A stretch of 64,000 nucleotides of DNA, taken from NCBI GenBank assembly GCA_050014495.1, contig JBEKDF010000014.1, positions 30,218 to 94,217 on the forward strand. Reading direction: 5' to 3'. Positions 1-64,000 of this stretch are shown here, piece after piece (position 1 is the first letter of the stretch; each line of letters begins with the position of its first letter). A program made the position numbers and the translations under genes. The notes below the pieces were generated by a model. That model was not told the DNA's origin, made no database searches, and saw only the letters and a program-made list of their open reading frames with translations. Source of the stretch: Candidatus Bathyarchaeia archaeon. GTDB taxonomy: Archaea > Thermoproteota > Bathyarchaeia > TCS64.

Positions 1-1092
1 TGCGGGGATCACCTCCAGATGTGCGAGTGGAGGAAGTATCCAACGCCGATGACGCAGAGCCTAATAGATAACGATGTGGAGCAGGAGGCCATTGACGCTC
101 TAATGCAAACAATGGAGGACAACGTCGAATCATATCGCCGCTACCTGAGACTTAAGGCCAAGTTGATGGGACTCGATAAGCTGGGAAACTGGGACATAGT
201 AGCTCCCCTCTCAGGCGACACTAAGAAGAGGTACACGTGGGAAGAGTCCCGAAGGGAAGTCGTCAACGCATATACAGGCTTCGACACCGAGTGGGGGGAG
301 TGGGTCAACGAGATGTATGGACGCCACCACATCGATGGCGAGGTCAGGAATGGGAAGCGAAGTGGTGCATTCTGTGCGAGTTGGCTCGCAGGCAAAAGTG
401 CATGGGTCCTCCAAAGTTTCAACGGCCAGATGGGGGATGTTTACACGCAGGCCCATGAGCTTGGCCACGCCGTCCACGCTTACCTAGGTAGCCGACACCA
501 GAAACCAAGCAACAACGAGATAGGCAGCTGCATCGCAGAGACAGCGAGCGTTTTCGGCGAACTCCTTCTGACGGATAAACTCCTGGAGGAAACAGAGACC
601 TCAGGAGAGAAAAGAGCAATTCTAGCTAATGTCCTCGATGAGTTCGGGATGTCCGCTTACCAAGTAAGTGCCAGAGTATTCTTTGAGCAGAGTATGTATG
701 ACGCGATCAAAGATGGGCAGTTTTTAGATGGTGACACGGTATCAAGTCTCTGGGTCGCGAGTAGGGACAGGATATACGGAAACGCTGTAGAGTGGCTTCC
801 CGAGATGAAGTGGGAGTGGACGATGAAGCCACACTATTACATCCCAAACTACCGATTCTACAACTATCCATACATTTACGCACAGCTCTTCGTCTTCGCC
901 CTCTACCGCCTATACAAGGAACAGGGGAAGGCTTTCGTTCCAAATATGAGAACTATTCTCTCCGCGGGTTCAAGCAGGAGCCCGATGAAACTCGCCGTGG
1001 AGGTAGGATTCAACGTCACGGATGAGGACTTCTGGAGTAAGGGTATCAAGCAGTTCGACGAGTTGATAGACCAACTCGAAGCCACACTCTAA
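1..1092 (+). CDS. pepF: Oligoendopeptidase F (M3B family), 5'-partial
   Basis: HELGH zinc motif, KRSGAFC, AETASVFGE and PHYY..RFYNYPY motifs; the frame is open to position 1. Confidence 0.9.
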   Translation, partial: CGDHLQMCEWRKYPTPMTQSLIDNDVEQEAIDALMQTMEDNVESYRRYLRLKAKLMGLDKLGNWDIVAPLSGDTKKRYTWEESRREVVNAYTGFDTEWGEWVNEMYGRHHIDGEVRNGKRSGAFCASWLAGKSAWVLQSFNGQMGDVYTQAHELGHAVHAYLGSRHQKPSNNEIGSCIAETASVFGELLLTDKLLEETETSGEKRAILANVLDEFGMSAYQVSARVFFEQSMYDAIKDGQFLDGDTVSSLWVASRDRIYGNAVEWLPEMKWEWTMKPHYYIPNYRFYNYPYIYAQLFVFALYRLYKEQGKAFVPNMRTILSAGSSRSPMKLAVEVGFNVTDEDFWSKGIKQFDELIDQLEATL

Positions 1093-1138
1093 AAACAACG
1101 CAAAAAATTGATGTTAATGTAGCAAATTAATGGAGAGG

Positions 1139-1217
1139 TGGCGCCCTGGCCGGGATTTGGACCCGGGATCTTTCGGGTGACAGCCGAACATACTAGGCCG
1201 GACTATACTACCAGGGC
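1139..1217 (-). tRNA. tRNA-Asp(GTC), CCA encoded
   Basis: Reverse complement gives acceptor GCCCTGG/CCAGGGC, anticodon arm TTCGG-CTGTCAC-CCGAA, T arm CCGGG-TCCAAAT-CCCGG and a GCCA end. Confidence 0.93.
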
Positions 1218-1269
1218 ACTTGCCAAGCAAATGAAGTAGGTTTCTATATTAAACCTTACGGGGCTGCCC

Positions 1270-1512
1270 CTACTTGTACTCCTTCGCGATGAGCATAGTC
1301 GCTGTAAGGAGGATATCAGGTATCCCCCTCAGCTTATCCACTATGAGTTTGTCGAGGTGGTTCATGTCCTTCGCTTTCACCTTGAGTATCAGATCGAACT
1401 CTCCGTAGATGGCGGCCGCCTCCTCGACCTCGCTGAAATTGAGGACCTTCTCGCAGACCTCGTCCTCGGTTCCGGTTTTTACATTGATCATGATGTATGC
1501 TTTGACGGACAT
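1270..1512 (-). CDS. Lrp/AsnC ligand-binding (RAM) domain protein
   Basis: 80 aa; AYIMINV...YGEFDLILKV...IRxIPDILLTAT pattern of stand-alone archaeal Lrp effector domains. Confidence 0.88.
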   Translation of the reverse strand: MSVKAYIMINVKTGTEDEVCEKVLNFSEVEEAAAIYGEFDLILKVKAKDMNHLDKLIVDKLRGIPDILLTATMLIAKEYK

Positions 1513-1559
1513 GCTACATCACCACTCCACCCGTTCGAGTGGTTAAAATAGTTTCTCAG

Positions 1560-2036
1560 TCAAAGTGAGAAGACTCCGACCATAATGCGACCTGATTCCG
1601 TGAGCCTAACCGGAACTCCCTTGTTGTCGCGGTCCCCCGCAGCTATAAGCCCCGCGTCGCGTAAACCCTTGAGGTTCCAGCGGATCGTCGACTTGGGTAT
1701 GTTGAGTTCTACCGATACCCGCTCTATGAGGGTCGTGTAGAGTGTCTCCTCTTGGACCTCTGAGACTATACGGAGCATCATCCTCTGTTTCTCCGTGAGG
1801 CTCCTGGTGGATGCGACCTCAAGGGCTCCCTCCATTACATAGAGCTCACGATAGTGCTCCTTAAGTGACTCCTCTAGGGAGTCAACATTCTTGACCAATC
1901 GGTTAAATCCGATTCTGTCTGGATTAGTCTTCCCGAACCTAGATAATTCCCTCTTTAAATCATTGAGGTAGTGTATAAGGTTCTTTGATTCAGGAGTCGG
2001 ATAAAATCCAGCTTTAGCGCTGGAGGAAACGTTCAC
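1560..2036 (-). CDS. Winged-helix DNA-binding protein
   Basis: C-terminal IPKSTIRWNLKGLRDAGLI...VRLTESG wHTH; start codon uncertain. Confidence 0.7.
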   Translation of the reverse strand: MNVSSSAKAGFYPTPESKNLIHYLNDLKRELSRFGKTNPDRIGFNRLVKNVDSLEESLKEHYRELYVMEGALEVASTRSLTEKQRMMLRIVSEVQEETLYTTLIERVSVELNIPKSTIRWNLKGLRDAGLIAAGDRDNKGVPVRLTESGRIMVGVFSL

Positions 2037-2077
2037 CGGACATTCTTGCTCCCGGGTGGGTATGCATCTCCCTGTGT

Positions 2078-3091
2078 TTAAAAGGTTTTGTCGGAAAGCC
2101 GGGCGATTACTACTTTGGTTACGTCCTTGGTCTTCGCTGTGCCCCTAAGGTCTGGAGTGAGAGTCTTACCCTCTCTTAGTACCTCGACTATCGATGCTTC
2201 GAGAGCCTTAGCGGCTTGCTTCTCACCGAGCCAATCAAGCATCATACCTGCACTTAGCAACTGAGCGATTGGATTAGCGATACCCTTTCCAGCGATATCC
2301 GGGGCACTGCCATGGACGGGCTCGAAGACCGCCATCTTATCCCCAATATTACCCGATGGAGCCAATCCAAGTCCACCTACAACGCCAGCGGCGAGGTCAC
2401 TCAAAATATCCCCGAACAAGTTCGTCGTCACGACAACGTCAAATCTTTCAGGGTACATTACCATCTTCATGGCGCAAGCGTCCACGATCTCCTCATTATA
2501 CCCGATGTCATTGTAACCCGATGCAACCTTCCTGCAGCTATCCTGGAAAAGCCCGCAGGTTGTCTCCAACATATTAGATTTATGGACACAGGTCACTCTC
2601 TTCCTACCCTCCTTACGAGCGAGCTCGAAGGCGTACTTAGCTATCCTCTCCGATGCCTGGCGAGTGATCACCCTCAATGCTACACCCCAATCCGGGCCAC
2701 CGTCCTGTATCCTCTTATAGAGACACTCTGTATTCTCTCTTACCATCACCATATCCATCTGTCCCTTCACATTAGGGACATTTGGATACACCTTCGCGGG
2801 ACGAATGTTCGCGTAGAGGTTCAGCCGTTGGCGCAGTGGGATAATCACCTCCTTCGCCGTCTCTCCGACAGCGGAGAATAAACAAACATCTGAAGCCTTC
2901 ACTGCCTCAAATGTTTCCTCAGTCATCGCGACACCCGATTTCGCCTTATAGGCATCTCCCGCCATAAGCTCCTTGAACTCGAAGCCAAACTTTGCAGAAA
3001 GATCCTGCATCTCGGTTAAAATGGAGATGGCGGCAGACATCACCTCCGGACCTATACCATCTCCCGGTATGACGGCTATTCTATATTTCAT
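2078..3091 (-). CDS. leuB: 3-isopropylmalate dehydrogenase (isocitrate/IPM dehydrogenase family)
   Basis: [22 protein letters not shown] and [18 protein letters not shown] motifs; lies downstream of leuACD. Confidence 0.85.
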
Positions 3092-3246
3092 GCTACCACT
3101 CCCAAGCCACTCAACTATATAACTAATATCAGTGCAGCATAAGGAATTGGTCTCAGTGTGAATCCGTATATATATCTATACTCACCATGTAGATACAAGG
3201 CGCGTCACAAGGACGTCGCGTCCGTTGAACTGAAGGCGAATATGGC

Positions 3247-3723
3247 TTGAAGATGTTAAATGTGGCAATCTTGGCCACTATGCTAGCGTTTTTGTGTGTT
3301 CCATCGTTTTGTTATGCTGATGTGTCACTTACGAAAGTGACCATACCTGATAAGGCGTACACTTACATCCCTCTTGCGCTTGCCAATGTTTCAATCACAG
3401 TTACCGCACAGTATCCAACTAAGCAATTAGTTACGCTCCCAATTCTCGTAAATAGCAAACCAGCAGGTACAATTTTACTCGACTTCACGGAGAATTCGAC
3501 GACGACAGTGACCACTGGTGTTTCACTAAGTGGAGGAAGACAACTTGTATACTACCCATTCCAGACACCAACTGTACATACGGACTATAATGTCACTGTC
3601 GGAACATACAGTCAGACCGTATCAGTATATGCACAACCAGATGATACTATGTTTGTCATCTACCTCGACATAATAACCGCAGTGGTTGTGTTATGGTTCT
3701 TCCGAAAAGCTAGCAAATCATAG
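3247..3723 (+). CDS. Hypothetical secreted, C-terminally membrane-anchored protein
   Basis: N-terminal signal-like hydrophobic stretch, Thr/Val-rich beta body, C-terminal TM helix followed by RKASKS. Confidence 0.7.
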   Translation: MKMLNVAILATMLAFLCVPSFCYADVSLTKVTIPDKAYTYIPLALANVSITVTAQYPTKQLVTLPILVNSKPAGTILLDFTENSTTTVTTGVSLSGGRQLVYYPFQTPTVHTDYNVTVGTYSQTVSVYAQPDDTMFVIYLDIITAVVVLWFFRKASKS

Positions 3724-3776
3724 TAATAGGTACCTTAATTGAGGTAATATTGCTCCAGCTGAAGAAACTGGGGCTA

Positions 3777-4268
3777 CTACCATTCCCTCATATGGATTCT
3801 AAGATATGGAACAAGTCCGCCTTCGTTTAATAGCTGCACCATGAACTCGGGGAGCGGCTTGATCTTCAACTTTTCCCCATTCACAGTTAATATGCCAGCA
3901 GTGGTATCGATCTCTATGTCATCACCTGTCTTCGCCTTTCTCGAAATACCAGGGCACTCGATAGCCGCAAGGCCGACGTTGAAGGCGTTCCTATAGAAAA
4001 TACGAGCAAAGCTCTCCGCAACGACTGCACCAACGCCTGAGTATTTCAGGGCCAAAGGAGCGTGCTCTCGGCTGGAGCCGAGCCCCATGTTTTTGCCGCC
4101 GACTATGATATCACCATTTTCTAACTTCTTTGCGAATGTTGGGTCGATACCCTCCATTGCGTGCTTCGCTAACTCCTTGGGGTCGGTCAACTCGAGGTAC
4201 TTCCCTGGCAACATGAAGTCGGTGTTTATGTTATCGCCGTAGTTCCAAGCCTTTCCCTTAATATTCAT
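3777..4268 (-). CDS. leuD: 3-isopropylmalate dehydratase small subunit
   Basis: GDNINTD, GSSREHA and AESFARIFYRN motifs. Confidence 0.92.
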   Translation of the reverse strand: MNIKGKAWNYGDNINTDFMLPGKYLELTDPKELAKHAMEGIDPTFAKKLENGDIIVGGKNMGLGSSREHAPLALKYSGVGAVVAESFARIFYRNAFNVGLAAIECPGISRKAKTGDDIEIDTTAGILTVNGEKLKIKPLPEFMVQLLNEGGLVPYLRIHMREW

Positions 4269-5528
4269 TCACTTTACCTCCCTTGGATCACTGATGACAC
4301 CACTAAGCGCTGAAGCTGCAGTCGTCGCAGGAGAGCACAAATAGACAAAGCCTTCTGTGCTTCCCTGACGTCCCCTGAAGTTTCTGTTACTCGTTGAGAG
4401 ACTCACCTCACCGGGAGCTATAACGCCGTTGTTTCCTCCGAAGCAAGCTCCACAGCTGGGGTTACAGACGACGCCCCCAGCATCCATGAGAGTCTTAATA
4501 ATGCCCTTGGCATTGGCAGCGTCATAGACTTCGAAGCTGGAGGGAGTAACCATGAGACGCACATCCCTGCTGATCCTCTTCCCCCTGAGTATCTTTGCAG
4601 CCGCTTCTAGGTCCTCGAGGCGCCCATTTGTGCAGGAGCCTATAAACACCTGGTCGACCTTAGTACCCGCAACCTCCGTGACCGGCTTAACGTTGTCGAC
4701 GGCGTGGGGACAAGCTATTTGTGGCACTAAGGCTGAAGCATCGATCTCGAGCTTCTTCACGTACTCGGCGGAAGAGTCGGATTTTATTATCTTGTATTTG
4801 TTTCTGACGCGGTCCTTGAGGAAAGCGTCGGTGACTCTGTCAGGCTCCACTATTCCGGTCTTTCCTCCCATCTCGACAGCCATATTGCAAAGAGTCATTC
4901 TACCCGCTATGCTCATGGAACGGATTGTCTCACCGCCAAACTCAATCGCCATATAAGTCGCACCGTCGGCTCCGAGTTCTCCGGCTGTCTTGAGGACTAC
5001 GTCCTTAGGCGCGACCCATTCTGGGAGCACCCCATTCACCTCAACACGTATCGTCTCGGGAACCTTGAACCAAAGCTTACCTGTGGCAAGCACCGCTCCC
5101 ATGTCTGTGGAGCCTACGCCTGTGGCGAAAGCACCAAAGGCGCCATGTGTGCATGTATGGCTATCCGCGCCAACCAAAATCATTCCAGGCCAAACATGTC
5201 CCCTCTCAGGGAGCACCTGGTGGCAAACACCCACGTTGATGTCATAGAAAAATGTGAACCCTTCAACCTTCGCTATCTCTCGGCACTGCTTGTGGAGGGT
5301 CGCGTTCTGAACATTTGTCGCTGGAGCTATGTGATCGTTCAGGAAGACGACCTTTGATTTATCCCAGACCTGCTTTACACCCATCTCCACCATCGCATTG
5401 TAAGCTAGGACAGCGGTTAGGTCGGGCGCCATTGCAATGTCAATCTTAGCTTTGATAATATCTCCAGGTTCGACGCTCTTAAGCCCGGAGTGCTCTGCAA
5501 TTATCTTTTGACTTACAGTAAGACTCAT
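4269..5528 (-). CDS. leuC: 3-isopropylmalate dehydratase large subunit
   Basis: DSHTCTHG, GSCTNGR, CGACFG and STSNRNFRGRQG aconitase-family motifs. Confidence 0.92.
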   Translation of the reverse strand: MSLTVSQKIIAEHSGLKSVEPGDIIKAKIDIAMAPDLTAVLAYNAMVEMGVKQVWDKSKVVFLNDHIAPATNVQNATLHKQCREIAKVEGFTFFYDINVGVCHQVLPERGHVWPGMILVGADSHTCTHGAFGAFATGVGSTDMGAVLATGKLWFKVPETIRVEVNGVLPEWVAPKDVVLKTAGELGADGATYMAIEFGGETIRSMSIAGRMTLCNMAVEMGGKTGIVEPDRVTDAFLKDRVRNKYKIIKSDSSAEYVKKLEIDASALVPQIACPHAVDNVKPVTEVAGTKVDQVFIGSCTNGRLEDLEAAAKILRGKRISRDVRLMVTPSSFEVYDAANAKGIIKTLMDAGGVVCNPSCGACFGGNNGVIAPGEVSLSTSNRNFRGRQGSTEGFVYLCSPATTAASALSGVISDPREVK

Positions 5529-7069
5529 TGTTTATCCTCGGTCTCCATCAGTCTGTTCATTCCCTTGAGGATGGCTTCAACGCTAGCCATGACGGTGTCA
5601 CCATTAACGCTGCTTGCAGTTACATAGCGACCATTCCGGCGCATGCTCACCGTAACGTCAGCGACTGCATTCGTCCCTCCAGTGATGGCTTTCATGTTGA
5701 ATTTCTCTAAGCTCATGTCACGGAAGCCCTTCTCAACATTCGTTAGGGCCTTGATCGCGGCGTCTATTGGGCCGTTACCTATTCCTGCACCAGCATACTC
5801 CTTGCCATCGATTATGAGGATAGCCGAGGCAGTTGGGGTAATGGTGTTGCCCGTGACGACGACCATTTCCTTGAGCTTGACCCTCTCCTCTCCCTTAATG
5901 TTCATTATATTTTTGGTGATTGCATAGAGGTCGGTGTCTGTGACGCTCTTCCCGGAGTCTCCGAGTGTCTTAACCTCTGTGGCTATCAGCTTCAACTGGT
6001 CCTTGTTGGGGTGGAAACCCATTCCCTCGACCATATTGCTGATGCCGTGGCGTCCCGCATGCTTCCCCGCGACTAATCTACGCTTCTTGCCTACGAACTC
6101 GGGACTGAGTATCTCATAGTTGCCGCTGTGGGCGAGGAGCCCATGCACGTGTATGCCTGACTCGTGGGCGAAGGCGTTGTCACCAACTATGGGCGTCGTA
6201 GGTGGTAAGTAGATGCCACTGTAGTGTTGGATCATCTCTGAGATATCAGCGATCTTGTCGAATTTGAGACCAGTCTGAATCTTGTACTGAGCCTCGAGGC
6301 ATACTGCTACCTGTTCCAGACTTGCATTACCCGCACGTTCACCCAACCCATTGATTGTGACGTGCGCTTGCTCTGCCCCTGCTTCAATTGCAGCGAGGGT
6401 GTTCGCAACTGCCTGCCCCAGGTCGTTATGGGCGTGAGCGCTCAGTGGCGTTTTAACATGCTTCTTCAGCTCGCTGAAGAATTCGAAGGTCATCCTTGGC
6501 GTCATGACGCCGACGGTATCGGGGATGTTAAGCATCTCTGCCCCTGCATCCTCTGCTGCTTTGCAGACCTCGATCAGATAATCCATATCGGTGCGTGTCG
6601 CATCCTGGGGGCTGTATTCAACACGCAGCCCATGGTCACGGGCATACTCTATGCCCTCGACGCTCTGCCTTAGGACTTCCTCCCGAGTAGTATTCATCAT
6701 CGTCTTGATGTGGAGGTCGCTAGTACTGATGAAGATGTGAATGTAAGGGACATCACACCAGAGGGCTTTGTCTATATCCTCCTTGAGAGGTCTGGCGAGG
6801 GTTGTTATTATACTACTGAGGCCAAGGCCTACGATCTTCTTCGTCGCCACGGCTTCTCCCTCACTCGAGATAGCGAAGCTCGCCTCTATCTTGGGGACCC
6901 CAAGCTCGTCGAGCTTGCGTGCGATCTCGATCTTTTCATCGTTTGTGTACGTCACACCAGGTGTCTGCTCACCATCTCTCATCGACGTGTCAAAAATGAT
7001 GACCCGCTTCGGTGGGCTTATTTTACTCTTGGCCTGGAACTGGCTCAAGTAGAATTCGTTGTTTGGCAT
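5525..7069 (-). CDS. leuA: 2-isopropylmalate synthase (LeuA/CimA family)
   Basis: [30 protein letters not shown] motifs and a C-terminal regulatory domain with GNGPID; citramalate synthase not excluded. Confidence 0.8.
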
Positions 7070-7193
7070 CTATGCACCGGCTTTGGGTTTGTGTTATGAG
7101 CCCACCCATCATTATTAAGTGAAATGAGCAATGCAAGTTGCACATTAGTTAACCATAAGGTTTTATCGCTCCTCGGATGGCGAATTCCCTGAT

Positions 7194-8279
7194 TTGCAGT
7201 ACCACGTCGTACTCACAGAGAAATGTAACCTAAATTGTAGCTACTGCGGTGGCACGAGGCATGTAAATGGGATACCCCTAGATGTGACCTACGATGTGGA
7301 TGAGCTTACCAACTTCATAAGCCATGATCAAGAGGCAGTCCTAGGCTTCTATGGGGGAGAACCCCTACTAGCCCTTGATCTGATGTATAGAATAATGGAC
7401 CGTGTCCCTGTCAAGGCTTTCACTCTCCAGACTAATGGCACCTATCTGAACGAGGTCGACTCGGACTACCTGAACCGATTAGACGCTATTCTAGTTAGTA
7501 TTGATGGAGTTAGGGAGGTCACCGATGCAAACAGGCGCAAGGGCGTCTATGACACTGTTATGAGTAACTGCTGGTTGATCCGCTTTAATGGCTATAAGAA
7601 GGACCTCGTGGCTAGGATGGCTTTCAGCCGGGGAGGGGACATCTATCGAGATGTGACTCACCTTCTCAACGTCAATAATCCGGTGTTTGACCACGTTCAT
7701 TGGCAGCTAGATGTATTCTGGAGTGAAATTAAGGACGAACATGAGGTGGAGGAGTGGTTGAGTAAATATGATGATGGCATTACAAGGCTCGTCAAGTACT
7801 TCGGGGACTCACTCGAACGTGGGGTTGTTCCAGGTGTGGTGCCGTTTATACCAGTTCTCCGCACACTGATGAAAAACAAACCCGTCCCCCACATCTGGTG
7901 TGGCTCAGGCAGGGACAGCTTCGCAATCATGACCGGTGGTCGGATCGATGTATGCCCTATTGCGCCCGAGCTCTCCTACTCAGCTGTTGGCGACATTAGG
8001 AATAGTAGACCTGAATCCCTTAGGGACATCATCCCCGTCGGAGAGCCATGCAGTCTTTGCCCGGATAAATGGGTCTGTGGTGGCCGTTGCCTCTTCGCCA
8101 ATAAGACCATGTTCTGGGGTAGAGAATGGTTCGAAAGAGTTTGCGCATCGACTCGGCACATGATCCGTGAGCTTGAATCACTCGTCGAGCCAACTAGAAG
8201 ACTAATGAGGGATGGTGTTCTTAGGGTCGATGCCTTAGATTATCCTAAAATAAACAATGGGTGTGAGATTATTCCGTAG
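7194..8279 (+). CDS. Radical SAM/SPASM protein (AF0577-like family)
   Basis: CNLNCSYC motif, GGEP, SPASM cysteines (WCGSG, CP, CSLC...VCGGRC) and C-terminal NNGCEIIP. Confidence 0.88.
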   Translation: MQYHVVLTEKCNLNCSYCGGTRHVNGIPLDVTYDVDELTNFISHDQEAVLGFYGGEPLLALDLMYRIMDRVPVKAFTLQTNGTYLNEVDSDYLNRLDAILVSIDGVREVTDANRRKGVYDTVMSNCWLIRFNGYKKDLVARMAFSRGGDIYRDVTHLLNVNNPVFDHVHWQLDVFWSEIKDEHEVEEWLSKYDDGITRLVKYFGDSLERGVVPGVVPFIPVLRTLMKNKPVPHIWCGSGRDSFAIMTGGRIDVCPIAPELSYSAVGDIRNSRPESLRDIIPVGEPCSLCPDKWVCGGRCLFANKTMFWGREWFERVCASTRHMIRELESLVEPTRRLMRDGVLRVDALDYPKINNGCEIIP

Positions 8280-8285
8280 GGAGGG

Positions 8286-10121
8286 TTATACCCCACCTAC
8301 ATTTGTCCCCTTGAATTGGCTCACATAGAGGTTGTAGTAGAATCCTCTCTCAGAGAGTAGCGAATCATGAGTTCCACGCTCGACGATCTCACCGTCGCGT
8401 ATGACGAGTACCTGATCAGCCTTCCTGATGGTACTCAATCTGTGGGCGATGACGAAGCTTGTTCTCCCCTCCATCAGTTTGAGCAGTGCTTCTTGTATCC
8501 TGATCTCGGTCCTCGTATCTACATTACTCGTTGCTTCGTCAAGGATCAGTATCTTTGGGTCCGCTATGATGGCCCTCGCGATGGCGAGCAACTGGCGTTG
8601 ACCCTGACTTAGATTGCTGCCACGCTCTGTGAGCACCGTCTTATATCCGTCGGGTAGGCGAGTGATGAACTGGTCAGCGTTAGAGAGCTTGGCTGCGGCG
8701 ATGCAGTCATCGTCTGTTGCATCAAGGTTACCGTATCGTATGTTCTCCATCACGGTATCCGCGAAGAGGAAGTTGTCCTGTAAAACGGTCCCCAGTTGCT
8801 TCCTTAGACTGTCTCTTGTGACGTCCCTGATGTCGACGCCGTCTATCTTTATTGAGCCCGCCTGGATGTCGTAGAATCTGCTGAGGACGTTGACCATCGT
8901 TGTCTTTCCCGCTCCGGTGGGGCCTACAAGTGCCATCAACTGCCCAGGCTTCGCGTGGAAGCTCACGTTCTTCAATATCGGTGTCTTACCATCGTAGCTA
9001 AAGTCGACATCATCGAAGACTACGTCGCCACGAATCTCTTCGAGAGGCTTTGCGTCGGGCTTGTCGTTTATTTCGGGTTTCTCATCAATAGTCTCGAATA
9101 TGCGTTCCGCGCCTGCTAGAGCGGACTGCAAAGTGTTATAGAGGTTTGCGAGTTGCTGGAGTGGCTGCGAGAAGTTGCGAGCGTAGAAGATGAAGCTAGT
9201 TATCACACCTATGGAGACCATACCTTGTATGGCCATCCAGCCGCCGAGCCCAGCGACTACAGCGATCGCGATGCTTCCCATGATATTCATTATGGGCATG
9301 ATCACAAAGGCGTAGCTGTTCGCTCTTGTGGCGATCACCCGAACGGACTGGTTCGCTTCGTCGAAGTCCTTCAGTACTCGGTCCTGTCTGCTGAATGCCT
9401 GGACGACTCTTTCACCGCTTATGGTCTCTTCCATAGTACCGTTAAGTCTTCCAAGGTCCTTCTGTAGACCCCTGAAACCAGCTAAGGTCTTGCTGCCGAT
9501 GAACAATGTCACGAATATCATGAAGGGGAAGACGAGTAGGCTTCCTAACGCTAACCAGGCGTTTAGGATGAACATGACAATCAATATGCCGATGATTGAG
9601 AGGAAGCTCGATATCAGTTGTGTAAGGCTCTGGCTTAGGGCCTGGTTAATTGCATCTATATCGTTCGTTAGTCTGCTCATCAGCTCCCCCTGTGTGCGTT
9701 TATCGAAGAAGCTCAGGCTAAGGGTCTGTAGGTGCTCAAAAAGCTCCTTCCTCAGTTGTTTGAGTACCTTCTGGGATATTCTCGCCATTAGGATGGCTTG
9801 TAACGTGTTAGCCACGTAGCCTATAATGTAGACTAACAGCAGGGTGATTACAAGGCCGTAGAGCCCGGGGACGTTTCCAGTTCTTATATATTGATCTACG
9901 GCTACGCCGACGAAGTATGGTCCGAGTAGTGATGCTATGGTGCCTAGAACAACGAATATGCCAATTAGTACCAGTTGGAGTTTGTATGCTAGAAGATAGC
10001 GAACTAACCGCGAGAGAGTAACGCCGGGGTTCTTTGCTCTAGATACACCCATGGCAAAGCCTGCGCCAGGACCTCTACCAGGACCCATACTAGGCCTGTT
10101 AGTTTGAGGTTGGTTGGTCAC
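8286..10121 (-). CDS. ABC exporter permease/ATPase subunit (heterodimer, consensus site)
   Basis: TMD plus GPTGAGKT, LSQGQRQ and ILDEATS. Confidence 0.93.
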   Translation of the reverse strand: MTNQPQTNRPSMGPGRGPGAGFAMGVSRAKNPGVTLSRLVRYLLAYKLQLVLIGIFVVLGTIASLLGPYFVGVAVDQYIRTGNVPGLYGLVITLLLVYIIGYVANTLQAILMARISQKVLKQLRKELFEHLQTLSLSFFDKRTQGELMSRLTNDIDAINQALSQSLTQLISSFLSIIGILIVMFILNAWLALGSLLVFPFMIFVTLFIGSKTLAGFRGLQKDLGRLNGTMEETISGERVVQAFSRQDRVLKDFDEANQSVRVIATRANSYAFVIMPIMNIMGSIAIAVVAGLGGWMAIQGMVSIGVITSFIFYARNFSQPLQQLANLYNTLQSALAGAERIFETIDEKPEINDKPDAKPLEEIRGDVVFDDVDFSYDGKTPILKNVSFHAKPGQLMALVGPTGAGKTTMVNVLSRFYDIQAGSIKIDGVDIRDVTRDSLRKQLGTVLQDNFLFADTVMENIRYGNLDATDDDCIAAAKLSNADQFITRLPDGYKTVLTERGSNLSQGQRQLLAIARAIIADPKILILDEATSNVDTRTEIRIQEALLKLMEGRTSFVIAHRLSTIRKADQVLVIRDGEIVERGTHDSLLSERGFYYNLYVSQFKGTNVGGV

Positions 10122-11884
10122 AGCCTTATCCCTCCGCCGAGCTGGGAGTCGTAGATCTCCCTGTATATGGGGCTCGAGTTCATTAGCTCATTATGTGTGC
10201 CTTCGGCGGCAATTCGACCCTTTTCAAGAACTACTATCTTATCTGCCTTTAGGACTGTGCTTATCCTCTGCGCGATAATGAAGCTTGTCCTGTTCTCCAT
10301 GATCCTGTCTAGCTGCTCCTGTATCTTTGCCTCAGTCTCAACGTCGACTGAGCTTGTGCTGTCGTCAAGAATGAGTATCTTAGGTTGGACGAGCAGAGCT
10401 CTAGCAATGCTTATCCTCTGCTTCTGTCCACCCGAGAGCCCTGCGCCTCTTTCGCCAACGTCGGTGTCGTATCCATTTGGGAAACTCATTATGAACTCGT
10501 GGGCCTGCGCGGCCTTCGCCGCGGCTATGACTTCCTCCTCGGAGGCCTCGGGTTTACCGTATCGTATGTTATCTCGGATGGATCCACTAAAGAGAATGGC
10601 ATCCTGAAGTGCAACGCCAATATTTGAGCGTAATGACTCGAGTGTGACGTCCCTAACATCAACTTCATCCACAGTGAGTTTACCCTTCGTCACATCATAG
10701 AAACGCGGAATTAGATCGATTATCGTGGATTTACCCGAGCCTGTTGCACCAAGAATTGCCACGGTTTGACCTGGTTCAGCAACGAGACTGATGTTCTGAA
10801 GAACTGGCTCACTAAGATCGCCAGAGTAACTGAAGGAGACATCCTCGAAAACCACTCTTCCCTTTACATCCATGAGTTGCTTCGCGTCAGGTTTTTCCTG
10901 AACCTCCGGCTCGGAGTCCAGTATTTCATATATGCGTAGTGCTGAAGCATTCGCAGCGGAAAGTTGACTGGCCATCATGGCGAAAAAGAGCAGAGGCATT
11001 ATTGCCGTCAGGAGGTAGTTGGCAAAAGCTACGATGTCGCCTACACTGAACCGCCCTCCGATGACTTCGAGTCCACCAAACCAGACCACGCAGAGTATGG
11101 CCAGATTTACGATCAGCAACATCGTTGGGAAGAGGATGGCGAAGACCATGAGTACGTTAGCCGACTTACTGGTGAGATCCTCATTAGCCTTCTCGAAGCG
11201 TTGCGCTTCGTGATCCTGCCTCACGAAGGCCTTTACAACCCTAACACCTGCAAGATTCTCCTGTAGCACCGTGTTCAGCTTATCGAGCCTCTTCTGAACT
11301 CCGAGGAACATTGGTTGTGCCTTGAAAACAAAGACACCGGCGAGGAGTATGGTGAAGGGAAGTAGAAGTAAAACTATCTTAGCAAGTTCGGCGTTGATTA
11401 AGAACATGATTATAATGCTTCCTACGATCATTATTGGGGCTCGGATGAACATCCTTAGCCCCATCATCACCATCATCTGGACGGTGTTAACGTCGCTCGT
11501 GAGTCTGACAATTAGTTGTCCTGTTTGGAACCGGTCAAGATTACCGAAGCTGAATTTCTGTATCTTATGAAAGGCAGCACTCCTAACATCAGCTGCTAAA
11601 CTTTGTGCGACCCTGACTGCAAGGAACGTGTTTCCTATGGTCGCAACAGCCTCGAATAACGCTAAAGCAATCATCAGTGCGGCCGTGAATGCAATAACAC
11701 CTAGATTCTTGGGAACTATTCCATCATCTATTATCCGTTGAATCAATGTGGGAAGAGTAAGATCCGCTGCAACAGACCCCAATAATAATACGACAGCGAA
11801 TAAGCTGGTACGCACATAGGGTCTAATGTAGCCGAGTATCCTAACTAAAGGGCTAGCCAATTTCGTTCCTCCAACTAAATACAT
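10118..11884 (-). CDS. ABC exporter permease/ATPase subunit (heterodimer, degenerate site)
   Basis: TMD plus GATGSGKS, LSGGQKQ; degenerate ILDDSTS and IAQR as in TM287-type subunits. Confidence 0.93.
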   Translation of the reverse strand: MYLVGGTKLASPLVRILGYIRPYVRTSLFAVVLLLGSVAADLTLPTLIQRIIDDGIVPKNLGVIAFTAALMIALALFEAVATIGNTFLAVRVAQSLAADVRSAAFHKIQKFSFGNLDRFQTGQLIVRLTSDVNTVQMMVMMGLRMFIRAPIMIVGSIIIMFLINAELAKIVLLLLPFTILLAGVFVFKAQPMFLGVQKRLDKLNTVLQENLAGVRVVKAFVRQDHEAQRFEKANEDLTSKSANVLMVFAILFPTMLLIVNLAILCVVWFGGLEVIGGRFSVGDIVAFANYLLTAIMPLLFFAMMASQLSAANASALRIYEILDSEPEVQEKPDAKQLMDVKGRVVFEDVSFSYSGDLSEPVLQNISLVAEPGQTVAILGATGSGKSTIIDLIPRFYDVTKGKLTVDEVDVRDVTLESLRSNIGVALQDAILFSGSIRDNIRYGKPEASEEEVIAAAKAAQAHEFIMSFPNGYDTDVGERGAGLSGGQKQRISIARALLVQPKILILDDSTSSVDVETEAKIQEQLDRIMENRTSFIIAQRISTVLKADKIVVLEKGRIAAEGTHNELMNSSPIYREIYDSQLGGGIRL

Positions 11885-11908
11885 TCAATCGTGTTGAACC
11901 GATCTCTA

Positions 11909-12373
11909 TCACTGCTTCTTCATCTCACTAAGTTTTGATAGTATCACTCGAACGCTCTCCAGAGATTTGCATAGGGTGTTACGTTCATCCTCGGAGAGAG
12001 TTGAAAGCTTCATTCTAGCGGACTCTCTCGCCTCCATCCATTGATCCTGCATATACATCTTACCCTGAGGCGTGAGTCCGACCTCAATAATTCTGCGATC
12101 TTTCTGGTCTTGCCTCCTTTCGACCCACCCTTCAGCAATCAACCGGTCGATGACAGAGGTCATATTCGGCTTTGAAATACCGAGCCAGATAGATATTCGT
12201 GACATAGGCAGAGGGCCGTGTCTCATCAGGATCCCCATGACCTTGAAGTCGGAGCTAAACGGATTGTGACTTTGATGGTCAACACTGAGTATGGTGCGAT
12301 GGAAGAGTGGTACGATACTGTAGATGTCGTCGAGCATCCGATCCATTCTCTCCATAGACGAACCTTCACCCAT
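11909..12373 (-). CDS. MarR-family transcriptional regulator
   Basis: ISKPNMTSVIDRL..EGWVER..DQKDRR..LTPQG motif; first gene of the exporter operon. Confidence 0.92.
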   Translation of the reverse strand: MGEGSSMERMDRMLDDIYSIVPLFHRTILSVDHQSHNPFSSDFKVMGILMRHGPLPMSRISIWLGISKPNMTSVIDRLIAEGWVERRQDQKDRRIIEVGLTPQGKMYMQDQWMEARESARMKLSTLSEDERNTLCKSLESVRVILSKLSEMKKQ

Positions 12374-12390
12374 TTTTTGTTCACCGATTA

Positions 12391-12420
12391 AACAGTTATA
12401 ATATATAACTGTTATATAAA
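12391..12420 (-). promoter_or_regulatory. Putative MarR operator overlapping a TATA box
   Basis: Perfect inverted repeat AACAGTTATA-ATA-TATAACTGTT (12391-12413) abutting minus-strand TTTATATA, just upstream of marR. Confidence 0.75.
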
Positions 12421-12488
12421 CGTACGTTTCTTCAGGGACGGTGATATTTAAAGCTAGAGAATACCAATCAGAAACAGGGAGAAACTAA

Positions 12489-13037
12489 ATGAAGATTCTA
12501 GCCATACAGTCGAGTTCTAACGTGGATGGTCTAACAGCTAAGACCGCGAAGGCTATAATAAGTGGCGCAGAGGCCGAGGGTGCCACAGTTGAGCTAATCA
12601 ACCTAAACGAGCTAATCATTAAGCCCTGCTTAGCATGCGACGGAGGATGGGGGCAGTGTCGCAGAGATGGTAGATGCATACAGGATGATGAATTCCAGGC
12701 GCTCCGAGACAAGATCCATGCTGCAGACGCGACGATCTTCGCCACCCCTGTGTACTGGGGTGACCTCAGCGAATCAGCAAAAATTTTCCTCGACAGACTA
12801 AGACGTTGCGAGGTGAACGGCGAGTTCAAGAATCTAAATGGCAAGATAGCTGTGGGTATAGCCTCGGCTGGGGGCACTGGGAATGGTTGTGTCAAGTGCC
12901 TTCTCCATCTCGAGGACTACATCAGACGAGTTGGCTTCACGGTATTTGATCTAATTACAATAACTCAGGTATCAAGGGAGCATAAACTCGAGATGCTAGA
13001 GAAGGCGGGTCATAGACTAGCGAAGATGAAGCCATGA
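12489..13037 (+). CDS. Iron-sulfur flavoprotein / NADPH-dependent FMN reductase family
   Basis: PCLACDGGWGQC...C cysteine motif, ATPVYWG and flavodoxin fold. Confidence 0.85.
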   Translation: MKILAIQSSSNVDGLTAKTAKAIISGAEAEGATVELINLNELIIKPCLACDGGWGQCRRDGRCIQDDEFQALRDKIHAADATIFATPVYWGDLSESAKIFLDRLRRCEVNGEFKNLNGKIAVGIASAGGTGNGCVKCLLHLEDYIRRVGFTVFDLITITQVSREHKLEMLEKAGHRLAKMKP

Positions 13038-13077
13038 GATAATTAAACGTATTATTTCACGTCAAACATTATTGAGG

Positions 13078-14040
13078 TCAGGTAGTGTATTTTTTCTCGC
13101 TCAGATACCTGTCTCTACTGTCGGGTAGAACCGTGACGACACGTTTACCATTACCCAGCTCCTCAGCGACCTTTAATGAGTGGTAGACATTGGCGCCAGC
13201 GGAGATACCACAGAATAGACCCTCCTCCCTAACTAAACGGTCCGAAGTCTTTATCGCATCCTCGTTTGTGATCTTTACGACCTCATCAATTAGACCACTT
13301 TCCATCATTTCCTCTATAATACCACCAGCGATTTCCTTACTGATGCCTGGTGGCGATGTGAGGCCGCTGCTGATCGCATACTTAGCGGATGCTGGTTCCA
13401 GTCCGATGATTTTACATTTTGGGAGCTTGGTCTTCAGAGCTTTGGCAACGCCGTAGAGGGTGCCACCTACACCAATGCTGGCGACGAAGGCGTCCACTTT
13501 GCCATTCATCTGCTCTAAGATCTCGTTGCCGGTGACTATGTGCGCACTCCAGTTCGCTGGGTTGCTAAATTGTCTAGCCCACCAGATCTTTGGGTTGCTA
13601 CTCTCGAGTTCGAGGCACTTCTTTCTGGGGATAAACTCTGCTTCGGCACCTGCGACACTTCCCCTTGAGTCCAAGCCCTCGATCTTCATCTCGTGGACTA
13701 TGGCACCATAGCTCTCCATAATTTTGATTCTCTCCCGAGTCATGCCCTCGGGCATGTATATCTCTACATTGTAACCTAGGCATGCCCCAACGAAGCTGAA
13801 TGCTGTACCAGTGTTACCTGTTGACGCTTCGACTATCGTGTAGCCAGGTTTGAGTTTGCCCTCCGCCTCTGCGGAACGGATCATCTCTAAGGCGATTCGA
13901 TCCTTGTAACTGCCACTCGGATTGAGATATTCGAGTTTTGTGTAGATCTCAGCGCTATTCTTCGGAACAACCCTTTGTAGCTTCACCATCGGGGTGTTCC
14001 CAATCACGTCTAGTATGCTGTTTACTGCCTTAGGAGCCAT
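13078..14040 (-). CDS. cysK: Cysteine synthase / PLP fold-II family
   Basis: IGNTPMV, NPSGSYKDR, STGNTG and GISAGA motifs; start placed at MAPKAV. Confidence 0.8.
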   Translation of the reverse strand: MAPKAVNSILDVIGNTPMVKLQRVVPKNSAEIYTKLEYLNPSGSYKDRIALEMIRSAEAEGKLKPGYTIVEASTGNTGTAFSFVGACLGYNVEIYMPEGMTRERIKIMESYGAIVHEMKIEGLDSRGSVAGAEAEFIPRKKCLELESSNPKIWWARQFSNPANWSAHIVTGNEILEQMNGKVDAFVASIGVGGTLYGVAKALKTKLPKCKIIGLEPASAKYAISSGLTSPPGISKEIAGGIIEEMMESGLIDEVVKITNEDAIKTSDRLVREEGLFCGISAGANVYHSLKVAEELGNGKRVVTVLPDSRDRYLSEKKYTT

Positions 14041-14250
14041 AGGAATAAGTGAATGGCAAGGGGAGAAAATAGTTTCCCTTATCGAGTATTTTGTTATAGA
14101 TAATATTATAAAGAGCCTAAATCTAATTAATACATGACCAGTTAGGCACATTATGATAAATCGGTCAAGACCAGTATAGGTTATATTGAGTTCATCTCAC
14201 TCTTAAGGAAGAACACGCAAATTGTTTTCCGCAATTCTCTTACATCTTTT

Positions 14251-14754
14251 TTGATTTTCACTTATCCCGAACTTCAAGAGTTGAAAAAAGACAAGAAGTT
14301 GATTATCCACACCGACTCAGTTGAAAAGGCACTCCAAGAGGCGAGTCTCAGATATCTAGGAGAAGGCAGGGACTACCGCTCCGACCTAATCAAATTCCGA
14401 GATCACCTCAAGGCTCAGAAAAAGGCACCCAAGTCTATAAGTATCGCCATCTCAGGCGCCACAGGGTTCCTTGGCAGGAACAAGTTTAGACTCGACAAGT
14501 ACGACAAACAGGACCCTTCAAGGACCTCGGCAAGACTATCACCAAGGATAAGGTACCGACAGCCGAACAGCTAGCCAAGTTAGTGAGCTTCATGCCGATT
14601 CACTTGAAGACGCTTGTTTACCTACTCAGCTCGTCTTGCATGCGGGTCGATGAAGCTCTACAGCTTTGTGTAGAGGACCTATCACTCGACATGCATCCAG
14701 CGAGGGCTGAAGTCCTTTGGAATGGATACACAAGAACGACGAAGTGCGCGCGCG
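14251..14754 (+). pseudogene. Decayed tyrosine recombinase/integrase (frameshifted, 3'-truncated)
   Basis: SAM-like core-binding part (APKSISIAISG); frameshift near 14515 continues FKDLGKTITKDKVPTAEQLAKLVSFMPIHLKTLVYLLSSSCMRVDEALQL (box I); HxxR and Tyr boxes absent. Confidence 0.75.
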
Positions 14755-15175
14755 ACGAAGGAGTACCTTAGAGACTTCTACGAAGTCCTATTCTTAGACT
14801 GGGTCGACGTCGACGACTTCAGGAAACGCTACGACCACAAAGTCAACAAGGAGTCCTTCGTTGAACGGTTCTCTATCTGGCAGACATATGACAATATTGG
14901 CTACCTTGTCCGTGAGGGGCTAGTGGACCCGAACATCGTCTTTGATGCGGCTGGGTTTCATTGTGTAATGATCTGGGGTCTGTACAAACCGATCATAAAT
15001 ATCATTTCGAGGCCGGAGTTGGGGGACTCAAGCCTGGGAGAACTTTGAGTACATTGCAAATGTGATGTGGAGGATCGCTAAGGAAAGGGGTGCGTTTTCG
15101 CCTGGTGGCAAAGGAGGCACATTTTACGATGCTTACTGGGAGACCTTCGAACCCAAGTCTTCTTCTCCATCATAG
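14755..15175 (+). pseudogene. DUF4760-like protein remnant (5'-truncated, frameshifted)
   Basis: DNIGYLVREGLVD...IWGLYKPII, then after a frameshift near 15030 AWENFEYIANVM...* ending at 15175. Confidence 0.6.
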
Positions 15176-15251
15176 CTGTATCCTCGCCTCAATTTGGGAG
15201 CTACTCGGATTCTATCCATGCTAGCGCGCGCAGCACCAGCTTTAATTTAAA

Positions 15252-15635
15252 TTACGGATTTAGTAAACTTCCGCCAAATATGGCAGAGCCATCCCACCGA
15301 GTTGTCCACGATATTACGGTTACACTCTGATATACGGGGGGAGTGCCAGTGCCATAAGACCCTGAAACGATTAAGTAGAAAGAAGCGCCATCATAGCTTC
15401 TCTGGTAATATATCGTCGAATTGGCGGCACCTCTCTTGAGTTGAGTGAGTGTCTGCAATGTTGATGAGACGCTAACTGTTGGATTCCCTAAGGTGGTTAA
15501 ATCCTTTGCAGACAAGTCGGCTATGATTTTATCGCACCCCTGAACGTTGCCGCGATACTGAAGATAAGCAATAGAAACTATTGATACTGTAATGATTGCA
15601 ATCAAAGCAATAACGGTAATCCCCTTTGTGTTCAT
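15252..15635 (-). CDS. Hypothetical N-terminally anchored exported protein
   Basis: 127-aa ORF with a single N-terminal TM or signal helix. Confidence 0.65.
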   Translation of the reverse strand: MNTKGITVIALIAIITVSIVSIAYLQYRGNVQGCDKIIADLSAKDLTTLGNPTVSVSSTLQTLTQLKRGAANSTIYYQRSYDGASFYLIVSGSYGTGTPPVYQSVTVISWTTRWDGSAIFGGSLLNP

Positions 15636-15851
15636 CTCGTCATTCTCACAGCCCTGTTACCAGTTTTAGCTATTGTTAACGCCAGCTCCTTCTACAAAAG
15701 GGTTCGTATTAACAGCGCGCGCTTCTGGGGGGGGAGCTAGTGCTGTTTGTCACGCCAGTATTTTATCCCCAGAACCTTTACTAGACGTATATGACCTCAT
15801 TCGCTAGACCCGAAATTTAATTATTGATAATAAAATTTGAGATAATTTCCC

Positions 15852-16334
15852 CTACTTGTTCAATCTATTGACCAGTTTACCGACGCGTTCACCAAGTTTC
15901 CTACACGCCTCGAGAGAGGCGTCATTAGGAGAGCCAACAGAGGAGGCACCGTAGTGACTACCAGAAGAGGATCCCTGGATCACCATCCCATGCACTAGAA
16001 GCATCTCGTTTATGGCGATGATCGTTGACTCTGCCCCCGTATGGGTACCACCCGCACTGGCAAATGCACCACCGACCATGCCGTCAAGCTTACCGTGATA
16101 TTTGACAGACTCATCGATGAATTTCTTGATTTTACTACTTGGTAGGCCATAATAGACAGGTGAACCTAGGATGAGTCCCTGATATTGTGGAATCTCATCA
16201 ACGCTTGCCTCATCGATGTGCTTAATGACGGGAGTGACACCCGACTTCTTTACACCATCTTCGACGGCATGAGCCATTTTCTCGGTGTTACCTGTACTTG
16301 AATCGTAGATTATTAGGACCTTCAAGGGTTTCAC
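15852..16334 (-). CDS. WrbA-like flavodoxin / NAD(P)H:quinone oxidoreductase
   Basis: YDSSTGNTEKMA, GSPVYYG and GGAFAS..HTGAE motifs. Confidence 0.85.
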   Translation of the reverse strand: MKPLKVLIIYDSSTGNTEKMAHAVEDGVKKSGVTPVIKHIDEASVDEIPQYQGLILGSPVYYGLPSSKIKKFIDESVKYHGKLDGMVGGAFASAGGTHTGAESTIIAINEMLLVHGMVIQGSSSGSHYGASSVGSPNDASLEACRKLGERVGKLVNRLNK

Positions 16335-16877
16335 CTAAATGAGCTTTTTATCGGCGTCAGGGGTTGCAAATACGCCCTTGACTTCACCCATGTATAGCAT
16401 GTGGAAGTCCTTCGTCTTGTACATCTCAGCCTCTATTTTTGTTTCAAGCTGACCAGGTCTCATGTCGGTCTTGAAGATGGTAGCACACTCGATGTGTACT
16501 GGGCATTCCTCGATGTAAGGCGATTCGATCACTATCCCCTTCTTGGCGGTGAGCTTGCACTCCTTGAATTTGTCGTAGGTCCTACCAGATTTAGTTCCAC
16601 AGAAATCAAGAGTCGTTTCCATTCCCTTGGCGGGCAAGCAGACAGCCCAGCTTTTTGCTTCTTCCATGAGCTTGAAGGTGTGTCTGCTGTGACGAACAGC
16701 GACGATGCATACAGGCTTTGCCCACATGGTGCCCAGGAGACCCCAGCCAATAGTCATCGCGTTTGGCTTTCTATCATCTCCTTCAGTGACAAGAAGGATC
16801 CCATTCTTCCTAAGTAGGTCATTCATCTCGTGAACATACTTGAACGTGTCAACCTTGTCTTTTGGCATCTGAACCAT
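16335..16877 (-). CDS. Flavin reductase-like (flavoredoxin) protein
   Basis: NAMTIGWG, CGTKSGR..DK, ECPVHIEC and H.LYMGEV motifs. Confidence 0.88.
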   Translation of the reverse strand: MVQMPKDKVDTFKYVHEMNDLLRKNGILLVTEGDDRKPNAMTIGWGLLGTMWAKPVCIVAVRHSRHTFKLMEEAKSWAVCLPAKGMETTLDFCGTKSGRTYDKFKECKLTAKKGIVIESPYIEECPVHIECATIFKTDMRPGQLETKIEAEMYKTKDFHMLYMGEVKGVFATPDADKKLI

Positions 16878-17021
16878 GTAAGATATGAGATTGGATCTCG
16901 TTATAAGCGTTAGATTTCCGGATTATTCGAATTATTTCCTTAATTGTCATTTCCTTAACTGGCTCACTAAGGAATGGTTGTCATTACTCAAGTGGAAAAT
17001 ATCTAGAGAAAAGTAAAAAAG

Positions 17022-17501
17022 TTAAATGATGTAGCCGCTGTCAGGTCGTTCGAAGTTCCTAACGAGCTCCAAGTTAAGCTCTGGCTCTAAATCATCAAAG
17101 TCTTCGTCAGTGAGGTCGACCCAAGGTCCAGTCAATGAAGCCTCGACCACTTGGCTACCCTTACCAAAGTTCTCGAGACACACCTTGTAAGTAAGTCGCC
17201 TGACCTGGGACTCATCCTCAAAGCCTAGGCTATGTAGGTACTCATGTAGGAGAATCGTGTAAACGTGGCATCGCTCATTCATCCCCGTCTTTCCCTTGAT
17301 GAGTCTCCTGTTGAGGACAATCTCATTTGTCCCCATCGGGTGAAAGGCCCCCACGTTCATCGGGAGATTCCCCAGAAGCAGCATGAGTCCAACCCTATGT
17401 AACCCAAGGGTCTTCTTTACGCCTCGCTTCACTAAGGCGAAGATATCCCCGTAATCTCTACAGGCCTCTAGGTCAGACGCGAGCGTTCTGAGTTGCTCCC
17501 C
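17022..17501 (-). CDS. Conserved archaeal HEXXH putative metalloprotease; start codon unclear
   Basis: LLHEYLHSLG; coding-like frame extends upstream of the GTG at 17432 (GEQLRTLASDLEACRDYGDIFALVK) to the NifU stop. Confidence 0.7.
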   Translation of the reverse strand, partial: GEQLRTLASDLEACRDYGDIFALVKRGVKKTLGLHRVGLMLLLGNLPMNVGAFHPMGTNEIVLNRRLIKGKTGMNERCHVYTILLHEYLHSLGFEDESQVRRLTYKVCLENFGKGSQVVEASLTGPWVDLTDEDFDDLEPELNLELVRNFERPDSGYII

Positions 17502-17723
17502 CTAGACTGCCTCTACGGCCTTAACGCCGGGGACCTTCTTTTTTAGGTACTGCTCGACACCCCATTTCACTGTCATCTGACTCATGGGGCAGCCTGCGCA
17601 GTGGCCCTTGAGCTTCACCTTGACGACGCCGTCCTTGACGTCGACGAGCTCGACGTCGCCCCCATCCATTTGGAGCTGTGGTCGAACGTCTTCAAGCGCC
17701 CTCTGTATTTCCGCCTTTTCCAA
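17502..17723 (-). CDS. NifU C-terminal/Nfu-type Fe-S carrier
   Basis: VRPQLQMDGGDVEL...LKGHCAGCP motif. Confidence 0.92.
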   Translation of the reverse strand: MEKAEIQRALEDVRPQLQMDGGDVELVDVKDGVVKVKLKGHCAGCPMSQMTVKWGVEQYLKKKVPGVKAVEAV

Positions 17724-17887
17724 AATCGCACCTTCAGAATTGTGGACACGAGGAGCCTATTAAAGGTTGAGAGGCAGGTCAACTATAGCGAGGTAATCTG
17801 GGCGCTGTATGTCATTAATTTGACACGGGAAAGGTTAAAAAGGGAAGCAGCATCCATGATTGCGTTCAAGGTGTTGAAGAGTGATGG

Positions 17888-18802
17888 GTGACCATCAAAC
17901 AGTTTAGTATTTACGCTCCCGCTTCAATTGCTAACCTTGGACCTGGCTTCGACGTTTTCGGTGTAGCCCTCGATGGACTAGGTGACAAACTTAAAGTAAA
18001 GAGGGTATCCGAACCAGGTGTCCGAATTCAGGTAAAAGGTTTTGAGGCGGATCAGATTCCGGTGAAGGCGCAACTAAACAGCGCTGGAGCCGTCATGCAG
18101 GCAGCGCTGAGTAGGTTTACAGAGCCTATCGGTGTCGAGATTGAGATTGAGAAGGGTGTTCCACCAGGTAAGGGTATGGGATCATCAGGAGCCTCAGCGG
18201 CCGCAGCCGCTGTGGCTGCTGTGAATCTATTGGACTTAGTCATCCCGCAGAGGGAACTCGTGGAACTTGCAGCCCAAGGAGAGGCTGCAGTGGCTGGTAG
18301 CGCCCATGCCGATAATGTCTCAGCGAGCCTCTTCGGGGGGTTCATCCTAGTTAGCGACGGATACGACGTAATGAGGATGGAGATACCCGATGTTGGTTTC
18401 GTAGTCGTTGTCCCTGACGTAAAGTACAAGAATAAGACGAAGATGGCGAGGGGGCTTCTCCCAGAGATGGTGAACCTCAAGGACGCTGTAAGGAACATAG
18501 GCTATGCCTCGAGGATGGCGGCTGCCGTCGCGATGAAGGACCCGATACTATTCGGGAAGAGCATATGCGACTGCGTGATCGAGCCTCACAGGGCTGGAAT
18601 GATACCTAACTTCCACCTTGTGAAGCTAGCTGCCTTGCAGGCGGGTGCTTATGGGTGCTCCATAAGTGGCGGAGGTCCGAGCGTCTTCGCCGTGGGCGAG
18701 AAGCCAGTCGAACTTGGCAAGGCTATGGTTGAGGCATTCGGTGACACTCCCGCTGAAGCCTACATCACCAAACCCAGTAACTTGGGAACGAGGGTCCTGT
18801 GA
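17888..18802 (+). CDS. thrB: Homoserine kinase
   Basis: PASIANLGPGFD, GMGSSGAS, HADNV and SGGGPS motifs. Confidence 0.93.
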   Translation: MTIKQFSIYAPASIANLGPGFDVFGVALDGLGDKLKVKRVSEPGVRIQVKGFEADQIPVKAQLNSAGAVMQAALSRFTEPIGVEIEIEKGVPPGKGMGSSGASAAAAAVAAVNLLDLVIPQRELVELAAQGEAAVAGSAHADNVSASLFGGFILVSDGYDVMRMEIPDVGFVVVVPDVKYKNKTKMARGLLPEMVNLKDAVRNIGYASRMAAAVAMKDPILFGKSICDCVIEPHRAGMIPNFHLVKLAALQAGAYGCSISGGGPSVFAVGEKPVELGKAMVEAFGDTPAEAYITKPSNLGTRVL

Positions 18803-20070
18803 TGCCCTCCAAGTTTAGGTGCATACGCTGTTCACGTGAATACGAGCCCGGCAGCATCTTCAGGTGCGAATGTGGCGGCCTCTTAGAGGTCATCCACGAG
18901 CCAATAAAGTGGGATAGGCATATCGTAGATTCTCGCCTCTGCCCCATGGGAGTACCATACAGCAGCGGGGTTTGGAGATATAAGGAACTAATCCATCCGG
19001 GTCTCTATGCGGGGTTCATAGTAACTCGCCCTGAGGGAAATACAAACATCTACCACCGCGGAACAGTCTCTGATTATGTCGGCGTCGACAAACTCACCAT
19101 GAAACACGAGGGAGAGAACCCCACTGGAAGCTTCAAGGATAGGGGAATAACAGTCGCGGTCTCCGAGGCTCTTCGTCAGAATGCGAAGGCAGTTGCCTGC
19201 GCATCAACGGGGAATACAAGTGCATCGATGGCAGCTTATGCGGCTCAGGCCAATCTTCAGGGGATCGTGTTCATTCCGGAGGGAGAAATAGCATATGCTA
19301 AGCTGAGTCAGGCCTTAGCTTATGGCTCCAAGGTGGTTCAGGTACCTGGCAGCTTCGATGATGCAATGCGTATAGTCCAAGAGGCAAGCAGAGAGCTTGG
19401 CCTCTACCTCCTCAACTCAATTAACCCGTGGCGGGTCGAAGGGCAGAAGACGATCATCCTCGAGCTACTCCACCAGCGTGGTTGGGAACCACCAGACTGG
19501 ATCGTGGTCCCCGCGGGAAATCTCGGTAACACATCTGCTTTCGGAAAGGCCCTCGCCGAACTGGTGGAGCTCGGCTGGATTGACAGCGTGCCACGTATTG
19601 CCTCAATCCAAGCTGAGGGAGCCGCGCCCTTCTACAAGCTTTGGAAGTATGGGGGCTCGGAGTTGGAGGCGCTTCACCCAGAGACTGTGGCAACCGCGAT
19701 AAAGATCGGAAACCCAGTCAGCTGGGAAAAGGCTCTCAGAGTCATTAGGGAGACGGATGGCGTCGTCGAGGTGGTTACGGATACTGAGATCATGGAGGCG
19801 AAGGCCATCGTCGACGCGAGCGGTGTGGGTTGCGAACCCGCTTCTGCTGCATCCATTGCAGGGGCAAAAAAACTCACTGCAGCTGGAATCATAAGACCTG
19901 ACGACGATGTGGTCTGCGTACTGACTGGCAACCTCTTGAAAGACCCGGATACCACTGTGAAGTATCACACAAACAAGCTCAAAGGGATTCAACCTGCTAG
20001 GTCAAATGCACCTACACAACTTGATGCTAAGTCGATATCCGCCTCGCTTAGGAGAATCCTATCGAAATAA
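18799..20070 (+). CDS. thrC: Threonine synthase
   Basis: NPTGSFKDRG, CASTGNTSAS, NSINPWR.EGQKT and TGNLLKDP motifs. Confidence 0.93.
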   Translation: MMPSKFRCIRCSREYEPGSIFRCECGGLLEVIHEPIKWDRHIVDSRLCPMGVPYSSGVWRYKELIHPGLYAGFIVTRPEGNTNIYHRGTVSDYVGVDKLTMKHEGENPTGSFKDRGITVAVSEALRQNAKAVACASTGNTSASMAAYAAQANLQGIVFIPEGEIAYAKLSQALAYGSKVVQVPGSFDDAMRIVQEASRELGLYLLNSINPWRVEGQKTIILELLHQRGWEPPDWIVVPAGNLGNTSAFGKALAELVELGWIDSVPRIASIQAEGAAPFYKLWKYGGSELEALHPETVATAIKIGNPVSWEKALRVIRETDGVVEVVTDTEIMEAKAIVDASGVGCEPASAASIAGAKKLTAAGIIRPDDDVVCVLTGNLLKDPDTTVKYHTNKLKGIQPARSNAPTQLDAKSISASLRRILSK

Positions 20071-20082
20071 AGAGGGCCATTA

Positions 20083-20551
20083 GTGATGGATATCATCGTA
20101 TTGAAGTTAGGAGGCTCCATTCTTCGAGGCGGGGAGGATCTCAGGAAAGTTGCTGACGTTGTTGAGTTCGAGATAAACTCGGGGAGGCTTCCAGTCTGCA
20201 TTGTCTCCGCGATGAAGGGAGTCACTGACAAAATAATCAATGCCCTAAGCCAAGTCAGGACTGTTGGGTTCGATCCAAGGGTATTTGTCGAAGGTCTCAT
20301 GCTGGAACACCTATCATACCTCCCTGAGGGGATCGACCAGGAGCCATTTAGGAGGGAATTCGAGAAGTTAGAGCATGTTCTCTCCTATGTAAGATCGTCG
20401 GGCGAATTGACTGACGGGCGCTTTGGCTGAGCATGGGGTGAATATTGAACAAGCTACCCAACCTAACAGTGAGAATATAATCAGGTTCAGTGTAAGCGAT
20501 GACGACGTACCTCTCGCTGTCGCAGCAGTTTACAAGGAGTTCTTCAGGTGA
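20083..20551 (+). pseudogene. lysC: Aspartokinase with large out-of-frame internal deletion
   Basis: N-terminal VLKLGGS...IVSAMKGVTD joined near 20419 to a different-frame C-terminal ACT tail (ALAEHGVNIEQ...SENIIRFSVS...AVYKEFFR*), whose TGA overlaps the asd GTG. Confidence 0.8.
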
Positions 20552-21102
20552 ATGAAATGAGGAAACAGAAAGCTATAGTGATTGGAGCAACTGGTGCTGC
20601 TGGACAGAATATAGTAGAGTTCCTCACGAACCATCCTTGGTTCGAGTTAGCAGGCCTCGCTGCATCGAGTAAATCGGCATCCTTTGCATACTCTAAGGCA
20701 ATAGAGGGGGCAATATTCTTCGAGCGCGCGCGCATCGGCGCAACCTGCACTCGCGTCCAAGTTCAGACTGTCCACACCGAAGCCGTCTATGTAGACACAA
20801 AGAAGCCCTGCAGCTTAGATGAGGCGAAGAACGCGATGCGAGAATATGTGAGTGAACCCCAAAAACTCAAACTTCCTTCTGCACCCAAAAAACCCATAAT
20901 CGTTTTCGATGGGCCTAAGATGCCTCAGCCGAAGCTCCATCGGCAGTATGGTGGTGATGTGACTCTGGTTGGGCGCCTAAGGAGGGATCCGGTCTTCAAG
21001 AATGGTCTAGCCTATATTGTAACTAGTGATAACCTCGACAAAGGAGCGGGCGGCGGAGCCGTACAGACCGCCGAGTATCTCAAGGCGAAGAGGTACTTCT
21101 AG
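20548..21102 (+). pseudogene. asd: Aspartate-semialdehyde dehydrogenase with in-frame internal deletion
   Basis: GATGAAGQ...HPWFE N-terminus fused directly to the ATCTRV...HTE...VGRLR...GAGGG C-terminus; 184 aa, catalytic NPNC region missing. Confidence 0.82.
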
Positions 21103-21139
21103 CCCCAGTTTTAATTCACTGTAGAGCCATTAAACCTCC

Positions 21140-22417
21140 ATGACGACCATTGATCTCAGTGTGAAGAGGCGGCTCCAAGAATCAGTCGACGAGGATAAGG
21201 GAAAGCTCATCGACCTCCTATCCAGACTCATCCGGATACCAAGCGATAACCCGCCAGGGAGCACGGTGGAGATAGCGCACTTCATCAAGGATTACCTCGA
21301 GGGGTGGGGGTTCGAACCGAGACTCTACGAGCCCAACAAGGGAAATGTCAACGTCGTCGCGAGCTGGGGGGAGGGGAGCCCGCACCTAATACTTAACGGG
21401 CACCTAGACCAGTTCCCCGCTGAAGTGGGGGAGAAGTGGAGTGTACCACCCTACTCGGGTGAGGTCAAGAATGGCTTCGTATGGGGGCGAGGCTCGGGGG
21501 ACATGAAAGGGGGCCTTTCCTCTCTTATCCATTGCTTCTGCGCTACGAGCAAGCAAGGGCTCCCCGGGAAGCTTACACTCACTTGCACATCCGATGAAGA
21601 GACGGGGGGAAGGTGGGGGGCTCTCTGGCTACTCGATAACGTCCCCGGCATCACTGGCGATAGCGTGCTAAGCGGGGAGCCATCCGGAGGTACGGTAAGG
21701 ATCGGTGAGAAGGGCATGATCGCTTTCACAGTCAAGACTAGGGGTAAGCCCGCCCATGGTAGTTTCGCTGGCTACGCGGGGGAGAATGCAATAATGAAGA
21801 TGGGGCGCCTCCTGCCAGAGATAGAAGCGCTAAGAAACATCACCGCTAGCCTCACGCCAGAGGAGAAAGTGCTAACGGAGGAACTCATGAAGGGATACAC
21901 GGCTCAGTTCGGCCATGAGGCAGAGGGTCTTGCGGGTGTCCTGACGCACGTGACCGTGAATATAGGCATTATCCGTGGGGGTGTGAAGGCAAATATTGTC
22001 CCAGCTGAATGCGAGGTGGAGGTGGATATGAGGGTACCTATCGGTGTGTCCCCTAGCCAACTCAAGGCGACCCTCACAGAGAGGCTGCGGGGTATTGACC
22101 TGTCTGCTTCAGTCGACTACAGTCGCCACCCTTCTACGATACTCGGCGCCACATACTCACCGCCTAACTCTATTATAACCAATGTGACCAGGGATAATGC
22201 GAAGCTGGTCACGGGAATCGAACCCTTCCTCAGCTTCACATCCGGTGGGACGGATTGCAGATTCTGGAGGGAGAGAGGGGTACCAGCCGTCGCTTATGGG
22301 CCTAAGGTATATGCTATGGGAGCAGCGGATGAAAGGGTCCCCGTCGAGGATCTAGCATCCACCGCCAAGGTACACATGGGAATGATAGTTGATTTTCTCA
22401 CAAAGAAATCGAAATAA
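21140..22417 (+). CDS. M20 metallopeptidase (ArgE/DapE family)
   Basis: NGHLD, GRGSGDMKGG, DEETGG and GGTD motifs. Confidence 0.88.
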   Translation: MTTIDLSVKRRLQESVDEDKGKLIDLLSRLIRIPSDNPPGSTVEIAHFIKDYLEGWGFEPRLYEPNKGNVNVVASWGEGSPHLILNGHLDQFPAEVGEKWSVPPYSGEVKNGFVWGRGSGDMKGGLSSLIHCFCATSKQGLPGKLTLTCTSDEETGGRWGALWLLDNVPGITGDSVLSGEPSGGTVRIGEKGMIAFTVKTRGKPAHGSFAGYAGENAIMKMGRLLPEIEALRNITASLTPEEKVLTEELMKGYTAQFGHEAEGLAGVLTHVTVNIGIIRGGVKANIVPAECEVEVDMRVPIGVSPSQLKATLTERLRGIDLSASVDYSRHPSTILGATYSPPNSIITNVTRDNAKLVTGIEPFLSFTSGGTDCRFWRERGVPAVAYGPKVYAMGAADERVPVEDLASTAKVHMGMIVDFLTKKSK

Positions 22418-22581
22418 GCACATCTCATACACATAGGCACACGCACCTTTTTTTATCCGGGAAAAGCACCCGGAAACAACTCCGTTCAATATCGGATCTC
22501 AGCAAAAGGATTTCATATGCCTATCATCATTAACAGCGTTAGTGTTAAAGCAACTTCCATACATAGAGTAAATGATCTACT

Positions 22582-23904
22582 ATGCCAAGGGACTACAACC
22601 TCTTCTCAAGGGCAGTGGGAGAGACTCCTACCCTCGTCAGGGGCGAGGGAGTCTACATCTGGGACTCCGATGGTAAAAAGTATCTGGATGGTAGTGGGGG
22701 CCCTCTATGCGTCAATATCGGTTATGGTGTTAACGAGGTCAATGACTCTATTAAGCGCCAGATGGATGCTGTCAGTTTTGCATACAGCGGATTCTTCGTC
22801 GCTGACGCCGTCAAGGAGCTCAGCGAGAAGCTTGCCGCATTCTCACCAGGTTCGCTGAAGCATAACTTCTTCTGCAACGGGGGCAGCGAGGCCACCGAAG
22901 CTGCGGCCAAGATGGCGCGCCAATACCACCTCGAGAATAAGGACAAGACTAGGTACAAGGTTATCGCTAGGTGGCAAAGCTACCATGGCAACACACTTGG
23001 CTCACTTAGCATGAGTGGACACATAGGTAGGAGACGCCGCTTCGCGCCTATGCTAATCGATTTCCCACATATACCCCCAGCCTACTGCTACCGTTGTCCC
23101 TATGCTAAAACCCCAGATCGTTGCGACTTGGAATGTGCACGCGCCCTCGACACAATGATACACGCCACCGGTCCTGAGTATTGCAGCGCCTTTATAGCCG
23201 AACCAGTCGTAGGTGCAACACTTGGAACGGTCCCCGCCCCAAAGGGTTACTTCCAATTAATACGCGAGATATGTGACCAACACGGTGTACTATTCATAGC
23301 CGACGAAGTCATGACAGGTTGCGGCCGAACTGGTAAGAACTGGGGTATAGAGCACTGGGATGTCGAGCCCGACATAATCACCGCAGCCAAGGGGATCAGC
23401 AGTGGCTACCTCCCTCTTGGCGCAGTAATCGCAAGTGATAAGGTCTACGAGACCTTCAAGAATCCCTTCGCCCACGGTCACACTTATAGCAACCATGCTC
23501 TCTGCTGTGCAGCTGGTTCAGCCTGCCTCGATTATATCAAGAAACAAAAACTAGTCGAGAAATCCGCAAAAAACGGAAGGTACCTCATTAGGAGACTCAA
23601 GGAACTTAACGACCACCCAAATGTAGGTGACGTTCGGGGTCTTGGACTCTTCGCTGGAGTAGAGTTCGTCAAGGACAAAAAGACGAAGGAGCCGATAGAT
23701 CCTAAGCTCGCCTTCAACCAGCGCGTCTTCAAGGAGTGCTGGGACCGCGGCCTCATTATATATCCCGGCGCTGGTACTATCGACGGTACTTCAGGAGATC
23801 ATATACAAATCGGCCCACCCCTCTGCGCCAAAATCGAGGAGATAGATGAACTGATCGCGCTCTTCGAGCAAGGTCTTAAGGCTGCGGAGAAAGCTATTCG
23901 GTAA
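22582..23904 (+). CDS. Class III PLP aminotransferase
   Basis: GGSEATE, SYHGNT, FIADEVMTGCGRTG and AAKGISSGY motifs. Confidence 0.92.
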   Translation: MPRDYNLFSRAVGETPTLVRGEGVYIWDSDGKKYLDGSGGPLCVNIGYGVNEVNDSIKRQMDAVSFAYSGFFVADAVKELSEKLAAFSPGSLKHNFFCNGGSEATEAAAKMARQYHLENKDKTRYKVIARWQSYHGNTLGSLSMSGHIGRRRRFAPMLIDFPHIPPAYCYRCPYAKTPDRCDLECARALDTMIHATGPEYCSAFIAEPVVGATLGTVPAPKGYFQLIREICDQHGVLFIADEVMTGCGRTGKNWGIEHWDVEPDIITAAKGISSGYLPLGAVIASDKVYETFKNPFAHGHTYSNHALCCAAGSACLDYIKKQKLVEKSAKNGRYLIRRLKELNDHPNVGDVRGLGLFAGVEFVKDKKTKEPIDPKLAFNQRVFKECWDRGLIIYPGAGTIDGTSGDHIQIGPPLCAKIEEIDELIALFEQGLKAAEKAIR

Positions 23905-23964
23905 GATACCCCATATTTTTAAAAGGGGAAGGAGTACCCCATTACCGTTCAGGAAGGTTACCCA

Positions 23965-24663
23965 ATGAGGGACCCACAGATCGACAATATATTCCAGGTT
24001 GCCAAGGCCGAGAACAGGAACTTCCTGTTTGAACATGAAGCTAAGATGCTCTGCGGTCTTTACGGTATACCCATCACGAAGTTAGAGGTAGTAAAAACTG
24101 AAGACGCTGCTGTTGAAGCAGCGAATAAAATCGGCTACCCCATAGTACTCAAGATTGTATCCCCCCAGGTCCTCCATAAAAGTGATGCTGGGGGAGTCAT
24201 CGTGGGTATCAACGATGAGAAGGGTATCAGGGAGGGCTATCAGAGGATCATCTCGAATATTAGGAAGAATGTACCCACCGCAGTAATCGATGGCATTCTC
24301 GTTCAGGAGATGGCTCCTAGGGGCACAGAGATTATCATCGGCTCCACAGTTGACCCAACTTTTGGACCAACCATCATGTTTGGTCTCGGAGGTATCTTCG
24401 TTGAAATTCTTAAGGACGTGAGTTTCCGCTTAGCCCCAATAACAAAGGATGATGCATGGGAGATGCTCGACGAGATCAAGGCGAAGAAGATACTCGACGG
24501 TGCCCGCGGTATGCCAAAAGCGGATAAGGATACAATCGTCGACATTCTACTCGCCGTCAGTAAGATGTTGACTGAGTGCCCAGAGATTAAAGAGCTCGAC
24601 ATGAATCCCGTACTTGTCTACGAGAAAGGTGCACGCGCGGTCGACGCGCGTGTCATCCTATAG
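23965..24663 (+). CDS. acdB: ADP-forming acyl-CoA synthetase beta subunit (ATP-grasp)
   Basis: HKSDAGGV, FGPTIMFGLGGIFVE and ELDMNP motifs. Confidence 0.88.
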   Translation: MRDPQIDNIFQVAKAENRNFLFEHEAKMLCGLYGIPITKLEVVKTEDAAVEAANKIGYPIVLKIVSPQVLHKSDAGGVIVGINDEKGIREGYQRIISNIRKNVPTAVIDGILVQEMAPRGTEIIIGSTVDPTFGPTIMFGLGGIFVEILKDVSFRLAPITKDDAWEMLDEIKAKKILDGARGMPKADKDTIVDILLAVSKMLTECPEIKELDMNPVLVYEKGARAVDARVIL

Positions 24664-24761
24664 ACATCTCCGTCTATTAGGCAAGTCTACCCTAATTAGA
24701 CACTCTTATTCGCATTATCTATGAAAGTCGATATTTTGATGGTTAAAAATGTCCTGATGAT

Positions 24762-26300
24762 TTACTCAGCCATCTCCTTAAAGAGCGGGCGATTCGACTC
24801 GAGGCTTAAGCGGTATAGCTCATAGAAGTGCTGATAGGCTTTGACATTCTTCGGGATAGGCTTCATCGGGACCTTGCCTGAGATCCACCTCTCGATTACT
24901 TTGTAATCTTTTATCACGCCAGTACCGAGACCGGCGAGCATTGCGTCTCCAAGTGGAGCCCCCTGCGCCCCAGGTATATAGTCCATAGGGACGCCGGTTA
25001 CATCAGCGATTATCTGCCTCCAGAGAGGGCTCCTCGCACCACCATCGACTAGAGTCGCATTATTTACCCTGATTCCAGTCTCCCACGCTGCCTCGAGGCT
25101 GTACCTCATAGCGTAAGCGACTCCCTCCAAGACTGCACGGAACATGTGGGCTCGACTGTGATAGACGCTGAGGCCGAGGAAACCGCCTCGTAGGTTCTCG
25201 TCCCAATATGGTGCTCGTTCACCGACCATGAGATGCGGTAGGAAGATGAGATCGTCACAGCCAATTGGAACCTTGGAAGCTAGATCGTCGAGCTGCTTGT
25301 AGGCATCGACACCTGTCGTCTTCTCGGCATCTTTCTCTTTCTGACCGAGCTCGTCTCTGAACCAGCGGACGCTAAAGCCTGCGGTGGCGATTCCAGTGAA
25401 TCCATACGTATACTGGCGACCCTTGACAACGTATGGGAAGTTGATCATCCTCGGCGAGAGGCGAGGGGTGTGGCTGATGAAACCGTTGCACATGCTTGTG
25501 CCAAGCATCGAGGCTAGGTCGCCATCCTCGATGGCGCCTCCCGCGAGGGCGCTGACGCTCGCGTCTATCCCACCTGCGCATATGGGAGTACCCTTTGGTA
25601 GACCGGAGACCTTCGAGCCCTCCTCTGTAACCTCTCCGACGACGTCCTCTGAGCTCAGAATCTTATCGGGAAAGAATCTCCTCGGCACACCTAGCTCTTT
25701 CATCATCTCCTCGGACCAGTCGCGTTTATGGATATCGAATAATCCACCGTAATTCCCTGCGCTACTGTAGTCAACACTCTCTTCACCGGTTAGGCCCCGA
25801 ATCACGTACGCGTTAGGGGTCTCGAATCGGTAGATACGTTGCCAGTTGCCTGGCTCCTTATTTTTTATCCATAACATCTTCGTGTAGCCATAGTAAGGGT
25901 CGATGACGTTGCCGGTTATTTTGAAGAGGGTGTCCACTCCGAGGTTTTCGCGGAGCCACTTACACTCTTCAGTGGCTCTTCGGTCCGCCCAGATTATACA
26001 TGGACGGATAGGCTCCATTTTGGAGTTAAGGGGAACACCACTACCTCCGTAGAGACTACTTATTGCCGCACCCATTATTTCATTCGGGTCGATCTTAGCC
26101 TTCTCAATAGCTGTCTTGATTGAGGCTTGAGCGGCTTTCTCCCAGACATCGGGCCACTGCTCGGCCCAACCCTGCTTCGGAGTGATCACCCCATATTCCA
26201 AGAATGAAGAGCCTTTAATATGCCCCTCAACATCGACGATGACGGTTTTAGTCCCGAGTGTGCCGATATCGGTGCCTACTAGATAAGTCAACGCAGTCAC
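24762..26300 (-). CDS. FGGY-family carbohydrate (pentulose) kinase
   Basis: GTDIGT, IWADRRA, GERAPYWD, LEGVAY and GGARS motifs. Confidence 0.9.
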   Translation of the reverse strand: MTALTYLVGTDIGTLGTKTVIVDVEGHIKGSSFLEYGVITPKQGWAEQWPDVWEKAAQASIKTAIEKAKIDPNEIMGAAISSLYGGSGVPLNSKMEPIRPCIIWADRRATEECKWLRENLGVDTLFKITGNVIDPYYGYTKMLWIKNKEPGNWQRIYRFETPNAYVIRGLTGEESVDYSSAGNYGGLFDIHKRDWSEEMMKELGVPRRFFPDKILSSEDVVGEVTEEGSKVSGLPKGTPICAGGIDASVSALAGGAIEDGDLASMLGTSMCNGFISHTPRLSPRMINFPYVVKGRQYTYGFTGIATAGFSVRWFRDELGQKEKDAEKTTGVDAYKQLDDLASKVPIGCDDLIFLPHLMVGERAPYWDENLRGGFLGLSVYHSRAHMFRAVLEGVAYAMRYSLEAAWETGIRVNNATLVDGGARSPLWRQIIADVTGVPMDYIPGAQGAPLGDAMLAGLGTGVIKDYKVIERWISGKVPMKPIPKNVKAYQHFYELYRLSLESNRPLFKEMAE

Positions 26301-27841
26301 GTCGGCTTGTAATACTTGTTGCCATCGGCGTCATAGATTGTGTAGCCGATGTCGAGGCGGTGGGCTATCTCAGCGAGTGCTGGTGTGAGATCACCATAAG
26401 CGAAGCCAAGGTGGTTGCAAGGCCATACACTGATTATCTCCTCATCAGTCATTGGTATCTTACCTTTGACTATAGGCCAGCTCGGATTATACTTCTCATG
26501 CTCCTCAGGCTCAACTGGGAGGGTCTCCATGACGCTCGCGACGAGTCTGTATCGGAGGTTCTCTCTACCGAGGCGAGCGACCGTCATCACGTGGCCGCCA
26601 GGTGTTCTTCCGCGGACGCTGCTCCCGCCAGCGTCGTAGAAGAGTTCCTGACCCATGTACTCGACATTATCGAGCTTCTTTACTGAGTCCATTTCAGGGC
26701 CACCGAAGAAGTATGGTGGGTGCTGACCGCAGTTAACTATATAGAGGACACTTCCCTCGACATCTCGGAAATCGCCAAATCCCGCTGGCTTCCCAGAGGC
26801 AAGATGCATTATAAGCTGTGTAAGGGCTGAGTCCATGTCGTTCTCACATGCGACTGGGATGACCTTCTTGGGGACACCGTCAGGGCCGACATCGTTGCTG
26901 AGGTAAGCAGCCATTAGGCAGGCAGTGCAGTGCTGGGCACTTAGCTCGTCCTGGCACTTAATACCTGCGAAGGTTATGGCGTACTCATCTGCTATATCCT
27001 CGCCAGCGTAATAGAGGCTGAGCTGAAGGAGCATCTTGGCGAATTCCTTGAGTTTGGGGCGGTCATAGCTGATTGTACCATGCTTCTGGATGTAGTCAGC
27101 AGCTTTCTTGAGTCGGTGGTCGAGGATTTTGTATTTACCTTCGCCTGGTTTGCTGCTCCACTCAACCATGGTGAGGGCCCTGCGGAGGAGTTCGCTTTGA
27201 TCTAGGGCATCGTAACTGACACCGAAGAGTTTCTGCCACTGGTCGACGTCAGCTGTTGTCGTAGGCATCTTGAGGCTCATGCCGCCGAGGGCGAGGTACT
27301 TCTGCGCTTTGAGGTCGGAGATGACCCGTTTAGCTGTATTAGCCTCTGCTGCCCTACGCTCATTGAAGTTGAGTATGGCGAGGAGGCGCTTTATGACCGT
27401 CTTGTCGGTTTTAATATCACCGAAGACGTGGCTGAAGGGGACGCCTATCCGAGTGAGTCCACCACCCGCAGCCATGCCAGCAACGAGGCCTGGAACAGTC
27501 GGGTCCTTGTGGCTGAACATTACGACTCTAGGAATATCTCCGGTCTCAGCTGCGTACCTTTTCACAGCATCAACGCTGTCCCAGGGGAATGTCCAGCTAC
27601 CCTGATTGATGATAAGAGTCTCGGGTTTAGCGTTGGCTATGTGCTTTATGTGTTGCTGGACGAGCCTGGTGTTCCAGGCTATCTGGTCCATCTTCTCATG
27701 CCTTTCTCCACCTCTGATTACCTCGACCTTAGCCTTCTTCAGAGCGTCCACGAGGATCTTCTCCTGGCTGATCATGTGGTCGATGTTGTCCTCACGGACC
27801 CAGGGGCGGGCATCGTTGGGGCTGAATACTCCTACTTTCAT
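26297..27841 (-). CDS. L-fucose/D-arabinose isomerase family protein
   Basis: PGLVAG, ACENDMDSALTQ, DFRD, NCG.HP and WPCNH FucI-like metal-ligand motifs. Confidence 0.75.
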   Translation of the reverse strand: MKVGVFSPNDARPWVREDNIDHMISQEKILVDALKKAKVEVIRGGERHEKMDQIAWNTRLVQQHIKHIANAKPETLIINQGSWTFPWDSVDAVKRYAAETGDIPRVVMFSHKDPTVPGLVAGMAAGGGLTRIGVPFSHVFGDIKTDKTVIKRLLAILNFNERRAAEANTAKRVISDLKAQKYLALGGMSLKMPTTTADVDQWQKLFGVSYDALDQSELLRRALTMVEWSSKPGEGKYKILDHRLKKAADYIQKHGTISYDRPKLKEFAKMLLQLSLYYAGEDIADEYAITFAGIKCQDELSAQHCTACLMAAYLSNDVGPDGVPKKVIPVACENDMDSALTQLIMHLASGKPAGFGDFRDVEGSVLYIVNCGQHPPYFFGGPEMDSVKKLDNVEYMGQELFYDAGGSSVRGRTPGGHVMTVARLGRENLRYRLVASVMETLPVEPEEHEKYNPSWPIVKGKIPMTDEEIISVWPCNHLGFAYGDLTPALAEIAHRLDIGYTIYDADGNKYYKPT

Positions 27842-28896
27842 GGCATCTCCCTCGGTAGTCTATCCTGTACTGGGGGTAGGGGCTTAAACTTCTTATGGGG
27901 CTCGGTCTGATACCAATATGCGGTGCTGCTGTAGTCGTCGCTGCGCTTATTGGCATGACCGTGCTCTATTGTGACCTTAATGCTCTTCTCGAAGTAGATT
28001 GGGTCGAGGATGTGGTACCTGTACCATGTAATTTTGCCATTCCAGTTTTTGTCGGAGCCGGGGAGGGGTAGGCCATGGTAGGGGGCACAGTATTCTTGGG
28101 TGGGGCACCAGCTCATGCCATAGTAATCCTCAGTCCCCGTGCCGTTGAGGCTTGGGAGCTTCTCACCATCTATGAAGATCATGTCGTCCCCTTCACCGTA
28201 CCAGTTGAAGCGCTGTGTTGGGCGGAGGTTGTGCACATTCATGTTGCATCCGACGTAGTGACCCTTGCCTTCGGCCTCAAGTATTACGTAGTTTTCCTTC
28301 CCGTCGAGATTTGTGCCACGGAAGAGCCATGTAGGATTATCCCAATCGTCAGTCAAGTCGCCTTTGGTGGGGTTATTACGGTTCCAGGTAGCGTGGAATC
28401 TACCGAGCCCCAGTTGCAAGCTCTTGTGCTCCTCATAGTCGACGTAGAAGTAGAAGGATTCGCAGTCCCAGTTACCCTGGTTCTCGACTGTGATCTTGGC
28501 ACCTTTGGAGTAGGGCATTGGGAACCAGCAGTTGAAGCCCTTGCCATCCTCTGGACTCATCTGGAGTGGGGCCGAGATATAGTTCTTGCAGATCGCGTGT
28601 CCGATTCCGAAGAAGTCACCTATTGGGACCTCGATGCTTGGGTTTTCCTCCCCATCCCAGTAAGCGCGTAAGACGAGCTTGCGGAGGTAGTACTCATCCC
28701 GTGTTCGGATGGTTACCCAAATATGCTTGACTATACCGGCACCCTTCATCTCGGCGAGCGTGGCGGTTTCGCCCGCAAGGATAGTAATATAGTCCTTATT
28801 TCCACCGGTGCGGTCATAACTGCTGAACCGTTTCCTCTTGACGTCCTTAAGTATCGCTATGCCTGAAAGGTCGCCGCTTAAGCCCGATAGACTCAT
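27838..28896 (-). CDS. DUF2961 / glycoside hydrolase family 172
   Basis: SSYDRTGGN.D, WYGEGDD, GTGTEDY and IEHGHAN motifs; start placed at MSLSGL. Confidence 0.88.
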   Translation of the reverse strand: MSLSGLSGDLSGIAILKDVKRKRFSSYDRTGGNKDYITILAGETATLAEMKGAGIVKHIWVTIRTRDEYYLRKLVLRAYWDGEENPSIEVPIGDFFGIGHAICKNYISAPLQMSPEDGKGFNCWFPMPYSKGAKITVENQGNWDCESFYFYVDYEEHKSLQLGLGRFHATWNRNNPTKGDLTDDWDNPTWLFRGTNLDGKENYVILEAEGKGHYVGCNMNVHNLRPTQRFNWYGEGDDMIFIDGEKLPSLNGTGTEDYYGMSWCPTQEYCAPYHGLPLPGSDKNWNGKITWYRYHILDPIYFEKSIKVTIEHGHANKRSDDYSSTAYWYQTEPHKKFKPLPPVQDRLPREMP

Positions 28897-29076
28897 GGTG
28901 ATCGAGTTAGATGAGCCGTTTGAAGTGAAATAACTTGCGTGGCTGTTGAAGAGTAGAAAATAGGTTGCTTCCGCCGTGTTAACAATTATCAATCGTCGAA
29001 AAATGAGGAAGTTGTCTATCTCAGCAAATATGTTTACCAGTATCATGAATGCATCGGAACTTGATGCAGATAAAGA

Positions 29077-30111
29077 TCAGAGTAGGCATTTTTCTATACG
29101 CGTCATCCAATATGTAAGCCACTCCTCCTCTGCCAGATGATATAAACGATACTTCATTACACGCGGGTCACCACCGTCCTCGCGCAATGTCATCTTGGAG
29201 ATGGGTTTACCGTTATACCTGTAGGAGCCTGTCTTTTCGATGTACATGGTCTCGAGCCAATCGAGTAGATTAGCTATAACGGGCTCGTCTCTGGAGAATC
29301 CATTCTCGGATAACATAATTAATTCTCTGATGGGCTCGTGACCATGCCAATAGAATCGCCTGATGTCATCCTTCTTCTTCTGGTTGAGGTGCCATAAGAT
29401 AAAGCCGAGTCCGCGTCTGAGTTGCTCCCGATACTCAGGTAGATGGCTGGCGTGGAGGGCGGAACACGTGAAGAAGGTGACCCAAGGACAACTCCTCGTC
29501 CAAATCTTATAGGGGGCCACAGTTCCTTCCCTATGTCCCTCCTGAACCCATCCACCGTCCTCCCTTTGCCATCTTAGGAGGACGTCAAATCCCTTTTTAA
29601 CACGAGGGTCATTGGCTGAGCCCACCTTGGCTAGACCAGTGAGTTGGACGCTCATCCTGCACGGCACGTTCCTTGGGTTCTCATTGTAGTCCTCCTCAGT
29701 CACAGGATCGTGGTGCTCTGTGAGTACTCCATTCGGGCGTTGGAATCCAAGAACCCACTCGACCGCCTTCGAGATCCGGGGATCCGTCACTGTGTAGCCG
29801 ATGTCGCCGAGGATACTTAGGAGCCATGAAGTTGTGACGTATTTGGGGCTTACAGGTGTGCAACCGTTCTTAGGGATGTAGCCCGGCTTGCTTGCCCAAG
29901 AGCCTCCGTCGCACCATGAGCCGTCTGTCCTCTGCTTGGTGAACATCTCGATGATATCTGGGTGGCGTTGGGCTTCCCTCCAAAGTTCCTTCATCTCCGC
30001 TGATGATGGGTTCACATCGACTATACTGAGGAGTGTCATGTATCGAACCGGTGCTGAGCCATTGTTAAGGAGCCAAGCGATGCTCTTCTCAATTCTCTCC
30101 TTGCTGAGCAT
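29077..30111 (-). CDS. Hypothetical prenyltransferase/squalene-cyclase repeat-like (alpha/alpha barrel) protein
   Basis: Repeated Q..DGxW motifs (KQRTDGSW, FQRPNG, WQREDGGW). Confidence 0.65.
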   Translation of the reverse strand: MLSKERIEKSIAWLLNNGSAPVRYMTLLSIVDVNPSSAEMKELWREAQRHPDIIEMFTKQRTDGSWCDGGSWASKPGYIPKNGCTPVSPKYVTTSWLLSILGDIGYTVTDPRISKAVEWVLGFQRPNGVLTEHHDPVTEEDYNENPRNVPCRMSVQLTGLAKVGSANDPRVKKGFDVLLRWQREDGGWVQEGHREGTVAPYKIWTRSCPWVTFFTCSALHASHLPEYREQLRRGLGFILWHLNQKKKDDIRRFYWHGHEPIRELIMLSENGFSRDEPVIANLLDWLETMYIEKTGSYRYNGKPISKMTLREDGGDPRVMKYRLYHLAEEEWLTYWMTRIEKCLL

Positions 30112-30269
30112 GTTTCCCAGATTAATATTTCGTCGATGATGGTAAATTGCTTATCATTGCATCTATTAAAAGAACATAAAAACAGACCAATATCATGGGC
30201 GTAATTAATGCTATTATAGAGAACAAACATGGATAACGTAGTAAAGTTGTGTGAGGGGAATCTGCATCG

Positions 30270-31037
30270 ATGAAGCTATTCGATTTAAAGGGAAAAGTAG
30301 CCATTATAACGGGGGGAAACGGCGGGATTGGTCTAGGCATAGCACGAGGACTATCAAGCGTAGGCTGTGATATAGTCATAGCTGCTCGGAATTCATCCAA
30401 GACAGCGGAGTCGGCGGAAGCAATCAGGGATGATTACGGTGTCAGGGTTCTAGAAGTTGAGTTGGATGTACGTGAACAGGATAATGTCGAATCAATGATG
30501 AAGAGGACACTGGACGCTTACAATAGGATTGATGTGCTGGTTAACAACGCTGGAATAAATATTCGGAAAATGCCCCAGGACCTATCCTCAGCAGAGTACG
30601 ATGAGATACTTGACATTAATCTCAGAGGCGCTTTCCTATGCGCTAAAGCCGTTTACCCTTCGATGAAGGCTGGGGGAGGAGGTAAGATAATTAACATCGG
30701 GTCTATGACTTCACTCTTCGGTGGACCGAAACTTATGGCATATGGGGCCAGCAAAGGGGGAATAGTATCGATGACGAAGGCTTTAGCCTCTGCATGGGCT
30801 GTTGATAACATCCAAGTCAATGCTATATTGCCCGGGTGGATAGATACGAATCTAACAAGGAGAGCTCGCGTAGAGATTCAGGGCTTGAATACACAGGTAT
30901 TGACCCGAACGCCAATTGCTAGGTGGGGTAAACCAGAAGACTTACAGGGAGCCGCTATTTTTCTTGCAGCTGCTGCATCTGACTTTGTCACGGGTGTTGC
31001 CCTACCAGTTGATGGGGGTTATTCAGCGAATATCTGA
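30270..31037 (+). CDS. Short-chain dehydrogenase (KduD/gluconate 5-dehydrogenase-like)
   Basis: TGGNGGIG, NNAG, YGASK and VDGG motifs. Confidence 0.9.
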   Translation: MKLFDLKGKVAIITGGNGGIGLGIARGLSSVGCDIVIAARNSSKTAESAEAIRDDYGVRVLEVELDVREQDNVESMMKRTLDAYNRIDVLVNNAGINIRKMPQDLSSAEYDEILDINLRGAFLCAKAVYPSMKAGGGGKIINIGSMTSLFGGPKLMAYGASKGGIVSMTKALASAWAVDNIQVNAILPGWIDTNLTRRARVEIQGLNTQVLTRTPIARWGKPEDLQGAAIFLAAAASDFVTGVALPVDGGYSANI

Positions 31038-31219
31038 TAATTCTACTAATTATCGAGTGTGCAAATGTCGCGCACGCAATAAAGATCCTCTGTAAATCCA
31101 GTCATCTGTCACTTAAGATTTAAGTTACTGGAACTTACCAAATGACGCGTGCGCGAAACCCTAAGCTTATCAAAGTATATGCCGAAGAACACATGAAAAG
31201 TAGATTCATATCTTAAAGC

Positions 31220-31263
31220 AATAAAAAAAATTTAAAAAAAATAACGTAGCGGATTTTTCCGCT
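31220..31263 (-). terminator. Hairpin plus T-tract terminator of the small zinc-ribbon gene
   Basis: AGCGGA-AAAA-TCCGCT stem-loop followed on the minus strand by TTTTTTT-AAA-TTTTTTTT. Confidence 0.55.
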
Positions 31264-31283
31264 TCTCGGTCACTTGACTCGGT

Positions 31284-31454
31284 CTAGAACCTTCTCGGTG
31301 GCCTGTGTTTAGCGAAGCATTCTTGGCAGTAGACTGGCCGACCCTCTGTTGGCTTGAAGGGGACTTCCGTCTCCTTTCCGCAGTCAGAGCAAATGACTTT
31401 CGTCATCTCGCGCGGTCCACTGTTATAGTTACTTCGACTATCTCTATATCCCAT
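31284..31454 (-). CDS. CxxC-x17-CxxC zinc-ribbon small protein (56 aa, absent from ORF track)
   Basis: MGYRDSRSNYNSGPREMTKVICSDCGKETEVPFKPTEGRPVYCQECFAKHRPPRRF; AGGAG ribosome site upstream. Confidence 0.92.
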   Translation of the reverse strand: MGYRDSRSNYNSGPREMTKVICSDCGKETEVPFKPTEGRPVYCQECFAKHRPPRRF

Positions 31455-31631
31455 TTTTTGTTTCTCCTTTTGTACACGGCAACCGTAAGGTTTCCAATAT
31501 ACGCCTTGTCATGACAGCCCCCGACTTTTAAACATATGCTTACTTTAAATTTAAAATGACATTAAGCACGCGTGACAATTTCACCAGAAGTTCGGGTAAA
31601 CCTTATGAAATGTGACATTAACTTAGAGATT

Positions 31632-32552
31632 ATGTCAAGGATTGCAACAAAACAAGCTATAAAGAGCTTCTCGAAAAAGATTAGTTATCTTCTCTACATC
31701 CCCGAGGGATATGACGTTAAAAGTAAGCGGATGTGGCCTCTCATAGTCTTCCTGCATGGCGCGGGGGAAAGGGGAGACGATCTAGAGCTTGTCAAGATAC
31801 ATGGCCCACCAAAGCTCATCGAGGCGGGGAGGAAAATGCCATTCGTTGTCGTTTCGCCCCAGCTCCCCATTGGGGAGTGGTGGTCCCCGGATATGGTAGC
31901 ATGGCTCGTCAATTACATTCTGGGGGATTTGAAGGTGGACCCGTATCGCGTCTACCTCACTGGACTTAGCATGGGTGGCTATGGTACGTGGGAGACGGCA
32001 TCAAAGTACCCTGAGCTCTTCGCCGCGATAGCACCAATCTGTGGCCGTGGTGATCCAACATCTGCCTGGAAGCTCCGACATATACCCACCTGGATATTTC
32101 ATGGTGCCAAGGACACGGTCGTACCCATCAAACACTCGTACGACATGAACAAGGCTCTCAAACAGTATGGTAATGTCAAATACACGGTCTACCCCGAGGC
32201 GGACCACGACAGCTGGACCGAAACTTACCTTAATGAGGAGCTCTATAGTTGGTTCCTCAGTCATAAAAGGTTCAGATACCCAGAATTTTACGAACCAGAG
32301 AACCCTGAAAAATATGTTGGGAGATACAGCTCGAAGGAGAACTCGGCTGAATTTTCTCTCAAGGATGGGATACTGTATATCGCATTAGAGACGAGCGGTA
32401 ACAAGGAGCTGCCTTTGAAGCCAGTTGGGAACAATTCCTTCACCTTCGGAGACTTTGGTACATATGAGGTTAGGTTCGTGCCAGAAGGCACTAACAACTA
32501 CCCTAAAGTATTCGTCTATGAGAGGTTCGCATACTATCTAAGGGTCAAATAG
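31632..32552 (+). CDS. Alpha/beta hydrolase (esterase/peptidase, Tm-EstA-like) with C-terminal extension
   Basis: FLHGAGERG, GLSMGG nucleophile, FHGAKD and DHDSW motifs. Confidence 0.85.
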   Translation: MSRIATKQAIKSFSKKISYLLYIPEGYDVKSKRMWPLIVFLHGAGERGDDLELVKIHGPPKLIEAGRKMPFVVVSPQLPIGEWWSPDMVAWLVNYILGDLKVDPYRVYLTGLSMGGYGTWETASKYPELFAAIAPICGRGDPTSAWKLRHIPTWIFHGAKDTVVPIKHSYDMNKALKQYGNVKYTVYPEADHDSWTETYLNEELYSWFLSHKRFRYPEFYEPENPEKYVGRYSSKENSAEFSLKDGILYIALETSGNKELPLKPVGNNSFTFGDFGTYEVRFVPEGTNNYPKVFVYERFAYYLRVK

Positions 32553-32554
32553 CC

Positions 32555-32914
32555 TCAATTTTTCTGAACTAACTGAATTAGGAATCCGTGAGGGTCCCTG
32601 ATGGTAGCGAGGCGTCGCCCAGTCGCCTTGTTGTCGAGTGGCCCATCAACCTTGATGCCATTCGCCTTATAGCTATCACACAAATCGTCGAGGTCATCAA
32701 CAACGAATGCGAGGTGATTTACTCCAGGGTTATCGATTACACGGGTCTCCTGTATTTCGAATGAGATGAGGGAACAGGGTACCTTCATCATCGCTGCCTT
32801 TCCACCATGGCTAGTATACTCAACGAACTCGAGTCCAACCATCTCGTAGAATCGAACCGCTTCCTCTAAGTCTTTGACATAGAGGTGGACGTGATCTAGG
32901 CCGAGGTTAACCAT
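32555..32914 (-). CDS. VOC/glyoxalase family protein
   Basis: DHVHLYV, NHLAFVVDD and RDPHG motifs. Confidence 0.88.
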   Translation of the reverse strand: MVNLGLDHVHLYVKDLEEAVRFYEMVGLEFVEYTSHGGKAAMMKVPCSLISFEIQETRVIDNPGVNHLAFVVDDLDDLCDSYKANGIKVDGPLDNKATGRRLATIRDPHGFLIQLVQKN

Positions 32915-32949
32915 AGGTAATCTAATACTATCTCCGTATTTAACGGGCT

Positions 32950-34116
32950 TCAAGTATAGAGTTGGATGATTGAACTGTCGGTTAGTCTCCTATCGAGGCC
33001 AACCTTCTCATTAGGGAACTTTGCGGCCGTACCCCAGATTCTGGCATACTTAAAGTTCTGGTAGAAATCGTTGTGAATCATCCTTGCGAGCTCACCAACG
33101 GTGACTGGACCCCGAAAGACCATTGGAACCTTTGCCGGTTCATCCCCTGGTTCCTTCGTGTAGACGCGTGTTATGTCAAGGAGCCTGAAGAGTCTCTCCC
33201 CGAGTGCAGTAGCAAGGTTAGATGCGTGTTCAGTGGATGCGATTATTACATCTAGGGGTTCCGCTGCCAACTGGAGTTGTTCGATTGTTCTTCTGTCGGG
33301 TCTTAGGTCGGCTTTGTTCGCTAGGATCAGGGAGGGGCGGTACACGGTGTTACCGAAGATGGCTTCCTCCACGGTTTCTAGGGTCACCCTACCCTTAATC
33401 CTGACGAGGGCGGAACGTATCTTGTAGCCATTGAGAAGTTCGATGACGTCCTCTGTTGAACAGTCGACCAACTCCCCCTCCCAGATGAACTGTATCTGGG
33501 TCCCCGCTCTCTTCTCAATCTCGACCTCTCCCATTGGTCTCGTTATGAGGATGCGGCTATTCGCCAGCTCCTCTGCAATCATAAGGTAGTTACCTGCGGG
33601 GTCGTCACGGACATCGACTACTATTATTATGGCGTCGGCATTTCGAGTCATGCTTAGCTTCATGAAACCGTCTGACCTGCCCTCGCTGCTACCCTCGACA
33701 ATGGCCGGCACTTCGACTAGCTGGAACTGGATGTCTTTGTAGGGGAGCATCCCCGGAACGGGTGTTTTCGTACCGTATGGATAGGGTGTGACCTCAACCT
33801 GTGCGTTTGTTACCGCTCGGAGGAGGCTACTGCGGCCCACATTAGTTGGTCCTATGACCGCTACCTGCGCAGCGCCTGCCTTTGGGACGAAGTAGGTCGC
33901 TGCACTACCAGGTTTCTGAGTTCGCTTCTTTCGCTCTATATCCTCTCGGAGTGCTGCCATCTGCTTCTTTACTTGACTGCACATCCTCTCCGTCCCTTTG
34001 TGCTTGGGTACGATGCTGAGGAACTCTCTCATGAGGCAAAGTCTCTCATCAGGATTGCGAGTAAGGGTGACCTCGTTCCACTTCTCCTTGGCCCGTGGTG
34101 GGAGATTTGTAACCAA
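32950..34116 (-). CDS. DRG/OBG-like GTP-binding protein with TGS domain
   Basis: PKHKGTE, GPTNVGRS, NKAD, RVYTKEPG and YARIWG motifs. Confidence 0.88.
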   Translation of the reverse strand: MVTNLPPRAKEKWNEVTLTRNPDERLCLMREFLSIVPKHKGTERMCSQVKKQMAALREDIERKKRTQKPGSAATYFVPKAGAAQVAVIGPTNVGRSSLLRAVTNAQVEVTPYPYGTKTPVPGMLPYKDIQFQLVEVPAIVEGSSEGRSDGFMKLSMTRNADAIIIVVDVRDDPAGNYLMIAEELANSRILITRPMGEVEIEKRAGTQIQFIWEGELVDCSTEDVIELLNGYKIRSALVRIKGRVTLETVEEAIFGNTVYRPSLILANKADLRPDRRTIEQLQLAAEPLDVIIASTEHASNLATALGERLFRLLDITRVYTKEPGDEPAKVPMVFRGPVTVGELARMIHNDFYQNFKYARIWGTAAKFPNEKVGLDRRLTDSSIIQLYT

Positions 34117-34361
34117 GTCTGGTCACCTACCTAAACATTGAGGAGAGAGTCTATTAAAAACCCACATTACCAAGAAATTTAGGAATAAGAACAAATGAGA
34201 TATTTTATGCGCGTGTAGATATGAACTCAGTTTTCGTATAAAGAAAGCCTACCTTGCTAAAGCCACATCCTACACGCATCGAGCATATCGCATGAGTCGC
34301 GCTTGATAGGACATACTTATAACGCAACTTGCTAAGTGTAAGTTAGAATTGGTGATATTAT

Positions 34362-34982
34362 ATGCCATCCATGTCTCAGGCGAAGACTCTTGGTGAGGTA
34401 GGTTCGATTCTGGTCGTTCTCACGGCTATACCTAGCATAGGGGGTTTGCTTGGAATAGCCGGATTCATATTGATTCTACTTGCGATAAAAGACATTTCTG
34501 AGGTTGTAGCAGACAAATCGATCTATCATAACATGCTAGTGTCGATCGTCTTCGCGATTGCGGGCGTAATCATTGGGACGCTGGTCGTAGTTGGTAGTGT
34601 GTTTAGATTCATAGGACTTGCAAGCTTGACGGGACCAAATTACTTTGGGTCGAGCTTCAATCCCTCAACTATTCCTACAGGTGATTGGATCGGTTTCATT
34701 ATGTCGATTATTGTAGGACTCACGGTGATATGGGTCATGATGATTGTCTCAGCGTTCTTCGTAAGAAAAAGCTACAACGCTATTGCCTCGAAGCTGAATA
34801 TAGGCATGTTTGGAACTGCAGGCTTAGTGTATTTGATAGGAGCAGCCACGACGATCATTCTAGTTGGGTTCGTCATCCTATTCATAGCGCAAATCCTTTT
34901 GATTGTCGCGTTCTTCTCGATTGATGATAGAACTCCTGTAATATCTACTCAACCCATTCAGCCAACCACGGTCAATCCATAA
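34362..34982 (+). CDS. DUF996 family membrane protein
   Basis: AKTLG..GSIL N-terminus, FGTAGLVYLIGA...IVAFFSI and multiple TM helices. Confidence 0.8.
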   Translation: MPSMSQAKTLGEVGSILVVLTAIPSIGGLLGIAGFILILLAIKDISEVVADKSIYHNMLVSIVFAIAGVIIGTLVVVGSVFRFIGLASLTGPNYFGSSFNPSTIPTGDWIGFIMSIIVGLTVIWVMMIVSAFFVRKSYNAIASKLNIGMFGTAGLVYLIGAATTIILVGFVILFIAQILLIVAFFSIDDRTPVISTQPIQPTTVNP

Positions 34983-35175
34983 TAAATTAGGTAGGCATTA
35001 TTTGTTAAACCTTGGAATAATCCCGTGTGTGTATGGAGTAATAACAAAAAGCTGAACTTCTTACTTCAAGTCCAGATCTTCCCCCGCTGACGCGCTTTTA
35101 CTAAAAAGACGTCGTTTACCCGGGTAAGAATTGATCAATTATTTAAATAAATTAGTTGTCATTGATGTGTTTGCA

Positions 35176-35925
35176 ATGAAGAACCTATTGTATAAGTTGA
35201 CTCGACCCGAGATCGAGGAGTACCTCAGAAACAGTGATGTTGTACTCTTCCCCGTTGGCTCAACGGAGCAACATGGAAAACATATGGCAATCGACAACGA
35301 TGCCTTTACAGCCCTCGAGATATCAAAGAGAGTAGCGGAGAAGACCGGTGTATTAGTGGCCCCCGTGATGCCTTTTGGCTATTCAATCCACCACATGAAG
35401 TTCGCTGGGTCTATTACTTTAAAATTCGAGACGCTGGTCGCCGTCTACAAAGAGGTCTGTGAGAGTCTCATACATCATGGCTTCAAGAAGATAGTCATCA
35501 TGAATGGACACGGCGGAAACATCAACGCCGTGAACCAGGCCCTTCGAGAGGTTAGAAGCGAACAGGGAGTGATCGTTTACAACGTCATGGTGTTTCCGAT
35601 GGAGGATGGGTTTGGTTCCGATTCGTTGAAGGTTTGTAAGCAGGAGTCTGGTGGACATGCTTGCGAGATGGAGACTAGCGTGGGGTTGGCTCTGGGTCAG
35701 AGGATCATAATAGGCAACGCTGAGAAGTGGACGCCCCCGAAGCTTATGACTGAGTTCGATAAAAAATATAGTACTAAAGTTGCTACTGCGAGGGACTTTC
35801 ATGAGATTACTGAGATCGGCTCGCTTGGAGATCCAACTATAGCATCTATTGAAAAAGGGGAGGAAATGGTCAACGCCGTTGTGAGAGAAATCTCTGAGTT
35901 TGTCGAGGATCTCAAAAAGATCTAA
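35176..35925 (+). CDS. Creatininase/MftE family amidohydrolase
   Basis: PVGSTEQHG.H, NGHGGN and HACEMETS motifs. Confidence 0.9.
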   Translation: MKNLLYKLTRPEIEEYLRNSDVVLFPVGSTEQHGKHMAIDNDAFTALEISKRVAEKTGVLVAPVMPFGYSIHHMKFAGSITLKFETLVAVYKEVCESLIHHGFKKIVIMNGHGGNINAVNQALREVRSEQGVIVYNVMVFPMEDGFGSDSLKVCKQESGGHACEMETSVGLALGQRIIIGNAEKWTPPKLMTEFDKKYSTKVATARDFHEITEIGSLGDPTIASIEKGEEMVNAVVREISEFVEDLKKI

Positions 35926-36132
35926 AAGTTATGTGAGCCCAAGTTTTCCTTTGGTTTGATCTGCCTACTTATATTTTCAAGAAATGGGGTCTAATCTCCA
36001 AACACTTGCATAAAAACTTACATCCAAACCTATTCGCGCAAAATCTCGTTCGAAACGGAAAAAAGTATTAATGAGTAACCCTTATTAAAACGACGATTCT
36101 TTTTTTGATTCCATTCGAAAGCGGGCCACGAG

Positions 36133-37398
36133 TTGGATGAAAAACCTAGGAGCATCTGGAGGACCAATTTAGGCATTCTGATGCTCACATCCGGTGTATG
36201 GAACATCGGAACCTACATGACTCTTCCATTCTGGGGACTCTATGTTCTTTACCTCGGCGGTACGCCCATCGACATTGCCCTAATCTACTCTGTAAGTTCG
36301 GTTGTCAGTCTATTTCCTTACTTACTTGGTGGTTACCTCTCCGACGTATTCAGTAGGAAGAAGATAGTTTACAGCCTCCAGTTTATGATCGCCCTTAATG
36401 GAGCTATCTACATCTTCGCGCCAAACTGGCAGTGGCTACTCATAGCCAAATCCGTTGAGGCGATCCTAACCGGTCTCCGTAACCCAGCGTTCAGCGCCCT
36501 CCTCGCAGACTCCACGACTGTCGAGAACCGGGCAAAGAGCTATGCGCTATGGAACGCTGTCCCCATCAGCTTCGGATTATTATCTCCTTACCTGATCGGG
36601 CTGCTAATGGATAGGTATGGTATCGTCTTAGCACAGAGATGGGCATACGTCGTTTTGATAATAGTCATCACCGCGAGTGGAATCATCCGTAATAGGTATG
36701 TGGAGGATACCCTGAGGAGTGATTCGAGAACGAGGTTAAGACTCTCAGACGTGATTGCAGGGACTCTAAGAAATATGAGGGAAACAATGAAGGAGATGTC
36801 TCGCCAGCTTTGGGTCTTATTAATATTGGGTGGGGTCTACCAGTTCGCAGTCTCGCTTGTAAGCGTCTTCATGGTCACATACGCGGTTGAGGATGTGATC
36901 CACATTACTACGGGGCAATGGGGACTCATCAGCACCGTTTCGACGGTTCTTATAATTTTGTCTAGTGTCGCTCTGGCTCTATTAGCAGGACGATTCAGCA
37001 GACGCACAATGATCCTAGTCTCCCTATCCTTCACTCCTCTCGCTGTTCTTGGCTTCACCTTCAGCATCGGCATCTCACAGGTCTTGCTTTTTTACTGTAT
37101 CCTTACCATTCTAGGCAATGTTGGTAGTGTGGCTAGTCAGGCACTTTTCATCGATTATATGCCTAGGGAACACCGCGGAAGAATCAGCGCTCTGATGGCC
37201 GTGATTGGATCAACATCAACCTTTACCTTTCTACTGAGTACAGGTGGCGTGTTAGGCTCGATAGGGAATATGGTTGGAGGTATTCTCTACGGTCAATTAT
37301 CCTACTCATCGCCTTTCCTGCTAATGGCTGCAGTGATGGGATTCGCCGCCATTGTAACATACATTTATGTTAAAGAACCAACCAGCCCTGAACACTAG
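36133..37398 (+). CDS. MFS transporter
   Basis: About 12 TM helices; GYLSDVFSRK motif A. Confidence 0.87.
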   Translation: MDEKPRSIWRTNLGILMLTSGVWNIGTYMTLPFWGLYVLYLGGTPIDIALIYSVSSVVSLFPYLLGGYLSDVFSRKKIVYSLQFMIALNGAIYIFAPNWQWLLIAKSVEAILTGLRNPAFSALLADSTTVENRAKSYALWNAVPISFGLLSPYLIGLLMDRYGIVLAQRWAYVVLIIVITASGIIRNRYVEDTLRSDSRTRLRLSDVIAGTLRNMRETMKEMSRQLWVLLILGGVYQFAVSLVSVFMVTYAVEDVIHITTGQWGLISTVSTVLIILSSVALALLAGRFSRRTMILVSLSFTPLAVLGFTFSIGISQVLLFYCILTILGNVGSVASQALFIDYMPREHRGRISALMAVIGSTSTFTFLLSTGGVLGSIGNMVGGILYGQLSYSSPFLLMAAVMGFAAIVTYIYVKEPTSPEH

Positions 37399-37593
37399 CG
37401 CGTATAGAAAGATACCATAAAACACACAATCAACCACGCACGCAACAGGAAGAGGATTCATTCACTTAAACGTGCGCGTATGTAGATAGAATCAAGATTT
37501 ACAAATAGAACATTTATTCGCGTGTGTAATGCAAGCATGGGATTTGATATAGATGCAAGCGTATCGGAATCAGTATTCGAGGGGAGAACTTCA

Positions 37594-38598
37594 GTGAAGA
37601 AGCTCATCAACAGACCTGGTGATGAAGTTAGAGAGATGCTGGAGGGAATGGTTCTAGCCTATCCTGAGATCATTAGGAAGATCCCTGATTGGAATACATT
37701 GGTAAGAACAGAAGCTCCGAAAGGGGATAGAGTAGCTTTGGTAAGCGGCGGTGGCAGTGGCCATGAGCCCGCACACGCTGGGTATGTTGGGAAGGGTATG
37801 CTGAATGCCGCTTGTTGCGGTGAAGTCTTCACGTCACCGTCGGTTCCCCAGGTTCTATCAGCGATAAAAGCCGTCAACGGTAGCGCCGGGACCCTTCTGA
37901 TAATCAAGAACTACTCGGGGGATGTAATGAACTTCAGGACTGCAGCGTTGTTGGCGCGGAGCAGCGGCATCAAGATAGACTGGGTTATAGTCAATGACGA
38001 TGTGGCGATTGACAAGCCAGAGCTACGCAGGGGTATCGCGGGGACGGTCTGCGTCCATAAGTGCGCAGGGGCTAAGGCTGAGGAGGGCGCTACACTGGAG
38101 GAAGTGAGGGCCGTCGCTCAGAAGGTCATAGCTAATGTCAGATCCATGGGCTGTGCAATTACTCCATGCATAGTACCCAGGGTGGGAATACCTAGCTTCG
38201 AACTTGGGCCGGATGAGATGGAGTTGGGAACTGGTATCCATGGTGAGCGTGGTGTGAAACAGGTGAAGATGATGACTGTTGATGAGATAGCCGACATTCT
38301 GACGAATGCTTGCGCGAAGGATCTGAGTCTTCAGTCTGGAGATGAAGTCGCCGTCCTCGCTCAAGGGAACGGGGGGACTCCTTACATGGAGAAGCTCATC
38401 TTCTACAGGCGTGTTCACAGGAACTTGACTGAGAAGGGGGTCAAGATCCAAACGTCTTGGATAGGAGAGTTCATGTCCTCCCTTGAGATGGCGGGAGCAT
38501 CAGTTACCCTCCTTAAGTTGGATGAAGAGCTGAAGAGGCTCCTCACAGCGCCATCGGAGACGATCGCGATCAAGCAGCCTGGCCCGGTACTGTTTTAA
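37594..38598 (+). CDS. dhaK: Dihydroxyacetone kinase subunit K
   Basis: KKLIN, SGGGSGHEPAH, KNYSGD.MNF and GIHGE motifs. Confidence 0.92.
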   Translation: MKKLINRPGDEVREMLEGMVLAYPEIIRKIPDWNTLVRTEAPKGDRVALVSGGGSGHEPAHAGYVGKGMLNAACCGEVFTSPSVPQVLSAIKAVNGSAGTLLIIKNYSGDVMNFRTAALLARSSGIKIDWVIVNDDVAIDKPELRRGIAGTVCVHKCAGAKAEEGATLEEVRAVAQKVIANVRSMGCAITPCIVPRVGIPSFELGPDEMELGTGIHGERGVKQVKMMTVDEIADILTNACAKDLSLQSGDEVAVLAQGNGGTPYMEKLIFYRRVHRNLTEKGVKIQTSWIGEFMSSLEMAGASVTLLKLDEELKRLLTAPSETIAIKQPGPVLF

Positions 38599-38607
38599 CC
38601 CTTAACT

Positions 38608-39228
38608 TTCATTCTCGATGCAATAACGAGAACATAGTGACGAGCTATGCCAGAACTTGTGCATGATAGGCTTTCAACCCTTACCGATCCGGATGTGGAG
38701 GTGATTCTCACAACAGTGGGGATGGCATTAATGGAGGGTGTTGGTGGTTCCAGTGGAGCGCTCTATGGGACATTCTTCTATCAGGGTGGTTTGTCTCTCC
38801 ATGGGAAGAAGGGGATAGACAAAAGGAGCCTCGCCCAGTTGTTCTCCTCCGGGTACGCTGCTATGCAGGAGATGAGTGGAGGAACAAAGCCTGGTGAGAA
38901 GACCATGATCGACGCTCTTGATCCTGCGGTGAAATCACTAAATGAATCGGTGAGCGATGATCGGGTCACACTCGGGGATGCCTTGGGGAGAGCTGTCGTC
39001 GCGGCCAGGGTTGGGATGGAGAGCACCATAATGCTCATGGCAATGAAGGGTAGAGCCGCTTATCTGGGAGAAGGGAGCATCGGTCACCAGGATATCGGTG
39101 CGACGACCTCGTATCTTATTCTTCGGACGATGTTAGACACCTATAAGGGGGGAATGGGTGTAATTGTAACGAAGTACGATCCAAATGGATCAATACTCAT
39201 GGAAGAGAATCTTCTGAAAAAGAATTAA
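38608..39228 (+). pseudogene. dhaL: Dihydroxyacetone kinase subunit L, 5'-degraded
   Basis: GGSSGALYG, GEKTMIDAL, KGRAAYLGE and GHQD motifs present; N-terminal LD..GDGDHG motif absent, with an out-of-frame EHSDELCQ remnant at 38630-38653. Confidence 0.7.
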
Positions 39229-39402
39229 TCATTAGCGCGCGCAAGACGACTAGCGGTTTCTCTACTGGATGTTCATACTTCGATTTGTCCATTAGTTGGG
39301 ACCCCGCGGTCTGGTCACCTATCGCTGATATATTCCTCTCGGTTGACTATGGAGACTCTTTAACGGGTTTAATCCTGATGGCGTTTGCAGCTTGCGATTA
39401 GA

Positions 39403-40632
39403 TCACGTTTTCCCGTGTATCCTACCATATGTTTCCTTGGTGAAGATAACGATCACAACAACTGTCAAGAAACTCAAGCCCAAGCTGATGATGTTAGGGG
39501 TGAAATAGCTCCCCGTAACGTCAACTAGGCTACCGTAGATAGGGGCGAGGAGACTACCCAGAATGATGCTCACCCCGTTCATCAATCCCAATCCGATCCC
39601 AGTCTTCCCCGCCGGGAGTACTTCACCCCCCATGCTGAAGAAGAGGACCCAGATGCTCCCACATATACACATCCCACCCCATACCCCGGCGTAGACGAGG
39701 AAGTTGAGGCCCGAAGGGATGAAGATCATGAGGCTGAAGAGAAGGCAGTTGGCGGCTGTAAAGAGGATGACGGGTACTCTCCTGCTTCTCAGTCTATCGC
39801 TGATTACGCCGACGGAGATGCAGCCGATGAAGCCTGCGACAGTCCCAAGGCTGCTGACCACTCCCGCCTCCACATAGGTGAGACCCTTCGCACTGATGAG
39901 GAAGGGATTAATCCAATTACCAAGTATGCCGTTGAAACCCAGCAATGCGTAGACTATGATGATCGTTAAGAATCGCCTATCGACGAGGGTCTCCCTGAAG
40001 GTCTCAAGTATGTTGAGACTCGGTTTCTGGGACAGAGTGATCTCCGGTGGACCATCCTTGAGGTAGACATAGTTCAGCCCCCAGCTTAGGAATAGAACCA
40101 ATAGTATCGCTAGGTAGAGGATTCTCCAATTCCCTAGGAACGTCTCAGCGAGGGGGAAACCCATGTAGCATGTGAATGCGCCAACTCCGCTCGCTGCGCT
40201 GAGAATGCCTATGGCCGTCGCCTTCCGTTCCGGGGGGAACCAGCGGCTGACGATGGTGACGGCGTTGATGTAGAAGACGCTCGTCCCAATCCCCATGACG
40301 AACTGGGCCGAGAAGATCAACTCGTACCGGTTGCTGAGCCAGAAGAGGAGGCTTCCTATGCAGGTAAGCGCGGTGAACCATAGGATAGCCTTACGTGGGC
40401 CTATGATGTCTGTGAGTGCCCCTGAGGGGAACTGCATGATGCCGTAGATGAGGTAGAAGGCTGTGATGAGGAGGCCCATCTCCCCGAGGCTTATTCCCAT
40501 CTCCTTGATGAGTAGTGGTGAGAGTGCAGAGGCAGAGTTTCTGAGGAAATTCTCTACGAAGTAGGAAACGCAGAGTGTAGCTAGGATTAGCATTACTTGT
40601 CTTGACTTCTCCAAAGGATCACTTAGGCTCAT
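39403..40632 (-). CDS. MFS transporter
   Basis: About 12 TM helices; GALTDIIGPRK and SRWFPPERKA motifs. Confidence 0.88.
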   Translation of the reverse strand: MSLSDPLEKSRQVMLILATLCVSYFVENFLRNSASALSPLLIKEMGISLGEMGLLITAFYLIYGIMQFPSGALTDIIGPRKAILWFTALTCIGSLLFWLSNRYELIFSAQFVMGIGTSVFYINAVTIVSRWFPPERKATAIGILSAASGVGAFTCYMGFPLAETFLGNWRILYLAILLVLFLSWGLNYVYLKDGPPEITLSQKPSLNILETFRETLVDRRFLTIIIVYALLGFNGILGNWINPFLISAKGLTYVEAGVVSSLGTVAGFIGCISVGVISDRLRSRRVPVILFTAANCLLFSLMIFIPSGLNFLVYAGVWGGMCICGSIWVLFFSMGGEVLPAGKTGIGLGLMNGVSIILGSLLAPIYGSLVDVTGSYFTPNIISLGLSFLTVVVIVIFTKETYGRIHGKT

Positions 40633-40809
40633 ATGTCGCGTTGGTTTGTCTTTTAAAACTAATGTATTTACACACTAGAAGTCAAATTTTTTTGTTTACT
40701 CGACTTCTCTGACTCGCTACTCACAAGATAGTGGATGAGGCTTCTACATCGGTTTTGGCTTAAGAATTCCCTCAATATGCATAGTTCTCAAATCATTGCA
40801 TGGAGGGAG

Positions 40810-40885
40810 TGGTGGGCCGAGCAGGGTTCGAACCTGCGACTCCCGCCATGTCAAGGCGATGTCATAACCACTAGACCATCGGCCC
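40810..40885 (-). tRNA. tRNA-Val(GAC), CCA encoded
   Basis: Reverse complement GGGCCGA...TCGCC-TTGACAT-GGCGG...GCAGG-TTCGAAC-CCTGC TCGGCCC ACCA. Confidence 0.95.
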
Positions 40886-40922
40886 GACCAACTCACCATA
40901 CCTTAGACGGATCGTATAAAGG

Positions 40923-42938
40923 TTACCGGAACTCGACAAGCCCCATCTTCTCGAGGAACCTGAAGTATCCCATAAGGTAAGCGAGATCACATCTCCCGAA
41001 TTCCAGCTCCACGAGACGAGAAACCTCTAGAAGGTTCCTCTGACCATCACTCCAGTAGGCAGCTAGGGTCTCAATTCCCGAGGCTTCCTTATGGATCTTG
41101 CCAAACTTGTAGAAGGCATCCCGATCCTCGGGTGACATTTTCCACGCCCACTGTCTCGTCGAAATAGGGCCCCTATATCTCCTCACAAGAACCATCGTTG
41201 AAGCCTCCTTCTCCAGCTTCGTTGATCTCTTTTTTCTCAGTTTCAGAGCCCATCTCTTCGACTCAGCAAGTTGCTTGATCGTCGCCTCAGCGCGGCGACT
41301 CTCAGACTTCGCGGATGCATGCAGATTAGAGACTAGTTCAGAGATCGCGGAGTCTAAGCGTTTATCACTAGGGGCGAGGCGCTTGACGGACCTCACGGCT
41401 GCAGCGGAGCGATCTACCCAATAGCCGATGTGGTTCCTTAACCTCATAAGGGAGTCTGAGGCCTCATCAGCTCCCCCGTTCGAAGCCGCCGTCACTACTT
41501 CCTGTATCCTTCCTAATATTGCACGCTTCTCATGCGAGGCTGTCTCCGACGCTATCCAAAGCGCCTCTTCGGGGCCTGCATCCGCTATGGAGTAGGCGTA
41601 AGTTGCGGTGATTAAGGCGACCTTTCTTAGCATCTCCGGATCGACCTTATCGATTGTGTCTGCACTTGTGTGGTAGAACTTATCGGGCCATTGTATCATC
41701 ATTGGGCACGCGACGCCTACCGTGGGGTCTGAATAGACATAGTGGTCACTCCCCCCGCTGAACGGCGTCACGGCGTGCTTGAACAATGCGTAAGTCGATG
41801 AGCCCCCGAGGTTCTTCGCCTCCGCCTTAACGGAGTCGTAGATCGACTCCAGGAGTGAGTTGACGTAGCTAGGGCAAGACTCGGGCGTCCTCTCCGCGAT
41901 TAGTGGTCCACCACACAGGTTCTGATTCTCACCCACCATATCTAGGTTGAGCGCAGCGACAATCTCAGGTATCTTCGCCTCATTCTCGGCGAGGTATGGA
42001 TAGGTCCCAGATATTTCTGGGACTAGGGTGAAGACTATGCTTCTCTTCGGCTTCCCCAGCTTACCCGATGATATTAGTTTTTGAATGGCTCTAGCGGCTT
42101 CCATCGAAGCGCCACTCCCCGACGCGTTATCGTTGGCGCTCGGTTGTGGGTGGCAAATATGAGCGACTACAATCACCATCTCCTTGGTCTTTCCTGGGAT
42201 AGTGGCGACGCAATTCTCCATCTCCCCCGCGTAGAGTTTAGAGTCGACCCATGCGTGCACCTTGACGGGTATCTTGCTCCTCTCTATGAGCCTCCTCAGC
42301 CATCTTCCAGTCCTCGGCGACAGGACGAAGCCCCAACACGGTGCCTCATCCCGGTACCACCAGAAGCTTGTGTACTTCATCGCATCATCGAGCTCACCCT
42401 CCTTGAGGTTCGGTTCACGGATCCACATCCCATCATACAGGATGCCTAATGCTCCATATCGCTCAATGGCGAGTTCCCTAACCCTCGAGACGTCGCCGTC
42501 CGTGAGCACGACCTTGTTCCTGACATCGAGGCCCTTGTAGTCGACTTCCTCTTCGCCATTCCTGAGGATGATGACCTCTGCTTCGACTCCTCCCTTAGGC
42601 GTCGGTAGGCTCCTCTGTATGATGCTCATCTTATTCTCGCTGAATCTAGCGAGGAAACGAGATTCTCCCTCGGGTTCGATGAGCCTAAGCTCTGCGTCTT
42701 CGCAGCTCCACTCCTTGAACATTGGGCTGCTCCAAGCCAGTGCCTTACCATCCGATTTATACTTCCTAACATCTACAGTGAGGCCGTACTCCATAAGCGT
42801 CGTAGCGGCGTAGCCCACGGCCTCTCTGATGCCTGGGCTAACCTGGATCCTGTGGTGTCTCGATATCTCTGCGACGTGGTTGAATGCTATCTCACCGGAG
42901 ACCTCTCGTCCGAGTTCCCCGTAAACTCGTTTGAACAT
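40923..42938 (-). CDS. M28-family peptidase / DUF4910 domain protein
   Basis: AHICHP..ANDNASG, PEISG, LDMVG, GGSDH and YHTSADT motifs. Confidence 0.82.
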   Translation of the reverse strand: MFKRVYGELGREVSGEIAFNHVAEISRHHRIQVSPGIREAVGYAATTLMEYGLTVDVRKYKSDGKALAWSSPMFKEWSCEDAELRLIEPEGESRFLARFSENKMSIIQRSLPTPKGGVEAEVIILRNGEEEVDYKGLDVRNKVVLTDGDVSRVRELAIERYGALGILYDGMWIREPNLKEGELDDAMKYTSFWWYRDEAPCWGFVLSPRTGRWLRRLIERSKIPVKVHAWVDSKLYAGEMENCVATIPGKTKEMVIVVAHICHPQPSANDNASGSGASMEAARAIQKLISSGKLGKPKRSIVFTLVPEISGTYPYLAENEAKIPEIVAALNLDMVGENQNLCGGPLIAERTPESCPSYVNSLLESIYDSVKAEAKNLGGSSTYALFKHAVTPFSGGSDHYVYSDPTVGVACPMMIQWPDKFYHTSADTIDKVDPEMLRKVALITATYAYSIADAGPEEALWIASETASHEKRAILGRIQEVVTAASNGGADEASDSLMRLRNHIGYWVDRSAAAVRSVKRLAPSDKRLDSAISELVSNLHASAKSESRRAEATIKQLAESKRWALKLRKKRSTKLEKEASTMVLVRRYRGPISTRQWAWKMSPEDRDAFYKFGKIHKEASGIETLAAYWSDGQRNLLEVSRLVELEFGRCDLAYLMGYFRFLEKMGLVEFR

Positions 42939-43065
42939 GATGAGAGATCCGTGGCTTCATACATAGGGTTTGTGAGGAGTTCAATCTTGGAAACAGGGTT
43001 ATCAAAAAGCGCCGATTTACTCAGAATTGTTAAGTAGAACTCGGTAGTGAGCAATATGATTAACC

Positions 43066-44127
43066 GTGGATTCTCCTGGCTTTATGCGCTTCTCGTTCAT
43101 GAGCGGGGGGAAGGGACCCGGCCAGAAGATCGGGAAGAGGGTTGCAGTGATCGGCTCCGGGCCCTCAGGCTTGGCCTCAGCGGGCTACCTCGCAAGCAAA
43201 GGCTATGACGTAACCGTCTATGAGAGGCTCCCCCTCCCCGGAGGCATAATGGTCTTTGGGATACCTGAGGCCCGAATTCCAAGTGAAAGGATACTCGGTG
43301 GCTGCAAGGAATTAGAAGAGGTTTATGGCGTTTCATTCAGAACCTCATGCAAGGTCTCGGCTAATGGTGACCAACTCCTCGGAGACGGCCTCGCTAAGGA
43401 GACTGTTGAGCTTCATAGTGTAATAGACGAAAATGACGCCACGATCATCGCTACAGGAACATGGAATTCTAGGGGATTACCTGCTGAGAACGCCACATAT
43501 AAGGGGATCTACTCAGCTCTAGAGTACTTATTCAGATGCAAAGCTAACGAGCTCGGTCTAATTCCGAAGAAGGAGCGGATCAAACTCGGGAAGAATGTTG
43601 CGGTCATAGGTTCAGGGCTCGTTGCGGTAGATGCTGCAATGGAGGCAGCTGATGAGGGACACATGGTGAGACTCATATCCATCGAGCACCAGTTCGACTC
43701 ACCATCTGGCAGTTACGAGATAGGGAGACTCAAGAAGAGGGGCGTCGAACACGTCGAGAGGACGGTAATAAAGAGGGTGCTCGGAGAGGGTAGGGTTGAG
43801 TCTGTCGAGACTATAAAGGTCAACGCTGAGGTGAAGGCGGGGGTCGTACTCAAGCTTGAGCAAATCCCTGGCACCGAGCAGATCATCGACAAGGTTGACA
43901 ACATAATCGTAGGCATCGGGCAGATACCCACACCACCATTCAACAAGGATTACAAAGAAATCAAGACCTTGAGGTGGGGGGGAATCGAGGTCAGCGACAG
44001 GTATCTCTCATCGAAGGAGAAGGTGTTCGCGACGGGGGACATAACTACGGGCATCACCAAGGTTGGAAGAGCATACCAGACTGGGCTCAAGACAGCGCAC
44101 TGGGTAGACAGGTACCTACAGAGGTGA
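43066..44127 (+). CDS. GltD-like FAD/NAD(P)H oxidoreductase lacking the N-terminal Fe-S domain
   Basis: VIGSGPSGL, GGIMVFGIP, IATGTW, VIGSGLVAVDAA and FATGD motifs. Confidence 0.85.
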   Translation: MDSPGFMRFSFMSGGKGPGQKIGKRVAVIGSGPSGLASAGYLASKGYDVTVYERLPLPGGIMVFGIPEARIPSERILGGCKELEEVYGVSFRTSCKVSANGDQLLGDGLAKETVELHSVIDENDATIIATGTWNSRGLPAENATYKGIYSALEYLFRCKANELGLIPKKERIKLGKNVAVIGSGLVAVDAAMEAADEGHMVRLISIEHQFDSPSGSYEIGRLKKRGVEHVERTVIKRVLGEGRVESVETIKVNAEVKAGVVLKLEQIPGTEQIIDKVDNIIVGIGQIPTPPFNKDYKEIKTLRWGGIEVSDRYLSSKEKVFATGDITTGITKVGRAYQTGLKTAHWVDRYLQR

Positions 44128-44133
44128 ATACTG

Positions 44134-44631
44134 ATGACGAAAATTAAGGTCGTGGACATGGAGAGGTGCATAGGGTGTGAATTGTGCGAGAGGGTCTGCG
44201 AATTCATTAACACGAAACCGAGGGCAAAGATACGACCCACATTCGACGGTGTCTTGGTGCCAATTACCTGTCTCCACTGCACCAACCCCGTGTGCGTCGA
44301 TGTATGCCCAAGCGGAGCCATTTACAGGAATGAGGAAGGAGTCGTTAGCCTCCGACAAAATCGATGCATCGGTTGCAAACTCTGCGTCCTCGCTTGCCCA
44401 ATGGGAATCCCAGACCCCGATCCCATCAGGGGTTTTGTGACAAAGTGTGATCTCTGTACTGAGAGGTCGAAGGATGGCCTGTTGCCCGCCTGTGTGGAAC
44501 TTTGCCCAACCGGGGCCATAGAGTATGGTGAATACGAGGAGGTCATGAAGAGGTCGAAGAGCAGGTCGCTGAAGATGCTTAGGGATAAGAGGCTTCTACT
44601 CAAGAAAACGGAGGCTAGTAACCCGGTATGA
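44134..44631 (+). CDS. hycB: 4x[4Fe-4S] electron-transfer subunit (HycB/HydN/CooF family)
   Basis: CIGCELCERVC, CLHC..PVCVDVCP, CIGCKLCVLACP and KCDLC...ACVELCP motifs. Confidence 0.8.
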   Translation: MTKIKVVDMERCIGCELCERVCEFINTKPRAKIRPTFDGVLVPITCLHCTNPVCVDVCPSGAIYRNEEGVVSLRQNRCIGCKLCVLACPMGIPDPDPIRGFVTKCDLCTERSKDGLLPACVELCPTGAIEYGEYEEVMKRSKSRSLKMLRDKRLLLKKTEASNPV

Positions 44632-46061
44632 TTTATCAGGCAATTCTGCTTCTGGCTCCCCCTCTCCTTTACTTATTCAATAGGAGAATAGCTAGAATTT
44701 TACTGGCCTTAGTCCTTGTACTTTTTCTGATAATGGGCGGGATAGGTTATGCTCCCCTTGGGTTCGACCAGGTCGTTATACTCGTCACTTCCCTCGCACT
44801 GTTAGTAGATCAAGAGATCAATCCCCAGATGCTCTCCCTAGTGTCACTCGTTTCTATCCTCGGCCTACCTGGATACCTTCCCCTCTTCTCCATGATAATA
44901 CTCATCTTCCTAGCATTATCCGCTAAAGGGACTCAGGGTAAAATCGGGCTCTACGCGCTAATCGTTATGCCTCTGACGATTCTGCTTCAAGTCCTAGGCT
45001 ATCAATTCGCGGATCTTCCAATATTACTCGTGCTACTGGGGGTTCCACCCTTCCACGGATGGCTATCGGAGATGTACTCAAAATACAGATCCATTGGGAT
45101 CCTAGTGTCAATGGCTTCGTTAATGTACCTCTTTTCAAACAGAGCGTCCTACCTCGATCTGTTACCTCTTATTCTCATTCTGGGCGTCATTATGATTCTC
45201 AGCGGGATCTTCCAGGGGATGGTGTCGAAGAGCCTAGCAAACCTCTCATCAGCGATCCACCAAGTGACATTCGGGCTTCTCATAGTCGCTTCTCAAGTAA
45301 ACACTGCACTGTTCATCTACGCCCTGATCCCATCAACGCTATCTCTCATCGTGATAAATAGTCTGCACTATGATCTTCTCAGAATAACAGGAAAATCGGG
45401 AATCTTCGACTTCGGGGGGTTATCAGCCACATTAAGATCTGAAGCAACGTCGATTCTCCTCTCCTATCTAACCATCATCAGCATCATGAGCCTAGGGGCA
45501 GAGGTCTTCATGAGGAGCGGCATCTCAGGGGATCTGGAGTTCGTTCTACTCGGCTGCGCGACGATCTTCACAGTAGCAGCTACCCTCGCTATGTTCTTCC
45601 GAGGGTACACCCTGATCTATGAAGGCCTCCCAATGAGGGAAGCAGTAACGTCAGGCAAAGAAAAATACCATATTCTAGCCTTCTCATTCCTCGGTATATT
45701 CTCTGCACTGATCCCGGTTTTCCCGCTCGGAGTTTATTCTTTCATCACCTCTCAACCGATTTTCCAATTTGATGCGATTAATGTTCTGCTGTTAATTATT
45801 ATCATGGCAGCTATGCTCTCGATTATTTTTACATCGCGCTTTAAACCTGTGAAGAGGAAGTCATGGTTCACCGGTTACGCGGGAATAGCAGATCTGGGTG
45901 GATCACGTGGAGAGGTATTTACGTCATGGGCTGAGATTTTCAAGCCAGTTTATACCATTAGGGTGCCTGATGATCGTATATCGGCGATTCTTGAGAGGCT
46001 CAACCCGGTTCTAATACTGCTAGTGCTCTTAGCAGTGACTGTTATCGGAGTGATGATTTGA
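44628..46061 (+). CDS. Hydrogenase membrane subunit, divergent HycC/NuoL-like
   Basis: Highly hydrophobic; PPFHGWL and FGGL motifs; position between hycB-like and hycD-like genes. Confidence 0.7.
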   Translation: MIYQAILLLAPPLLYLFNRRIARILLALVLVLFLIMGGIGYAPLGFDQVVILVTSLALLVDQEINPQMLSLVSLVSILGLPGYLPLFSMIILIFLALSAKGTQGKIGLYALIVMPLTILLQVLGYQFADLPILLVLLGVPPFHGWLSEMYSKYRSIGILVSMASLMYLFSNRASYLDLLPLILILGVIMILSGIFQGMVSKSLANLSSAIHQVTFGLLIVASQVNTALFIYALIPSTLSLIVINSLHYDLLRITGKSGIFDFGGLSATLRSEATSILLSYLTIISIMSLGAEVFMRSGISGDLEFVLLGCATIFTVAATLAMFFRGYTLIYEGLPMREAVTSGKEKYHILAFSFLGIFSALIPVFPLGVYSFITSQPIFQFDAINVLLLIIIMAAMLSIIFTSRFKPVKRKSWFTGYAGIADLGGSRGEVFTSWAEIFKPVYTIRVPDDRISAILERLNPVLILLVLLAVTVIGVMI

Positions 46062-46975
46062 ACATATTATCTCTAGTTGTCAACTTGGTGCTGGCTATAC
46101 TGATCGCGCCCCTACTCGATGGTCTGCGGAGAAAGATAACGGCGAGGCTTCAGAACAGAGTCGGCCCACCAATTACACAATCATGGCATGACGTGATTAA
46201 GTTGTTCTCGAAGGAATCCATATTACCTGAGGCGGGTGGTTTCCTTTTCGTGGTAGTGCCCATACTGACACTTGTTCTGTCACTCTCGATGTTCGCTACC
46301 ATGTCGACGGTGACAGCTCAAGCGCCTATAGAGGAGGGTGGAATCATCTTCATTGAACTGGTAGTCCTCTCGGCCTTCACCTTCGCAATAGCTGGAAGCG
46401 CGAGCGGGAACCCGTATGGTGTAGTTGGTGGCTCTAGGGAGGTGATCCTCGCAACCATTGTTGAGCCCTCAATGATCGCTTCACTCGTCTCATTGGTTCT
46501 ACTAAGAGGATCAGCAACTTTGGATTATTCGACAACTGGGTACATTGCTCTTCTGCCATTGCTCATGAGTGGATTGGCTTACTTCCTTTGTCTACTAGCC
46601 GAGAGTGGAAGGACACCGTTCGATGTAGCGGAAGCCGAATCAGAGCTCTCGGGTGGACCACTCATTGAGTTCAGCGGCCCATCCTTAGCGACTCTGAAGC
46701 TTGGTAATTATCTGAGAAACCTGGCCCTGTGTTCGATCCCAGCCTTCTACATCTCGGCGTTGATAGCACCCAAACTGGATGGTGTCGGCTACTCAGTTGC
46801 AGTCGTTATACCATATCTAGTGAGTCTCATCCTCTGCACACTCGTGTTATCCCTCGCCGAGTCTCTGAACGCCAGGTTTAGGCTACTAGAGGCATCCAGA
46901 TTCTACGGCTTCGTCCTACTCCTGTCAGCGGCCTCGCTGGCCCTCGCGTACTTAGCTCCAGCATTGGGGTGGTAA
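46058..46975 (+). CDS. hycD: Hydrogenase membrane subunit HycD/NuoH-like
   Basis: RKITARLQNRVGPP and RTPFDVAEAESEL..G...EFSG motifs. Confidence 0.88.
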   Translation: MNILSLVVNLVLAILIAPLLDGLRRKITARLQNRVGPPITQSWHDVIKLFSKESILPEAGGFLFVVVPILTLVLSLSMFATMSTVTAQAPIEEGGIIFIELVVLSAFTFAIAGSASGNPYGVVGGSREVILATIVEPSMIASLVSLVLLRGSATLDYSTTGYIALLPLLMSGLAYFLCLLAESGRTPFDVAEAESELSGGPLIEFSGPSLATLKLGNYLRNLALCSIPAFYISALIAPKLDGVGYSVAVVIPYLVSLILCTLVLSLAESLNARFRLLEASRFYGFVLLLSAASLALAYLAPALGW

Positions 46976-48639
46976 AAACGGAAAAAAACATGGTCGAGGA
47001 AATTCGGAAGCAATTCCCAAAGATGCTCATAACGACTAGCTCTATTCGTGGCAATACTTGGCTCATCGAACTCTCAAAGGAAAACCTCCCAGCAGTGCTT
47101 GAGTACGCCCACAATGTTCAAGGTGGTAACCTTCTCACAATGGTGGCCACAGATCGAGTTGACATCGAGGATGACTACCTCATCGACTACGTACTTGGTT
47201 GGTACGAGTTGGGGCAGATTCTAGTATTCAGGGCGAAGACGAGGAGGGGGGAGGAGACGTTCAACTCCATAACACCCTTTGTCCCCTGTGCGGATTGGTA
47301 CGAGAGGGAGGCAAAGGAGTCCCTCGGACTCATACCGGTCGGTCACCCAAACCCAAGGAAGCTACTTATGGCTGACGACTGGCCGGATGATCTCTTCCCT
47401 ATGAGGAAGGGTTTCAAAGTCGACACACAGGTCCCGAAGAAAGAGACGAGTAGCTTCCCCTTCGAGTCACCCGAGAACTCCTCGATGTTCAACATCATTC
47501 CCTACGGTCCATACCACTTCGCCATTCACGAGCCCATATACTTCAGATTCCACGCCGACGGTGAGAGGATTGTGGGGGTTGACCTCAGAGCTGGATTCAA
47601 TTACAGGGGCCTCGAGAAGATAGCGGAGTCGAGACTCACTTACGAGAACATACCATTCATCGCGGAGAGGGTCTGTGGAATCTGCGGCTCCGTCCACGCA
47701 GAGGCCTACTCCCAAGCCCTCGAGGGCGCAGCGGGTTTCGAACCACCTGAAAGGGCGAAGTGGATCCGGGTCGCCATGCTGGAGATGGAGAGAATCCACA
47801 GCCAACTCCTATGGCTGGGTGTAGCATCCCACATGGTCGGCTTCGACACGGGACTCATGCAGTTCTGGAGAGTGAGGGATAAGATAATGGGCCTCGCCGA
47901 ACTTCTCACCGGAAATAGGAAGCAGTATGGTATGATCGTCCCAGGTGGAGTGAGGAGGGACATAAGGGAGGACAAAAGGAGAACAGCCCTCCAAGTGATA
48001 TCGGAGGTGCAGATGGAATACGAGGAGCTCCTAGGTGCAGTCCTCGGCCTCGACACTCTGAAGAAGAGGCTGATAGGAGTCGGATACCTGTCGAATGAGG
48101 AGGCGAAAAAGTACTCTGTCACAGGACCCGTGGCAAGGGCTTCGGGGGTCTCGATAGATGTTCGCCGGGACTTTCCATACGAGGCTTATGGCAGCCTCGA
48201 GTTCAAGACCCCCGTTGAGTCTGGGGGAGATGTCCTCGCTAGGACTCTAGTTAGGGCCAATGATGTCCTTGAGTCTATTAAGATCATGAGACAGGTCCTT
48301 GAGACCCTACCAGGGGGCCCCGTGCATGAGCCCATCGATTATATCCCACCCGATGTGACCTCGGTTGGACTTGTTGAGGGACCGAGGGGGACAGACGCTC
48401 ATTACCTGATAACTGGGAGAGATAACACGGTGTACAGGTGGCGAGTTAGGGCGCCAACTTATGCGAATCTACCTGCGGCCAAGTTGATGCTCGAAGGAGA
48501 GACGCTTGCCGACGCCTCGATCATCATAGGCAGCATCGACCCCTGCATATCATGCGCTGAGAGGGTAGTAGTCGTCGATTTGAGGAGCGGTATAGAGAAG
48601 ATTGTTTTAGGTGAGAATCTTGGGAGGCGGCTGAGTTGA
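46969..48639 (+). CDS. hycE: Group 4 [NiFe] hydrogenase large subunit (fused NuoC-NuoD, HycE-like)
   Basis: ERVCGICG L1 and DPCISCAER L2 nickel motifs; N-terminal NuoC domain (WYERE..GHP); C-terminal extension after L2. Confidence 0.92.
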   Translation: MVKTEKNMVEEIRKQFPKMLITTSSIRGNTWLIELSKENLPAVLEYAHNVQGGNLLTMVATDRVDIEDDYLIDYVLGWYELGQILVFRAKTRRGEETFNSITPFVPCADWYEREAKESLGLIPVGHPNPRKLLMADDWPDDLFPMRKGFKVDTQVPKKETSSFPFESPENSSMFNIIPYGPYHFAIHEPIYFRFHADGERIVGVDLRAGFNYRGLEKIAESRLTYENIPFIAERVCGICGSVHAEAYSQALEGAAGFEPPERAKWIRVAMLEMERIHSQLLWLGVASHMVGFDTGLMQFWRVRDKIMGLAELLTGNRKQYGMIVPGGVRRDIREDKRRTALQVISEVQMEYEELLGAVLGLDTLKKRLIGVGYLSNEEAKKYSVTGPVARASGVSIDVRRDFPYEAYGSLEFKTPVESGGDVLARTLVRANDVLESIKIMRQVLETLPGGPVHEPIDYIPPDVTSVGLVEGPRGTDAHYLITGRDNTVYRWRVRAPTYANLPAAKLMLEGETLADASIIIGSIDPCISCAERVVVVDLRSGIEKIVLGENLGRRLS

Positions 48640-49175
48640 GTGAGATGATCAAGCTTCTGATGCTCGGGATAAAGAATGGGAGAGTAACCTACAGATATCC
48701 CACCGAGAAGAAACCCATACCTGAGGGACTCAGGGGGAGACCGGAGATTGGATTCGAAGAGTGCATCGGCTGTGGCGCATGTGCTCGTCAGTGCCCTCCC
48801 AACGCCCTGATGGTCGAAGAGCTGGACGATAAATGGAAGCTGAGGCTCCTCTACGGCAGATGCATAATGTGTGGGCTCTGCGAAGAGGTCTGCCCCGTCG
48901 ATGCCATTCGCTTCTCGCAGGACTATGAGCTTGCCTCACTTGACAGGGGAGCCCTAGAGGTCGAGCTTGAGCTCCGAAGGGTGAAGTGTGAGGAGTGTGG
49001 AGCCTATTTCACAACCGAGAGGGCCCTCGAATACACTCTCTCTGAGTATGATGAGTTGACATATGATATTGATGTGAGTCTCAGGAAGATGATTCACCTG
49101 TGTCCCGAGTGCAAAAAGTCGAGCTGGAGCGACGCGTCAGCTGATGCATACAGGAGGATTAAGGATGAGCAGTAA
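48636..49175 (+). CDS. hycF: Hydrogenase Fe-S subunit HycF/NuoI-like
   Basis: CIGCGACARQCP, CIMCGLCEEVCP and additional CEEC/CPEC motifs. Confidence 0.88.
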   Translation: MSEMIKLLMLGIKNGRVTYRYPTEKKPIPEGLRGRPEIGFEECIGCGACARQCPPNALMVEELDDKWKLRLLYGRCIMCGLCEEVCPVDAIRFSQDYELASLDRGALEVELELRRVKCEECGAYFTTERALEYTLSEYDELTYDIDVSLRKMIHLCPECKKSSWSDASADAYRRIKDEQ

Positions 49176-49671
49176 GCTTGGCTTAGACAGTGGGGGTAAG
49201 CTGGAGAGGATCCGGAAACTCGGAAGAAGCCCATGGGTCTTCCACGTCAACACAGGTGGCTGTAATGGATGTGACATTGAGATCATCGACACGCTCACAC
49301 CTTACTTCGACGCTGAGAGGTTCGGAGTGAAGAGGGTCTCAAGCCCCAAGCATGCAGACATCCTACTGGTAACCGGTCCGGTGACGAGGCAGTCAGCCGC
49401 CACGCTTCAGAACGCCATTGAGGCAGCCCCAGACCCCAAGCTTATAGTCGCTATAGGCAGCTGCGCCTGTGAGGGTGGGATCTTTCACGACAGCTTCACG
49501 GTCGTTGGAGGGCTAGATAAGATCACGCCTGTTGACGTTTACATCCCTGGTTGCCCCCCAAAACCCGAGGCACTCTTACACGGTCTCCTTCTAGGGCTGG
49601 GTAAGGCGGAGCAGAAGGTTTCGAGGAGTGAGTATAAGGAGGGTCCCCATGAAGCTGTCGATAATGCGTAA
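49165..49671 (+). CDS. hycG: Hydrogenase small subunit HycG/NuoB-like
   Basis: GGCNGCDIE, GSCACEGG and IPGCPP motifs. Confidence 0.92.
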   Translation: MSSKLGLDSGGKLERIRKLGRSPWVFHVNTGGCNGCDIEIIDTLTPYFDAERFGVKRVSSPKHADILLVTGPVTRQSAATLQNAIEAAPDPKLIVAIGSCACEGGIFHDSFTVVGGLDKITPVDVYIPGCPPKPEALLHGLLLGLGKAEQKVSRSEYKEGPHEAVDNA

Positions 49672-49879
49672 GAAAGCCCTCTATCGAGACCTTAGGAGCG
49701 AACTAGGGTACTACGACGCGCGGCGTATAATCAGGTCCATCGAGGAAGACTCCAAGATCATTACCTTAAATGAGCTTGAGACGGCGCTAACGGAGAAGGG
49801 ACTTGACCCGAGACAAGTTAGTCTCACGGTAGAGATCGCTAAGAAGAGTTGGGTCCCATTCGACTTAGCTGAGGTTTAG
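49649..49879 (+). CDS. Small hydrogenase-operon terminal protein (HycH-position, function unknown)
   Basis: ORF overlaps the hycG-like end and is the last gene of the operon. Confidence 0.6.
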   Translation: MKLSIMRKKALYRDLRSELGYYDARRIIRSIEEDSKIITLNELETALTEKGLDPRQVSLTVEIAKKSWVPFDLAEV

Positions 49880-49944
49880 GGACTAGGCGGTTTCCCCTGT
49901 CACCTAAATATTTATATCAACTCTGTATGCCTTTTTGTTGGCGC

Positions 49945-50021
49945 GCCGCTGTAGCTCAGCCTGGGAGAGCGCTCGGCTGAAGACCGAGGGGTTGTGTGTT
50001 CAAATCACACCAGCGGCACCA
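49945..50021 (+). tRNA. tRNA-Phe(GAA), CCA encoded
   Basis: GCCGCTG...CTCGG-CTGAAGA-CCGAG...GTGTG-TTCAAAT-CACAC CAGCGGC ACCA; TTTATA box about 30 bp upstream. Confidence 0.95.
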
Positions 50022-50150
50022 ATCAGTTTCTTAAGCGGAAACAGCAGTAAATTCGATCATTTTAGTCTTTATACTCATTTTGACGTTTTATAACGGGCGT
50101 GAGTAGATATCCGCTGAGTTGTGGGGAAAAAGAAACGCGTACACGAGAAC

Positions 50151-50711
50151 TTAGAACTTGTCTTTGGCGAAGCCGTAAGAGTTCTTCTTCTCCCCGATAC
50201 CCCAGTATTCACCGGCGTTGAAGACGAAGGGGGCTGCCTTCTCGAAGTTGATGTTACCTTTGGGGTCCAGCACGCTTTCATCAACATGTGTCTCCACCAC
50301 TTCCCCAACGAACAGTCGGTGAGACCCCAAGTCAAGCTTCTCCCTGACCACGCACTCGAGATTCACGGGGCACTCCTTTATGAGTGGCGTCCGAACCTTC
50401 TTCGCGGGCTCTCTCGTCAGCCCCGTCTTACTGAACTTATCCACGTCTCTGCCAGACACGTTTCCACAGTAGTCCGACTTCTCCAGTAGCTGCTCGCCTG
50501 GAATGTTCACGACGAACTCCCCCGACTCCTCGATGATCCCCGTTGAGAGTCTCGACTTGTTGATGCCTATCCCTATCTTCGGTGGCTCGGAGCATAGTAT
50601 CCCCATCCATGCGATGGTGATGATATTGTCCTTCCCCTTCGCGTTCTTGCATGTTACAAGGGCGACTGGGCAGGGGTATAGGAGGGTGCTGGGTCCTTTA
50701 CTAACCTTCAT
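50151..50711 (-). CDS. Flavin reductase-like (flavoredoxin) protein
   Basis: LYPCPVALV, CGNVSGR.VDKF, ECPVNLEC and GSHRLFVGEV motifs. Confidence 0.9.
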   Translation of the reverse strand: MKVSKGPSTLLYPCPVALVTCKNAKGKDNIITIAWMGILCSEPPKIGIGINKSRLSTGIIEESGEFVVNIPGEQLLEKSDYCGNVSGRDVDKFSKTGLTREPAKKVRTPLIKECPVNLECVVREKLDLGSHRLFVGEVVETHVDESVLDPKGNINFEKAAPFVFNAGEYWGIGEKKNSYGFAKDKF

Positions 50712-50843
50712 ATTTAGGTCAATTATAGCCGATTCCCTGTTTGCAATATAACTTTTATCATCACTTTAACAGTGTGCATAGAAATGTGTGCGCGGGCATT
50801 GCCGAGATGTAATCTAAAAGTGTATTCTTGTTCTTGAACTGAG

Positions 50844-51146
50844 TTACACCCTCTCTAATTTGAAAACAACGGGTCTTAGGCCATCGGTGCAACATGAGAT
50901 CATCGATCCTTTCTTCTTTATCCAGGGGAAGTCTCCTCCCATGGCTAGATGGACTACGTCCCTTTGAATATCTGCCCAAGCCCAGCTGCAGAAACCCTCG
51001 GGCATAGCCATTCCCTTTGAGAGGTATTCCTTTCCCTCAAGCATTACATTGCATGTTGGCTGCATCTCCACATCAGCATATTCCTTGAATATCTCGTTCG
51101 TGGGGAGCTTCTTCGCGACAGTGATGCGGACATCTGAGAACTTCAT
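50844..51146 (-). CDS. TIGR04076-family cysteine-rich protein
   Basis: PEGFCSWAW and SCCTDGLRPVVFKLER motifs. Confidence 0.85.
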   Translation of the reverse strand: MKFSDVRITVAKKLPTNEIFKEYADVEMQPTCNVMLEGKEYLSKGMAMPEGFCSWAWADIQRDVVHLAMGGDFPWIKKKGSMISCCTDGLRPVVFKLERV

Positions 51147-51251
51147 TTTTAGTCGAGTAAACCGTAGTAGGATCGACATATCAAGATGTTGTATTCACTA
51201 ATTCCAGCGCGCTTTCAATCGTTGGCTCAATATTTCAATTAAAAAAAGATC

Positions 51252-51287
51252 TTACCTAGGTAATATCGAGTATATCAAGGTAGTAAT
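51252..51287 (+). promoter_or_regulatory. Repeated operator, copy 1 (TTACCTAGGTAATATC)
   Basis: 12-bp palindrome with a conserved flank; similar to sites at 54792, 57343 and 57745. Confidence 0.65.
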
Positions 51288-51359
51288 GTAGCCACGGAGG
51301 ACCCATATCCAAATCAATTATTCTTCAAATTGCGCGCACGCACGCAAGGTGTAATAAAA

Positions 51360-52640
51360 ATGGAAAAGTTAGGAGTTAAAAAATCTGGTGTGTTAGCGGT
51401 CCTGTTGATTGTACTATTCGTTACCTCGGTTTTCTCGGTGTTTTCTGTAACTACGAATGCTGCCCTGTTCAACCGATACGATACCGTTAAGATAGGGGTA
51501 ATAGCGCCGATAGATGATTATCTGGACCCCGTCACTGCCCTCTATAAGACAATCGTTGAAAACGACATCAACGCGTATGTCGCCAAACTACCCGTTTCCA
51601 GGTTTGTCCTACCGGTCAAGTTTGATTTCGTAGTAGTAGGCGGTGGAGATGGCACACCTGGAAAGTTCTATGAAAAAGTTGTGATGCTCCATAAGATGGG
51701 TATTGACCTCATCATTGGCGGCTGGTTCTCATCCCAAATAGGTCAGGATACACTCGCTTACCTTAAGAGGAACAATATGGTGATGATAAGCCCTAGTTCC
51801 AATGCCCCATCTTTAGCGAAGGTCGATAACCTATTCAGACTACTCCCGGATGCCAGTATCGAAGGCACAATCGTTGCAGCGATGTTCGCGAAACTAGGTT
51901 TGACAACCGCTATTGTGCTTGAACGTAATGATGCCTGGGGAAATGGGGTATACGGAACGTTCTCCCCTTCATTTCCAGTCACCAATAGATTCACTTATAC
52001 GTATACTCCAGACGATACAGCTAGTTTTGCTACTGCTCTAGGGCTTGCTGAGACAAAAGCTAGTAGTCTATCTGACATATCTCATGTAGGGGTCTTCCTT
52101 ATCGCAATCGACACCGATTGTGCTCCAGAGCTCAACCGTGGTGACTTTGCCACTGCATATCCAACTCTTAAGGGGCTACCTTGGTTCGGTGCCGATGGAA
52201 CAGCATTTTCAAGTAATTTCAATGGAAACAATGTCGGTGAACTAAAAATACTTAGCCCTAATCCTGCAACACCCCACAACACGAAGTTCGACGACATGGC
52301 CACAAGATATTATCCAATTTTAGGAACAATGGACTACTCCGGAGGGTGCAACATAGATGCTGGCTGGATACTCGCCCAGGCTGTGATCGAGACAAGGTCA
52401 ACTGTCTTCTTGAAGTCTCCGGGGGCCACCGATGTAATCAAGGTACTGAGCGACGACTGCTCACGTTACTTCGGATACAGTGGCTGGTGCCAACTGGACA
52501 AGAACGGTGATAGAGTTAGTGGCAACTGGGATATCGTGGGATACGGGTTTGATGCGTCTAATAAATTAGTTATCTTGCAGTATGGCTCTTACGACGCATA
52601 CTCTGGGGTAAGTTGGATTGCAACGCCAGGCTGGCCATAA
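51360..52640 (+). CDS. Branched-chain amino acid ABC substrate-binding-like protein (orphan)
   Basis: Signal peptide; IIGGWFSS, ISPSSNAPSL..DNLFRL.P and G...LDKNGDR type I periplasmic-binding motifs. Confidence 0.8.
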   Translation: MEKLGVKKSGVLAVLLIVLFVTSVFSVFSVTTNAALFNRYDTVKIGVIAPIDDYLDPVTALYKTIVENDINAYVAKLPVSRFVLPVKFDFVVVGGGDGTPGKFYEKVVMLHKMGIDLIIGGWFSSQIGQDTLAYLKRNNMVMISPSSNAPSLAKVDNLFRLLPDASIEGTIVAAMFAKLGLTTAIVLERNDAWGNGVYGTFSPSFPVTNRFTYTYTPDDTASFATALGLAETKASSLSDISHVGVFLIAIDTDCAPELNRGDFATAYPTLKGLPWFGADGTAFSSNFNGNNVGELKILSPNPATPHNTKFDDMATRYYPILGTMDYSGGCNIDAGWILAQAVIETRSTVFLKSPGATDVIKVLSDDCSRYFGYSGWCQLDKNGDRVSGNWDIVGYGFDASNKLVILQYGSYDAYSGVSWIATPGWP

Positions 52641-52809
52641 ATTACCTCATTTTTTTTAATTCAAGTTTTCAATGGATCTTTTGCTCGTACGATGGTTCCT
52701 ATAATCGCATAAATAATGAAAATATCTTCAACACTTTTTATAAAACTGTGATATTGATGATTAACTCATTATATATTTAAACATGGTTCATATTTGCTAA
52801 TCGATTCAG

Positions 52810-53250
52810 GTGGAACCTATTAGAAGCGATCGCAGGAGAGGCTTGAGCCTTATCGTCTCATCGCTTCTAATGATCTTCGTAGCAGTTGCGTGCTCAGTTT
52901 TGACCTACTCCTGGGTCATCAACATGATCGGGTTTCAGTCAGCGCGAGCCCAAACGGAGATCCGGGTTGAACAGGTTACGTGGCTTGACCAAAGTAACTT
53001 CGCAGTCTCGGTCAGAGATATGGGGGCGGTGTCAGTGACTCTGGAATCGATTTCCGTTAAGAAGAGTCAAGTTGATTCTAGTCCAGAGTTGATACCATTA
53101 AACACATCAATCTCTTCGGGGTCAATCAACGAGTTGCATATACATCTTTCAACCACAGCCCTCGAAGATAACACGTCGTATTCTATAAGAGTCACAACGA
53201 ATACTGGCTTCTACTACGAATACACATCGTTTACAGGAATGATTCACTAA
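52810..53250 (+). CDS. Archaeal type IV pilin-like protein
   Basis: Class III signal RRRG|LSLIVSSLLMIFVAV..LTYSW; C-terminal IRVTTNTG. Confidence 0.78.
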   Translation: MEPIRSDRRRGLSLIVSSLLMIFVAVACSVLTYSWVINMIGFQSARAQTEIRVEQVTWLDQSNFAVSVRDMGAVSVTLESISVKKSQVDSSPELIPLNTSISSGSINELHIHLSTTALEDNTSYSIRVTTNTGFYYEYTSFTGMIH

Positions 53251-53572
53251 ATAGCGAGCAATTTCTTAGACTTTTAGTTCGAACTTATAATCAGCAAGGC
53301 TCTTAAGCTCCGGAGAGAAGCGAGTTTTATTTGGGGGGTGGAAATAGATCAGGACTATGGGTAACACCGAAAGGCTACATCACCTTGTTTACGTCGTTGG
53401 GGTCGCAAGAGACCCCAATTATATAACAAAATAGCCAAATTTGTATGGCATCTCAAAAGTCCTAGAGGTATTACTTGGGCGTGCACGCCCTTTTCGCGTA
53501 CTGATTAGCATAATAAGTACGTAAATCAATAATTTTAATTATTAGTAAAATATCATTAATAATTGATCACAT

Positions 53573-54016
53573 TTGCCTATTTTTCAAGGTAAAGGTAAAA
53601 TAGAAATACAGCTCCCAAAAACATCTTTCGCCCCACGAGAAACGGTCGAGGGAACCGTAACGATGTTATTAAATGAACCCGTCAAAGCAAAAGGGGTAAT
53701 AGTTTCACTATCCCGTCAGGAACAAAGAGAAACTTATAGTGGAGGAAAAAGGACAACAACATCCTATACCCATGTCTATGATTCGTCGAATCTCGATGGT
53801 GAAAAGGAGTACCCAGCCAATCAGAGGTTGGAATACCCCTTCAAGTTGGTAGGTCCAGTATTTAACGCGCCTTTTGACCCTGTATCCTCGTTGTTTAAAG
53901 CCATAACCAGGGACAAGTCACCGCCTTCAATGAAGTTTAGAGTCGATGCTAAACTCGATATTAGCCATGGGATAGACGTCAATAATAATGTAGAGATAAG
54001 GATTTTATATCAATAA
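53573..54016 (+). CDS. Arrestin-N/SpoOM-like beta-sandwich protein
   Basis: IEIQLPKTSFAPRETVEGTV.M.L..PVKAKG..V.L pattern; YPFKL and VDAKLDI motifs. Confidence 0.55.
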   Translation: MPIFQGKGKIEIQLPKTSFAPRETVEGTVTMLLNEPVKAKGVIVSLSRQEQRETYSGGKRTTTSYTHVYDSSNLDGEKEYPANQRLEYPFKLVGPVFNAPFDPVSSLFKAITRDKSPPSMKFRVDAKLDISHGIDVNNNVEIRILYQ

Positions 54017-54167
54017 ATCGACGCATGTCTAACTTACTAAATAAATATCGCATAAATTATATATCTTCAACTTTTACTAAGTAATTGTTAATTGATTTAT
54101 GGAGAGAGGTAGATACGGTGTAAGCGATGGTTGAAGGTGATGAAGAATCAGAATAATTGCTGAATTA

Positions 54168-54755
54168 ATGTTCATGAGGAATGGGATGAGATCAAGCCTC
54201 AAGGAGAGCTATAATTCCATTAGCAAAATCTCCGAATCAATTGATAATATTAATTTTATTGGGTTATACAGGCCCTGGAATGAGGAATGGAATTGGCTCT
54301 ACCTATTTGAATTGACAGAGCTTGAGACATGGCATGAGATAGATGCTCACTTCTGTGAAGAGTTTGGGGTGTATGGAGATAATCCGGGTCGATTCATTGT
54401 GAGAATGTATGAAGATGCACGACCATGGCTCACAGAAGAAAATGAATCGTTGCCTCAAAGCATGATAAGGGGGAGGAGGATCTATCACACTCAGTACTAT
54501 CTAAGCAGAAGATTCCAAGATCCACGGATGAGAGAATTTTATAAGGCTCAAGTTGAGCTCTGTGCAAGATTGAAGGGCATCGATTTCCTTAGTCTGTTTC
54601 AACCATGGAACGCAGTATGGAATTGGACCCCAGTCTGGATGATGGACTCGCTTAAAAACTTCATCGAGATGCGAACAGAGTTTATGAGAAGTTTTGGTTT
54701 TCCGGAGGAAATCACAAATCAATTATTAAGGTTCTATGAGAGGCATGAACCCTAA
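54168..54755 (+). CDS. Hypothetical protein with internal duplicated domain
   Basis: FIGLYRPWNEEWNW...RMYE repeated as FLSLFQPWNAVWNW...RFYE. Confidence 0.7.
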   Translation: MFMRNGMRSSLKESYNSISKISESIDNINFIGLYRPWNEEWNWLYLFELTELETWHEIDAHFCEEFGVYGDNPGRFIVRMYEDARPWLTEENESLPQSMIRGRRIYHTQYYLSRRFQDPRMREFYKAQVELCARLKGIDFLSLFQPWNAVWNWTPVWMMDSLKNFIEMRTEFMRSFGFPEEITNQLLRFYERHEP

Positions 54756-54791
54756 ATCAAAATACCATGCATTAAATTTTTCCTAAAAGTA

Positions 54792-54809
54792 TTACCAAGG
54801 TAACATCAA
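54792..54809 (+). promoter_or_regulatory. Repeated operator, copy 2 (TTACCAAGGTAACATC)
   Basis: Near-palindrome matching the 51252 and 57343 sites. Confidence 0.6.
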
Positions 54810-54863
54810 TATTATCTATATATGAACTCCTCCACGGAGACCTTGATTTAAATCAGTTTTGTT

Positions 54864-55205
54864 ATGAAAACGGGTGAAAAAATGGTGTTAATGATAGCTG
54901 TTCACAAGTGGAAGCCCGAGGCAGAGATAACGATAACCAAGGAGATGATCTATGGATTCACACTCCTACTCGAAGGAAAGCAGCCACAGGGAATTAAGCT
55001 ACAATCAACCCACATGAGGAGTGACCATGGAGCATTCTGCGTTTGGGAAGCTCCAAACAGAGAGGAACTTGGGAACTTCTTCAAGAAGTTTGGCCCAACC
55101 CTACTAAAGGCGACGGAGTTCGTCCCGGTCCTATAAGCCTTCCCAGCAACGGTCGAGTACGAGCTCTCGCTGCTCAAGATGATCACAGATTTAGCATCCA
55201 GGTAG
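54864..55205 (+). pseudogene. Small alpha/beta-barrel-like (DUF3303-like) protein with probable premature TAA
   Basis: HKWK...GAFCVWEA; after TAA at 55134 the frame continues AFPATVEYELSLLKMITDLASR*, followed by a T-tract. Confidence 0.55.
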
Positions 55206-55308
55206 GATACGCATCAAGCGCCTCAAAAATAATTAACTAGCATCCTTTCCTTTTTTTCATATAATAAACGAGTAGACTTTTTGCACGAGTAATTGACACT
55301 TTTTAGGG

Positions 55309-57318
55309 TTATTCTGATGGTCGGCGCCTTCGGACTCGCCAGCTAGGGTCCTTTATTTTCAGACCTGAGAGATTGTTGTCCTTTTGGATCTCCTTTGAGA
55401 GATTGATGTTAGAAATCAACTTACCGATGCCTGATACCTGAATCCCAAAGTAGGCTTCACCAACTATCTTGTTACCGGATACTCTAAAATTCTCGGACCC
55501 AATTTGAATACCCGCCTGACCCCCATTAAGGTGTATATTATTATTTTTTATAGAACCGCTGAAAAGTGCTCCAACGTCATCGTCCACGATTTCAGGTCCA
55601 GCCACCGTGATAGCACAGTAATTGGGCTTGGAGAGGCGGATTTCATTTTCTTCAATATCAATGTTGAACCCGGGCCTACGATGCTGGAAAGCACTCTGTG
55701 AAAATATCCCGAAACCAGCCTCAAGTTCTCTAAAAGGATAAGCCCCTTTGATGCTGGATTCTATTACATTATGTTTTATGCTAATATCCGCTTCAGCAAA
55801 GTTGTCGGTTACACTTATTCCTCTGGCACTCATATTTCTAATCCTGTTATTTTCAATCACAGTTTTGCAGGAAGAGTTCAGAATGTTGATCCCTACACCC
55901 AGATAGTATTCATGGTTAATCAGGTCTGGAGGGTATTCGGCGTCCTCGATGTCAATAGACTCCGTTTGCTCTGGTGCATCTTTGGAGATGTATGCGAAGT
56001 CAATGTAATTTCCTTCTATAAATATGCCACCTGGGAAATTCTTGTGTTTCGGATAGCTATCTTTCGGAGAATCTAGCCACACTCCACTTAGAATGTCACC
56101 AAAATTACCGTATTTCCAGCCTCGACCATAACCATTACTAATTGTAATCGCATTATCTCTAAATTTTAGGCTCCTACCGTGATAACCATATATGCATACG
56201 CAGTTGAAGTCTACGAAATGAAGATTCTCAATGACGACATCTGAATTTTCTCCATCTATTTCAAACAATGAGTCGAATTCGGTGAAGGGAAATTTCCAGC
56301 CTTTCTTGTACAAAATGGTGGATGGAAAACTGTTTTCTTTCCCTTCGCCTCGGATTTTAATGCTGTTACTTATCTTAATGGAGGATGTGCCGATGTCAAA
56401 CGTTCCTTTAAGAATTACTTCTTTGAAATTGTTAACTGCATCTTGAAGTGCTTGGGCGTCTGATTGAGTGTCATGTCCCTCAACGACGACTGTTCCCTCC
56501 TTCCGTTTTGTTGTGGCAGCTGTTTGTTGAAGGATGATGGGTGTTTGGGTTCTTGGCACTGATTTTTCCCAGTTCTCTTGGAATAGGTCTCGACACCATT
56601 TTAATGATTTTTCATCGGTTGCGGTGAAGCCGTGGTAATCAAAACCCCCCTCAGGGGTCTGGAACGCGACGGCGCACCTATCCTCAGATATGAAGAGGAA
56701 AAGGTTAGTTGAATCCATGGTTCTCTGTTCTGAGAGTGGCGTATTTCTTGATCTTATTAGCAGAGGTGTATCCTCAATAGATCTTAGGTTCAGGAACGGC
56801 CCTGAGGATATGTTCTTGTTCTCGATGATTCGGAAGTTGACCCCACGTTTTAGAGCGTCGGCGATTGCCTCTAGGGCAGTTAACGGGTACTGGTCGACTT
56901 GAAGCCAAACACTCTTTTGTGATTCTCTGATTGTCTCATCAACGAAGTATAGGAATTCCATTACATTCGTCGTGCAGGTGCTTTTCGATAATTCCCCAAT
57001 TCTTTTCACGAATTCTGGTTGAAGATTATTTATAGTGTGTTTTACGAAGTAGTCTCTGTTCTTTGCTATGAATTGCAGCTCCTCCAATATAATATTGGTC
57101 AACTCACTGTAAGGAGTTTGATGGTAGAATCCTTCCCCATCTTTGAAAACTAGCCCAATTTCCATTAGTCTTGATACGTTACGGCTTATCTCCTGGGTTG
57201 TCAGATTCATTAGCTTGGAGATCTCGGTTATTCTGAGGGGCTTCTCCTTGAGTAGAACAAGGATTCTATGTCTATTTTCGTTTGATATCTCGAATAGTAG
57301 GTCATAGAAGCGTTCCAT
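55309..57318 (-). CDS. ArsR-type wHTH/DUF1724-like transcription regulator fused to a right-handed beta-helix domain
   Basis: N-terminal FEISNENRHRIL...QEISRNVSRL and WCRDLF motifs; C-terminal repeats (IEGNYI, IENNRI, IKHNVI, IEENEI, IKNNNI, VSGNKI). Confidence 0.75.
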   Translation of the reverse strand: MERFYDLLFEISNENRHRILVLLKEKPLRITEISKLMNLTTQEISRNVSRLMEIGLVFKDGEGFYHQTPYSELTNIILEELQFIAKNRDYFVKHTINNLQPEFVKRIGELSKSTCTTNVMEFLYFVDETIRESQKSVWLQVDQYPLTALEAIADALKRGVNFRIIENKNISSGPFLNLRSIEDTPLLIRSRNTPLSEQRTMDSTNLFLFISEDRCAVAFQTPEGGFDYHGFTATDEKSLKWCRDLFQENWEKSVPRTQTPIILQQTAATTKRKEGTVVVEGHDTQSDAQALQDAVNNFKEVILKGTFDIGTSSIKISNSIKIRGEGKENSFPSTILYKKGWKFPFTEFDSLFEIDGENSDVVIENLHFVDFNCVCIYGYHGRSLKFRDNAITISNGYGRGWKYGNFGDILSGVWLDSPKDSYPKHKNFPGGIFIEGNYIDFAYISKDAPEQTESIDIEDAEYPPDLINHEYYLGVGINILNSSCKTVIENNRIRNMSARGISVTDNFAEADISIKHNVIESSIKGAYPFRELEAGFGIFSQSAFQHRRPGFNIDIEENEIRLSKPNYCAITVAGPEIVDDDVGALFSGSIKNNNIHLNGGQAGIQIGSENFRVSGNKIVGEAYFGIQVSGIGKLISNINLSKEIQKDNNLSGLKIKDPSWRVRRRRPSE

Positions 57319-57342
57319 TAGATGAACCTCATAGTAACTATA

Positions 57343-57360
57343 CTACCTAGGTAATATCAA
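57343..57360. promoter_or_regulatory. Repeated operator, copy 3 (CTACCTAGGTAATATC), upstream of the regulator
   Basis: Shares 15 bp with the 51252 site; about 25 bp before the regulator ATG. Confidence 0.65.
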
Positions 57361-57438
57361 TGTTGTCTGAGTAGCAGGGCGTATACGGACACCTTAAGTT
57401 GAAAAATCCAAAGCAGTGAAAAGAGGTGAATTACCGCT

Positions 57439-57705
57439 TTGAGGACATCAGATCGACCAAAGGTTGAACGAGGCGTGTCGGTGGAGATGGGTTCTAAAAT
57501 GTATGTCAATAGCCTCATAGTCTCCGATGATGTTCATGACCGCGTACTCTTTGATGTTAACCTGGGCGAACTAATAGGGTTAACAGTCGCGGAGGGGGGA
57601 GTCTTGGAGGTCAAGGGTACATACGGAGTTTTGAGGGTAGATCTGGCTATTGAGGAGCTTGAGTTAATGTTGTCGAGTATGAAGAAAAACAAAGACACTA
57701 AATAA
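57439..57705 (+). CDS. Conserved hypothetical protein
   Basis: DRVLFD.NLG...VLEVKG.YGVLRVDL; GAGGTGA ribosome site upstream. Confidence 0.7.
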   Translation: MRTSDRPKVERGVSVEMGSKMYVNSLIVSDDVHDRVLFDVNLGELIGLTVAEGGVLEVKGTYGVLRVDLAIEELELMLSSMKKNKDTK

Positions 57706-57744
57706 TTGTGTAAGCTCAGTTCGTTTAAGTAAAAATAATTGTTG

Positions 57745-57762
57745 TTACCTAGATAGCATCGA
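57745..57762 (+). promoter_or_regulatory. Repeated operator, copy 4 (TTACCTAGATAGCATC)
   Basis: Degenerate match to the same consensus, upstream of the SMP-30 gene. Confidence 0.5.
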
Positions 57763-57837
57763 GCTATCCGATGTAGTATCAGCTCCACGCTGATCTTAAC
57801 AGTGGTTCTGTGTATGCATTTTTCGGGGGTTGCTTGT

Positions 57838-58833
57838 TTGAAGAGTAGAAGTGGGTTCATAGTCACTGTTACAATAGTCACTATGTTAGTATCGCTGCTT
57901 GCCAGCGTACCTATAACGGTTCAGGCTAAAAATGTAGTTCCAAAAGTTTCGCCAGTGAAACTCTTTGATGCCTCTAACGGTGAGTTTCCTGAAGGCCTAG
58001 CATTCGATAAAGTCGGGAATATGTACGTTAGCGTCAGCTCACTTGGCCAGATATGGAAGATTAAGCCAGATGGATCAGAGAAACTGCTTCTCACAATTCC
58101 ACCTGCTGGAGGAAGCATGGCTTTTGGATTGGCCCTTGATGCTCATGGAGACGTGTATGCTACATTCGCTTTCAACCCAGACACTCGAGGGGTGTATCGA
58201 ATAGACCACAAAAGTGGTATTGCTCAGCGGATTCCTGGCACAGAGAACATTCTCTGGGCTAATGGTCTATCCTTCGACGATAAGGGTAACCTCTACGTAA
58301 CCGATTCTCAAAGTGGCGCAATCTGGAGAATCAAACCAAATGGGTCAGCGAAGATATGGCTTCAAAACGACCTACTGGAAGGACTGGGTCAGATAACTGG
58401 GTTCCCTCCCGTGGGAGCGAACGGCATAGCCTATTATCATAACAGCCTCTATGTTGCTAACACCGAGAAGGGCCTTCTTGTACGTGTACCAATATTGAAA
58501 GGAGGAATCGCAGGTAAACCAGTAGTCGTCGCAGATGACGCTGAACTGTATGGTTTAGATGGAATTACCTTAGACATTCATGGAAACGTCTACGGCGCTT
58601 TGGTCTTGCAGAGTGAACTCGTTAAGATTGATCTTAAAAATTCAAAAATCACGGTTTTGCTCACCCAGAGCGATGGTATTGACATGCCGGCTAGTCCCGC
58701 TTTCGGCACGGGGAAATGCAATCAACAGACACTCTTCTTCACAAACTTTGCGCTCATGGGCACTAGTCTTGGTGGCTACGGACCAGCAGTACTAAAAATT
58801 TGGATAGGAATCTCTGGGCTTCCGCTTCCATAA
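57838..58833 (+). CDS. Secreted SMP-30/gluconolactonase/LRE beta-propeller protein
   Basis: Signal peptide; PEGLAFD, ANGLSFD, ANGIA and LDGITLD blade motifs. Confidence 0.85.
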   Translation: MKSRSGFIVTVTIVTMLVSLLASVPITVQAKNVVPKVSPVKLFDASNGEFPEGLAFDKVGNMYVSVSSLGQIWKIKPDGSEKLLLTIPPAGGSMAFGLALDAHGDVYATFAFNPDTRGVYRIDHKSGIAQRIPGTENILWANGLSFDDKGNLYVTDSQSGAIWRIKPNGSAKIWLQNDLLEGLGQITGFPPVGANGIAYYHNSLYVANTEKGLLVRVPILKGGIAGKPVVVADDAELYGLDGITLDIHGNVYGALVLQSELVKIDLKNSKITVLLTQSDGIDMPASPAFGTGKCNQQTLFFTNFALMGTSLGGYGPAVLKIWIGISGLPLP

Positions 58834-59006
58834 TTTTTTTGAAAATATCTTTTTTTATCGGCTAGCATGTTCACGGATCGATATAATAGGTATAAACACA
58901 ATTTTCCTCGTGCACATTACTGTCTTAAAAGTGTAAAAAAGTCTCACCAGGTGAGCTTTAAAAATGAACGACTTTAAATCAAGGTGAGGCTCACAATTTT
59001 TCAGCT

Positions 59007-59555
59007 TTGCCCGAGCCGATAGCCTATCATTGCATAAACTGCGGGGTCTGTTGCACCCGTTTACTAATAGACAGGCAGGGCGTCCGCAAGGGGCTTCCTC
59101 TCCTACCAGGAGAGGTCGAGATATTTAGGAAGGATTACATCAGACCAGCCTACGGAGTTGGCGTGAGCCCAAGGGACTCTGGGTTCGAAATAATCGCCTA
59201 TCAGATGCGCCTCAACACGTGTCCGCATCGTAGGTTCGGTGGCTGTGTGATGCATGCATATCGCCCAGCAATCTGCAGGTCCTACCCATATGTCCCAGTC
59301 ATTAGTCAAGGATTATGTGTTGTGAAGACCTTTGACATGACCTGTACCGCCCTCAAAGATCACATCGCTGAGTTCCCAGAGGGTATAGTGCCGGTCAAGT
59401 CTTCGTGTGTTGAGGTTGAGAATGCCTATTATCCAGCTGTTGCAGCAATTACAGAGCGACTGCTGGAAGATGTTGATAAAGCATGGTTCTATAACCTAAA
59501 AACTGGTCGCTGGGTGAGGTTTAGGAGGCTCCTCCCAACAACACTCAACGTGTAG
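59007..59555 (+). CDS. YkgJ-family CxxCxxCC cysteine-cluster protein
   Basis: CINCGVCC...CP....C.MH..RPAICRSYP motif. Confidence 0.85.
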   Translation: MPEPIAYHCINCGVCCTRLLIDRQGVRKGLPLLPGEVEIFRKDYIRPAYGVGVSPRDSGFEIIAYQMRLNTCPHRRFGGCVMHAYRPAICRSYPYVPVISQGLCVVKTFDMTCTALKDHIAEFPEGIVPVKSSCVEVENAYYPAVAAITERLLEDVDKAWFYNLKTGRWVRFRRLLPTTLNV

Positions 59556-59686
59556 TTTGTTTTTGTTGTGAATAGCCTATCCTTAGATTCATTTGCTAAC
59601 TAGGAATGGAAATATTGAGCTAGTGAAGAGGTTTTTTTAAGAGTAGCCTGGTGCTATCTAAAGCTAGAAGATTGAGTTGAATGTGT

Positions 59687-59762
59687 TGGTGGACGCTGGG
59701 GGATTTGAACCCCCGACCTCTCGGATGCGAACCGAGCATTCATACCACTGAACTAAGCGCCC
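59687..59762 (-). tRNA. tRNA-Ala(CGC), CCA encoded
   Basis: Reverse complement GGGCGCT...CTCGG-TTCGCAT-CCGAG...GGGGG-TTCAAAT-CCCCC AGCGTCC ACCA; G3:U70 pair. Confidence 0.95.
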
Positions 59763-59850
59763 AACGCCGCAACACTAACGACTACTCCACATTTATGCTT
59801 TATGCGGAGCGCGCACGAAACATGGTTTAGAGACCAAAAGTTTGGCAATT

Positions 59851-60456
59851 CTACTTTCTGAGGCTGATGGCGCGTTCCTCGGTTCCTTCTTTAGTGATAA
59901 GGAGCATATCGACTCCGTCGCCGCTCGTTATGTCACGGGCCACGGCGGCCTTAATCGACTTCAATGCGAGCTCTGCTCCCTCCTCCATGCTCATCCCATC
60001 CTTGTACTCCGCCTCGATGACCCCCATCGCAATTGGCGCACCCGTCCCAGCGGTTATGAAGGGGTCTGGGATCAGGCTACCAACTGGGTCCATGCTGTAA
60101 AGGGCTGGACCATCATCGTCGACGCCCCCAACTAGGGTCTCCATTAAGAGGGGAAACATGCGTCGCTGGAAGAGCATGTTGGCGACGAGCTTACCCATCG
60201 CCTTGACTCCGATGGGCCTGTTGTTGTCCAGCTCATAGAGGCTCGCGTAGGCCGCCACCTCACGTGTGAGGGCCTGCATGTCACTCATTAGGCCGGCGAA
60301 GGCTAGGCCTATCTTGTCGTTAAGTTTGAAGACTTTTATTCCGCCCCTGCTCGTGAGCATGTTACCCCAGGTAACGCGCTTCTCCGAGGCGAGTACGACC
60401 CCGCCCTTGCAGATGAGGCCTATTGTTGTAGCGCCTTGATAATCTTGCCAGCCCAT
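59851..60456 (-). CDS. psmB: Proteasome beta subunit (probably non-catalytic paralog)
   Basis: GATTIG..GVVLASEKR, DPVGS, GTGA and RDITSGDG motifs. Confidence 0.9.
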   Translation of the reverse strand: MGWQDYQGATTIGLICKGGVVLASEKRVTWGNMLTSRGGIKVFKLNDKIGLAFAGLMSDMQALTREVAAYASLYELDNNRPIGVKAMGKLVANMLFQRRMFPLLMETLVGGVDDDGPALYSMDPVGSLIPDPFITAGTGAPIAMGVIEAEYKDGMSMEEGAELALKSIKAAVARDITSGDGVDMLLITKEGTEERAISLRK

Positions 60457-60493
60457 GCCGCCACTTCCTAACCCCCTTCATCCCGGAGCGATA

Positions 60494-61648
60494 TTAACTT
60501 GACGCTTTGCTGTGAAGCCTCGCCACCCTCGGCTTTCGGGTCTCCGCGTCTATCTCGACGAAATAGCCTAGTGCCTCCAGTACTGGTGTGGGGTTTTTGC
60601 ATCCCTGCCCCTTCAAGAAGGCCTTGTATAGTGCTAGGTCGTCTCCTTCAATCTCCTCGAGACCTGCACGGAGAGTCTCAAGCTTTTCCTGAGTCACTAG
60701 AACGCCTGGGAGTCGAATGTATCTGACTTTCTCCGCCTCCACCATCTTCAGCACCTCCTTGTCTGTGAGGCCTAGCCTATTGGCGACGTCGTCGATGACT
60801 ATGGGGTCACCGAGACTGCTCTTCCTTGACGACGCCTTGATCTCGATGATGGTCTCCTCCACCATCGGCTCCGCCTTAAGCATCCCGCCACTGGTCCTTT
60901 GATTCAGCTCCAGCGGTCTCGTCTCATGGTGGCGGGGGGGGTAGGCGACGTCGGCTCTTAGGCTCCAATTCCTCGACTCGATTAAGAGAGTGAGCAGGGA
61001 CTCGCACTTGCCACCGCGGAGCCCCACCTGTCTTGAGGGCTTCAAGTCGATGCTGAGTGAACTAACCCTGACTTCGGTCTCCCCCAGGGCTTTCGCTGCC
61101 CTCTCAAGGCCCTCGTTTCTCCCAGAGTAGCTTATTGCTATGTGAATAGAGTAGGCGAGAATCATCGAGACGAGGGAGAAGTTGTAGAGTTTGAGTAGCT
61201 CATCAGGCGTAGGCTCCTTAAAGTCTATGAGGTATTGCTCGTCGAGCAAGTCGGCGTAGAGGCTCTCCTCTAAATCCAAAGAAGCCACTCCAAGTCCCTC
61301 AGCCACCTTCTCGAAGATTTCTGCGCGGTCCCTTACTGAGATGGAGGGTCTCTTAGCTGACTCCTCGAAGAGTAGCCTCCGAGCCTTGACTGGTGGAACA
61401 AAGGAGCGAGCCCCGAAGATACAGTGTGAGTCGAGGACTGCTGATAGTCCCCTCACGAGTTTGAAGTCGTAGCCTAGCTCCTCACATACCGCGATGCCCT
61501 CATTAAGCTCCGATCTCTTCCTGTCACGGTTCTCAGCATAGATGGTGATGAGTGTCTTGGCCAATCCAAGCTTCTCGTCATCGGCGTAGAGTGGGGTAAG
61601 TGCAGCCTTTGTTCGCCTAACCCTGATGAGCTCGTGGGGGAGGATCAA
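60494..61648 (-). CDS. bax1: Bax1/DUF790-family XPB partner
   Basis: MILPHEL N-terminus, LYADL and YNFSL motifs; overlaps the xpb stop. Confidence 0.75.
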   Translation of the reverse strand: MILPHELIRVRRTKAALTPLYADDEKLGLAKTLITIYAENRDRKRSELNEGIAVCEELGYDFKLVRGLSAVLDSHCIFGARSFVPPVKARRLLFEESAKRPSISVRDRAEIFEKVAEGLGVASLDLEESLYADLLDEQYLIDFKEPTPDELLKLYNFSLVSMILAYSIHIAISYSGRNEGLERAAKALGETEVRVSSLSIDLKPSRQVGLRGGKCESLLTLLIESRNWSLRADVAYPPRHHETRPLELNQRTSGGMLKAEPMVEETIIEIKASSRKSSLGDPIVIDDVANRLGLTDKEVLKMVEAEKVRYIRLPGVLVTQEKLETLRAGLEEIEGDDLALYKAFLKGQGCKNPTPVLEALGYFVEIDAETRKPRVARLHSKASS

Positions 61649-62946
61649 GCCTCCTTCCTCCTCCTGCTTATCCTGGTCTCGGCGGTGCCGAAGCTGACGA
61701 GCTCGTATAGAGTTGCCTGCTTTCCCTCCTTCTTCCTGAGGACCCTACCTAGGCGCTGAATAAACTCCCTGCTGCTCCCCGTACCGCTTAGTATAACAGC
61801 AACCGACGCGTCTGGGACGTCGATCCCCTCATCGAGGACCTGACTCGTGATGATCCTCCTATAGACGCCACTCCGGAACCTGTCGAGTACCTCCTCTCTC
61901 TCCTCCCTCACCGTTTGGTGCGTGATGGCGGGGATGAGTAGACTCCTACTAATTCTGTAGACAAGCTTGTTGTGGCGAGTGAAAATGATGGTCTTCTCTT
62001 TGGGGTTGGCGGCGAGCAGCACCCGGAGGTACTCCTCCTTGTTTCTACTGTTCAAGGCGATGTCCATCGCTGTGTTCCTCCCCATTAGGGCCCTCCTCGC
62101 CTCTGGGTCTACACCGCTCCGCTTGATGAAGAGCAGGTAGTCGCGAGCACTTCTGATTCTTATTCCTCTACGCTGCAGGAATCCCTTGTAGACCGCGAAC
62201 TGTCGATCATACTCCTCCTTCTCATCTGGTGCGAGGGGTATATTCACAGTCTTCACAGTGTAATTGCTGAGGTGCTTACCCGCGAGCTCCTCTATACCCT
62301 TCTCGTAGATGACCTTACCAACTAGCTCCTCGAGTCCACTGATCACCTCTTCGTCTCGTCCCAGGGTGGCTGTGAGCCCTAGTCTGTATGGAGCTAGGTA
62401 AGAGGTGGCTGCCCGTGAGTTGCTTGGAGATGGGAGGTGGTGGACCTCATCGAAGACTATTAAGGAGAAGCTGTCACCGATATCACGCGCTTTGAGGGAG
62501 GCGGAGTCGTATGTGGCTACTGTTATCGGCTTCACGTCACTTTCGCCGCCACCGAGTGCACCTACCTCTAACCTGAAGGCCTCAGTAAGCGTCTCCCTCC
62601 ATTGCTCCATCAACACGATTGTTGGCACGACGATGAGTGTCGCGACCTGCAGAAGCTCCATCGCCTTAATTGCCATAATGGTCTTCCCAGCGCCCGTTGG
62701 GAGGACGACGATTCCCCTGTGACCTGCCCTCGTCCAGCTCTCCACGGCCTCCGATTGATAGTCCCTTGCCTCGAATCGGGAGGCGAGATGTCCAGTCGGA
62801 GGCGACCTGAGAGCGTCGTCCCGATATTCTGCTCCTACACTTCTAAGATCATCCACGGTCCTCGAGTAGTCGCTGGCTCGTCTCCTCGTCACTTTGCCCT
62901 GATCGTCCTCAACTAGAAGTGTCCCGCGATCGAATCTGAGAATCAT
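61645..62946 (-). CDS. xpb: XPB/Rad25 DNA repair helicase
   Basis: LPTGAGKT, DEVHH, LGLTAT, LDEGIDVP and QRLGRVLR motifs. Confidence 0.92.
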   Translation of the reverse strand: MILRFDRGTLLVEDDQGKVTRRRASDYSRTVDDLRSVGAEYRDDALRSPPTGHLASRFEARDYQSEAVESWTRAGHRGIVVLPTGAGKTIMAIKAMELLQVATLIVVPTIVLMEQWRETLTEAFRLEVGALGGGESDVKPITVATYDSASLKARDIGDSFSLIVFDEVHHLPSPSNSRAATSYLAPYRLGLTATLGRDEEVISGLEELVGKVIYEKGIEELAGKHLSNYTVKTVNIPLAPDEKEEYDRQFAVYKGFLQRRGIRIRSARDYLLFIKRSGVDPEARRALMGRNTAMDIALNSRNKEEYLRVLLAANPKEKTIIFTRHNKLVYRISRSLLIPAITHQTVREEREEVLDRFRSGVYRRIITSQVLDEGIDVPDASVAVILSGTGSSREFIQRLGRVLRKKEGKQATLYELVSFGTAETRISRRRKEA

Positions 62947-62980
62947 CAAGGCAGATGAGTTGACTCGTGGTTCCAAACGG

Positions 62981-64000
62981 TTAAACCTGATCCGGGAAGT
63001 GGGGGTTCAATATGCTGCTTCCCTCAACGGTTATTCTTCCCTGCTTTCCCTCCACACCGTCCACGTTTATCTTGACCCCCAGTATCATCTTCGCTACCTC
63101 GACGGCGGTGAGGGTGTGCATCGTCAGGCGAGATACAGTGAAGCTAGATGTCCCTGAGGCCAGGGAGCATGGAAGTATCAGGTTGTCAGCGGTGTGTAGA
63201 TCAACGTATGCACCGGTTTTAATCTCTTGGATAAGGCGTTCTGCAGCTTCGGTCCCGACCTTCTCAGCGGTCTTGCCTCGCTCCCCGAGCCCATCATCTC
63301 CAATGAGGGCGTCCCCTTCCGTCCAGAGGCATATGACACTTCCTGGAGACATGGGTTCCGTGGCTTTGCCTGGCGTCGCTACGTCAATGTTCGCCTCGAA
63401 TCCCTCCTCAACTAGCACGTCGAAGGCGGCCTGCGCTTGCCTCTCGGCTACGTGCCTCGGGAGTCCGCCACATGTGGATAGTCCCCGTATACTCTTAACC
63501 GCGTTTCTTTCACCGGTAAACTGTTTGAATCTATGTAAAGGTTTGATACTCGCTTCGACTACGCCACCGCCCTTCGGGTAATAGCCGTCCCGGAGGACCC
63601 TCGCCTCCCCCGTGAAACCCATCTTTCGGAGCCCAGCCCATACGACGTGCTGCACAATAGTCATCGGGGGAGACCAGCGAACCGCTGTACCGCCCCTGAC
63701 CCTGATATTGATTGGGCCGTCGGCGTAAGCTGCCACGGGCGCAGCACACTGGAGGAGCAAACTACAGCTCCCCGCTGTACCTATGTTGAACTCAAAACTG
63801 CCGCTTCTGAGCCTACCTGGCTTGAACTCGACCTCTCCGCTACCTACTTCGAGGCCCTTCGTCTCGGCTTTGCAGAGCTCTGCCACCGCCTTCAGGGTCA
63901 TTAGATGCTGAGGTTTTAGCCCTGGTTGATTTCTCTTGGCGCGGACGTTTACGATCCTTATGGGCTCGCCTAGGATGGCACTGTAGGTTGTGGCCATGCG
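62981..64000 (-). CDS. rtcA: RNA 3'-terminal phosphate cyclase, 5'-partial
   Basis: PGLKPQH, GTAGS, GYYPKGGG, D.HTADN and TMHTLT motifs; N-terminus runs off the window. Confidence 0.92.
   Translation of the reverse strand, partial: RMATTYSAILGEPIRIVNVRAKRNQPGLKPQHLMTLKAVAELCKAETKGLEVGSGEVEFKPGRLRSGSFEFNIGTAGSCSLLLQCAAPVAAYADGPINIRVRGGTAVRWSPPMTIVQHVVWAGLRKMGFTGEARVLRDGYYPKGGGVVEASIKPLHRFKQFTGERNAVKSIRGLSTCGGLPRHVAERQAQAAFDVLVEEGFEANIDVATPGKATEPMSPGSVICLWTEGDALIGDDGLGERGKTAEKVGTEAAERLIQEIKTGAYVDLHTADNLILPCSLASGTSSFTVSRLTMHTLTAVEVAKMILGVKINVDGVEGKQGRITVEGSSILNPHFPDQV

What the first reader, a model, noticed from the sequence alone, without database searches (positions are those of the whole stretch)
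14746..20733. (GC)n tracts sit exactly at the junctions of chimeric or deleted genes
Seen: three independent gene breakpoints coincide with GC-dinucleotide runs. The integrase remnant is fused to a DUF4760-like remnant at GCGCGCGCG (14746-14754). The asd N- and C-terminal parts are fused at GCGCGCGCGC (20724-20733, reading RAR). The lysC N-terminus joins its ACT tail at GGGCGC (20416-20421; a weaker case). All five GCGCGCGC runs I found by eye (14746, 15224, 15715, 20724, 39235) are at junctions or gene borders, and none is in an intact CDS. Inference: there may be a recombination or end-joining process that uses (GC)n as a core or microhomology site, or leaves it as non-templated filler, or these are Z-DNA-prone break hotspots. 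I know of no described archaeal system with this signature.
Basis: partly seen in the sequence, partly recalled or inferred. Interest (0 to 1): 0.85.

Follow-up and report, generated by a model that had tools for sequence, protein, structure and literature searches.

The report
GC filler written at deletion joints
In this peat archaeon hundreds of short GCGCGCGC stretches sit where DNA was deleted or fused and, wherever an intact gene could be compared, were not there before; they are likely written in by a host break-repair enzyme and likely reused as landing sites by a family of jumping genes.

Summary
The runs are real and span independent sequencing runs. GCGCGCGC is the genome's most over-represented 8-mer (512 vs 30 expected). 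Of 459 runs of 8 or more, 7 lie inside conserved DNA and 59 at block edges. In asd, 538 bp were replaced by GCGCGCGCGC, which is ancestral on neither side. Across 114 breakpoints with a homologue, 103 share at most 2 letters with the run, so the runs are filler, not microhomology cores or Z-DNA hotspots. The lysC case is wrong: it is a clean 935-bp deletion 7 bp upstream, and GGGCGC there is ancestral codons. An IS5/IS1182-like clade is flanked by GCGCGC. Its flank lengths fit insertion into existing runs with a 6-bp duplication (p=0.66) and reject GCGCGC as element ends. Ten of 27 run-rich genomes, one a single contig, show no trace of it. Ku/LigD does not track the runs. Best reading (0.5): a host end-joining step, probably primase-type, writes self-complementary (GC)n, and the IS homes on the scars. 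Rival (0.33): the transposase writes them. The enzyme was not identified. The scan noted these runs before in this and other genomes, mostly as transposon-end scars; my tests argue against that form.

The parts
14097..14745 (+). tyrosine-integrase remnant (broken by a stop/frameshift near 14574), cut off at the GC run
   Evidence: 67% DNA identity to C21:36939-37287; 56% aa to an integrase on C56; Phage_integrase E 0.009
14746..14754 (.). (GC)n run GCGCGCGCG at the integrase/DUF4760 fusion
   Evidence: spanned by contigs of X3, X5, X7, X9; ancestral bases not readable
14755..15048 (+). C-terminal part of a DUF4760-like gene, N-terminus missing
   Evidence: PF15956 E 0.002, below cut-off; about 38% to paralogues from the first codon after the run
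15224..15231 (.). (GC)4 run; the G012 homologue has GCGCGC plus an IS end within 8 bp of this place
15252..15635 (-). 127-aa ORF of no known family, bounded by two runs
   Evidence: no Pfam hit; 74% DNA identity to G012 C1:73669-74125
15715..15722 (.). (GC)4 run where homology to G012 stops; no run in the homologue
20083..20408 (+). lysC (aspartokinase) N-terminal remnant
   Evidence: AA_kinase; junction at 20408/20409
20409..20551 (+). lysC ACT tail, out of frame after a clean 935-bp deletion; GGGCGC at 20416-20421 is ancestral coding sequence and not a scar
   Evidence: ACT_9
20548..20723 (+). asd N-terminal part
   Evidence: Semialdhyde_dh; orthologue alignment
20724..20733 (.). (GC)5 filler replacing 538 bp of asd, in frame (net loss of 176 codons), ancestral on neither side
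   Evidence: spanned by X3, X5, X7
20734..21102 (+). asd C-terminal part
   Evidence: Semialdhyde_dhC; 81-86% aa to genus orthologues
39235..39242 (.). (GC)4 run just behind the DAK2 gene, where homology to G012 ends

Best explanation
The runs are filler at deletion and fusion joints, likely written by a host, Ku-independent end-joining step in which a primase-type polymerase would add alternating G and C to trimmed DNA ends so that the self-complementary tails pair and are sealed; an IS5/IS1182-like transposon clade then likely uses the runs as targets, duplicating GCGCGC. Shown: the runs are real, sit at breakpoints, are absent from the intact homologues and come with loss of DNA (about 7 to 2300 bp). 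Shown: IS flank lengths fit a 6-bp duplication of existing runs. Inferred: the writer is a host enzyme and not the transposase, because run-rich genomes without the IS exist. Untested: that the enzyme is the replicative primase PriSL (chosen by precedent), and how alternation and the 10-nt cap arise.
For: (1) Non-ancestral. asd on both sides. Of 114 breakpoint flanks, matches to the run were 0:45, 1:42, 2:16, 3:3, 4:4, and 7 or more:4 (which look like scars shared between paralogues). A random-cut null gives 0.57/0.30/0.09/0.03/0.01. Paralogues 97-100% alike also lack the run.
(2) Always with DNA loss. 11 two-sided cases in G000 replace 9, 12, 180, 210, 316, 317, 317, 455, 540, 1879 and 2324 bp; no row has an ancestral gap below 7. 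Simple IS insertion followed by loss would give pure insertions.
(3) The IS consumes runs. For 63 IS ends, flank lengths 6/7/8/9/10 are 23/10/18/7/5. Insertion into existing runs with a 6-bp duplication predicts 27/12/14/5.5/4.7 (p=0.66). Element-borne GCGCGC at random sites predicts 47/12/2.7/0.6/0.2 (p about 1e-59). Element-borne GCGCGC put into existing runs predicts 38% of flanks over 10 nt, and 0 of 70 are. Only 32 of 459 runs touch an IS end.
(4) Runs without the IS. 12 of 27 run-rich genomes had no transposase hit at 1e-15. At 1e-3, 11 still had none and one had a distant hit without GC-flanked ends. Two of the 12 do have end motifs. G103 is one 1.98-Mb contig with the most 9-mers (256). 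It has no hit to the clade profile, PF01609, PF05598 or PF13751, no repeated flank seen among 42 runs read, and one of its runs lies in a 42-bp insertion against a paralogue.
(5) The base outside the run follows the host lineage. A(GC)4T versus T(GC)4A counts are 106/1 in G116, 119/1 in G108, 94/9 in G103 and 11/46 in G000. IS flanks follow the same rule: T in 34 of 46 in G000, across subfamilies about 30% alike; A in 13 of 14 ends in G116.
(6) Precedent. Saccharolobus PriSL does terminal transfer, anneals ends through 2-4 G-C pairs and repairs breaks without Ku, with C insertions next to G/C (PMC12019639; abstract, section 19 and first part of section 21 read). priS-priL are present in G000.
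Against: No enzyme was identified. PriS is universal, yet the trait is patchy: G001 and G010 in the same genus have almost no runs, which looks more like a mobile cause. The published primase insertions are 1-2 bp and not alternating. The IS is commoner in run-rich genomes (15 of 27 vs 43 of 224; kin are not independent), though this would also follow if runs feed the IS. Three of 7 complete G000 elements have flanks summing to 17-18, more than a 6-bp duplication of a run of 10 or less allows. The sharp drop after 10 nt in G000 (111 ten-mers, 5 eleven-mers) is unexplained, and G103 has 12-14-mers. Most comparisons are at about 80% identity, and 393 of 459 runs have no homologue in G012. No empty site of an IS copy was found. 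IS copies can be lost from assembled metagenome genomes.
Confidence: 0.5

Rival explanations
1. The transposase writes the runs. With piggyBac-like hairpin chemistry the excised IS would carry GCGCGC overhangs and patch a broken, trimmed chromosome (deletion-IS-deletion). It would later leave seamlessly or in a slipped register, leaving 6, 8 or 10 nt of GC. Repeated insertion and one-sided resection at the same run would eat away both sides.
For: The clade is GC-flanked almost everywhere: 42 of 54 metagenome ends picked by the inverted repeat alone have runs of 6 or more, and 14 of 16 loci picked by transposase position have GC-flanked ends. The model's closest folds are Tn5 (Z 13.2, rmsd 5.3, 270 aligned) and piggyBac (Z 11.4, rmsd 4.5, 270 aligned), and a Y-R-E-K motif is readable (motif name recalled). 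piggyBac leaves 4-nt overhangs and excises seamlessly (PMC7351741, passages). IS5/IS1182 insertion at the centre of a deletion without duplication is documented (bioRxiv 10.1101/2024.06.02.596822, parts 1-2 of 4). IS-adjacent runs are also non-ancestral where a homologue exists. Contig pairs C12/C3 and C31/C64 look like deletion-IS-deletion. The window's 15224 run matches an IS end in G012. Association with run-rich genomes: 15 of 27 vs 43 of 224.
Against: Ten run-rich genomes show no trace of the clade, including single-contig G103. There is no pure-insertion scar among 11 two-sided cases, whereas deletion-coupled events were 14 of 83 in the cited study. No flank has a 5-6 nt ancestral match, as a first-round natural target would leave. 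Several IS-carrying genomes have almost no runs (G070, G204, G210, G216). The simple form, 'GCGCGC is part of the element end', is rejected by flank lengths.
Confidence: 0.33
2. Another mobile or host recombinase, not yet recognised (not this IS clade and not the primase), cuts after T or A and joins ends with a short captured or copied (GC)n piece; the 10-nt cap would reflect the length of its template.
For: The distribution is patchy but coherent within genera. The hard length cap differs by lineage. The outer base is lineage-specific.
Against: No repeated flank was seen beside 42 G103 runs. There is no reverse transcriptase in G000. The extra PriS paralogue occurs in only 6 of 251 genomes. 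No candidate was found.
Confidence: 0.11
3. Ku-LigD non-homologous end joining adds the GC letters.
For: G000 carries a LigD polymerase-Ku-ligase operon on C3; Ku is found in 14 of 17 genus genomes.
Against: Ku was found in only 10 of 27 run-rich genomes versus 54 of 224 others. It was not found in single-contig G021 and G103. It is present in G001, G010 and 20 of 32 genomes of family f26, which have few runs.
Confidence: 0.04
4. Pre-existing GC runs act as Z-DNA break hotspots or recombination cores; or the joints are assembly chimeras.
For: Runs sit at breakpoints, with a slight excess of 1-2 nt matches over the null.
Against: The runs are absent from intact homologues. AT and AC/GT runs are only 1.2-1.6-fold over expectation. 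Contigs of three other runs span the joints. The excess recurs in single-contig genomes.
Confidence: 0.02

Closest known systems
Primase-promoted microhomology-mediated end joining (pp-MMEJ) by Saccharolobus islandicus PriSL (PMC12019639)
   Same: Archaeal, Ku-independent, error-prone break repair with terminal transfer and annealing through a few G-C pairs; insertions are biased to C next to G/C.
   Different: Reported indels are mostly 1-2 bp and not alternating. Here the filler is 7-10 nt of perfect (GC)n, comes with losses of tens to thousands of bases and is lineage-specific. The role of PriSL here is untested.
Ku-LigD non-homologous end joining and N-region filler (recalled knowledge; Methanocella Ku/LigD is mentioned in PMC12019639)
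   Same: Non-templated letters at a joint with 0-2 nt microhomology; the operon is present in G000.
   Different: Such filler has no fixed sequence, and Ku does not track the runs across 251 genomes.
IS5 / IS1182-family insertion sequences, including IS1272 (PMC5678879) and deletion-IS-deletion events (bioRxiv 10.1101/2024.06.02.596822)
   Same: A single 330-aa DUF772 + DDE_Tnp_1 transposase, inverted repeats, palindromic targets, and copies found at deletion joints.
   Different: Scores are below all NCBIfam cut-offs. The target is a (GC)n run, apparently duplicated as GCGCGC, whereas IS1272 removes a stem-loop and makes no duplication. No (GC)n scar appears in the parts of either paper that I read.
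piggyBac (PMC7351741)
   Same: Second-closest fold; a strict palindromic target flanking both ends.
   Different: Eukaryotic, with a 4-bp TTAA target and no footprint; overhang chemistry is untested for this clade.

Membership tests
pp-MMEJ (PriSL) | priS and priL present | tested here: met
   C1:124-127 kb, DNA_primase_S E 3e-18, with a PriL-like neighbour read from its sequence; universal, so weak support
pp-MMEJ (PriSL) | Ku not required | tested here: met
   17 of 27 run-rich genomes have no Ku hit, including single-contig G021 and G103
pp-MMEJ (PriSL) | products are mainly 1-2 bp indels | tested here: not met
   filler of 7-13 nt with losses of 9-2324 bp; small indels were not surveyed
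pp-MMEJ (PriSL) | the primase itself catalyses the joint | not testable with these tools
   needs biochemistry
Ku-LigD NHEJ scar | Ku, polymerase and ligase genes in the genome | tested here: met
Ku-LigD NHEJ scar | scar occurs with Ku and not without | tested here: not met
   10 of 27 vs 54 of 224
IS5/IS1182 family (the flanked elements) | DDE_Tnp_1 and DUF772 domains, single ORF, terminal inverted repeats | tested here: met
IS5/IS1182 family (the flanked elements) | passes a curated family model | tested here: not met
   IS1182 94.9 bits vs cut-off 270; IS5_4 93.6 vs 140
IS5/IS1182 family (the flanked elements) | target-site duplication | tested here: inconclusive
   flank lengths fit a 6-bp duplication, but 3 of 7 whole copies need more and no empty site was found
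Transposon excision footprint | scar is a small insertion at an otherwise intact target | tested here: not met
   0 pure insertions among 11 two-sided cases; no ancestral gap under 7
Transposon excision footprint | the element or its remnants are in the genome | tested here: inconclusive
   met in G000; not found in 10 of 27 run-rich genomes, several of them fragmented
piggyBac-type overhang transposition | hairpin and flank overhang on the excised ends | not testable with these tools
   only fold likeness and a motif
Microhomology core / Z-DNA hotspot | run present in the intact ancestor | tested here: not met

The most novel reading that the evidence does not exclude
Many Bathyarchaeia have a sequence-writing repair pathway: a polymerase makes its own self-complementary (GC)n sticky ends with no nucleic-acid template, so any two broken ends can be joined. 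It has left hundreds of readable scars per genome. An IS clade has evolved to home on those scars as safe harbours, and an IS110 element homes in turn on the scar-IS joint.
Probability: 0.35. Interest if true: 0.9.

Novelty: new variant of a known kind. Interest (0 to 1): 0.72.

Why it matters
How archaea without Ku repair double-strand breaks is an open question. A fixed-sequence filler would make the pathway directly testable: each scar marks one event, with its deletion size, end preference and age, in uncultured lineages. An enzyme that writes alternating GC onto DNA ends would be a new polymerase activity. If the transposase is the writer instead, it would be a transposon that manufactures its own target sites genome-wide. 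Either way the process is destroying genes here: asd and lysC are broken beside intact thrB and thrC, though only asd carries the scar.

Tried and rejected
Assembly chimera: rejected (the possible source runs X1 and X2 were left out, and the four runs laid may belong to one campaign).

An apparent same-length replacement at C9:85303 is synonymous codon variation. Many 7-8-mers inside genes are such chance runs.

Hairpin or fold-back origin: the flanks are no more symmetric than shuffled pairs.

Natural GCGCGC seeds inside the deleted DNA: the longest run in the seven lost segments of 180-540 bp was 4-5 nt, near chance by my rough estimate.

Candidate writers: no reverse transcriptase in G000. 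The PriS paralogue on C20 is in 6 of 251 genomes. A family X polymerase signal is in 57 of 63 family genomes with and without runs and was not found in G103; that model is weak. Ku does not track the runs.

Empty IS sites were sought in G000, G012 and fetched loci and in 54 metagenome ends: none found. One search selected elements by their GC runs, so it is not used to show that all copies are GC-flanked; 3 of its 30 rows were dropped (2 chance, 1 duplicate).

Close-strain alleles of the window's joints could not be examined. The viral collection gave no relative. The alignment was too diverse for a genome-contig scan. PDB sequence search gave nothing useful. A distant bacterial IS5 relative has no GCGCGC flank (1 locus readable of 2).

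In one search, 11 of 73 tight junctions against G012 carry a run of 7 or more (one counted twice); many of the 73 may be insertions in G012.

Literature: searches showed no description of (GC)n scars or a GCGCGC-targeting IS. This rests on listings and abstract starts only, and the library lacks most subscription journals. A word search of PMC13343696 gave nothing relevant. PMC1847376 was not held. No supplements were read; those of PMC12019639 and PMC13343696 could bear on filler sequences and IS targets.
Full report
Setting. The window is C14:30218-94217 of a 3.11-Mb, 92-contig, 49% GC genome. Runs holding it are mostly peat metagenomes. A 67%-identical transposase homologue is labelled Bathyarchaeia by its source, so the host is likely of that class.

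The observation. Genome-wide, alternating GC runs number 481, 186, 192, 144, 111, 5 and 4 for lengths 6 to 12, while all other dinucleotide runs decay smoothly. GCGCGCGC is the most over-represented 8-mer (512 vs 30 under a third-order Markov model; the 10-mer 99 vs 1.7). ATATATAT, TATATATA, ACACACAC and GTGTGTGT are only 1.2-1.6-fold over. Contigs of three other sequencing runs span 14746, 15224, 15715, 20409 and 20724 without a difference, so these are not assembly chimeras.

Breakpoints. Against the whole genome of a congener (G012, about 80% identity, 54% of G000 aligned), 7 of 459 runs of 8 or more lie inside conserved blocks (random places 51%), 59 at block edges (12.9% vs 1.9%) and 393 in unaligned accessory DNA. 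In asd the run replaces 538 bp and neither side of the orthologues holds it. The deletion is in frame, and the search with this fragment found no other asd in the genome. lysC is different: a clean 935-bp deletion at 20408/20409, with GGGCGC as ancestral codons 7 bp further on. The run at 14746 joins an integrase remnant to the C-terminal part of a DUF4760-like gene.

Filler, not core. Of 887 non-IS flanks, 120 had a homologue reaching the run and 114 were breakpoints. The homologue continued into the run by 0, 1, 2, 3 and 4 letters in 45, 42, 16, 3 and 4 cases, and by 7 or more in 4, which look like scars shared by paralogues. A random-cut null gives 57, 30, 9, 3 and 1%. There is thus a slight 1-2 nt microhomology and no pre-existing run, also in paralogues 97-100% alike. 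All 11 cases in G000 with both flanks on one homologue replace DNA (9 to 2324 bp), several inside transposase genes, and no pure insertion was seen (the middle of that output was cut, but it is sorted by gap and starts at 7). The base before a G-starting run of 8-10 is T in about 60% of cases and is usually ancestral.

The transposon link. A clade of 1.1-1.3 kb elements with a 330-aa DUF772 + DDE_Tnp_1 transposase, in subfamilies about 30% alike, is flanked by GCGCGC in fixed phase at both ends. It passes no curated IS model and folds closest to Tn5 and piggyBac. Of 54 metagenome ends chosen by the inverted repeat alone, 42 have a run of 6 or more. Earlier notes of this scan mostly read GCGCGC as the element's own tip and the runs as its scars, so I tested that. 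For 63 ends in G000 the flank lengths 6-10 are 23, 10, 18, 7 and 5. Insertion into existing accessory runs with a 6-bp duplication predicts 27, 12, 14, 5.5 and 4.7 with no fitted parameter (p=0.66). An element-borne hexamer at random sites is rejected (p about 1e-59). An element-borne hexamer placed into existing runs predicts 38% of flanks above 10 nt, against 0 of 70. The IS therefore looks like a user of the runs. Against this: three of seven whole copies have flanks summing to 17-18, and no empty site was found. Only 32 of 459 runs touch an IS end.

Across the class. In 251 genomes, 27 are run-rich (25 or more 9-mers and a 9-mer/6-mer ratio of 0.07 or more). The IS was found in 15 of them and in 43 of the other 224; Ku in 10 and 54. 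Kin are not independent and many assemblies are fragmented. Of the 12 run-rich genomes without the IS, 11 stay empty at E 0.001 and one has a distant, non-GC-flanked hit; two have end motifs. G103 is a single 1.98-Mb contig (86% by markers; 30-46% GC in the pieces read) with the highest load. It has no hit to the clade, to three transposase domains or to Ku, and no repeated flank was seen among 42 runs read. Its runs read A(GC)nT, as in G116 and G108, whereas G000 has T(GC)nA, and the IS flanks in G000 and G116 follow their host's rule.

Mechanism. Shown: break or cut, loss of DNA, a joint with 0-2 nt microhomology and 7-10 nt of new (GC)n. Inferred: a host enzyme writes it, because deletion is the rule and the trait exists without the IS and without Ku. 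(GC)n is self-complementary, so any two tailed ends can pair, which gives a simple reason for this sequence. The best-precedented candidate is the replicative primase. In Saccharolobus, PriSL adds nucleotides to ends, anneals strands through 2-4 G-C pairs and repairs breaks without Ku, with C insertions next to G or C (PMC12019639; abstract, section 19 and first part of section 21). Its reported indels are 1-2 bp and not alternating, so this works like pp-MMEJ but is not shown to be it. A reverse transcriptase, an extra PriS paralogue and PolX gave no support as the writer. The strongest rival keeps the transposase as writer, through GC overhangs carried into deletion-IS-deletion events, which are known for an IS5/IS1182 element (bioRxiv 10.1101/2024.06.02.596822, parts 1-2 of 4), followed by seamless exit as in piggyBac (PMC7351741, passages). 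It explains the patchy distribution and the IS end opposite window 15224, but not the IS-free genomes or the lack of pure insertions. Neither model explains the cap at 10 nt.

Novelty. Ten literature searches showed no description of this signature, within the limits of the library. The scan itself has noted it in this genome and several others. What is added here is the filler statistics, the test against element-borne ends and the IS-free genomes. Verdict: a real, widespread junction signature that I did not find described; cause unresolved between a host writer (0.5) and the transposase (0.33); interest 0.72.

Noticed in passing
G000 C17:57467-58774, C48:5782-7090; L011:2572-3886 (G012): An IS110-family element (PF01548, PF02371) sits exactly between the GCGCGC run and the inverted repeat of the IS5-like elements, with a CT core at both joints, in two G000 copies and one G012 copy; the same inner joint recurs in a second G012 place and three metagenome loci: an IS that targets the end of another IS.
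   Followed up: partly
window 17888-21102: thrB and thrC are intact, but lysC and asd are both broken by separate deletions; no asd match was found in 7 of 17 congeners with this fragment as query, so the aspartate pathway may be eroding in the genus.
   Followed up: no
L198 (G000 C3:65.2-67.5 kb): A LigD polymerase, Ku and ATP ligase operon. Ku is found in 64 of 251 genomes of the class, although it is said to be rare in archaea (PMC12019639); my search for Bathyarchaeia with non-homologous end joining found no paper.
   Followed up: partly
L004:1080-1545 (G000 C79:7080-7543); G012 C6:853725-854233: Short non-autonomous elements (400-500 bp) with the clade's ends; the C79 copy carries a winged-helix ArsR/Lrs14-like ORF in place of the transposase.
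   Followed up: no
G000 C3:76677: A 12-nt GC run replaces 9 bp with no shift of frame inside DNA conserved with G012: a scar that may be tolerated in a working gene.
   Followed up: no
G000 C7:64936, C7:90639, C1:234404 and four 12-mers: The seven runs of 12-18 nt have about the summed flank lengths of whole IS copies and may be true excision footprints, distinct from the 8-10 nt class.
   Followed up: no
window 14755-15048; G000 C24, C50, C53, C66, C72, C74, C77, C84, C86, C92: A large paralogue family of DUF4760-like small proteins, in clusters on many accessory contigs.
   Followed up: no
L199:847-2163 (G000 C20): A 439-aa second PriS-like protein beside a gene that reads like an oligosaccharyl transferase, found in only 6 of 251 genomes.
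   Followed up: partly
G001, G010: Two congeners have only 17 and 11 GCGCGC matches in 1.6-1.8 Mb, far below their relatives: natural negative controls for a gene-content comparison.
   Followed up: no

Follow-up and report, generated by a model that had tools for sequence, protein, structure and literature searches.

The short GC tracts that stud the spacers of a Candidatus Bathyarchaeia archaeon genome (G000) mark broken gene adjacencies. The best reading of their origin, and one that we consider probable, is a telomerase-like, RNA-templated end joining carried out by a primase-like polymerase with its own small RNA. The window referred to below is the 64,000-nt stretch of contig JBEKDF010000014.1 that was analyzed; coordinates are those of the window, and no strand is assigned to the features listed.

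The first-pass annotation, made from the letters alone, had described alternating purine–pyrimidine (RY) tracts in AT-rich spacers. All 14 tracts that it quoted are found where it placed them, and the spacers are indeed AT-rich, with 41.7% GC compared to 51.1% in genes. The frequency of the tracts exceeds the expectation from local composition: the 26 spacers of 31056–59817 hold 19 RY runs of 8 nt or more containing GCG or CGC, where 500 dinucleotide shuffles average 5.2 and never exceed 13. The tracts are real and enriched, but generic RY alternation proved too wide a description, the signal consisting of (GC)n and its transition-decayed forms. Genome-wide, pure GC runs of 8 nt or more occur 363 times in the spacers of G000 (5.8 expected), pure AT runs 51 times (51 expected), pure AC runs 46 times (23 expected) and pure AG runs 35 times (23 expected), and RY runs lacking GCG or CGC stay near expectation or slightly above it (494 vs 529 at length 8, 138 vs 106 at length 10). 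That the tracts decay by transitions was judged from the mismatch spectrum, because almost every GC-rich RY run lies within a few transitions of (GC)n, which makes a definition on that basis nearly circular. No fixed distance of the tracts to starts or stops was found, which rules out a promoter or terminator element, and tracts are sparse within 40 nt of starts. Their distribution among genomes is patchy, with 29 of 251 bearing them.

Comparison with the relative G012 connects the tracts to gene order. None of the 15 spacers in the window with conserved adjacency contains a site, whereas all 14 quoted tracts lie at adjacencies not conserved in G012, which bears out the contrast between core and accessory genes drawn in the annotation. 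Tract density is 0.07 per kb in conserved spacers versus 0.53–0.92 per kb elsewhere, about tenfold rarer where order is conserved, and among 613 tracts compared with G012, 8 replace 180–2324 nt and 0 are pure insertions. Among the quoted decayed tracts, that at 31069–31078 lies after an SDR gene, absent from G012 at that place, while those at 31145–31155 and 31566–31574 lie left and right of a block located elsewhere in G012, the latter at the start of an esterase ORF. Three further decayed tracts (37435–37528) separate MFS and Dak1 genes. Synteny with G012 stops at the decayed tract at 50135–50145, after tRNA-Phe; a decayed tract at 50784–50794 and GCGCGC at 51207–51212 lie left and right of a gene whose orientation is reversed with respect to G012; a decayed tract at 51331–51346 precedes an accessory binding-protein gene, and a palindromic one at 53477–53490 follows a relocated block. 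The quoted tract at 59809–59817 sits between tRNA-Ala and a proteasome gene, where G012 is about 2 kb longer. Three pure GC runs (14746, 15224 and 15715; 14744–15722) are found inside a 1.77-kb block that is missing from G012 at that place and from run X14.

Joints read against ~96%-identical strains reveal where the letters come from. Four of eight clean close-strain joints, a count that leaves out six joints read without their between-sequence, each from one contig, are deletions sealed by pure CG filler (2, 6, 6 and 8 nt; letters shared by both sides, 0); three of the eight carry no filler. At these four the filler stems from neither parent end, as in 8 further cases against G012. The clearest case, outside 31056–59817, is a (GC)5 scar at 20724–20733 in a broken asd gene (orthologs in G012, G008, G015 and G003), in which 8 new letters replace 536 nt (X14, both=0). 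The last 6 letters of the quoted scar GCGCGCGC at 39235–39242 replace 119 nt of the close strain (joint 39236–39243, both=0, runs X14 and X15). One close strain has its own deletion at 32409–32488, with 78 nt out and GCGCGC in, and a close-strain deletion at 41898–42123 took 224 nt out and put CG in between two CGCG. Counted with pre-existing letters, the total run is exactly 10 at three of the four filler joints, the two last mentioned among them, and 8 at one, and noncoding DNA of G000 holds 93 GC runs of 10 but only 4 of 11; tract length thus includes letters already present. The DUF996 block is bounded on the left by a quoted decayed tract (34206–34217), inside which the close-strain break falls, and on the right by a short ACGCGC (35089–35095); at this joint (34209–35089) 879 nt are replaced by 202 (X14, X15 and X17). 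For the lysC joint, the reading comes from the piece table. An assembly artefact was rejected, since an independent run gives the asd joint letter-identical and close strains have their own fillers; the X4 contig covers 17993–21224 with 0 differences. The suggestion in the annotation that the tracts are scars of past insertions or deletions is hereby supported and can be made more precise: four joints contain new letters, on neither side in the close strain, and the tracts are linked to loss or rearrangement of DNA, as junction filler would be.

A candidate template is a putative RNA of ~100 nt, a conserved multicopy sequence first seen in L255 and L257, where it lies at the 3′ end of primase genes, and present in G000 with 8 model matches (8 or more copies). 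Its loop in G000, GCGCAT, matches the commonest scar end, ATGCGC: scar ends starting with G are preceded by T in 297 of 468 cases (37% expected), and AT is the commonest preceding pair (133). Two predictions concerned other genomes. A GCGCT-type loop was predicted for G111, G081 and G143, the scars of which are mostly flanked by A and T among the matches listed, and the prediction held, a GCGCTAAAA loop lying directly behind a primase C-terminal piece in all three (reversed control 0); among the matches listed, A-type ends number 46/52 in G111 vs 21/106 in G000. The prediction of a GTGCG-type loop in CG-phase genomes held as well, TRTGCGAAAAA being found in four of six CG-phase genomes of the genus (G011, G016, G007 and G005) and in one of four GC-phase genomes. 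The RNA segment is complementary to the repeat plus its start in each case (in G000 GCGCAT/ATGCGC, in three genomes GCGCT/AGCGC, and in those of CG phase the TGCG type), and loop and scar ends change together across genomes. Flank bias is weak in G012. The candidate RNA has no match in the zero-tract genomes G001 and G010, nor in G013 and G009, and its C21 copy has 0 Rfam matches up to E 5. Some compensatory pairs are seen, and the predicted fold is no more stable than those of shuffled sequences (z −1.3 to +1.2), a point against the proposal; the case for a structure therefore comes from an outer stem that is conserved and from a few compensatory changes. The conserved block at 31226–31542 was considered as a template RNA and rejected, being a small ORF.

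The putative partner is encoded by a primase-fold gene (C53:7058–7861) with a PF01896 match above cut-off. Its 268-residue product is modeled with a PriS-like fold (pLDDT 90.8; PriS as top Foldseek matches, E 9.5e-12) and carries the DxD and SGxxGxH motifs and a third acidic one, with D99, D101, G149, G152, H154 and D205 conserved; these features place it in the archaeo-eukaryotic primase superfamily. Full-length members occur in five of seven tract-rich genomes and in two of 244 others, counts that are not independent and amount to an association in three lineages. A family-wide search gave any match in 14 of 61 and a full-length one in G000 only; the module is fragmentary and mobile. Its tie to the RNA is one of gene linkage. 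In G000 the intact primase and the closest copy of the RNA are 2.35 kb apart, and the copies sit behind other ORFs, which counts against the proposal. G011 and G008 have the RNA and no primase match, and with the queries used neither primase nor RNA was found in tract-rich G021 (one contig) and G286. Other candidates were discarded, namely a 439-aa PriS paralog on C20 (no match in either G012 or G021), a PF09250 Prim-Pol as writer (0 matches in five genomes) and the 5′ leader of the C53 primase as template (no GC template, fold z 0.04).

In the proposed mechanism, the candidate RNA would be transcribed, bound by the primase-like polymerase and copied at its GCGC stretch, so that GC repeats are added to broken ends. 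A DNA end would align on the loop through pairs of ATG with CAT, or of T with A, be extended, shifted by two and extended again; the self-complementary tails may then pair and rejoin the ends. A neighboring RNase H-like exonuclease could trim the ends, foreign DNA might be pasted in by the same route, and an IS5-like element would be a later user of the scars. We lean, on balance, toward the broader view that Bathyarchaeia and other Thermoproteota harbor a mobile ribonucleoprotein in which a primase-fold polymerase is combined with a template RNA of its own and, in many cases, an exonuclease. This complex would write self-complementary repeats and in that way glue together any two ends; it would be telomerase-like on a primase scaffold and loop-programmable, driving deletion and gene capture, with its scars exploited by two tiers of insertion sequences. 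As in telomerase and, as far as the portion consulted of its report describes it, bacterial DRT10 (PMC12632851), a tandem DNA repeat would be specified by a short stretch of noncoding RNA, through rounds of alignment, copying and shifting. The catalytic subunit there is a reverse transcriptase, whereas the candidate here has a predicted archaeo-eukaryotic primase fold and putative activity, and the repeat is self-complementary, at most 10 nt in G000 and placed at internal joints. We found no description in the literature of RNA templating by a primase-fold enzyme. If correct, the proposal would constitute a new way to join DNA ends and capture genes, using a fixed glue that an RNA specifies, as well as RNA-templated repeat synthesis outside reverse transcriptases, with the loop variants as built-in predictions. 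Even with the wrong enzyme, the scars would be a sequence mark of every rearrangement in these genomes, their decay giving a rough age.

An unlikely alternative is that a host enzyme, PriSL or the LigD polymerase, writes the scars during end joining without an RNA template, using terminal transfer together with slippage on GC pairs, and that the match to the RNA is secondary. This would cover G021 and G286 and fits the observation that about half of the ends that can be aligned have one or more letters in common with the ortholog, yet it leaves unexplained that flank and phase follow the RNA loop. By its general mechanism, Ku-LigD non-homologous end joining has in common with the scars deletions with added letters at joints and a primase-fold polymerase, and the Ku-LigD polymerase pair is present in G000 (Pfam and NCBIfam matches). 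To our knowledge, however, its filler is not a fixed repeat, and over five genomes its presence does not track the scars (found in zero-tract G001, not found in tract-rich G021), on which ground it was rejected as the writer. A reverse transcriptase was likewise rejected, none being found in five genomes searched and no PF00078 match in G000. The partial record consulted for PriSL microhomology end joining in Sulfolobales describes the same primase fold with terminal transfer, annealing of ends with 2–4 GC pairs, break repair and a C-insertion bias, all of which favor a host enzyme, but the insertions reported there are 1–2 bp, and neither a fixed repeat nor an RNA partner is mentioned (PMC12019639, PMC3333859). 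The candidate here is a stand-alone mobile paralog with 2–10 nt of alternating filler, and PriS is found in 10 of 10 genomes searched, tract-bearing or not, while the tracts are patchy.

Returning to RNA-templated end joining, its RNA could instead be a guide by which a mobile primase module finds or enters existing scars, as an IS110 element appears to do, so that the RNA reads scars made by another writer. We regard this as improbable. A guide too would co-vary with host scars, the fragmentary and mobile nature of the module is in its favor, and the IS110-type element of G000, with CGCGCGCT in its noncoding end and positioned at an IS/GC junction, is a precedent; against it, the partner protein is predicted to have a polymerase fold rather than a recombinase or nuclease fold, and no other writer was identified, a search of five genomes having found no reverse transcriptase. 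We give similarly little credence to a transposon origin, in which the tracts would be targets and footprints of an IS5/IS1182-like element that brings GCGCGC with it, or duplicates it, and removes the DNA alongside. The transposase of the flanked element scores above the PF01609 cut-off, and partial sequences match IS5 and IS1182 models below cut-off. In favor of this origin, GCGC lies directly outside 79 of 97 element ends with a decayed form at 11 more (19 genomes; unfiltered search, hand count), and some IS-adjacent tracts are missing in the ortholog; a flank figure of 64/64 came from hits filtered for GC-like flanks (64/98) and is left out of account here. Of the 459 tracts of 8 nt or more, however, only 29 touch a recognized IS end, and IS flanks keep the GC phase even in CG-phase genomes. 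Pure-insertion or duplication footprints number 0 over the 14 sites informative in the comparison with G012, the 3 compared with paralogs and the 8 close-strain joints, intergenic alignment being poor at 76% identity, and pairing of IS flanks to rebuild empty sites gave 0 pairs. Fillers of 2 nt and 78-nt deletions inside a gene are hard to obtain via insertion, adjacent deletion and clean exit, and PF01609 has no match in G111 and G286, where repeats may be unassembled. HIP1 and REP are short over-represented palindromes targeted by mobile elements; the scars differ from these in varying in length, not being conserved at orthologous places and being made at joints.

Finally, (GC)n is the classic Z-forming sequence, but it is very improbable that the tracts are retained next to accessory genes as functional signals, whether for Z-DNA, chromatin, methylation or protein binding, and the chromatin or topology signal put forward in the annotation finds no support, as tracts are nearly absent from conserved spacers, lack a conserved position, decay freely, occur inside broken genes and differ between strains 96% alike; GC-specific run enrichment and the lack of fixed position rule out a generic RY or Z-DNA signal. 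Instability of longer runs could produce a cap near 10, but the cap is not universal: runs reach 13–14 in G021 and G016, and 19 in G081.

The first-pass annotation had noted alternating purine–pyrimidine tracts in the spacers between 31056 and 59817, and all 14 that it quoted were recovered in place. In the 26 spacers of this range, 19 alternating runs of eight or more letters contain GCG or CGC, whereas 500 shuffles gave 5.2 on average and never more than 13. The suspected excess over composition is real, but it is specific to GC and is not one of alternation in general: across source genome G000 (3.11 Mb, 92 contigs, the window being C14:30218–94217), pure GC runs of eight or more occur 363 times in spacers against 5.8 expected, compared with 51 against 51 for AT, 46 against 23 for AC and 35 against 23 for AG. 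In spacers, GCGCGCGC exceeds a first-order model 192-fold, genes having been called with a custom hexamer model that gives approximate coding and non-coding limits. Eight-mers with one internal mismatch to the GC repeat comprise 702 transitions, 242 C>A/G>T and 78 C>G/G>C changes (about 35 expected per class), and because transitions, which preserve alternation, dominate, the mixed GC/AC/GT tracts are best read from their sequence as aged (GC)n. Non-coding runs in G000 have lengths of 6 (262), 7 (147), 8 (173), 9 (123), 10 (93) and 11 (4), with three longer; this ceiling near 10 is not general. GC6 and GC8 patterns are described as generally suppressed in prokaryotes (PMC4060949, in the part available), and an archaeal enrichment of Z-sequences of about 1.7-fold is given in a report whose available part does not mention Bathyarchaeia (10.64898/2025.12.30.697008); our literature search found no paper pairing 'Bathyarchaeia' with 'Z-DNA'. 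The nine closest relatives of the window's proteasome subunit, at 76–94% identity, are all Bathyarchaeia. (GC)5 is present in 18 of 24 family genomes against 1 of 16 others, and W(GC)5W in 29 of 251 phylum genomes, seven of which have nine or more in one phase.

Tract position was compared with the closest relative, G012 (76% DNA identity; 2.4 of about 2.55 Mb covered). Runs of eight or more occur at 0.07/kb in spacers of conserved adjacency (6 in 637), 0.53/kb between shared genes whose adjacency has been lost (31 in 290), 0.88/kb at boundaries between shared and unshared genes (115 in 604) and 0.92/kb between unshared genes (195 in 917), the contrast between conserved and broken adjacency giving p=3e-9 among spacers of 60–300 nt. 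The proposed preference for accessory over core genes thus stands: each of the 14 quoted tracts falls in a non-conserved spacer, and none of the window's 15 conserved spacers carries a site. No fixed distance from tracts to gene starts or stops was found.

What the tracts mark is seen at joints, the break points between G000 and a close strain. The asd gene (window 20557–21102) lacks its middle part relative to four relatives and carries at the joint a GC run that neither flank has in the orthologs; in sequencing run X14, from a strain about 96% alike, asd is intact, with 536 nt in place of eight letters in G000, none shared, and the independent run X4 matches the joint with no differences across 3.2 kb. 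At 39237–39242, GCGCGC stands in place of 119 nt, and a DUF996 block swap breaks inside the quoted tract at 34206. The close strain has deletions of its own, with 78 nt lost at 32409–32488 and sealed by GCGCGC (net loss 72) and 224 nt lost at 41898–42123 and sealed by CG (net loss 222). Eight clean joints in two stretches, six whose between-sequence is not known being left out, comprise four with pure CG filler (new letters), one tract-bounded swap and three without filler (lysC; 14072–15846, with six shared letters; and 38655). Including pre-existing flank letters, runs at the four filler joints total exactly 10 in three cases and 8 in one. Against G012, 613 tracts of seven or more gave nine deletions (eight of 180–2324 nt), four rearrangements, one replacement (9 by 12 letters) and no pure insertion, with neither flank alignable in 476, one flank in 100 and equal length in 23; paralogs within G000 gave three deletion sites at tracts and no tract insertion. 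That the tracts are scars of broken and rejoined DNA is highly probable; of the suggested past insertions or deletions, the deletions are borne out by joints with new GC letters, and no pure insertion was found at the sites compared. At 20086–21102, internal deletions have removed about 935 nt from aspartokinase and 536 nt from asd; X14 has both genes intact, so that the loss is recent. Some scars within genes keep the reading frame (G000 C3:76677–76688, 9 letters to 12; the close strain's net losses of 72 and 222), and the process can therefore edit proteins. The gene at 50841–51146 lies in the opposite orientation to that in G012 and is flanked by a tract at each end, which suggests that inversions are sealed in the same way as other joints.

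A candidate writer is a stand-alone primase of 268 residues (G000 C53:7058–7861; PF01896 above cut-off) with conserved DxD, SGxxGxH and D205, whose model (pLDDT 90.8) has PriS as its closest structural matches. Full-length members (E below 1e-80) occur in seven of 251 genomes, namely five of the seven tract-rich ones plus G167 and G196, an association that amounts to three lineages and is overstated by its nominal p. In five genomes of one genus (G081 C17, G111 C7, G143 C43, G167 C132, G196 C30) the gene directly follows radA; among family genomes, only G000 has it full-length. Two metagenome relatives of the primase end in a common motif, a profile of which finds copies in G000 on C21, C56, C40, C53 (two), C16, C15 and C62; a further copy on C24 is cut by a GC run. 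The candidate RNA (CTCACC, CTGAG, hairpin, GTGAT, loop GGCGCAT-AAA, GGTGAG) has no Rfam match, and its fold energy is no better than that of shuffles. The closest copy lies 2.35 kb from the intact G000 primase, and two of the copies lie behind a gene for an RNase H-like exonuclease; primase, RNA and exonuclease were all absent from the window. With 64 candidates scored per genome, the RNA model matches in at least eight of the 61 family genomes, the three tract-richest among them, and gives no match in G001 or G010. G167 and G196 have zero to one tract each; the RNA copy beside the G167 primase reads GGGC instead of GCGC, and that of G196 looks cut short.

The primase would copy the loop GCGCAT into ATGCGC at scar ends. 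Of the 468 G-starting ends in G000 spacers, 297 have T before them (37% expected), AT being the commonest pair; among the matches listed, A-type ends are 46 of 52 in G111 against 21 of 106 in G000. The GCGCT loop predicted for A..T-flanked scars has one match each in G081, G111 and G143, ending GCGCTAAAA and at most 24 nt behind a primase C-terminal piece, with none in G021 or G286 and none in reversed controls. The shifted loop predicted for the CG phase, TRTGCGAAAAA, occurs in G011 (three copies), G016, G007 and G005, and is absent from CG-phase G013 and G009; of the GC-phase genomes, G002 has it and G000, G012 and G008 do not, and one more match in G065, with one mismatch, may be chance. 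Both loop predictions are confirmed as far as such matches go. A guide RNA that reads scars rather than writes them would likewise co-vary with scar ends. With the queries used, several tract-rich genomes lack primase, RNA or both, as they might if a mobile module had been lost once the scars were made. On sequence grounds we consider an RNA-templated primase the best mechanism, and a reasonably probable one. It is outside the systems we found described: PriSL end joining on few GC pairs, with 1–2 bp indels (PMC12019639, PMC3333859), and ncRNA-dictated repeats made by reverse transcriptase (PMC12632851), each as given in the available part of these papers. No description of GC scars or of an RNA-templated primase was found, most subscription papers and supplements lying outside coverage.

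Many G000 contigs terminate in an IS5/IS1182-like end that has GCGC outside it. Across 61 family genomes, an unfiltered search gave 97 ends of this kind, spread over 19 genomes and flanked by hand count by GCGC (79), decayed same-phase sequence (11), an IS110-type element (6) or other sequence (1). Some tracts beside IS ends are missing from orthologs, which suits this transposon as source of the tracts and as user of scars alike. Against it as source, only 29 of 459 tracts of eight or more touch an IS end, no transposon footprints were found at the sites compared, filler can be as short as 2 nt, and the IS flank keeps GC phase even in genomes with mostly CG-phase solo scars; we read the element as a specialist on scars, not their writer. 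Ku plus LigD polymerase is present in G000 and in zero-tract G001 and was not found in tract-rich G021, and no reverse transcriptase was found in the five genomes searched.

Several further elements were observed. An IS110-type element (361 aa) lies exactly between an IS5-like end and a GC run at G000 C17:57457–58774 and C48:5775–7090, and likewise in G012 (C3 near 328751, C4 near 252648); in G000, five right ends are followed by GCGCG at this element. Its 5' non-coding end holds CGCGCGCT, AAGGCAG and ATAGGAG, with AGGGCAG for AAGGCAG in G012, matching that genome's own element end. By analogy with the part of PMC11208160 available, this has the layout of a bridge RNA whose CT core would be aimed at the scar/IS junction. 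G000 also carries its Ku and LigD-polymerase pair at C3:65798–67394 and a second PriS paralog (439 aa, C20:26050–27366) with a small ORF ahead, also in G013 and G168. Three related structured RNA-like sequences (G000 C17:14680–14860, C24:19670–19930, C11:40000; three in G012 also) presumably resemble SRP RNA. Window 31226–31542 (minus strand) holds a short, highly conserved ORF carrying CxxC motifs; it has several copies in G000 and G012, and here it has been relocated to between two tracts. Finally, the core ATAG[CT]CTTATCC has 149 copies in G000 (C50, C53, C66, C74, C75, C77, C84 and many other contigs), many ahead of DUF4760 genes in arrays, with a CCCAAA-repeat arm in 18, TG/CA arms in some and both orientations against one flank, which suggests either a system of cassettes or recombination sites or another type of written repeat.

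Follow-up and report, generated by a model that had tools for sequence, protein, structure and literature searches.

Four copies of one palindrome stand beside a gene for a large regulator in a 64-kb stretch of DNA (the whole stretch analyzed, hereafter the window) from a member of the Bathyarchaeia, an abundant sediment and peat lineage. We asked which protein is likely to read these elements and how its binding would affect the neighboring genes. To our knowledge, clear archaeal activator sites are few.

Four tandem palindromes and their promoter geometry

The four palindromes predicted at 51252, 54792, 57343, and 57745 were all found at these positions, and each 18-mer fits YTACCWAGRTARYATCRA without a mismatch. 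When up to three mismatches to the 18-mer were allowed, the window gave 10 matches (the 4 sites, 3 matches that read these palindromes on the reverse strand, and 3 background matches) versus a mean of 1.34 in shuffled sequences, and none of 100 shuffles reached 10. In the 3.1-Mb genome, these four were the only matches with at most one mismatch, and 12 were found with at most two. Because the 18-mer consensus was derived from the four sites themselves, two less circular matrix tests were added. With leave-one-out matrices of 55 bp, each held-out site ranked just behind the three training sites genome-wide (27.7–43.2 bits versus at most 18.3 bits for the next match); when only the 18-mer was used, one of the held-out sites dropped to rank 6. 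With a matrix built from eight sites in other genomes, themselves picked by a scan with a window-derived matrix, the four sites occupied ranks 1–4 of 6,205,944 positions (33–41 bits; the highest unrelated position reached 13.2 bits).

Rather than the 18-bp palindromic motif of the original prediction, the element is a tandem double palindrome of 40 bp followed by a BRE/TATA-like block at fixed spacing. Two 20-bp palindromes abut, so that the unit GATR-YTAC-N4-GTAR-YATC occurs twice. The supposed weaker second half-match about 20 bp later does lie at that spacing (exactly 20 bp) but is itself a 12-bp palindromic box, the second of the element. Farther along, at fixed spacing, come NYACG (+41) and a weak TATA-like box (+51) whose BRE is poor, and gap-free conservation among the four copies extends to about +57 (~60 bp). 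All four elements are oriented toward plus-strand genes, the predicted targets.

Site 1 (51248–51287, plus strand; boxes 51252–51263 and 51272–51283; CCACG 51292–51296) lies upstream of a gene for a substrate-binding protein (SBP; 51360–52640, plus strand, ATG at 51360), which matched ANF_receptor above the cut-off and Peripla_BP_6 below it. The TATA position of this site (+51, about 51302) is degenerate, with a TATA score of 0.0. Site 2 (54788–54827, plus strand; boxes 54792–54803 and 54812–54823; CCACG 54832–54836) precedes the gene for an 84-aa DUF3303-like protein (54882–55136, plus strand, ATG at 54882; Pfam E 0.0023, under the curated cut-off) and has a weak CTTGATT at +51 (score 0.4), where orthologues read CTTATTT. 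TTTAAAT at +56 of this site was rejected as a TATA box, as it is not conserved in the related genome G075 or in locus L086. Site 3 (57339–57378, plus strand; ATACG 57383–57387) had been regarded as the regulator's own. It does lie about 25 bp from the regulator start (57318, minus strand), but it mainly faces an overlooked, unannotated 88-aa gene (s88; 57439–57705, plus strand, TTG start), which is mostly divergent from the regulator across loci and has a predicted TATA box at 57393–57399 (CTTAAGT). The central spacer of this site (57355–57362; CATTGATA on the minus strand) is also the regulator's predicted TATA-like box, at −44 from the regulator start. Site 4 (57741–57780, plus strand; boxes 57745–57756 and 57765–57776; CCACG 57785–57789; predicted TATA CTTAACA 57795–57801) is upstream of a gene for an SMP-30/gluconolactonase-like beta-propeller (57838–58833, plus strand; TTG start, ATG in relatives). 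The distance from site start to start codon is 108 bp for SBP, 90 bp for the DUF3303-like gene, 96 bp for s88, and 93 bp for the SMP-30-like gene. The targets had been described as exported proteins. This holds for the SBP and the SMP-30-like protein, whose N-termini resemble signal peptides by eye, but not for the DUF3303-like protein and s88, which are apparently cytoplasmic.

Promoter geometry was further evaluated with a TATA matrix trained on tRNA promoters of the same genome and applied to 21 oriented sites (those of the window plus 10 other loci), which are not independent because they are largely orthologous. In 18 of these sites, the best match within 100 bp was located at +49 to +51, and the mean profile showed a single peak at +51; in the window, a clear TATA at +51 was seen at 57343 and 57745, two of the four sites. 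The BRE score was negative in 20/21 sites versus a median of +3.8 for the tRNA promoters, which were also the training set.

The adjacent regulator and the 88-aa protein

The predicted binder of the sites is a 669-aa regulator (55309–57318, minus strand) with a winged HTH (wHTH), a middle domain, and a right-handed beta-helix. Its N-terminus (about residues 6–70) is an ArsR/HVO_A0261-like wHTH: HTH_5 scored 23.1 bits on residues 1–255 (cut-off, 22), and HVO_A0261_N was matched by all 48 homologues at E 0.001, with a sub-cut-off score in the regulator itself. The middle domain (about residues 125–255) is FilR1_middle/TrmBL2-like. Profile A3 matched the TrmBL2 chains 5bqt/5box/5bpd with E 6.7e-9 over these residues, and FilR1_middle (PF08350) was matched by 24/48 homologues (best, 2e-10); the regulator itself had no PF08350 match at E 0.001 and showed only PLDc_2 (E 0.028). 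The C-terminus matched Beta_helix (PF13229) with 33.2 bits against a cut-off of 25.9. TrmB (PF01978) reached 16.9 bits (cut-off, 25.6) and was matched by 4/48 homologues at E 0.001, and neither REC nor TrmB_C was found in the regulator by the Pfam search. A single-sequence AlphaFold model of the regulator was set aside (mean pLDDT 35.8), and an Rfam miRNA-family match inside its gene (25 versus 57 bits) was taken as chance.

The same genome encodes a paralogue, C69, that is 48% identical to the regulator and has a near-identical recognition helix (TTQEISRNLSRL versus TTQEISRNVSRL); it is a possible reader of the sites. A strict symmetric pattern had no match in G016, a 92% complete genome with a C69-type paralogue, but it had none in G015 either and so does not bear on the paralogue. 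An unannotated 195-aa protein (54168–54755, plus strand) accompanies the regulator in many loci and has no site of its own in the window; its look-alikes in the Atlas were DUF6616/DUF3303-type clusters, which are leads only.

The s88 family comprises 485 proteins, and none of the 120 listed carries a precomputed Pfam domain; a basic patch, KSKxHVK, is conserved in the family. Six strands and one helix were predicted for s88. Its structural model (pLDDT 84) had no Foldseek match in the PDB at E 0.001, the PDB sequence search and Pfam were empty, and the ESM Atlas gave no usable match.

Conservation in related genomes

We next examined the regions upstream of 55 regulator N-termini. Nine of them, including that of the window, had a site with a score of at least 18, always starting 54–57 bp upstream, so that the site is retained before eight close homologues. 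All nine belong to the 13 rows whose HTH is at least 64% identical, of which four had no upstream site, and the 42 remoter rows never exceeded 10.8. Homologues with as little as 55% identity in the N-terminal region (48% over the full length) kept the palindrome symmetry, and other clades had a dyad of different sequence (e.g., TTTC-N4-GAAA) at the same place. An upstream dyad with p ≤0.05 was found in 13/54 cases, 11 of them centered at −37 to −41, and across clades the spacer of the dyad lies over the TATA-like box of the regulator gene itself.

Using patterns designed with knowledge of the sites in G000, G075, G009, and G015, we found the composite pattern (at most two mismatches) in only these 4 of 401 genomes. 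Each has a close homologue of the regulator (at least 49% identity) within ~2.5 kb of the pattern. At three mismatches, the composite pattern gave single matches in nine other genomes versus 10 control matches. A strict pattern, searched over 185,579 genomes, was found at one locus, again adjoining the regulator. The bare 18-mer at one mismatch was at background outside G000 and G075 in 71 family genomes (14 matches versus 10 controls). The regulator family itself is mostly restricted to a single family of Bathyarchaeia, occurring in 18/70 genomes of that family versus 1/330 others. Compared with G075, the 54792 site was identical at 54/61 positions, whereas its flanks were identical at 13/30 and 7/20, and synteny with G075 runs through the sites on both sides.

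Association with s88 promoters was steadier than that with the regulator promoter: 11 of the 12 s88 genes in the clade have a site, including two copies in G015 whose neighboring regulator has no upstream site. The trees of s88 and the regulator are congruent and thus cannot tell the two proteins apart. The locus is surrounded by a low-GC island (0.38–0.45) between two tRNA genes, and the gene after s88 differs between genomes.

Predicted control and alternative explanations

Judging from the sequence, the adjacent regulator probably binds the four elements, activates the four plus-strand genes, and represses its own divergent gene. The element geometry points to activation of the plus-strand genes, with self-repression at 57343 only. 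The autoregulated regulon originally predicted is supported, as a local regulon, by the eight homologues and by the composite-pattern co-occurrence, but self-repression would be confined to 57343 and the plus-strand genes would be activated. Each 20-bp unit would be covered by a regulator oligomer, and the presence of two units would permit cooperativity. From its position just ahead of the poor BRE, the regulator may recruit or stabilize TFB/TBP, and its occupancy at 57343 would cover its own TATA-like box, giving negative feedback. Effector sensing may fall to the beta-helix, and its ligand could be some small solute that the SBP or the SMP-30-like enzyme handles.

The block from +41 to +52 keeps the 20-bp register of boxes 1 and 2 and looks like a third, degenerate one; occupancy there could repress. 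It is conceivable, although unlikely, that the regulator is a plain repressor whose cooperative binding spreads to this third box, which overlaps BRE/TATA, and keeps TFB/TBP out until an effector binds. The NYAC-N4-NNNN block fits the box in some loci (CTACGTCCGTAT in L063), and two reports describe TrmB-type proteins as oligomerizing along DNA (PMC4877046) and as repressing or activating (PMC4158304). However, the two strong boxes stop 8 bp short of the BRE position, the poor BRE in 20/21 sites is hard to explain in a promoter subject to repression only, and the third block differs from boxes 1 and 2 (position 2 mostly C; position 5 G in 20/21). Quite improbably, s88, alone or with the regulator, could be the sequence-specific reader that autoactivates its operon, as its basic patch and the sites before 11/12 s88 genes, including the two G015 copies near a site-less regulator, might suggest; yet s88 has no Pfam family, and neither Foldseek nor the PDB sequence search matched it to a DNA-binding fold; the bona fide wHTH belongs to the regulator, and in the various clades the dyad spacer sits on the TATA-like box of the regulator gene.

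The ~60 bp of gap-free similarity among the copies would suit a recently duplicated promoter fragment that no protein binds specifically, or an RNA element, but this is very unlikely: symmetry is retained in remote homologues and, with different bases, in other clades; the 54792 site is better conserved than its flanks; and the predicted transcription start is downstream of the element, with no Rfam match near any site. We consider it extremely improbable that the elements serve site-specific recombination (as 12-8-12 sites of the loxP/dif type) and thereby reshuffle gene cassettes within the low-GC island. The inverted 12-8-12 symmetry, the direct orientation of the copies, the position of the island between two tRNA genes, and the variable gene after s88 are consistent with such sites; the fixed distances to the downstream TATA-like box and start codon, and the G075 synteny continuing through the sites, are not. 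Moreover, no tyrosine recombinase (PF00589) was found on contig C14, all 13 matches in the genome being on other contigs, and 0/11 joints in four related metagenome assemblies of patchy coverage fell within a site.

The regulator and its predicted sites were then compared with known archaeal systems. FilR1 of Methanosaeta harundinacea (wHTH, DUF1724/PF08350, and REC) is reported to bind the promoter of its own gene (PMC3991700) and to modulate those of its targets (PMC3991700; PMC5847659). The regulator shares with it the N-terminal ArsR-related wHTH, and 24/48 homologues match FilR1_middle (PF08350), although the regulator itself does not at E 0.001; it carries a C-terminal beta-helix in place of a receiver domain, has no histidine kinase among the ORFs listed around it, and has a small local regulon. 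Like TrmB/TrmBL1/TrmBL2 of Thermococcales, it is composed of an HTH, a long helix, a TrmBL2-like domain, and an extra C-terminal domain, and its TAC...GTA-type palindromic boxes recall the TACT-N3-AGTA of TrmB. A TrmBL2 tetramer covers about two turns of DNA (PMC4877046), and the TrmB family activates from upstream of BRE/TATA and represses on overlap (PMC4158304). The differences from TrmB are a beta-helix instead of a sugar-binding domain, a PF01978 score below the cut-off, a 40-bp tandem double palindrome as operator, and targets other than a sugar ABC operon. Activators of the TFB-RF1 type bind a palindrome that closely precedes a weak BRE, and the small TFB-RF1 regulon was found by footprinting across relatives (PMC5937170). 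For TFB-RF1 (PF1088, Pyrococcus furiosus), which was compared by promoter layout, the likeness is a palindrome with conserved spacing to a weak BRE and a TATA box downstream of it, whereas the motif is TCTG-N5-CAGA, and the regulator described here is much larger and divergent from its main target.

The proposed control mechanism is of a familiar archaeal kind, and the literature searched (subscription journals and supplements were outside its scope) contained no description of the motif, the regulator family, or a Bathyarchaeia regulon. The regulator family gains a predicted operator, promoter geometry, and target list, all testable, and the clade-variable boxes around a fixed TATA spacer offer a ready set for studying the evolution of wHTH specificity and TFB recruitment. 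Covariation between recognition helix and box was weak among few independent cases: T/S-Q-E accompanied YTTC boxes in 4/5 rows, with L088 a clear exception. A more speculative proposal, which we regard as doubtful, is that the regulator and s88 together make up a portable Bathyarchaeia switch, with s88 as a dedicated co-activator, anti-activator, or DNA reader, in which the divergon is coupled to interchangeable exported proteins and each regulator clade has rewritten the 12-bp boxes around the fixed TATA spacer. If so, the boxes would constitute a natural specificity code for archaeal activators. Homologues of s88 were also found in an Asgard archaeon.

Operator element and promoter geometry

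The four predicted 18-mers were confirmed on the forward strand at 51252, 54792, 57343, and 57745. Allowing three mismatches, the 18-mer gave 10 matches in the window against 1.34 expected, comprising the four sites, three reverse reads of them, and three background matches; allowing one, it matched only the four sites in the 3,108,400-bp genome. When each site was held out of a 55-bp matrix, it ranked directly behind the training sites. With a matrix from eight foreign-genome sites, whose selection was not fully independent because they had been picked with a window-derived matrix, the four sites took ranks 1 to 4 of 6.2 million positions (33–41 bits vs 13.2 for the best unrelated place). The 51–59 kb region is a low-GC island (GC 0.38–0.45) flanked by tRNA-Phe and tRNA-Ala.

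Gap-free alignment of the sites revealed a longer element than the original prediction had described. Two 12-bp boxes, YTAC-N4-GTAR, occupy positions 1–12 and 21–32 (+1, first base of the first box) and, extended by their YATC/RATR flanks, make up a pair of adjoining 20-bp palindromes that spans –3 to +36. The pair is followed by NYACG (+41 to +45) and YTTWA (+51). A promoter matrix (consensus SGGWAA-NN-YTTWWA) built from the 49 tRNA upstream regions of the genome was applied to 21 oriented sites, mostly orthologues, that came from the window plus 10 other loci; four of 25 rows had been excluded for ambiguous orientation. The mean TATA score had its sole peak at +51, and the best match within 100 bp lay at +49 to +51 in 18 sites, while the BRE score was below 0 in 20 of the 21, compared with +3.8 for tRNAs. 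Of the four window sites, 57343 and 57745 have a clear TATA element, and 51252 and 54792 a weak one.

Predicted target genes and the regulator

All four sites point to plus-strand genes 90–108 bp distant: those for a substrate-binding protein (start 51360, facing 51252), a DUF3303-like protein (54882, facing 54792), an unannotated 88-aa protein, s88 (57439–57705, facing 57343), and an SMP-30-like propeller (57838, facing 57745). Three of these had been named before, and s88 had been overlooked. Their description as exported proteins fits the substrate-binding and SMP-30-like proteins, whose N-termini resemble signal peptides by eye, but not the DUF3303-like protein or s88. The s88 family comprises 485 proteins; none of the 120 listed carries a Pfam domain, and one of them is named from a Promethearchaeota archaeon. 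The confident s88 model predicts six strands and a helix, and a Foldseek search with it gave no match. In most loci s88 is divergent from these regulators, and the gene 3' of it varies (SMP-30-like, substrate-binding, carboxypeptidase-regulatory/lectin, or unannotated secreted-looking proteins). Divergent from site 51252 is a TIGR04076 gene (50847–51146, minus strand); since at another locus (L107:203-1013) two TIGR04076-like genes follow a site whose NYACG and TATA are in register, the regulon may include this family as a fifth member.

The presumed binder, a 669-aa protein (55309–57318, minus strand), consists of an ArsR/HVO_A0261-type wHTH, a middle domain, and a beta-helix. The middle domain matched TrmBL2 (E 6.7e-9), and 24 of 48 homologues matched FilR1_middle. 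The regulator scores below the Pfam TrmB cut-off and so is not a member; lacking the REC domain of FilR1 proper, it also falls outside that group. The genome encodes two paralogues: one (contig C69) has almost the same recognition helix and no site nearby, and the other (C34) has an unlike helix. No account of the motif or of the regulator family was found in the openly accessible literature searched.

Conservation across genomes

Of 401 genomes of the class, 20 encode regulator homologues (E 1e-60 or better): the present genome, 18 of 70 others in its family, and one outside it. Genomes and metagenomes supplied 55 distinct regulator N-termini (rows); nine carry a site of at least 18 bits, always starting 54–57 bp upstream of the regulator. 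HTH identity reaches 64% or more in 13 rows, which include all nine; the remaining four of the 13 have no such site upstream. The nine cluster in one part of the regulator tree (two partial rows are absent from it), and none of the 42 remoter rows scored above 10.8 upstream. The predicted autoregulated regulon is partly supported, in refined form. Family-wide, an 8-bp YATTRATA spacer lies ~44 bp before the regulator start, often as a plain TATA box in distant clades. Significant dyads were found in 13 of 54 upstream regions, 11 of them centered at –37 to –41, and some clade dyads carry other boxes, such as TTTC-N4-GAAA.

Composite and strict patterns, designed with these sites already known, were searched more widely. 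The composite pattern matched in 13 of the 401 genomes; with at most two mismatches it was confined to four (G000, G075, G009, and G015), each time adjoining a close regulator homologue, and the nine single three-mismatch matches equaled the level of the 10 control matches. Among 185,579 genomes, the strict pattern found one locus, the near-identical module in G075, of the same family. Outside G000 and G075, the bare 18-mer occurred only at background level.

Site 54792 is identical to its G075 counterpart at 54 of 61 positions, its flanks at 13 of 30 and 7 of 20. At 57343 both flanks, and at 57745 the downstream flank, match the site itself in degree of conservation. The module (55309–58833) shares ~80% DNA identity with contig C29 of G075 (locus L054), from a different genus and in another chromosomal context, which suggests lateral transfer. 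L054 also has a fourth strong palindrome (1946–1977) between two divergent genes, without counterpart in the window. In G015, one locus (L063; C10:40000-56000) is expanded: s88 is present twice, the 195-aa gene found in the window at 54168 at least four times, and as many as four sites occur in degenerate form, one of them ahead of a 104–114-aa ORF without a Pfam match.

Proposed mechanism and alternatives

The regulator probably activates locally through the sites and represses its own gene. An oligomer would bind each 20-bp unit cooperatively and, placed upstream of a poor BRE, would activate; at 57343 it would overlie its own TATA-like box, so that self-repression would result. The beta-helix is likely the sensor. 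The predicted system resembles a TrmB/TFB-RF1-type local activator with autorepression. A TrmBL2 tetramer spans about two DNA turns (PMC4877046), TFB-RF1 activates from upstream of a poor BRE (PMC5937170), and TrmBL1/Tgr activate from motifs placed upstream of BRE/TATA (PMC4158304). FilR1, whose architecture (PMC5847659) shares its first two domains with the regulator, binds its own promoter (PMC3991700).

That the +41 block is a third, repressing box is unlikely, even with its 20-bp register with the boxes. Somewhat more doubtful is s88 as reader or co-reader of the site, for which the congruent s88 and regulator trees leave room; the site tracks s88 (11 of 12 in the clade) more closely than it does the regulator's own promoter. 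Mere duplication or an RNA element is improbable, as it conflicts with the preserved symmetry and with the Rfam search, which gave no match near any site, and a recombination site is least probable of all, there being no tyrosine recombinase on the window's contig and none of 11 joints, at patchy coverage, inside a site.

GCGCGC-type words recur near gene starts in AT-rich intergenic DNA of these islands, in the window at 51207, 51332, 53479, and 59809 and elsewhere upstream of loci L002, L006, L013, L019, and L021. A second common upstream motif, ATCGCATAAAT...ATATCTTCAAC..TTTT, stands at about 52705–52740 and 54047–54078, before a UpsA-like pilin gene (52810) and the 195-aa gene (54168), and may represent either a further local operator or a promoter duplication.
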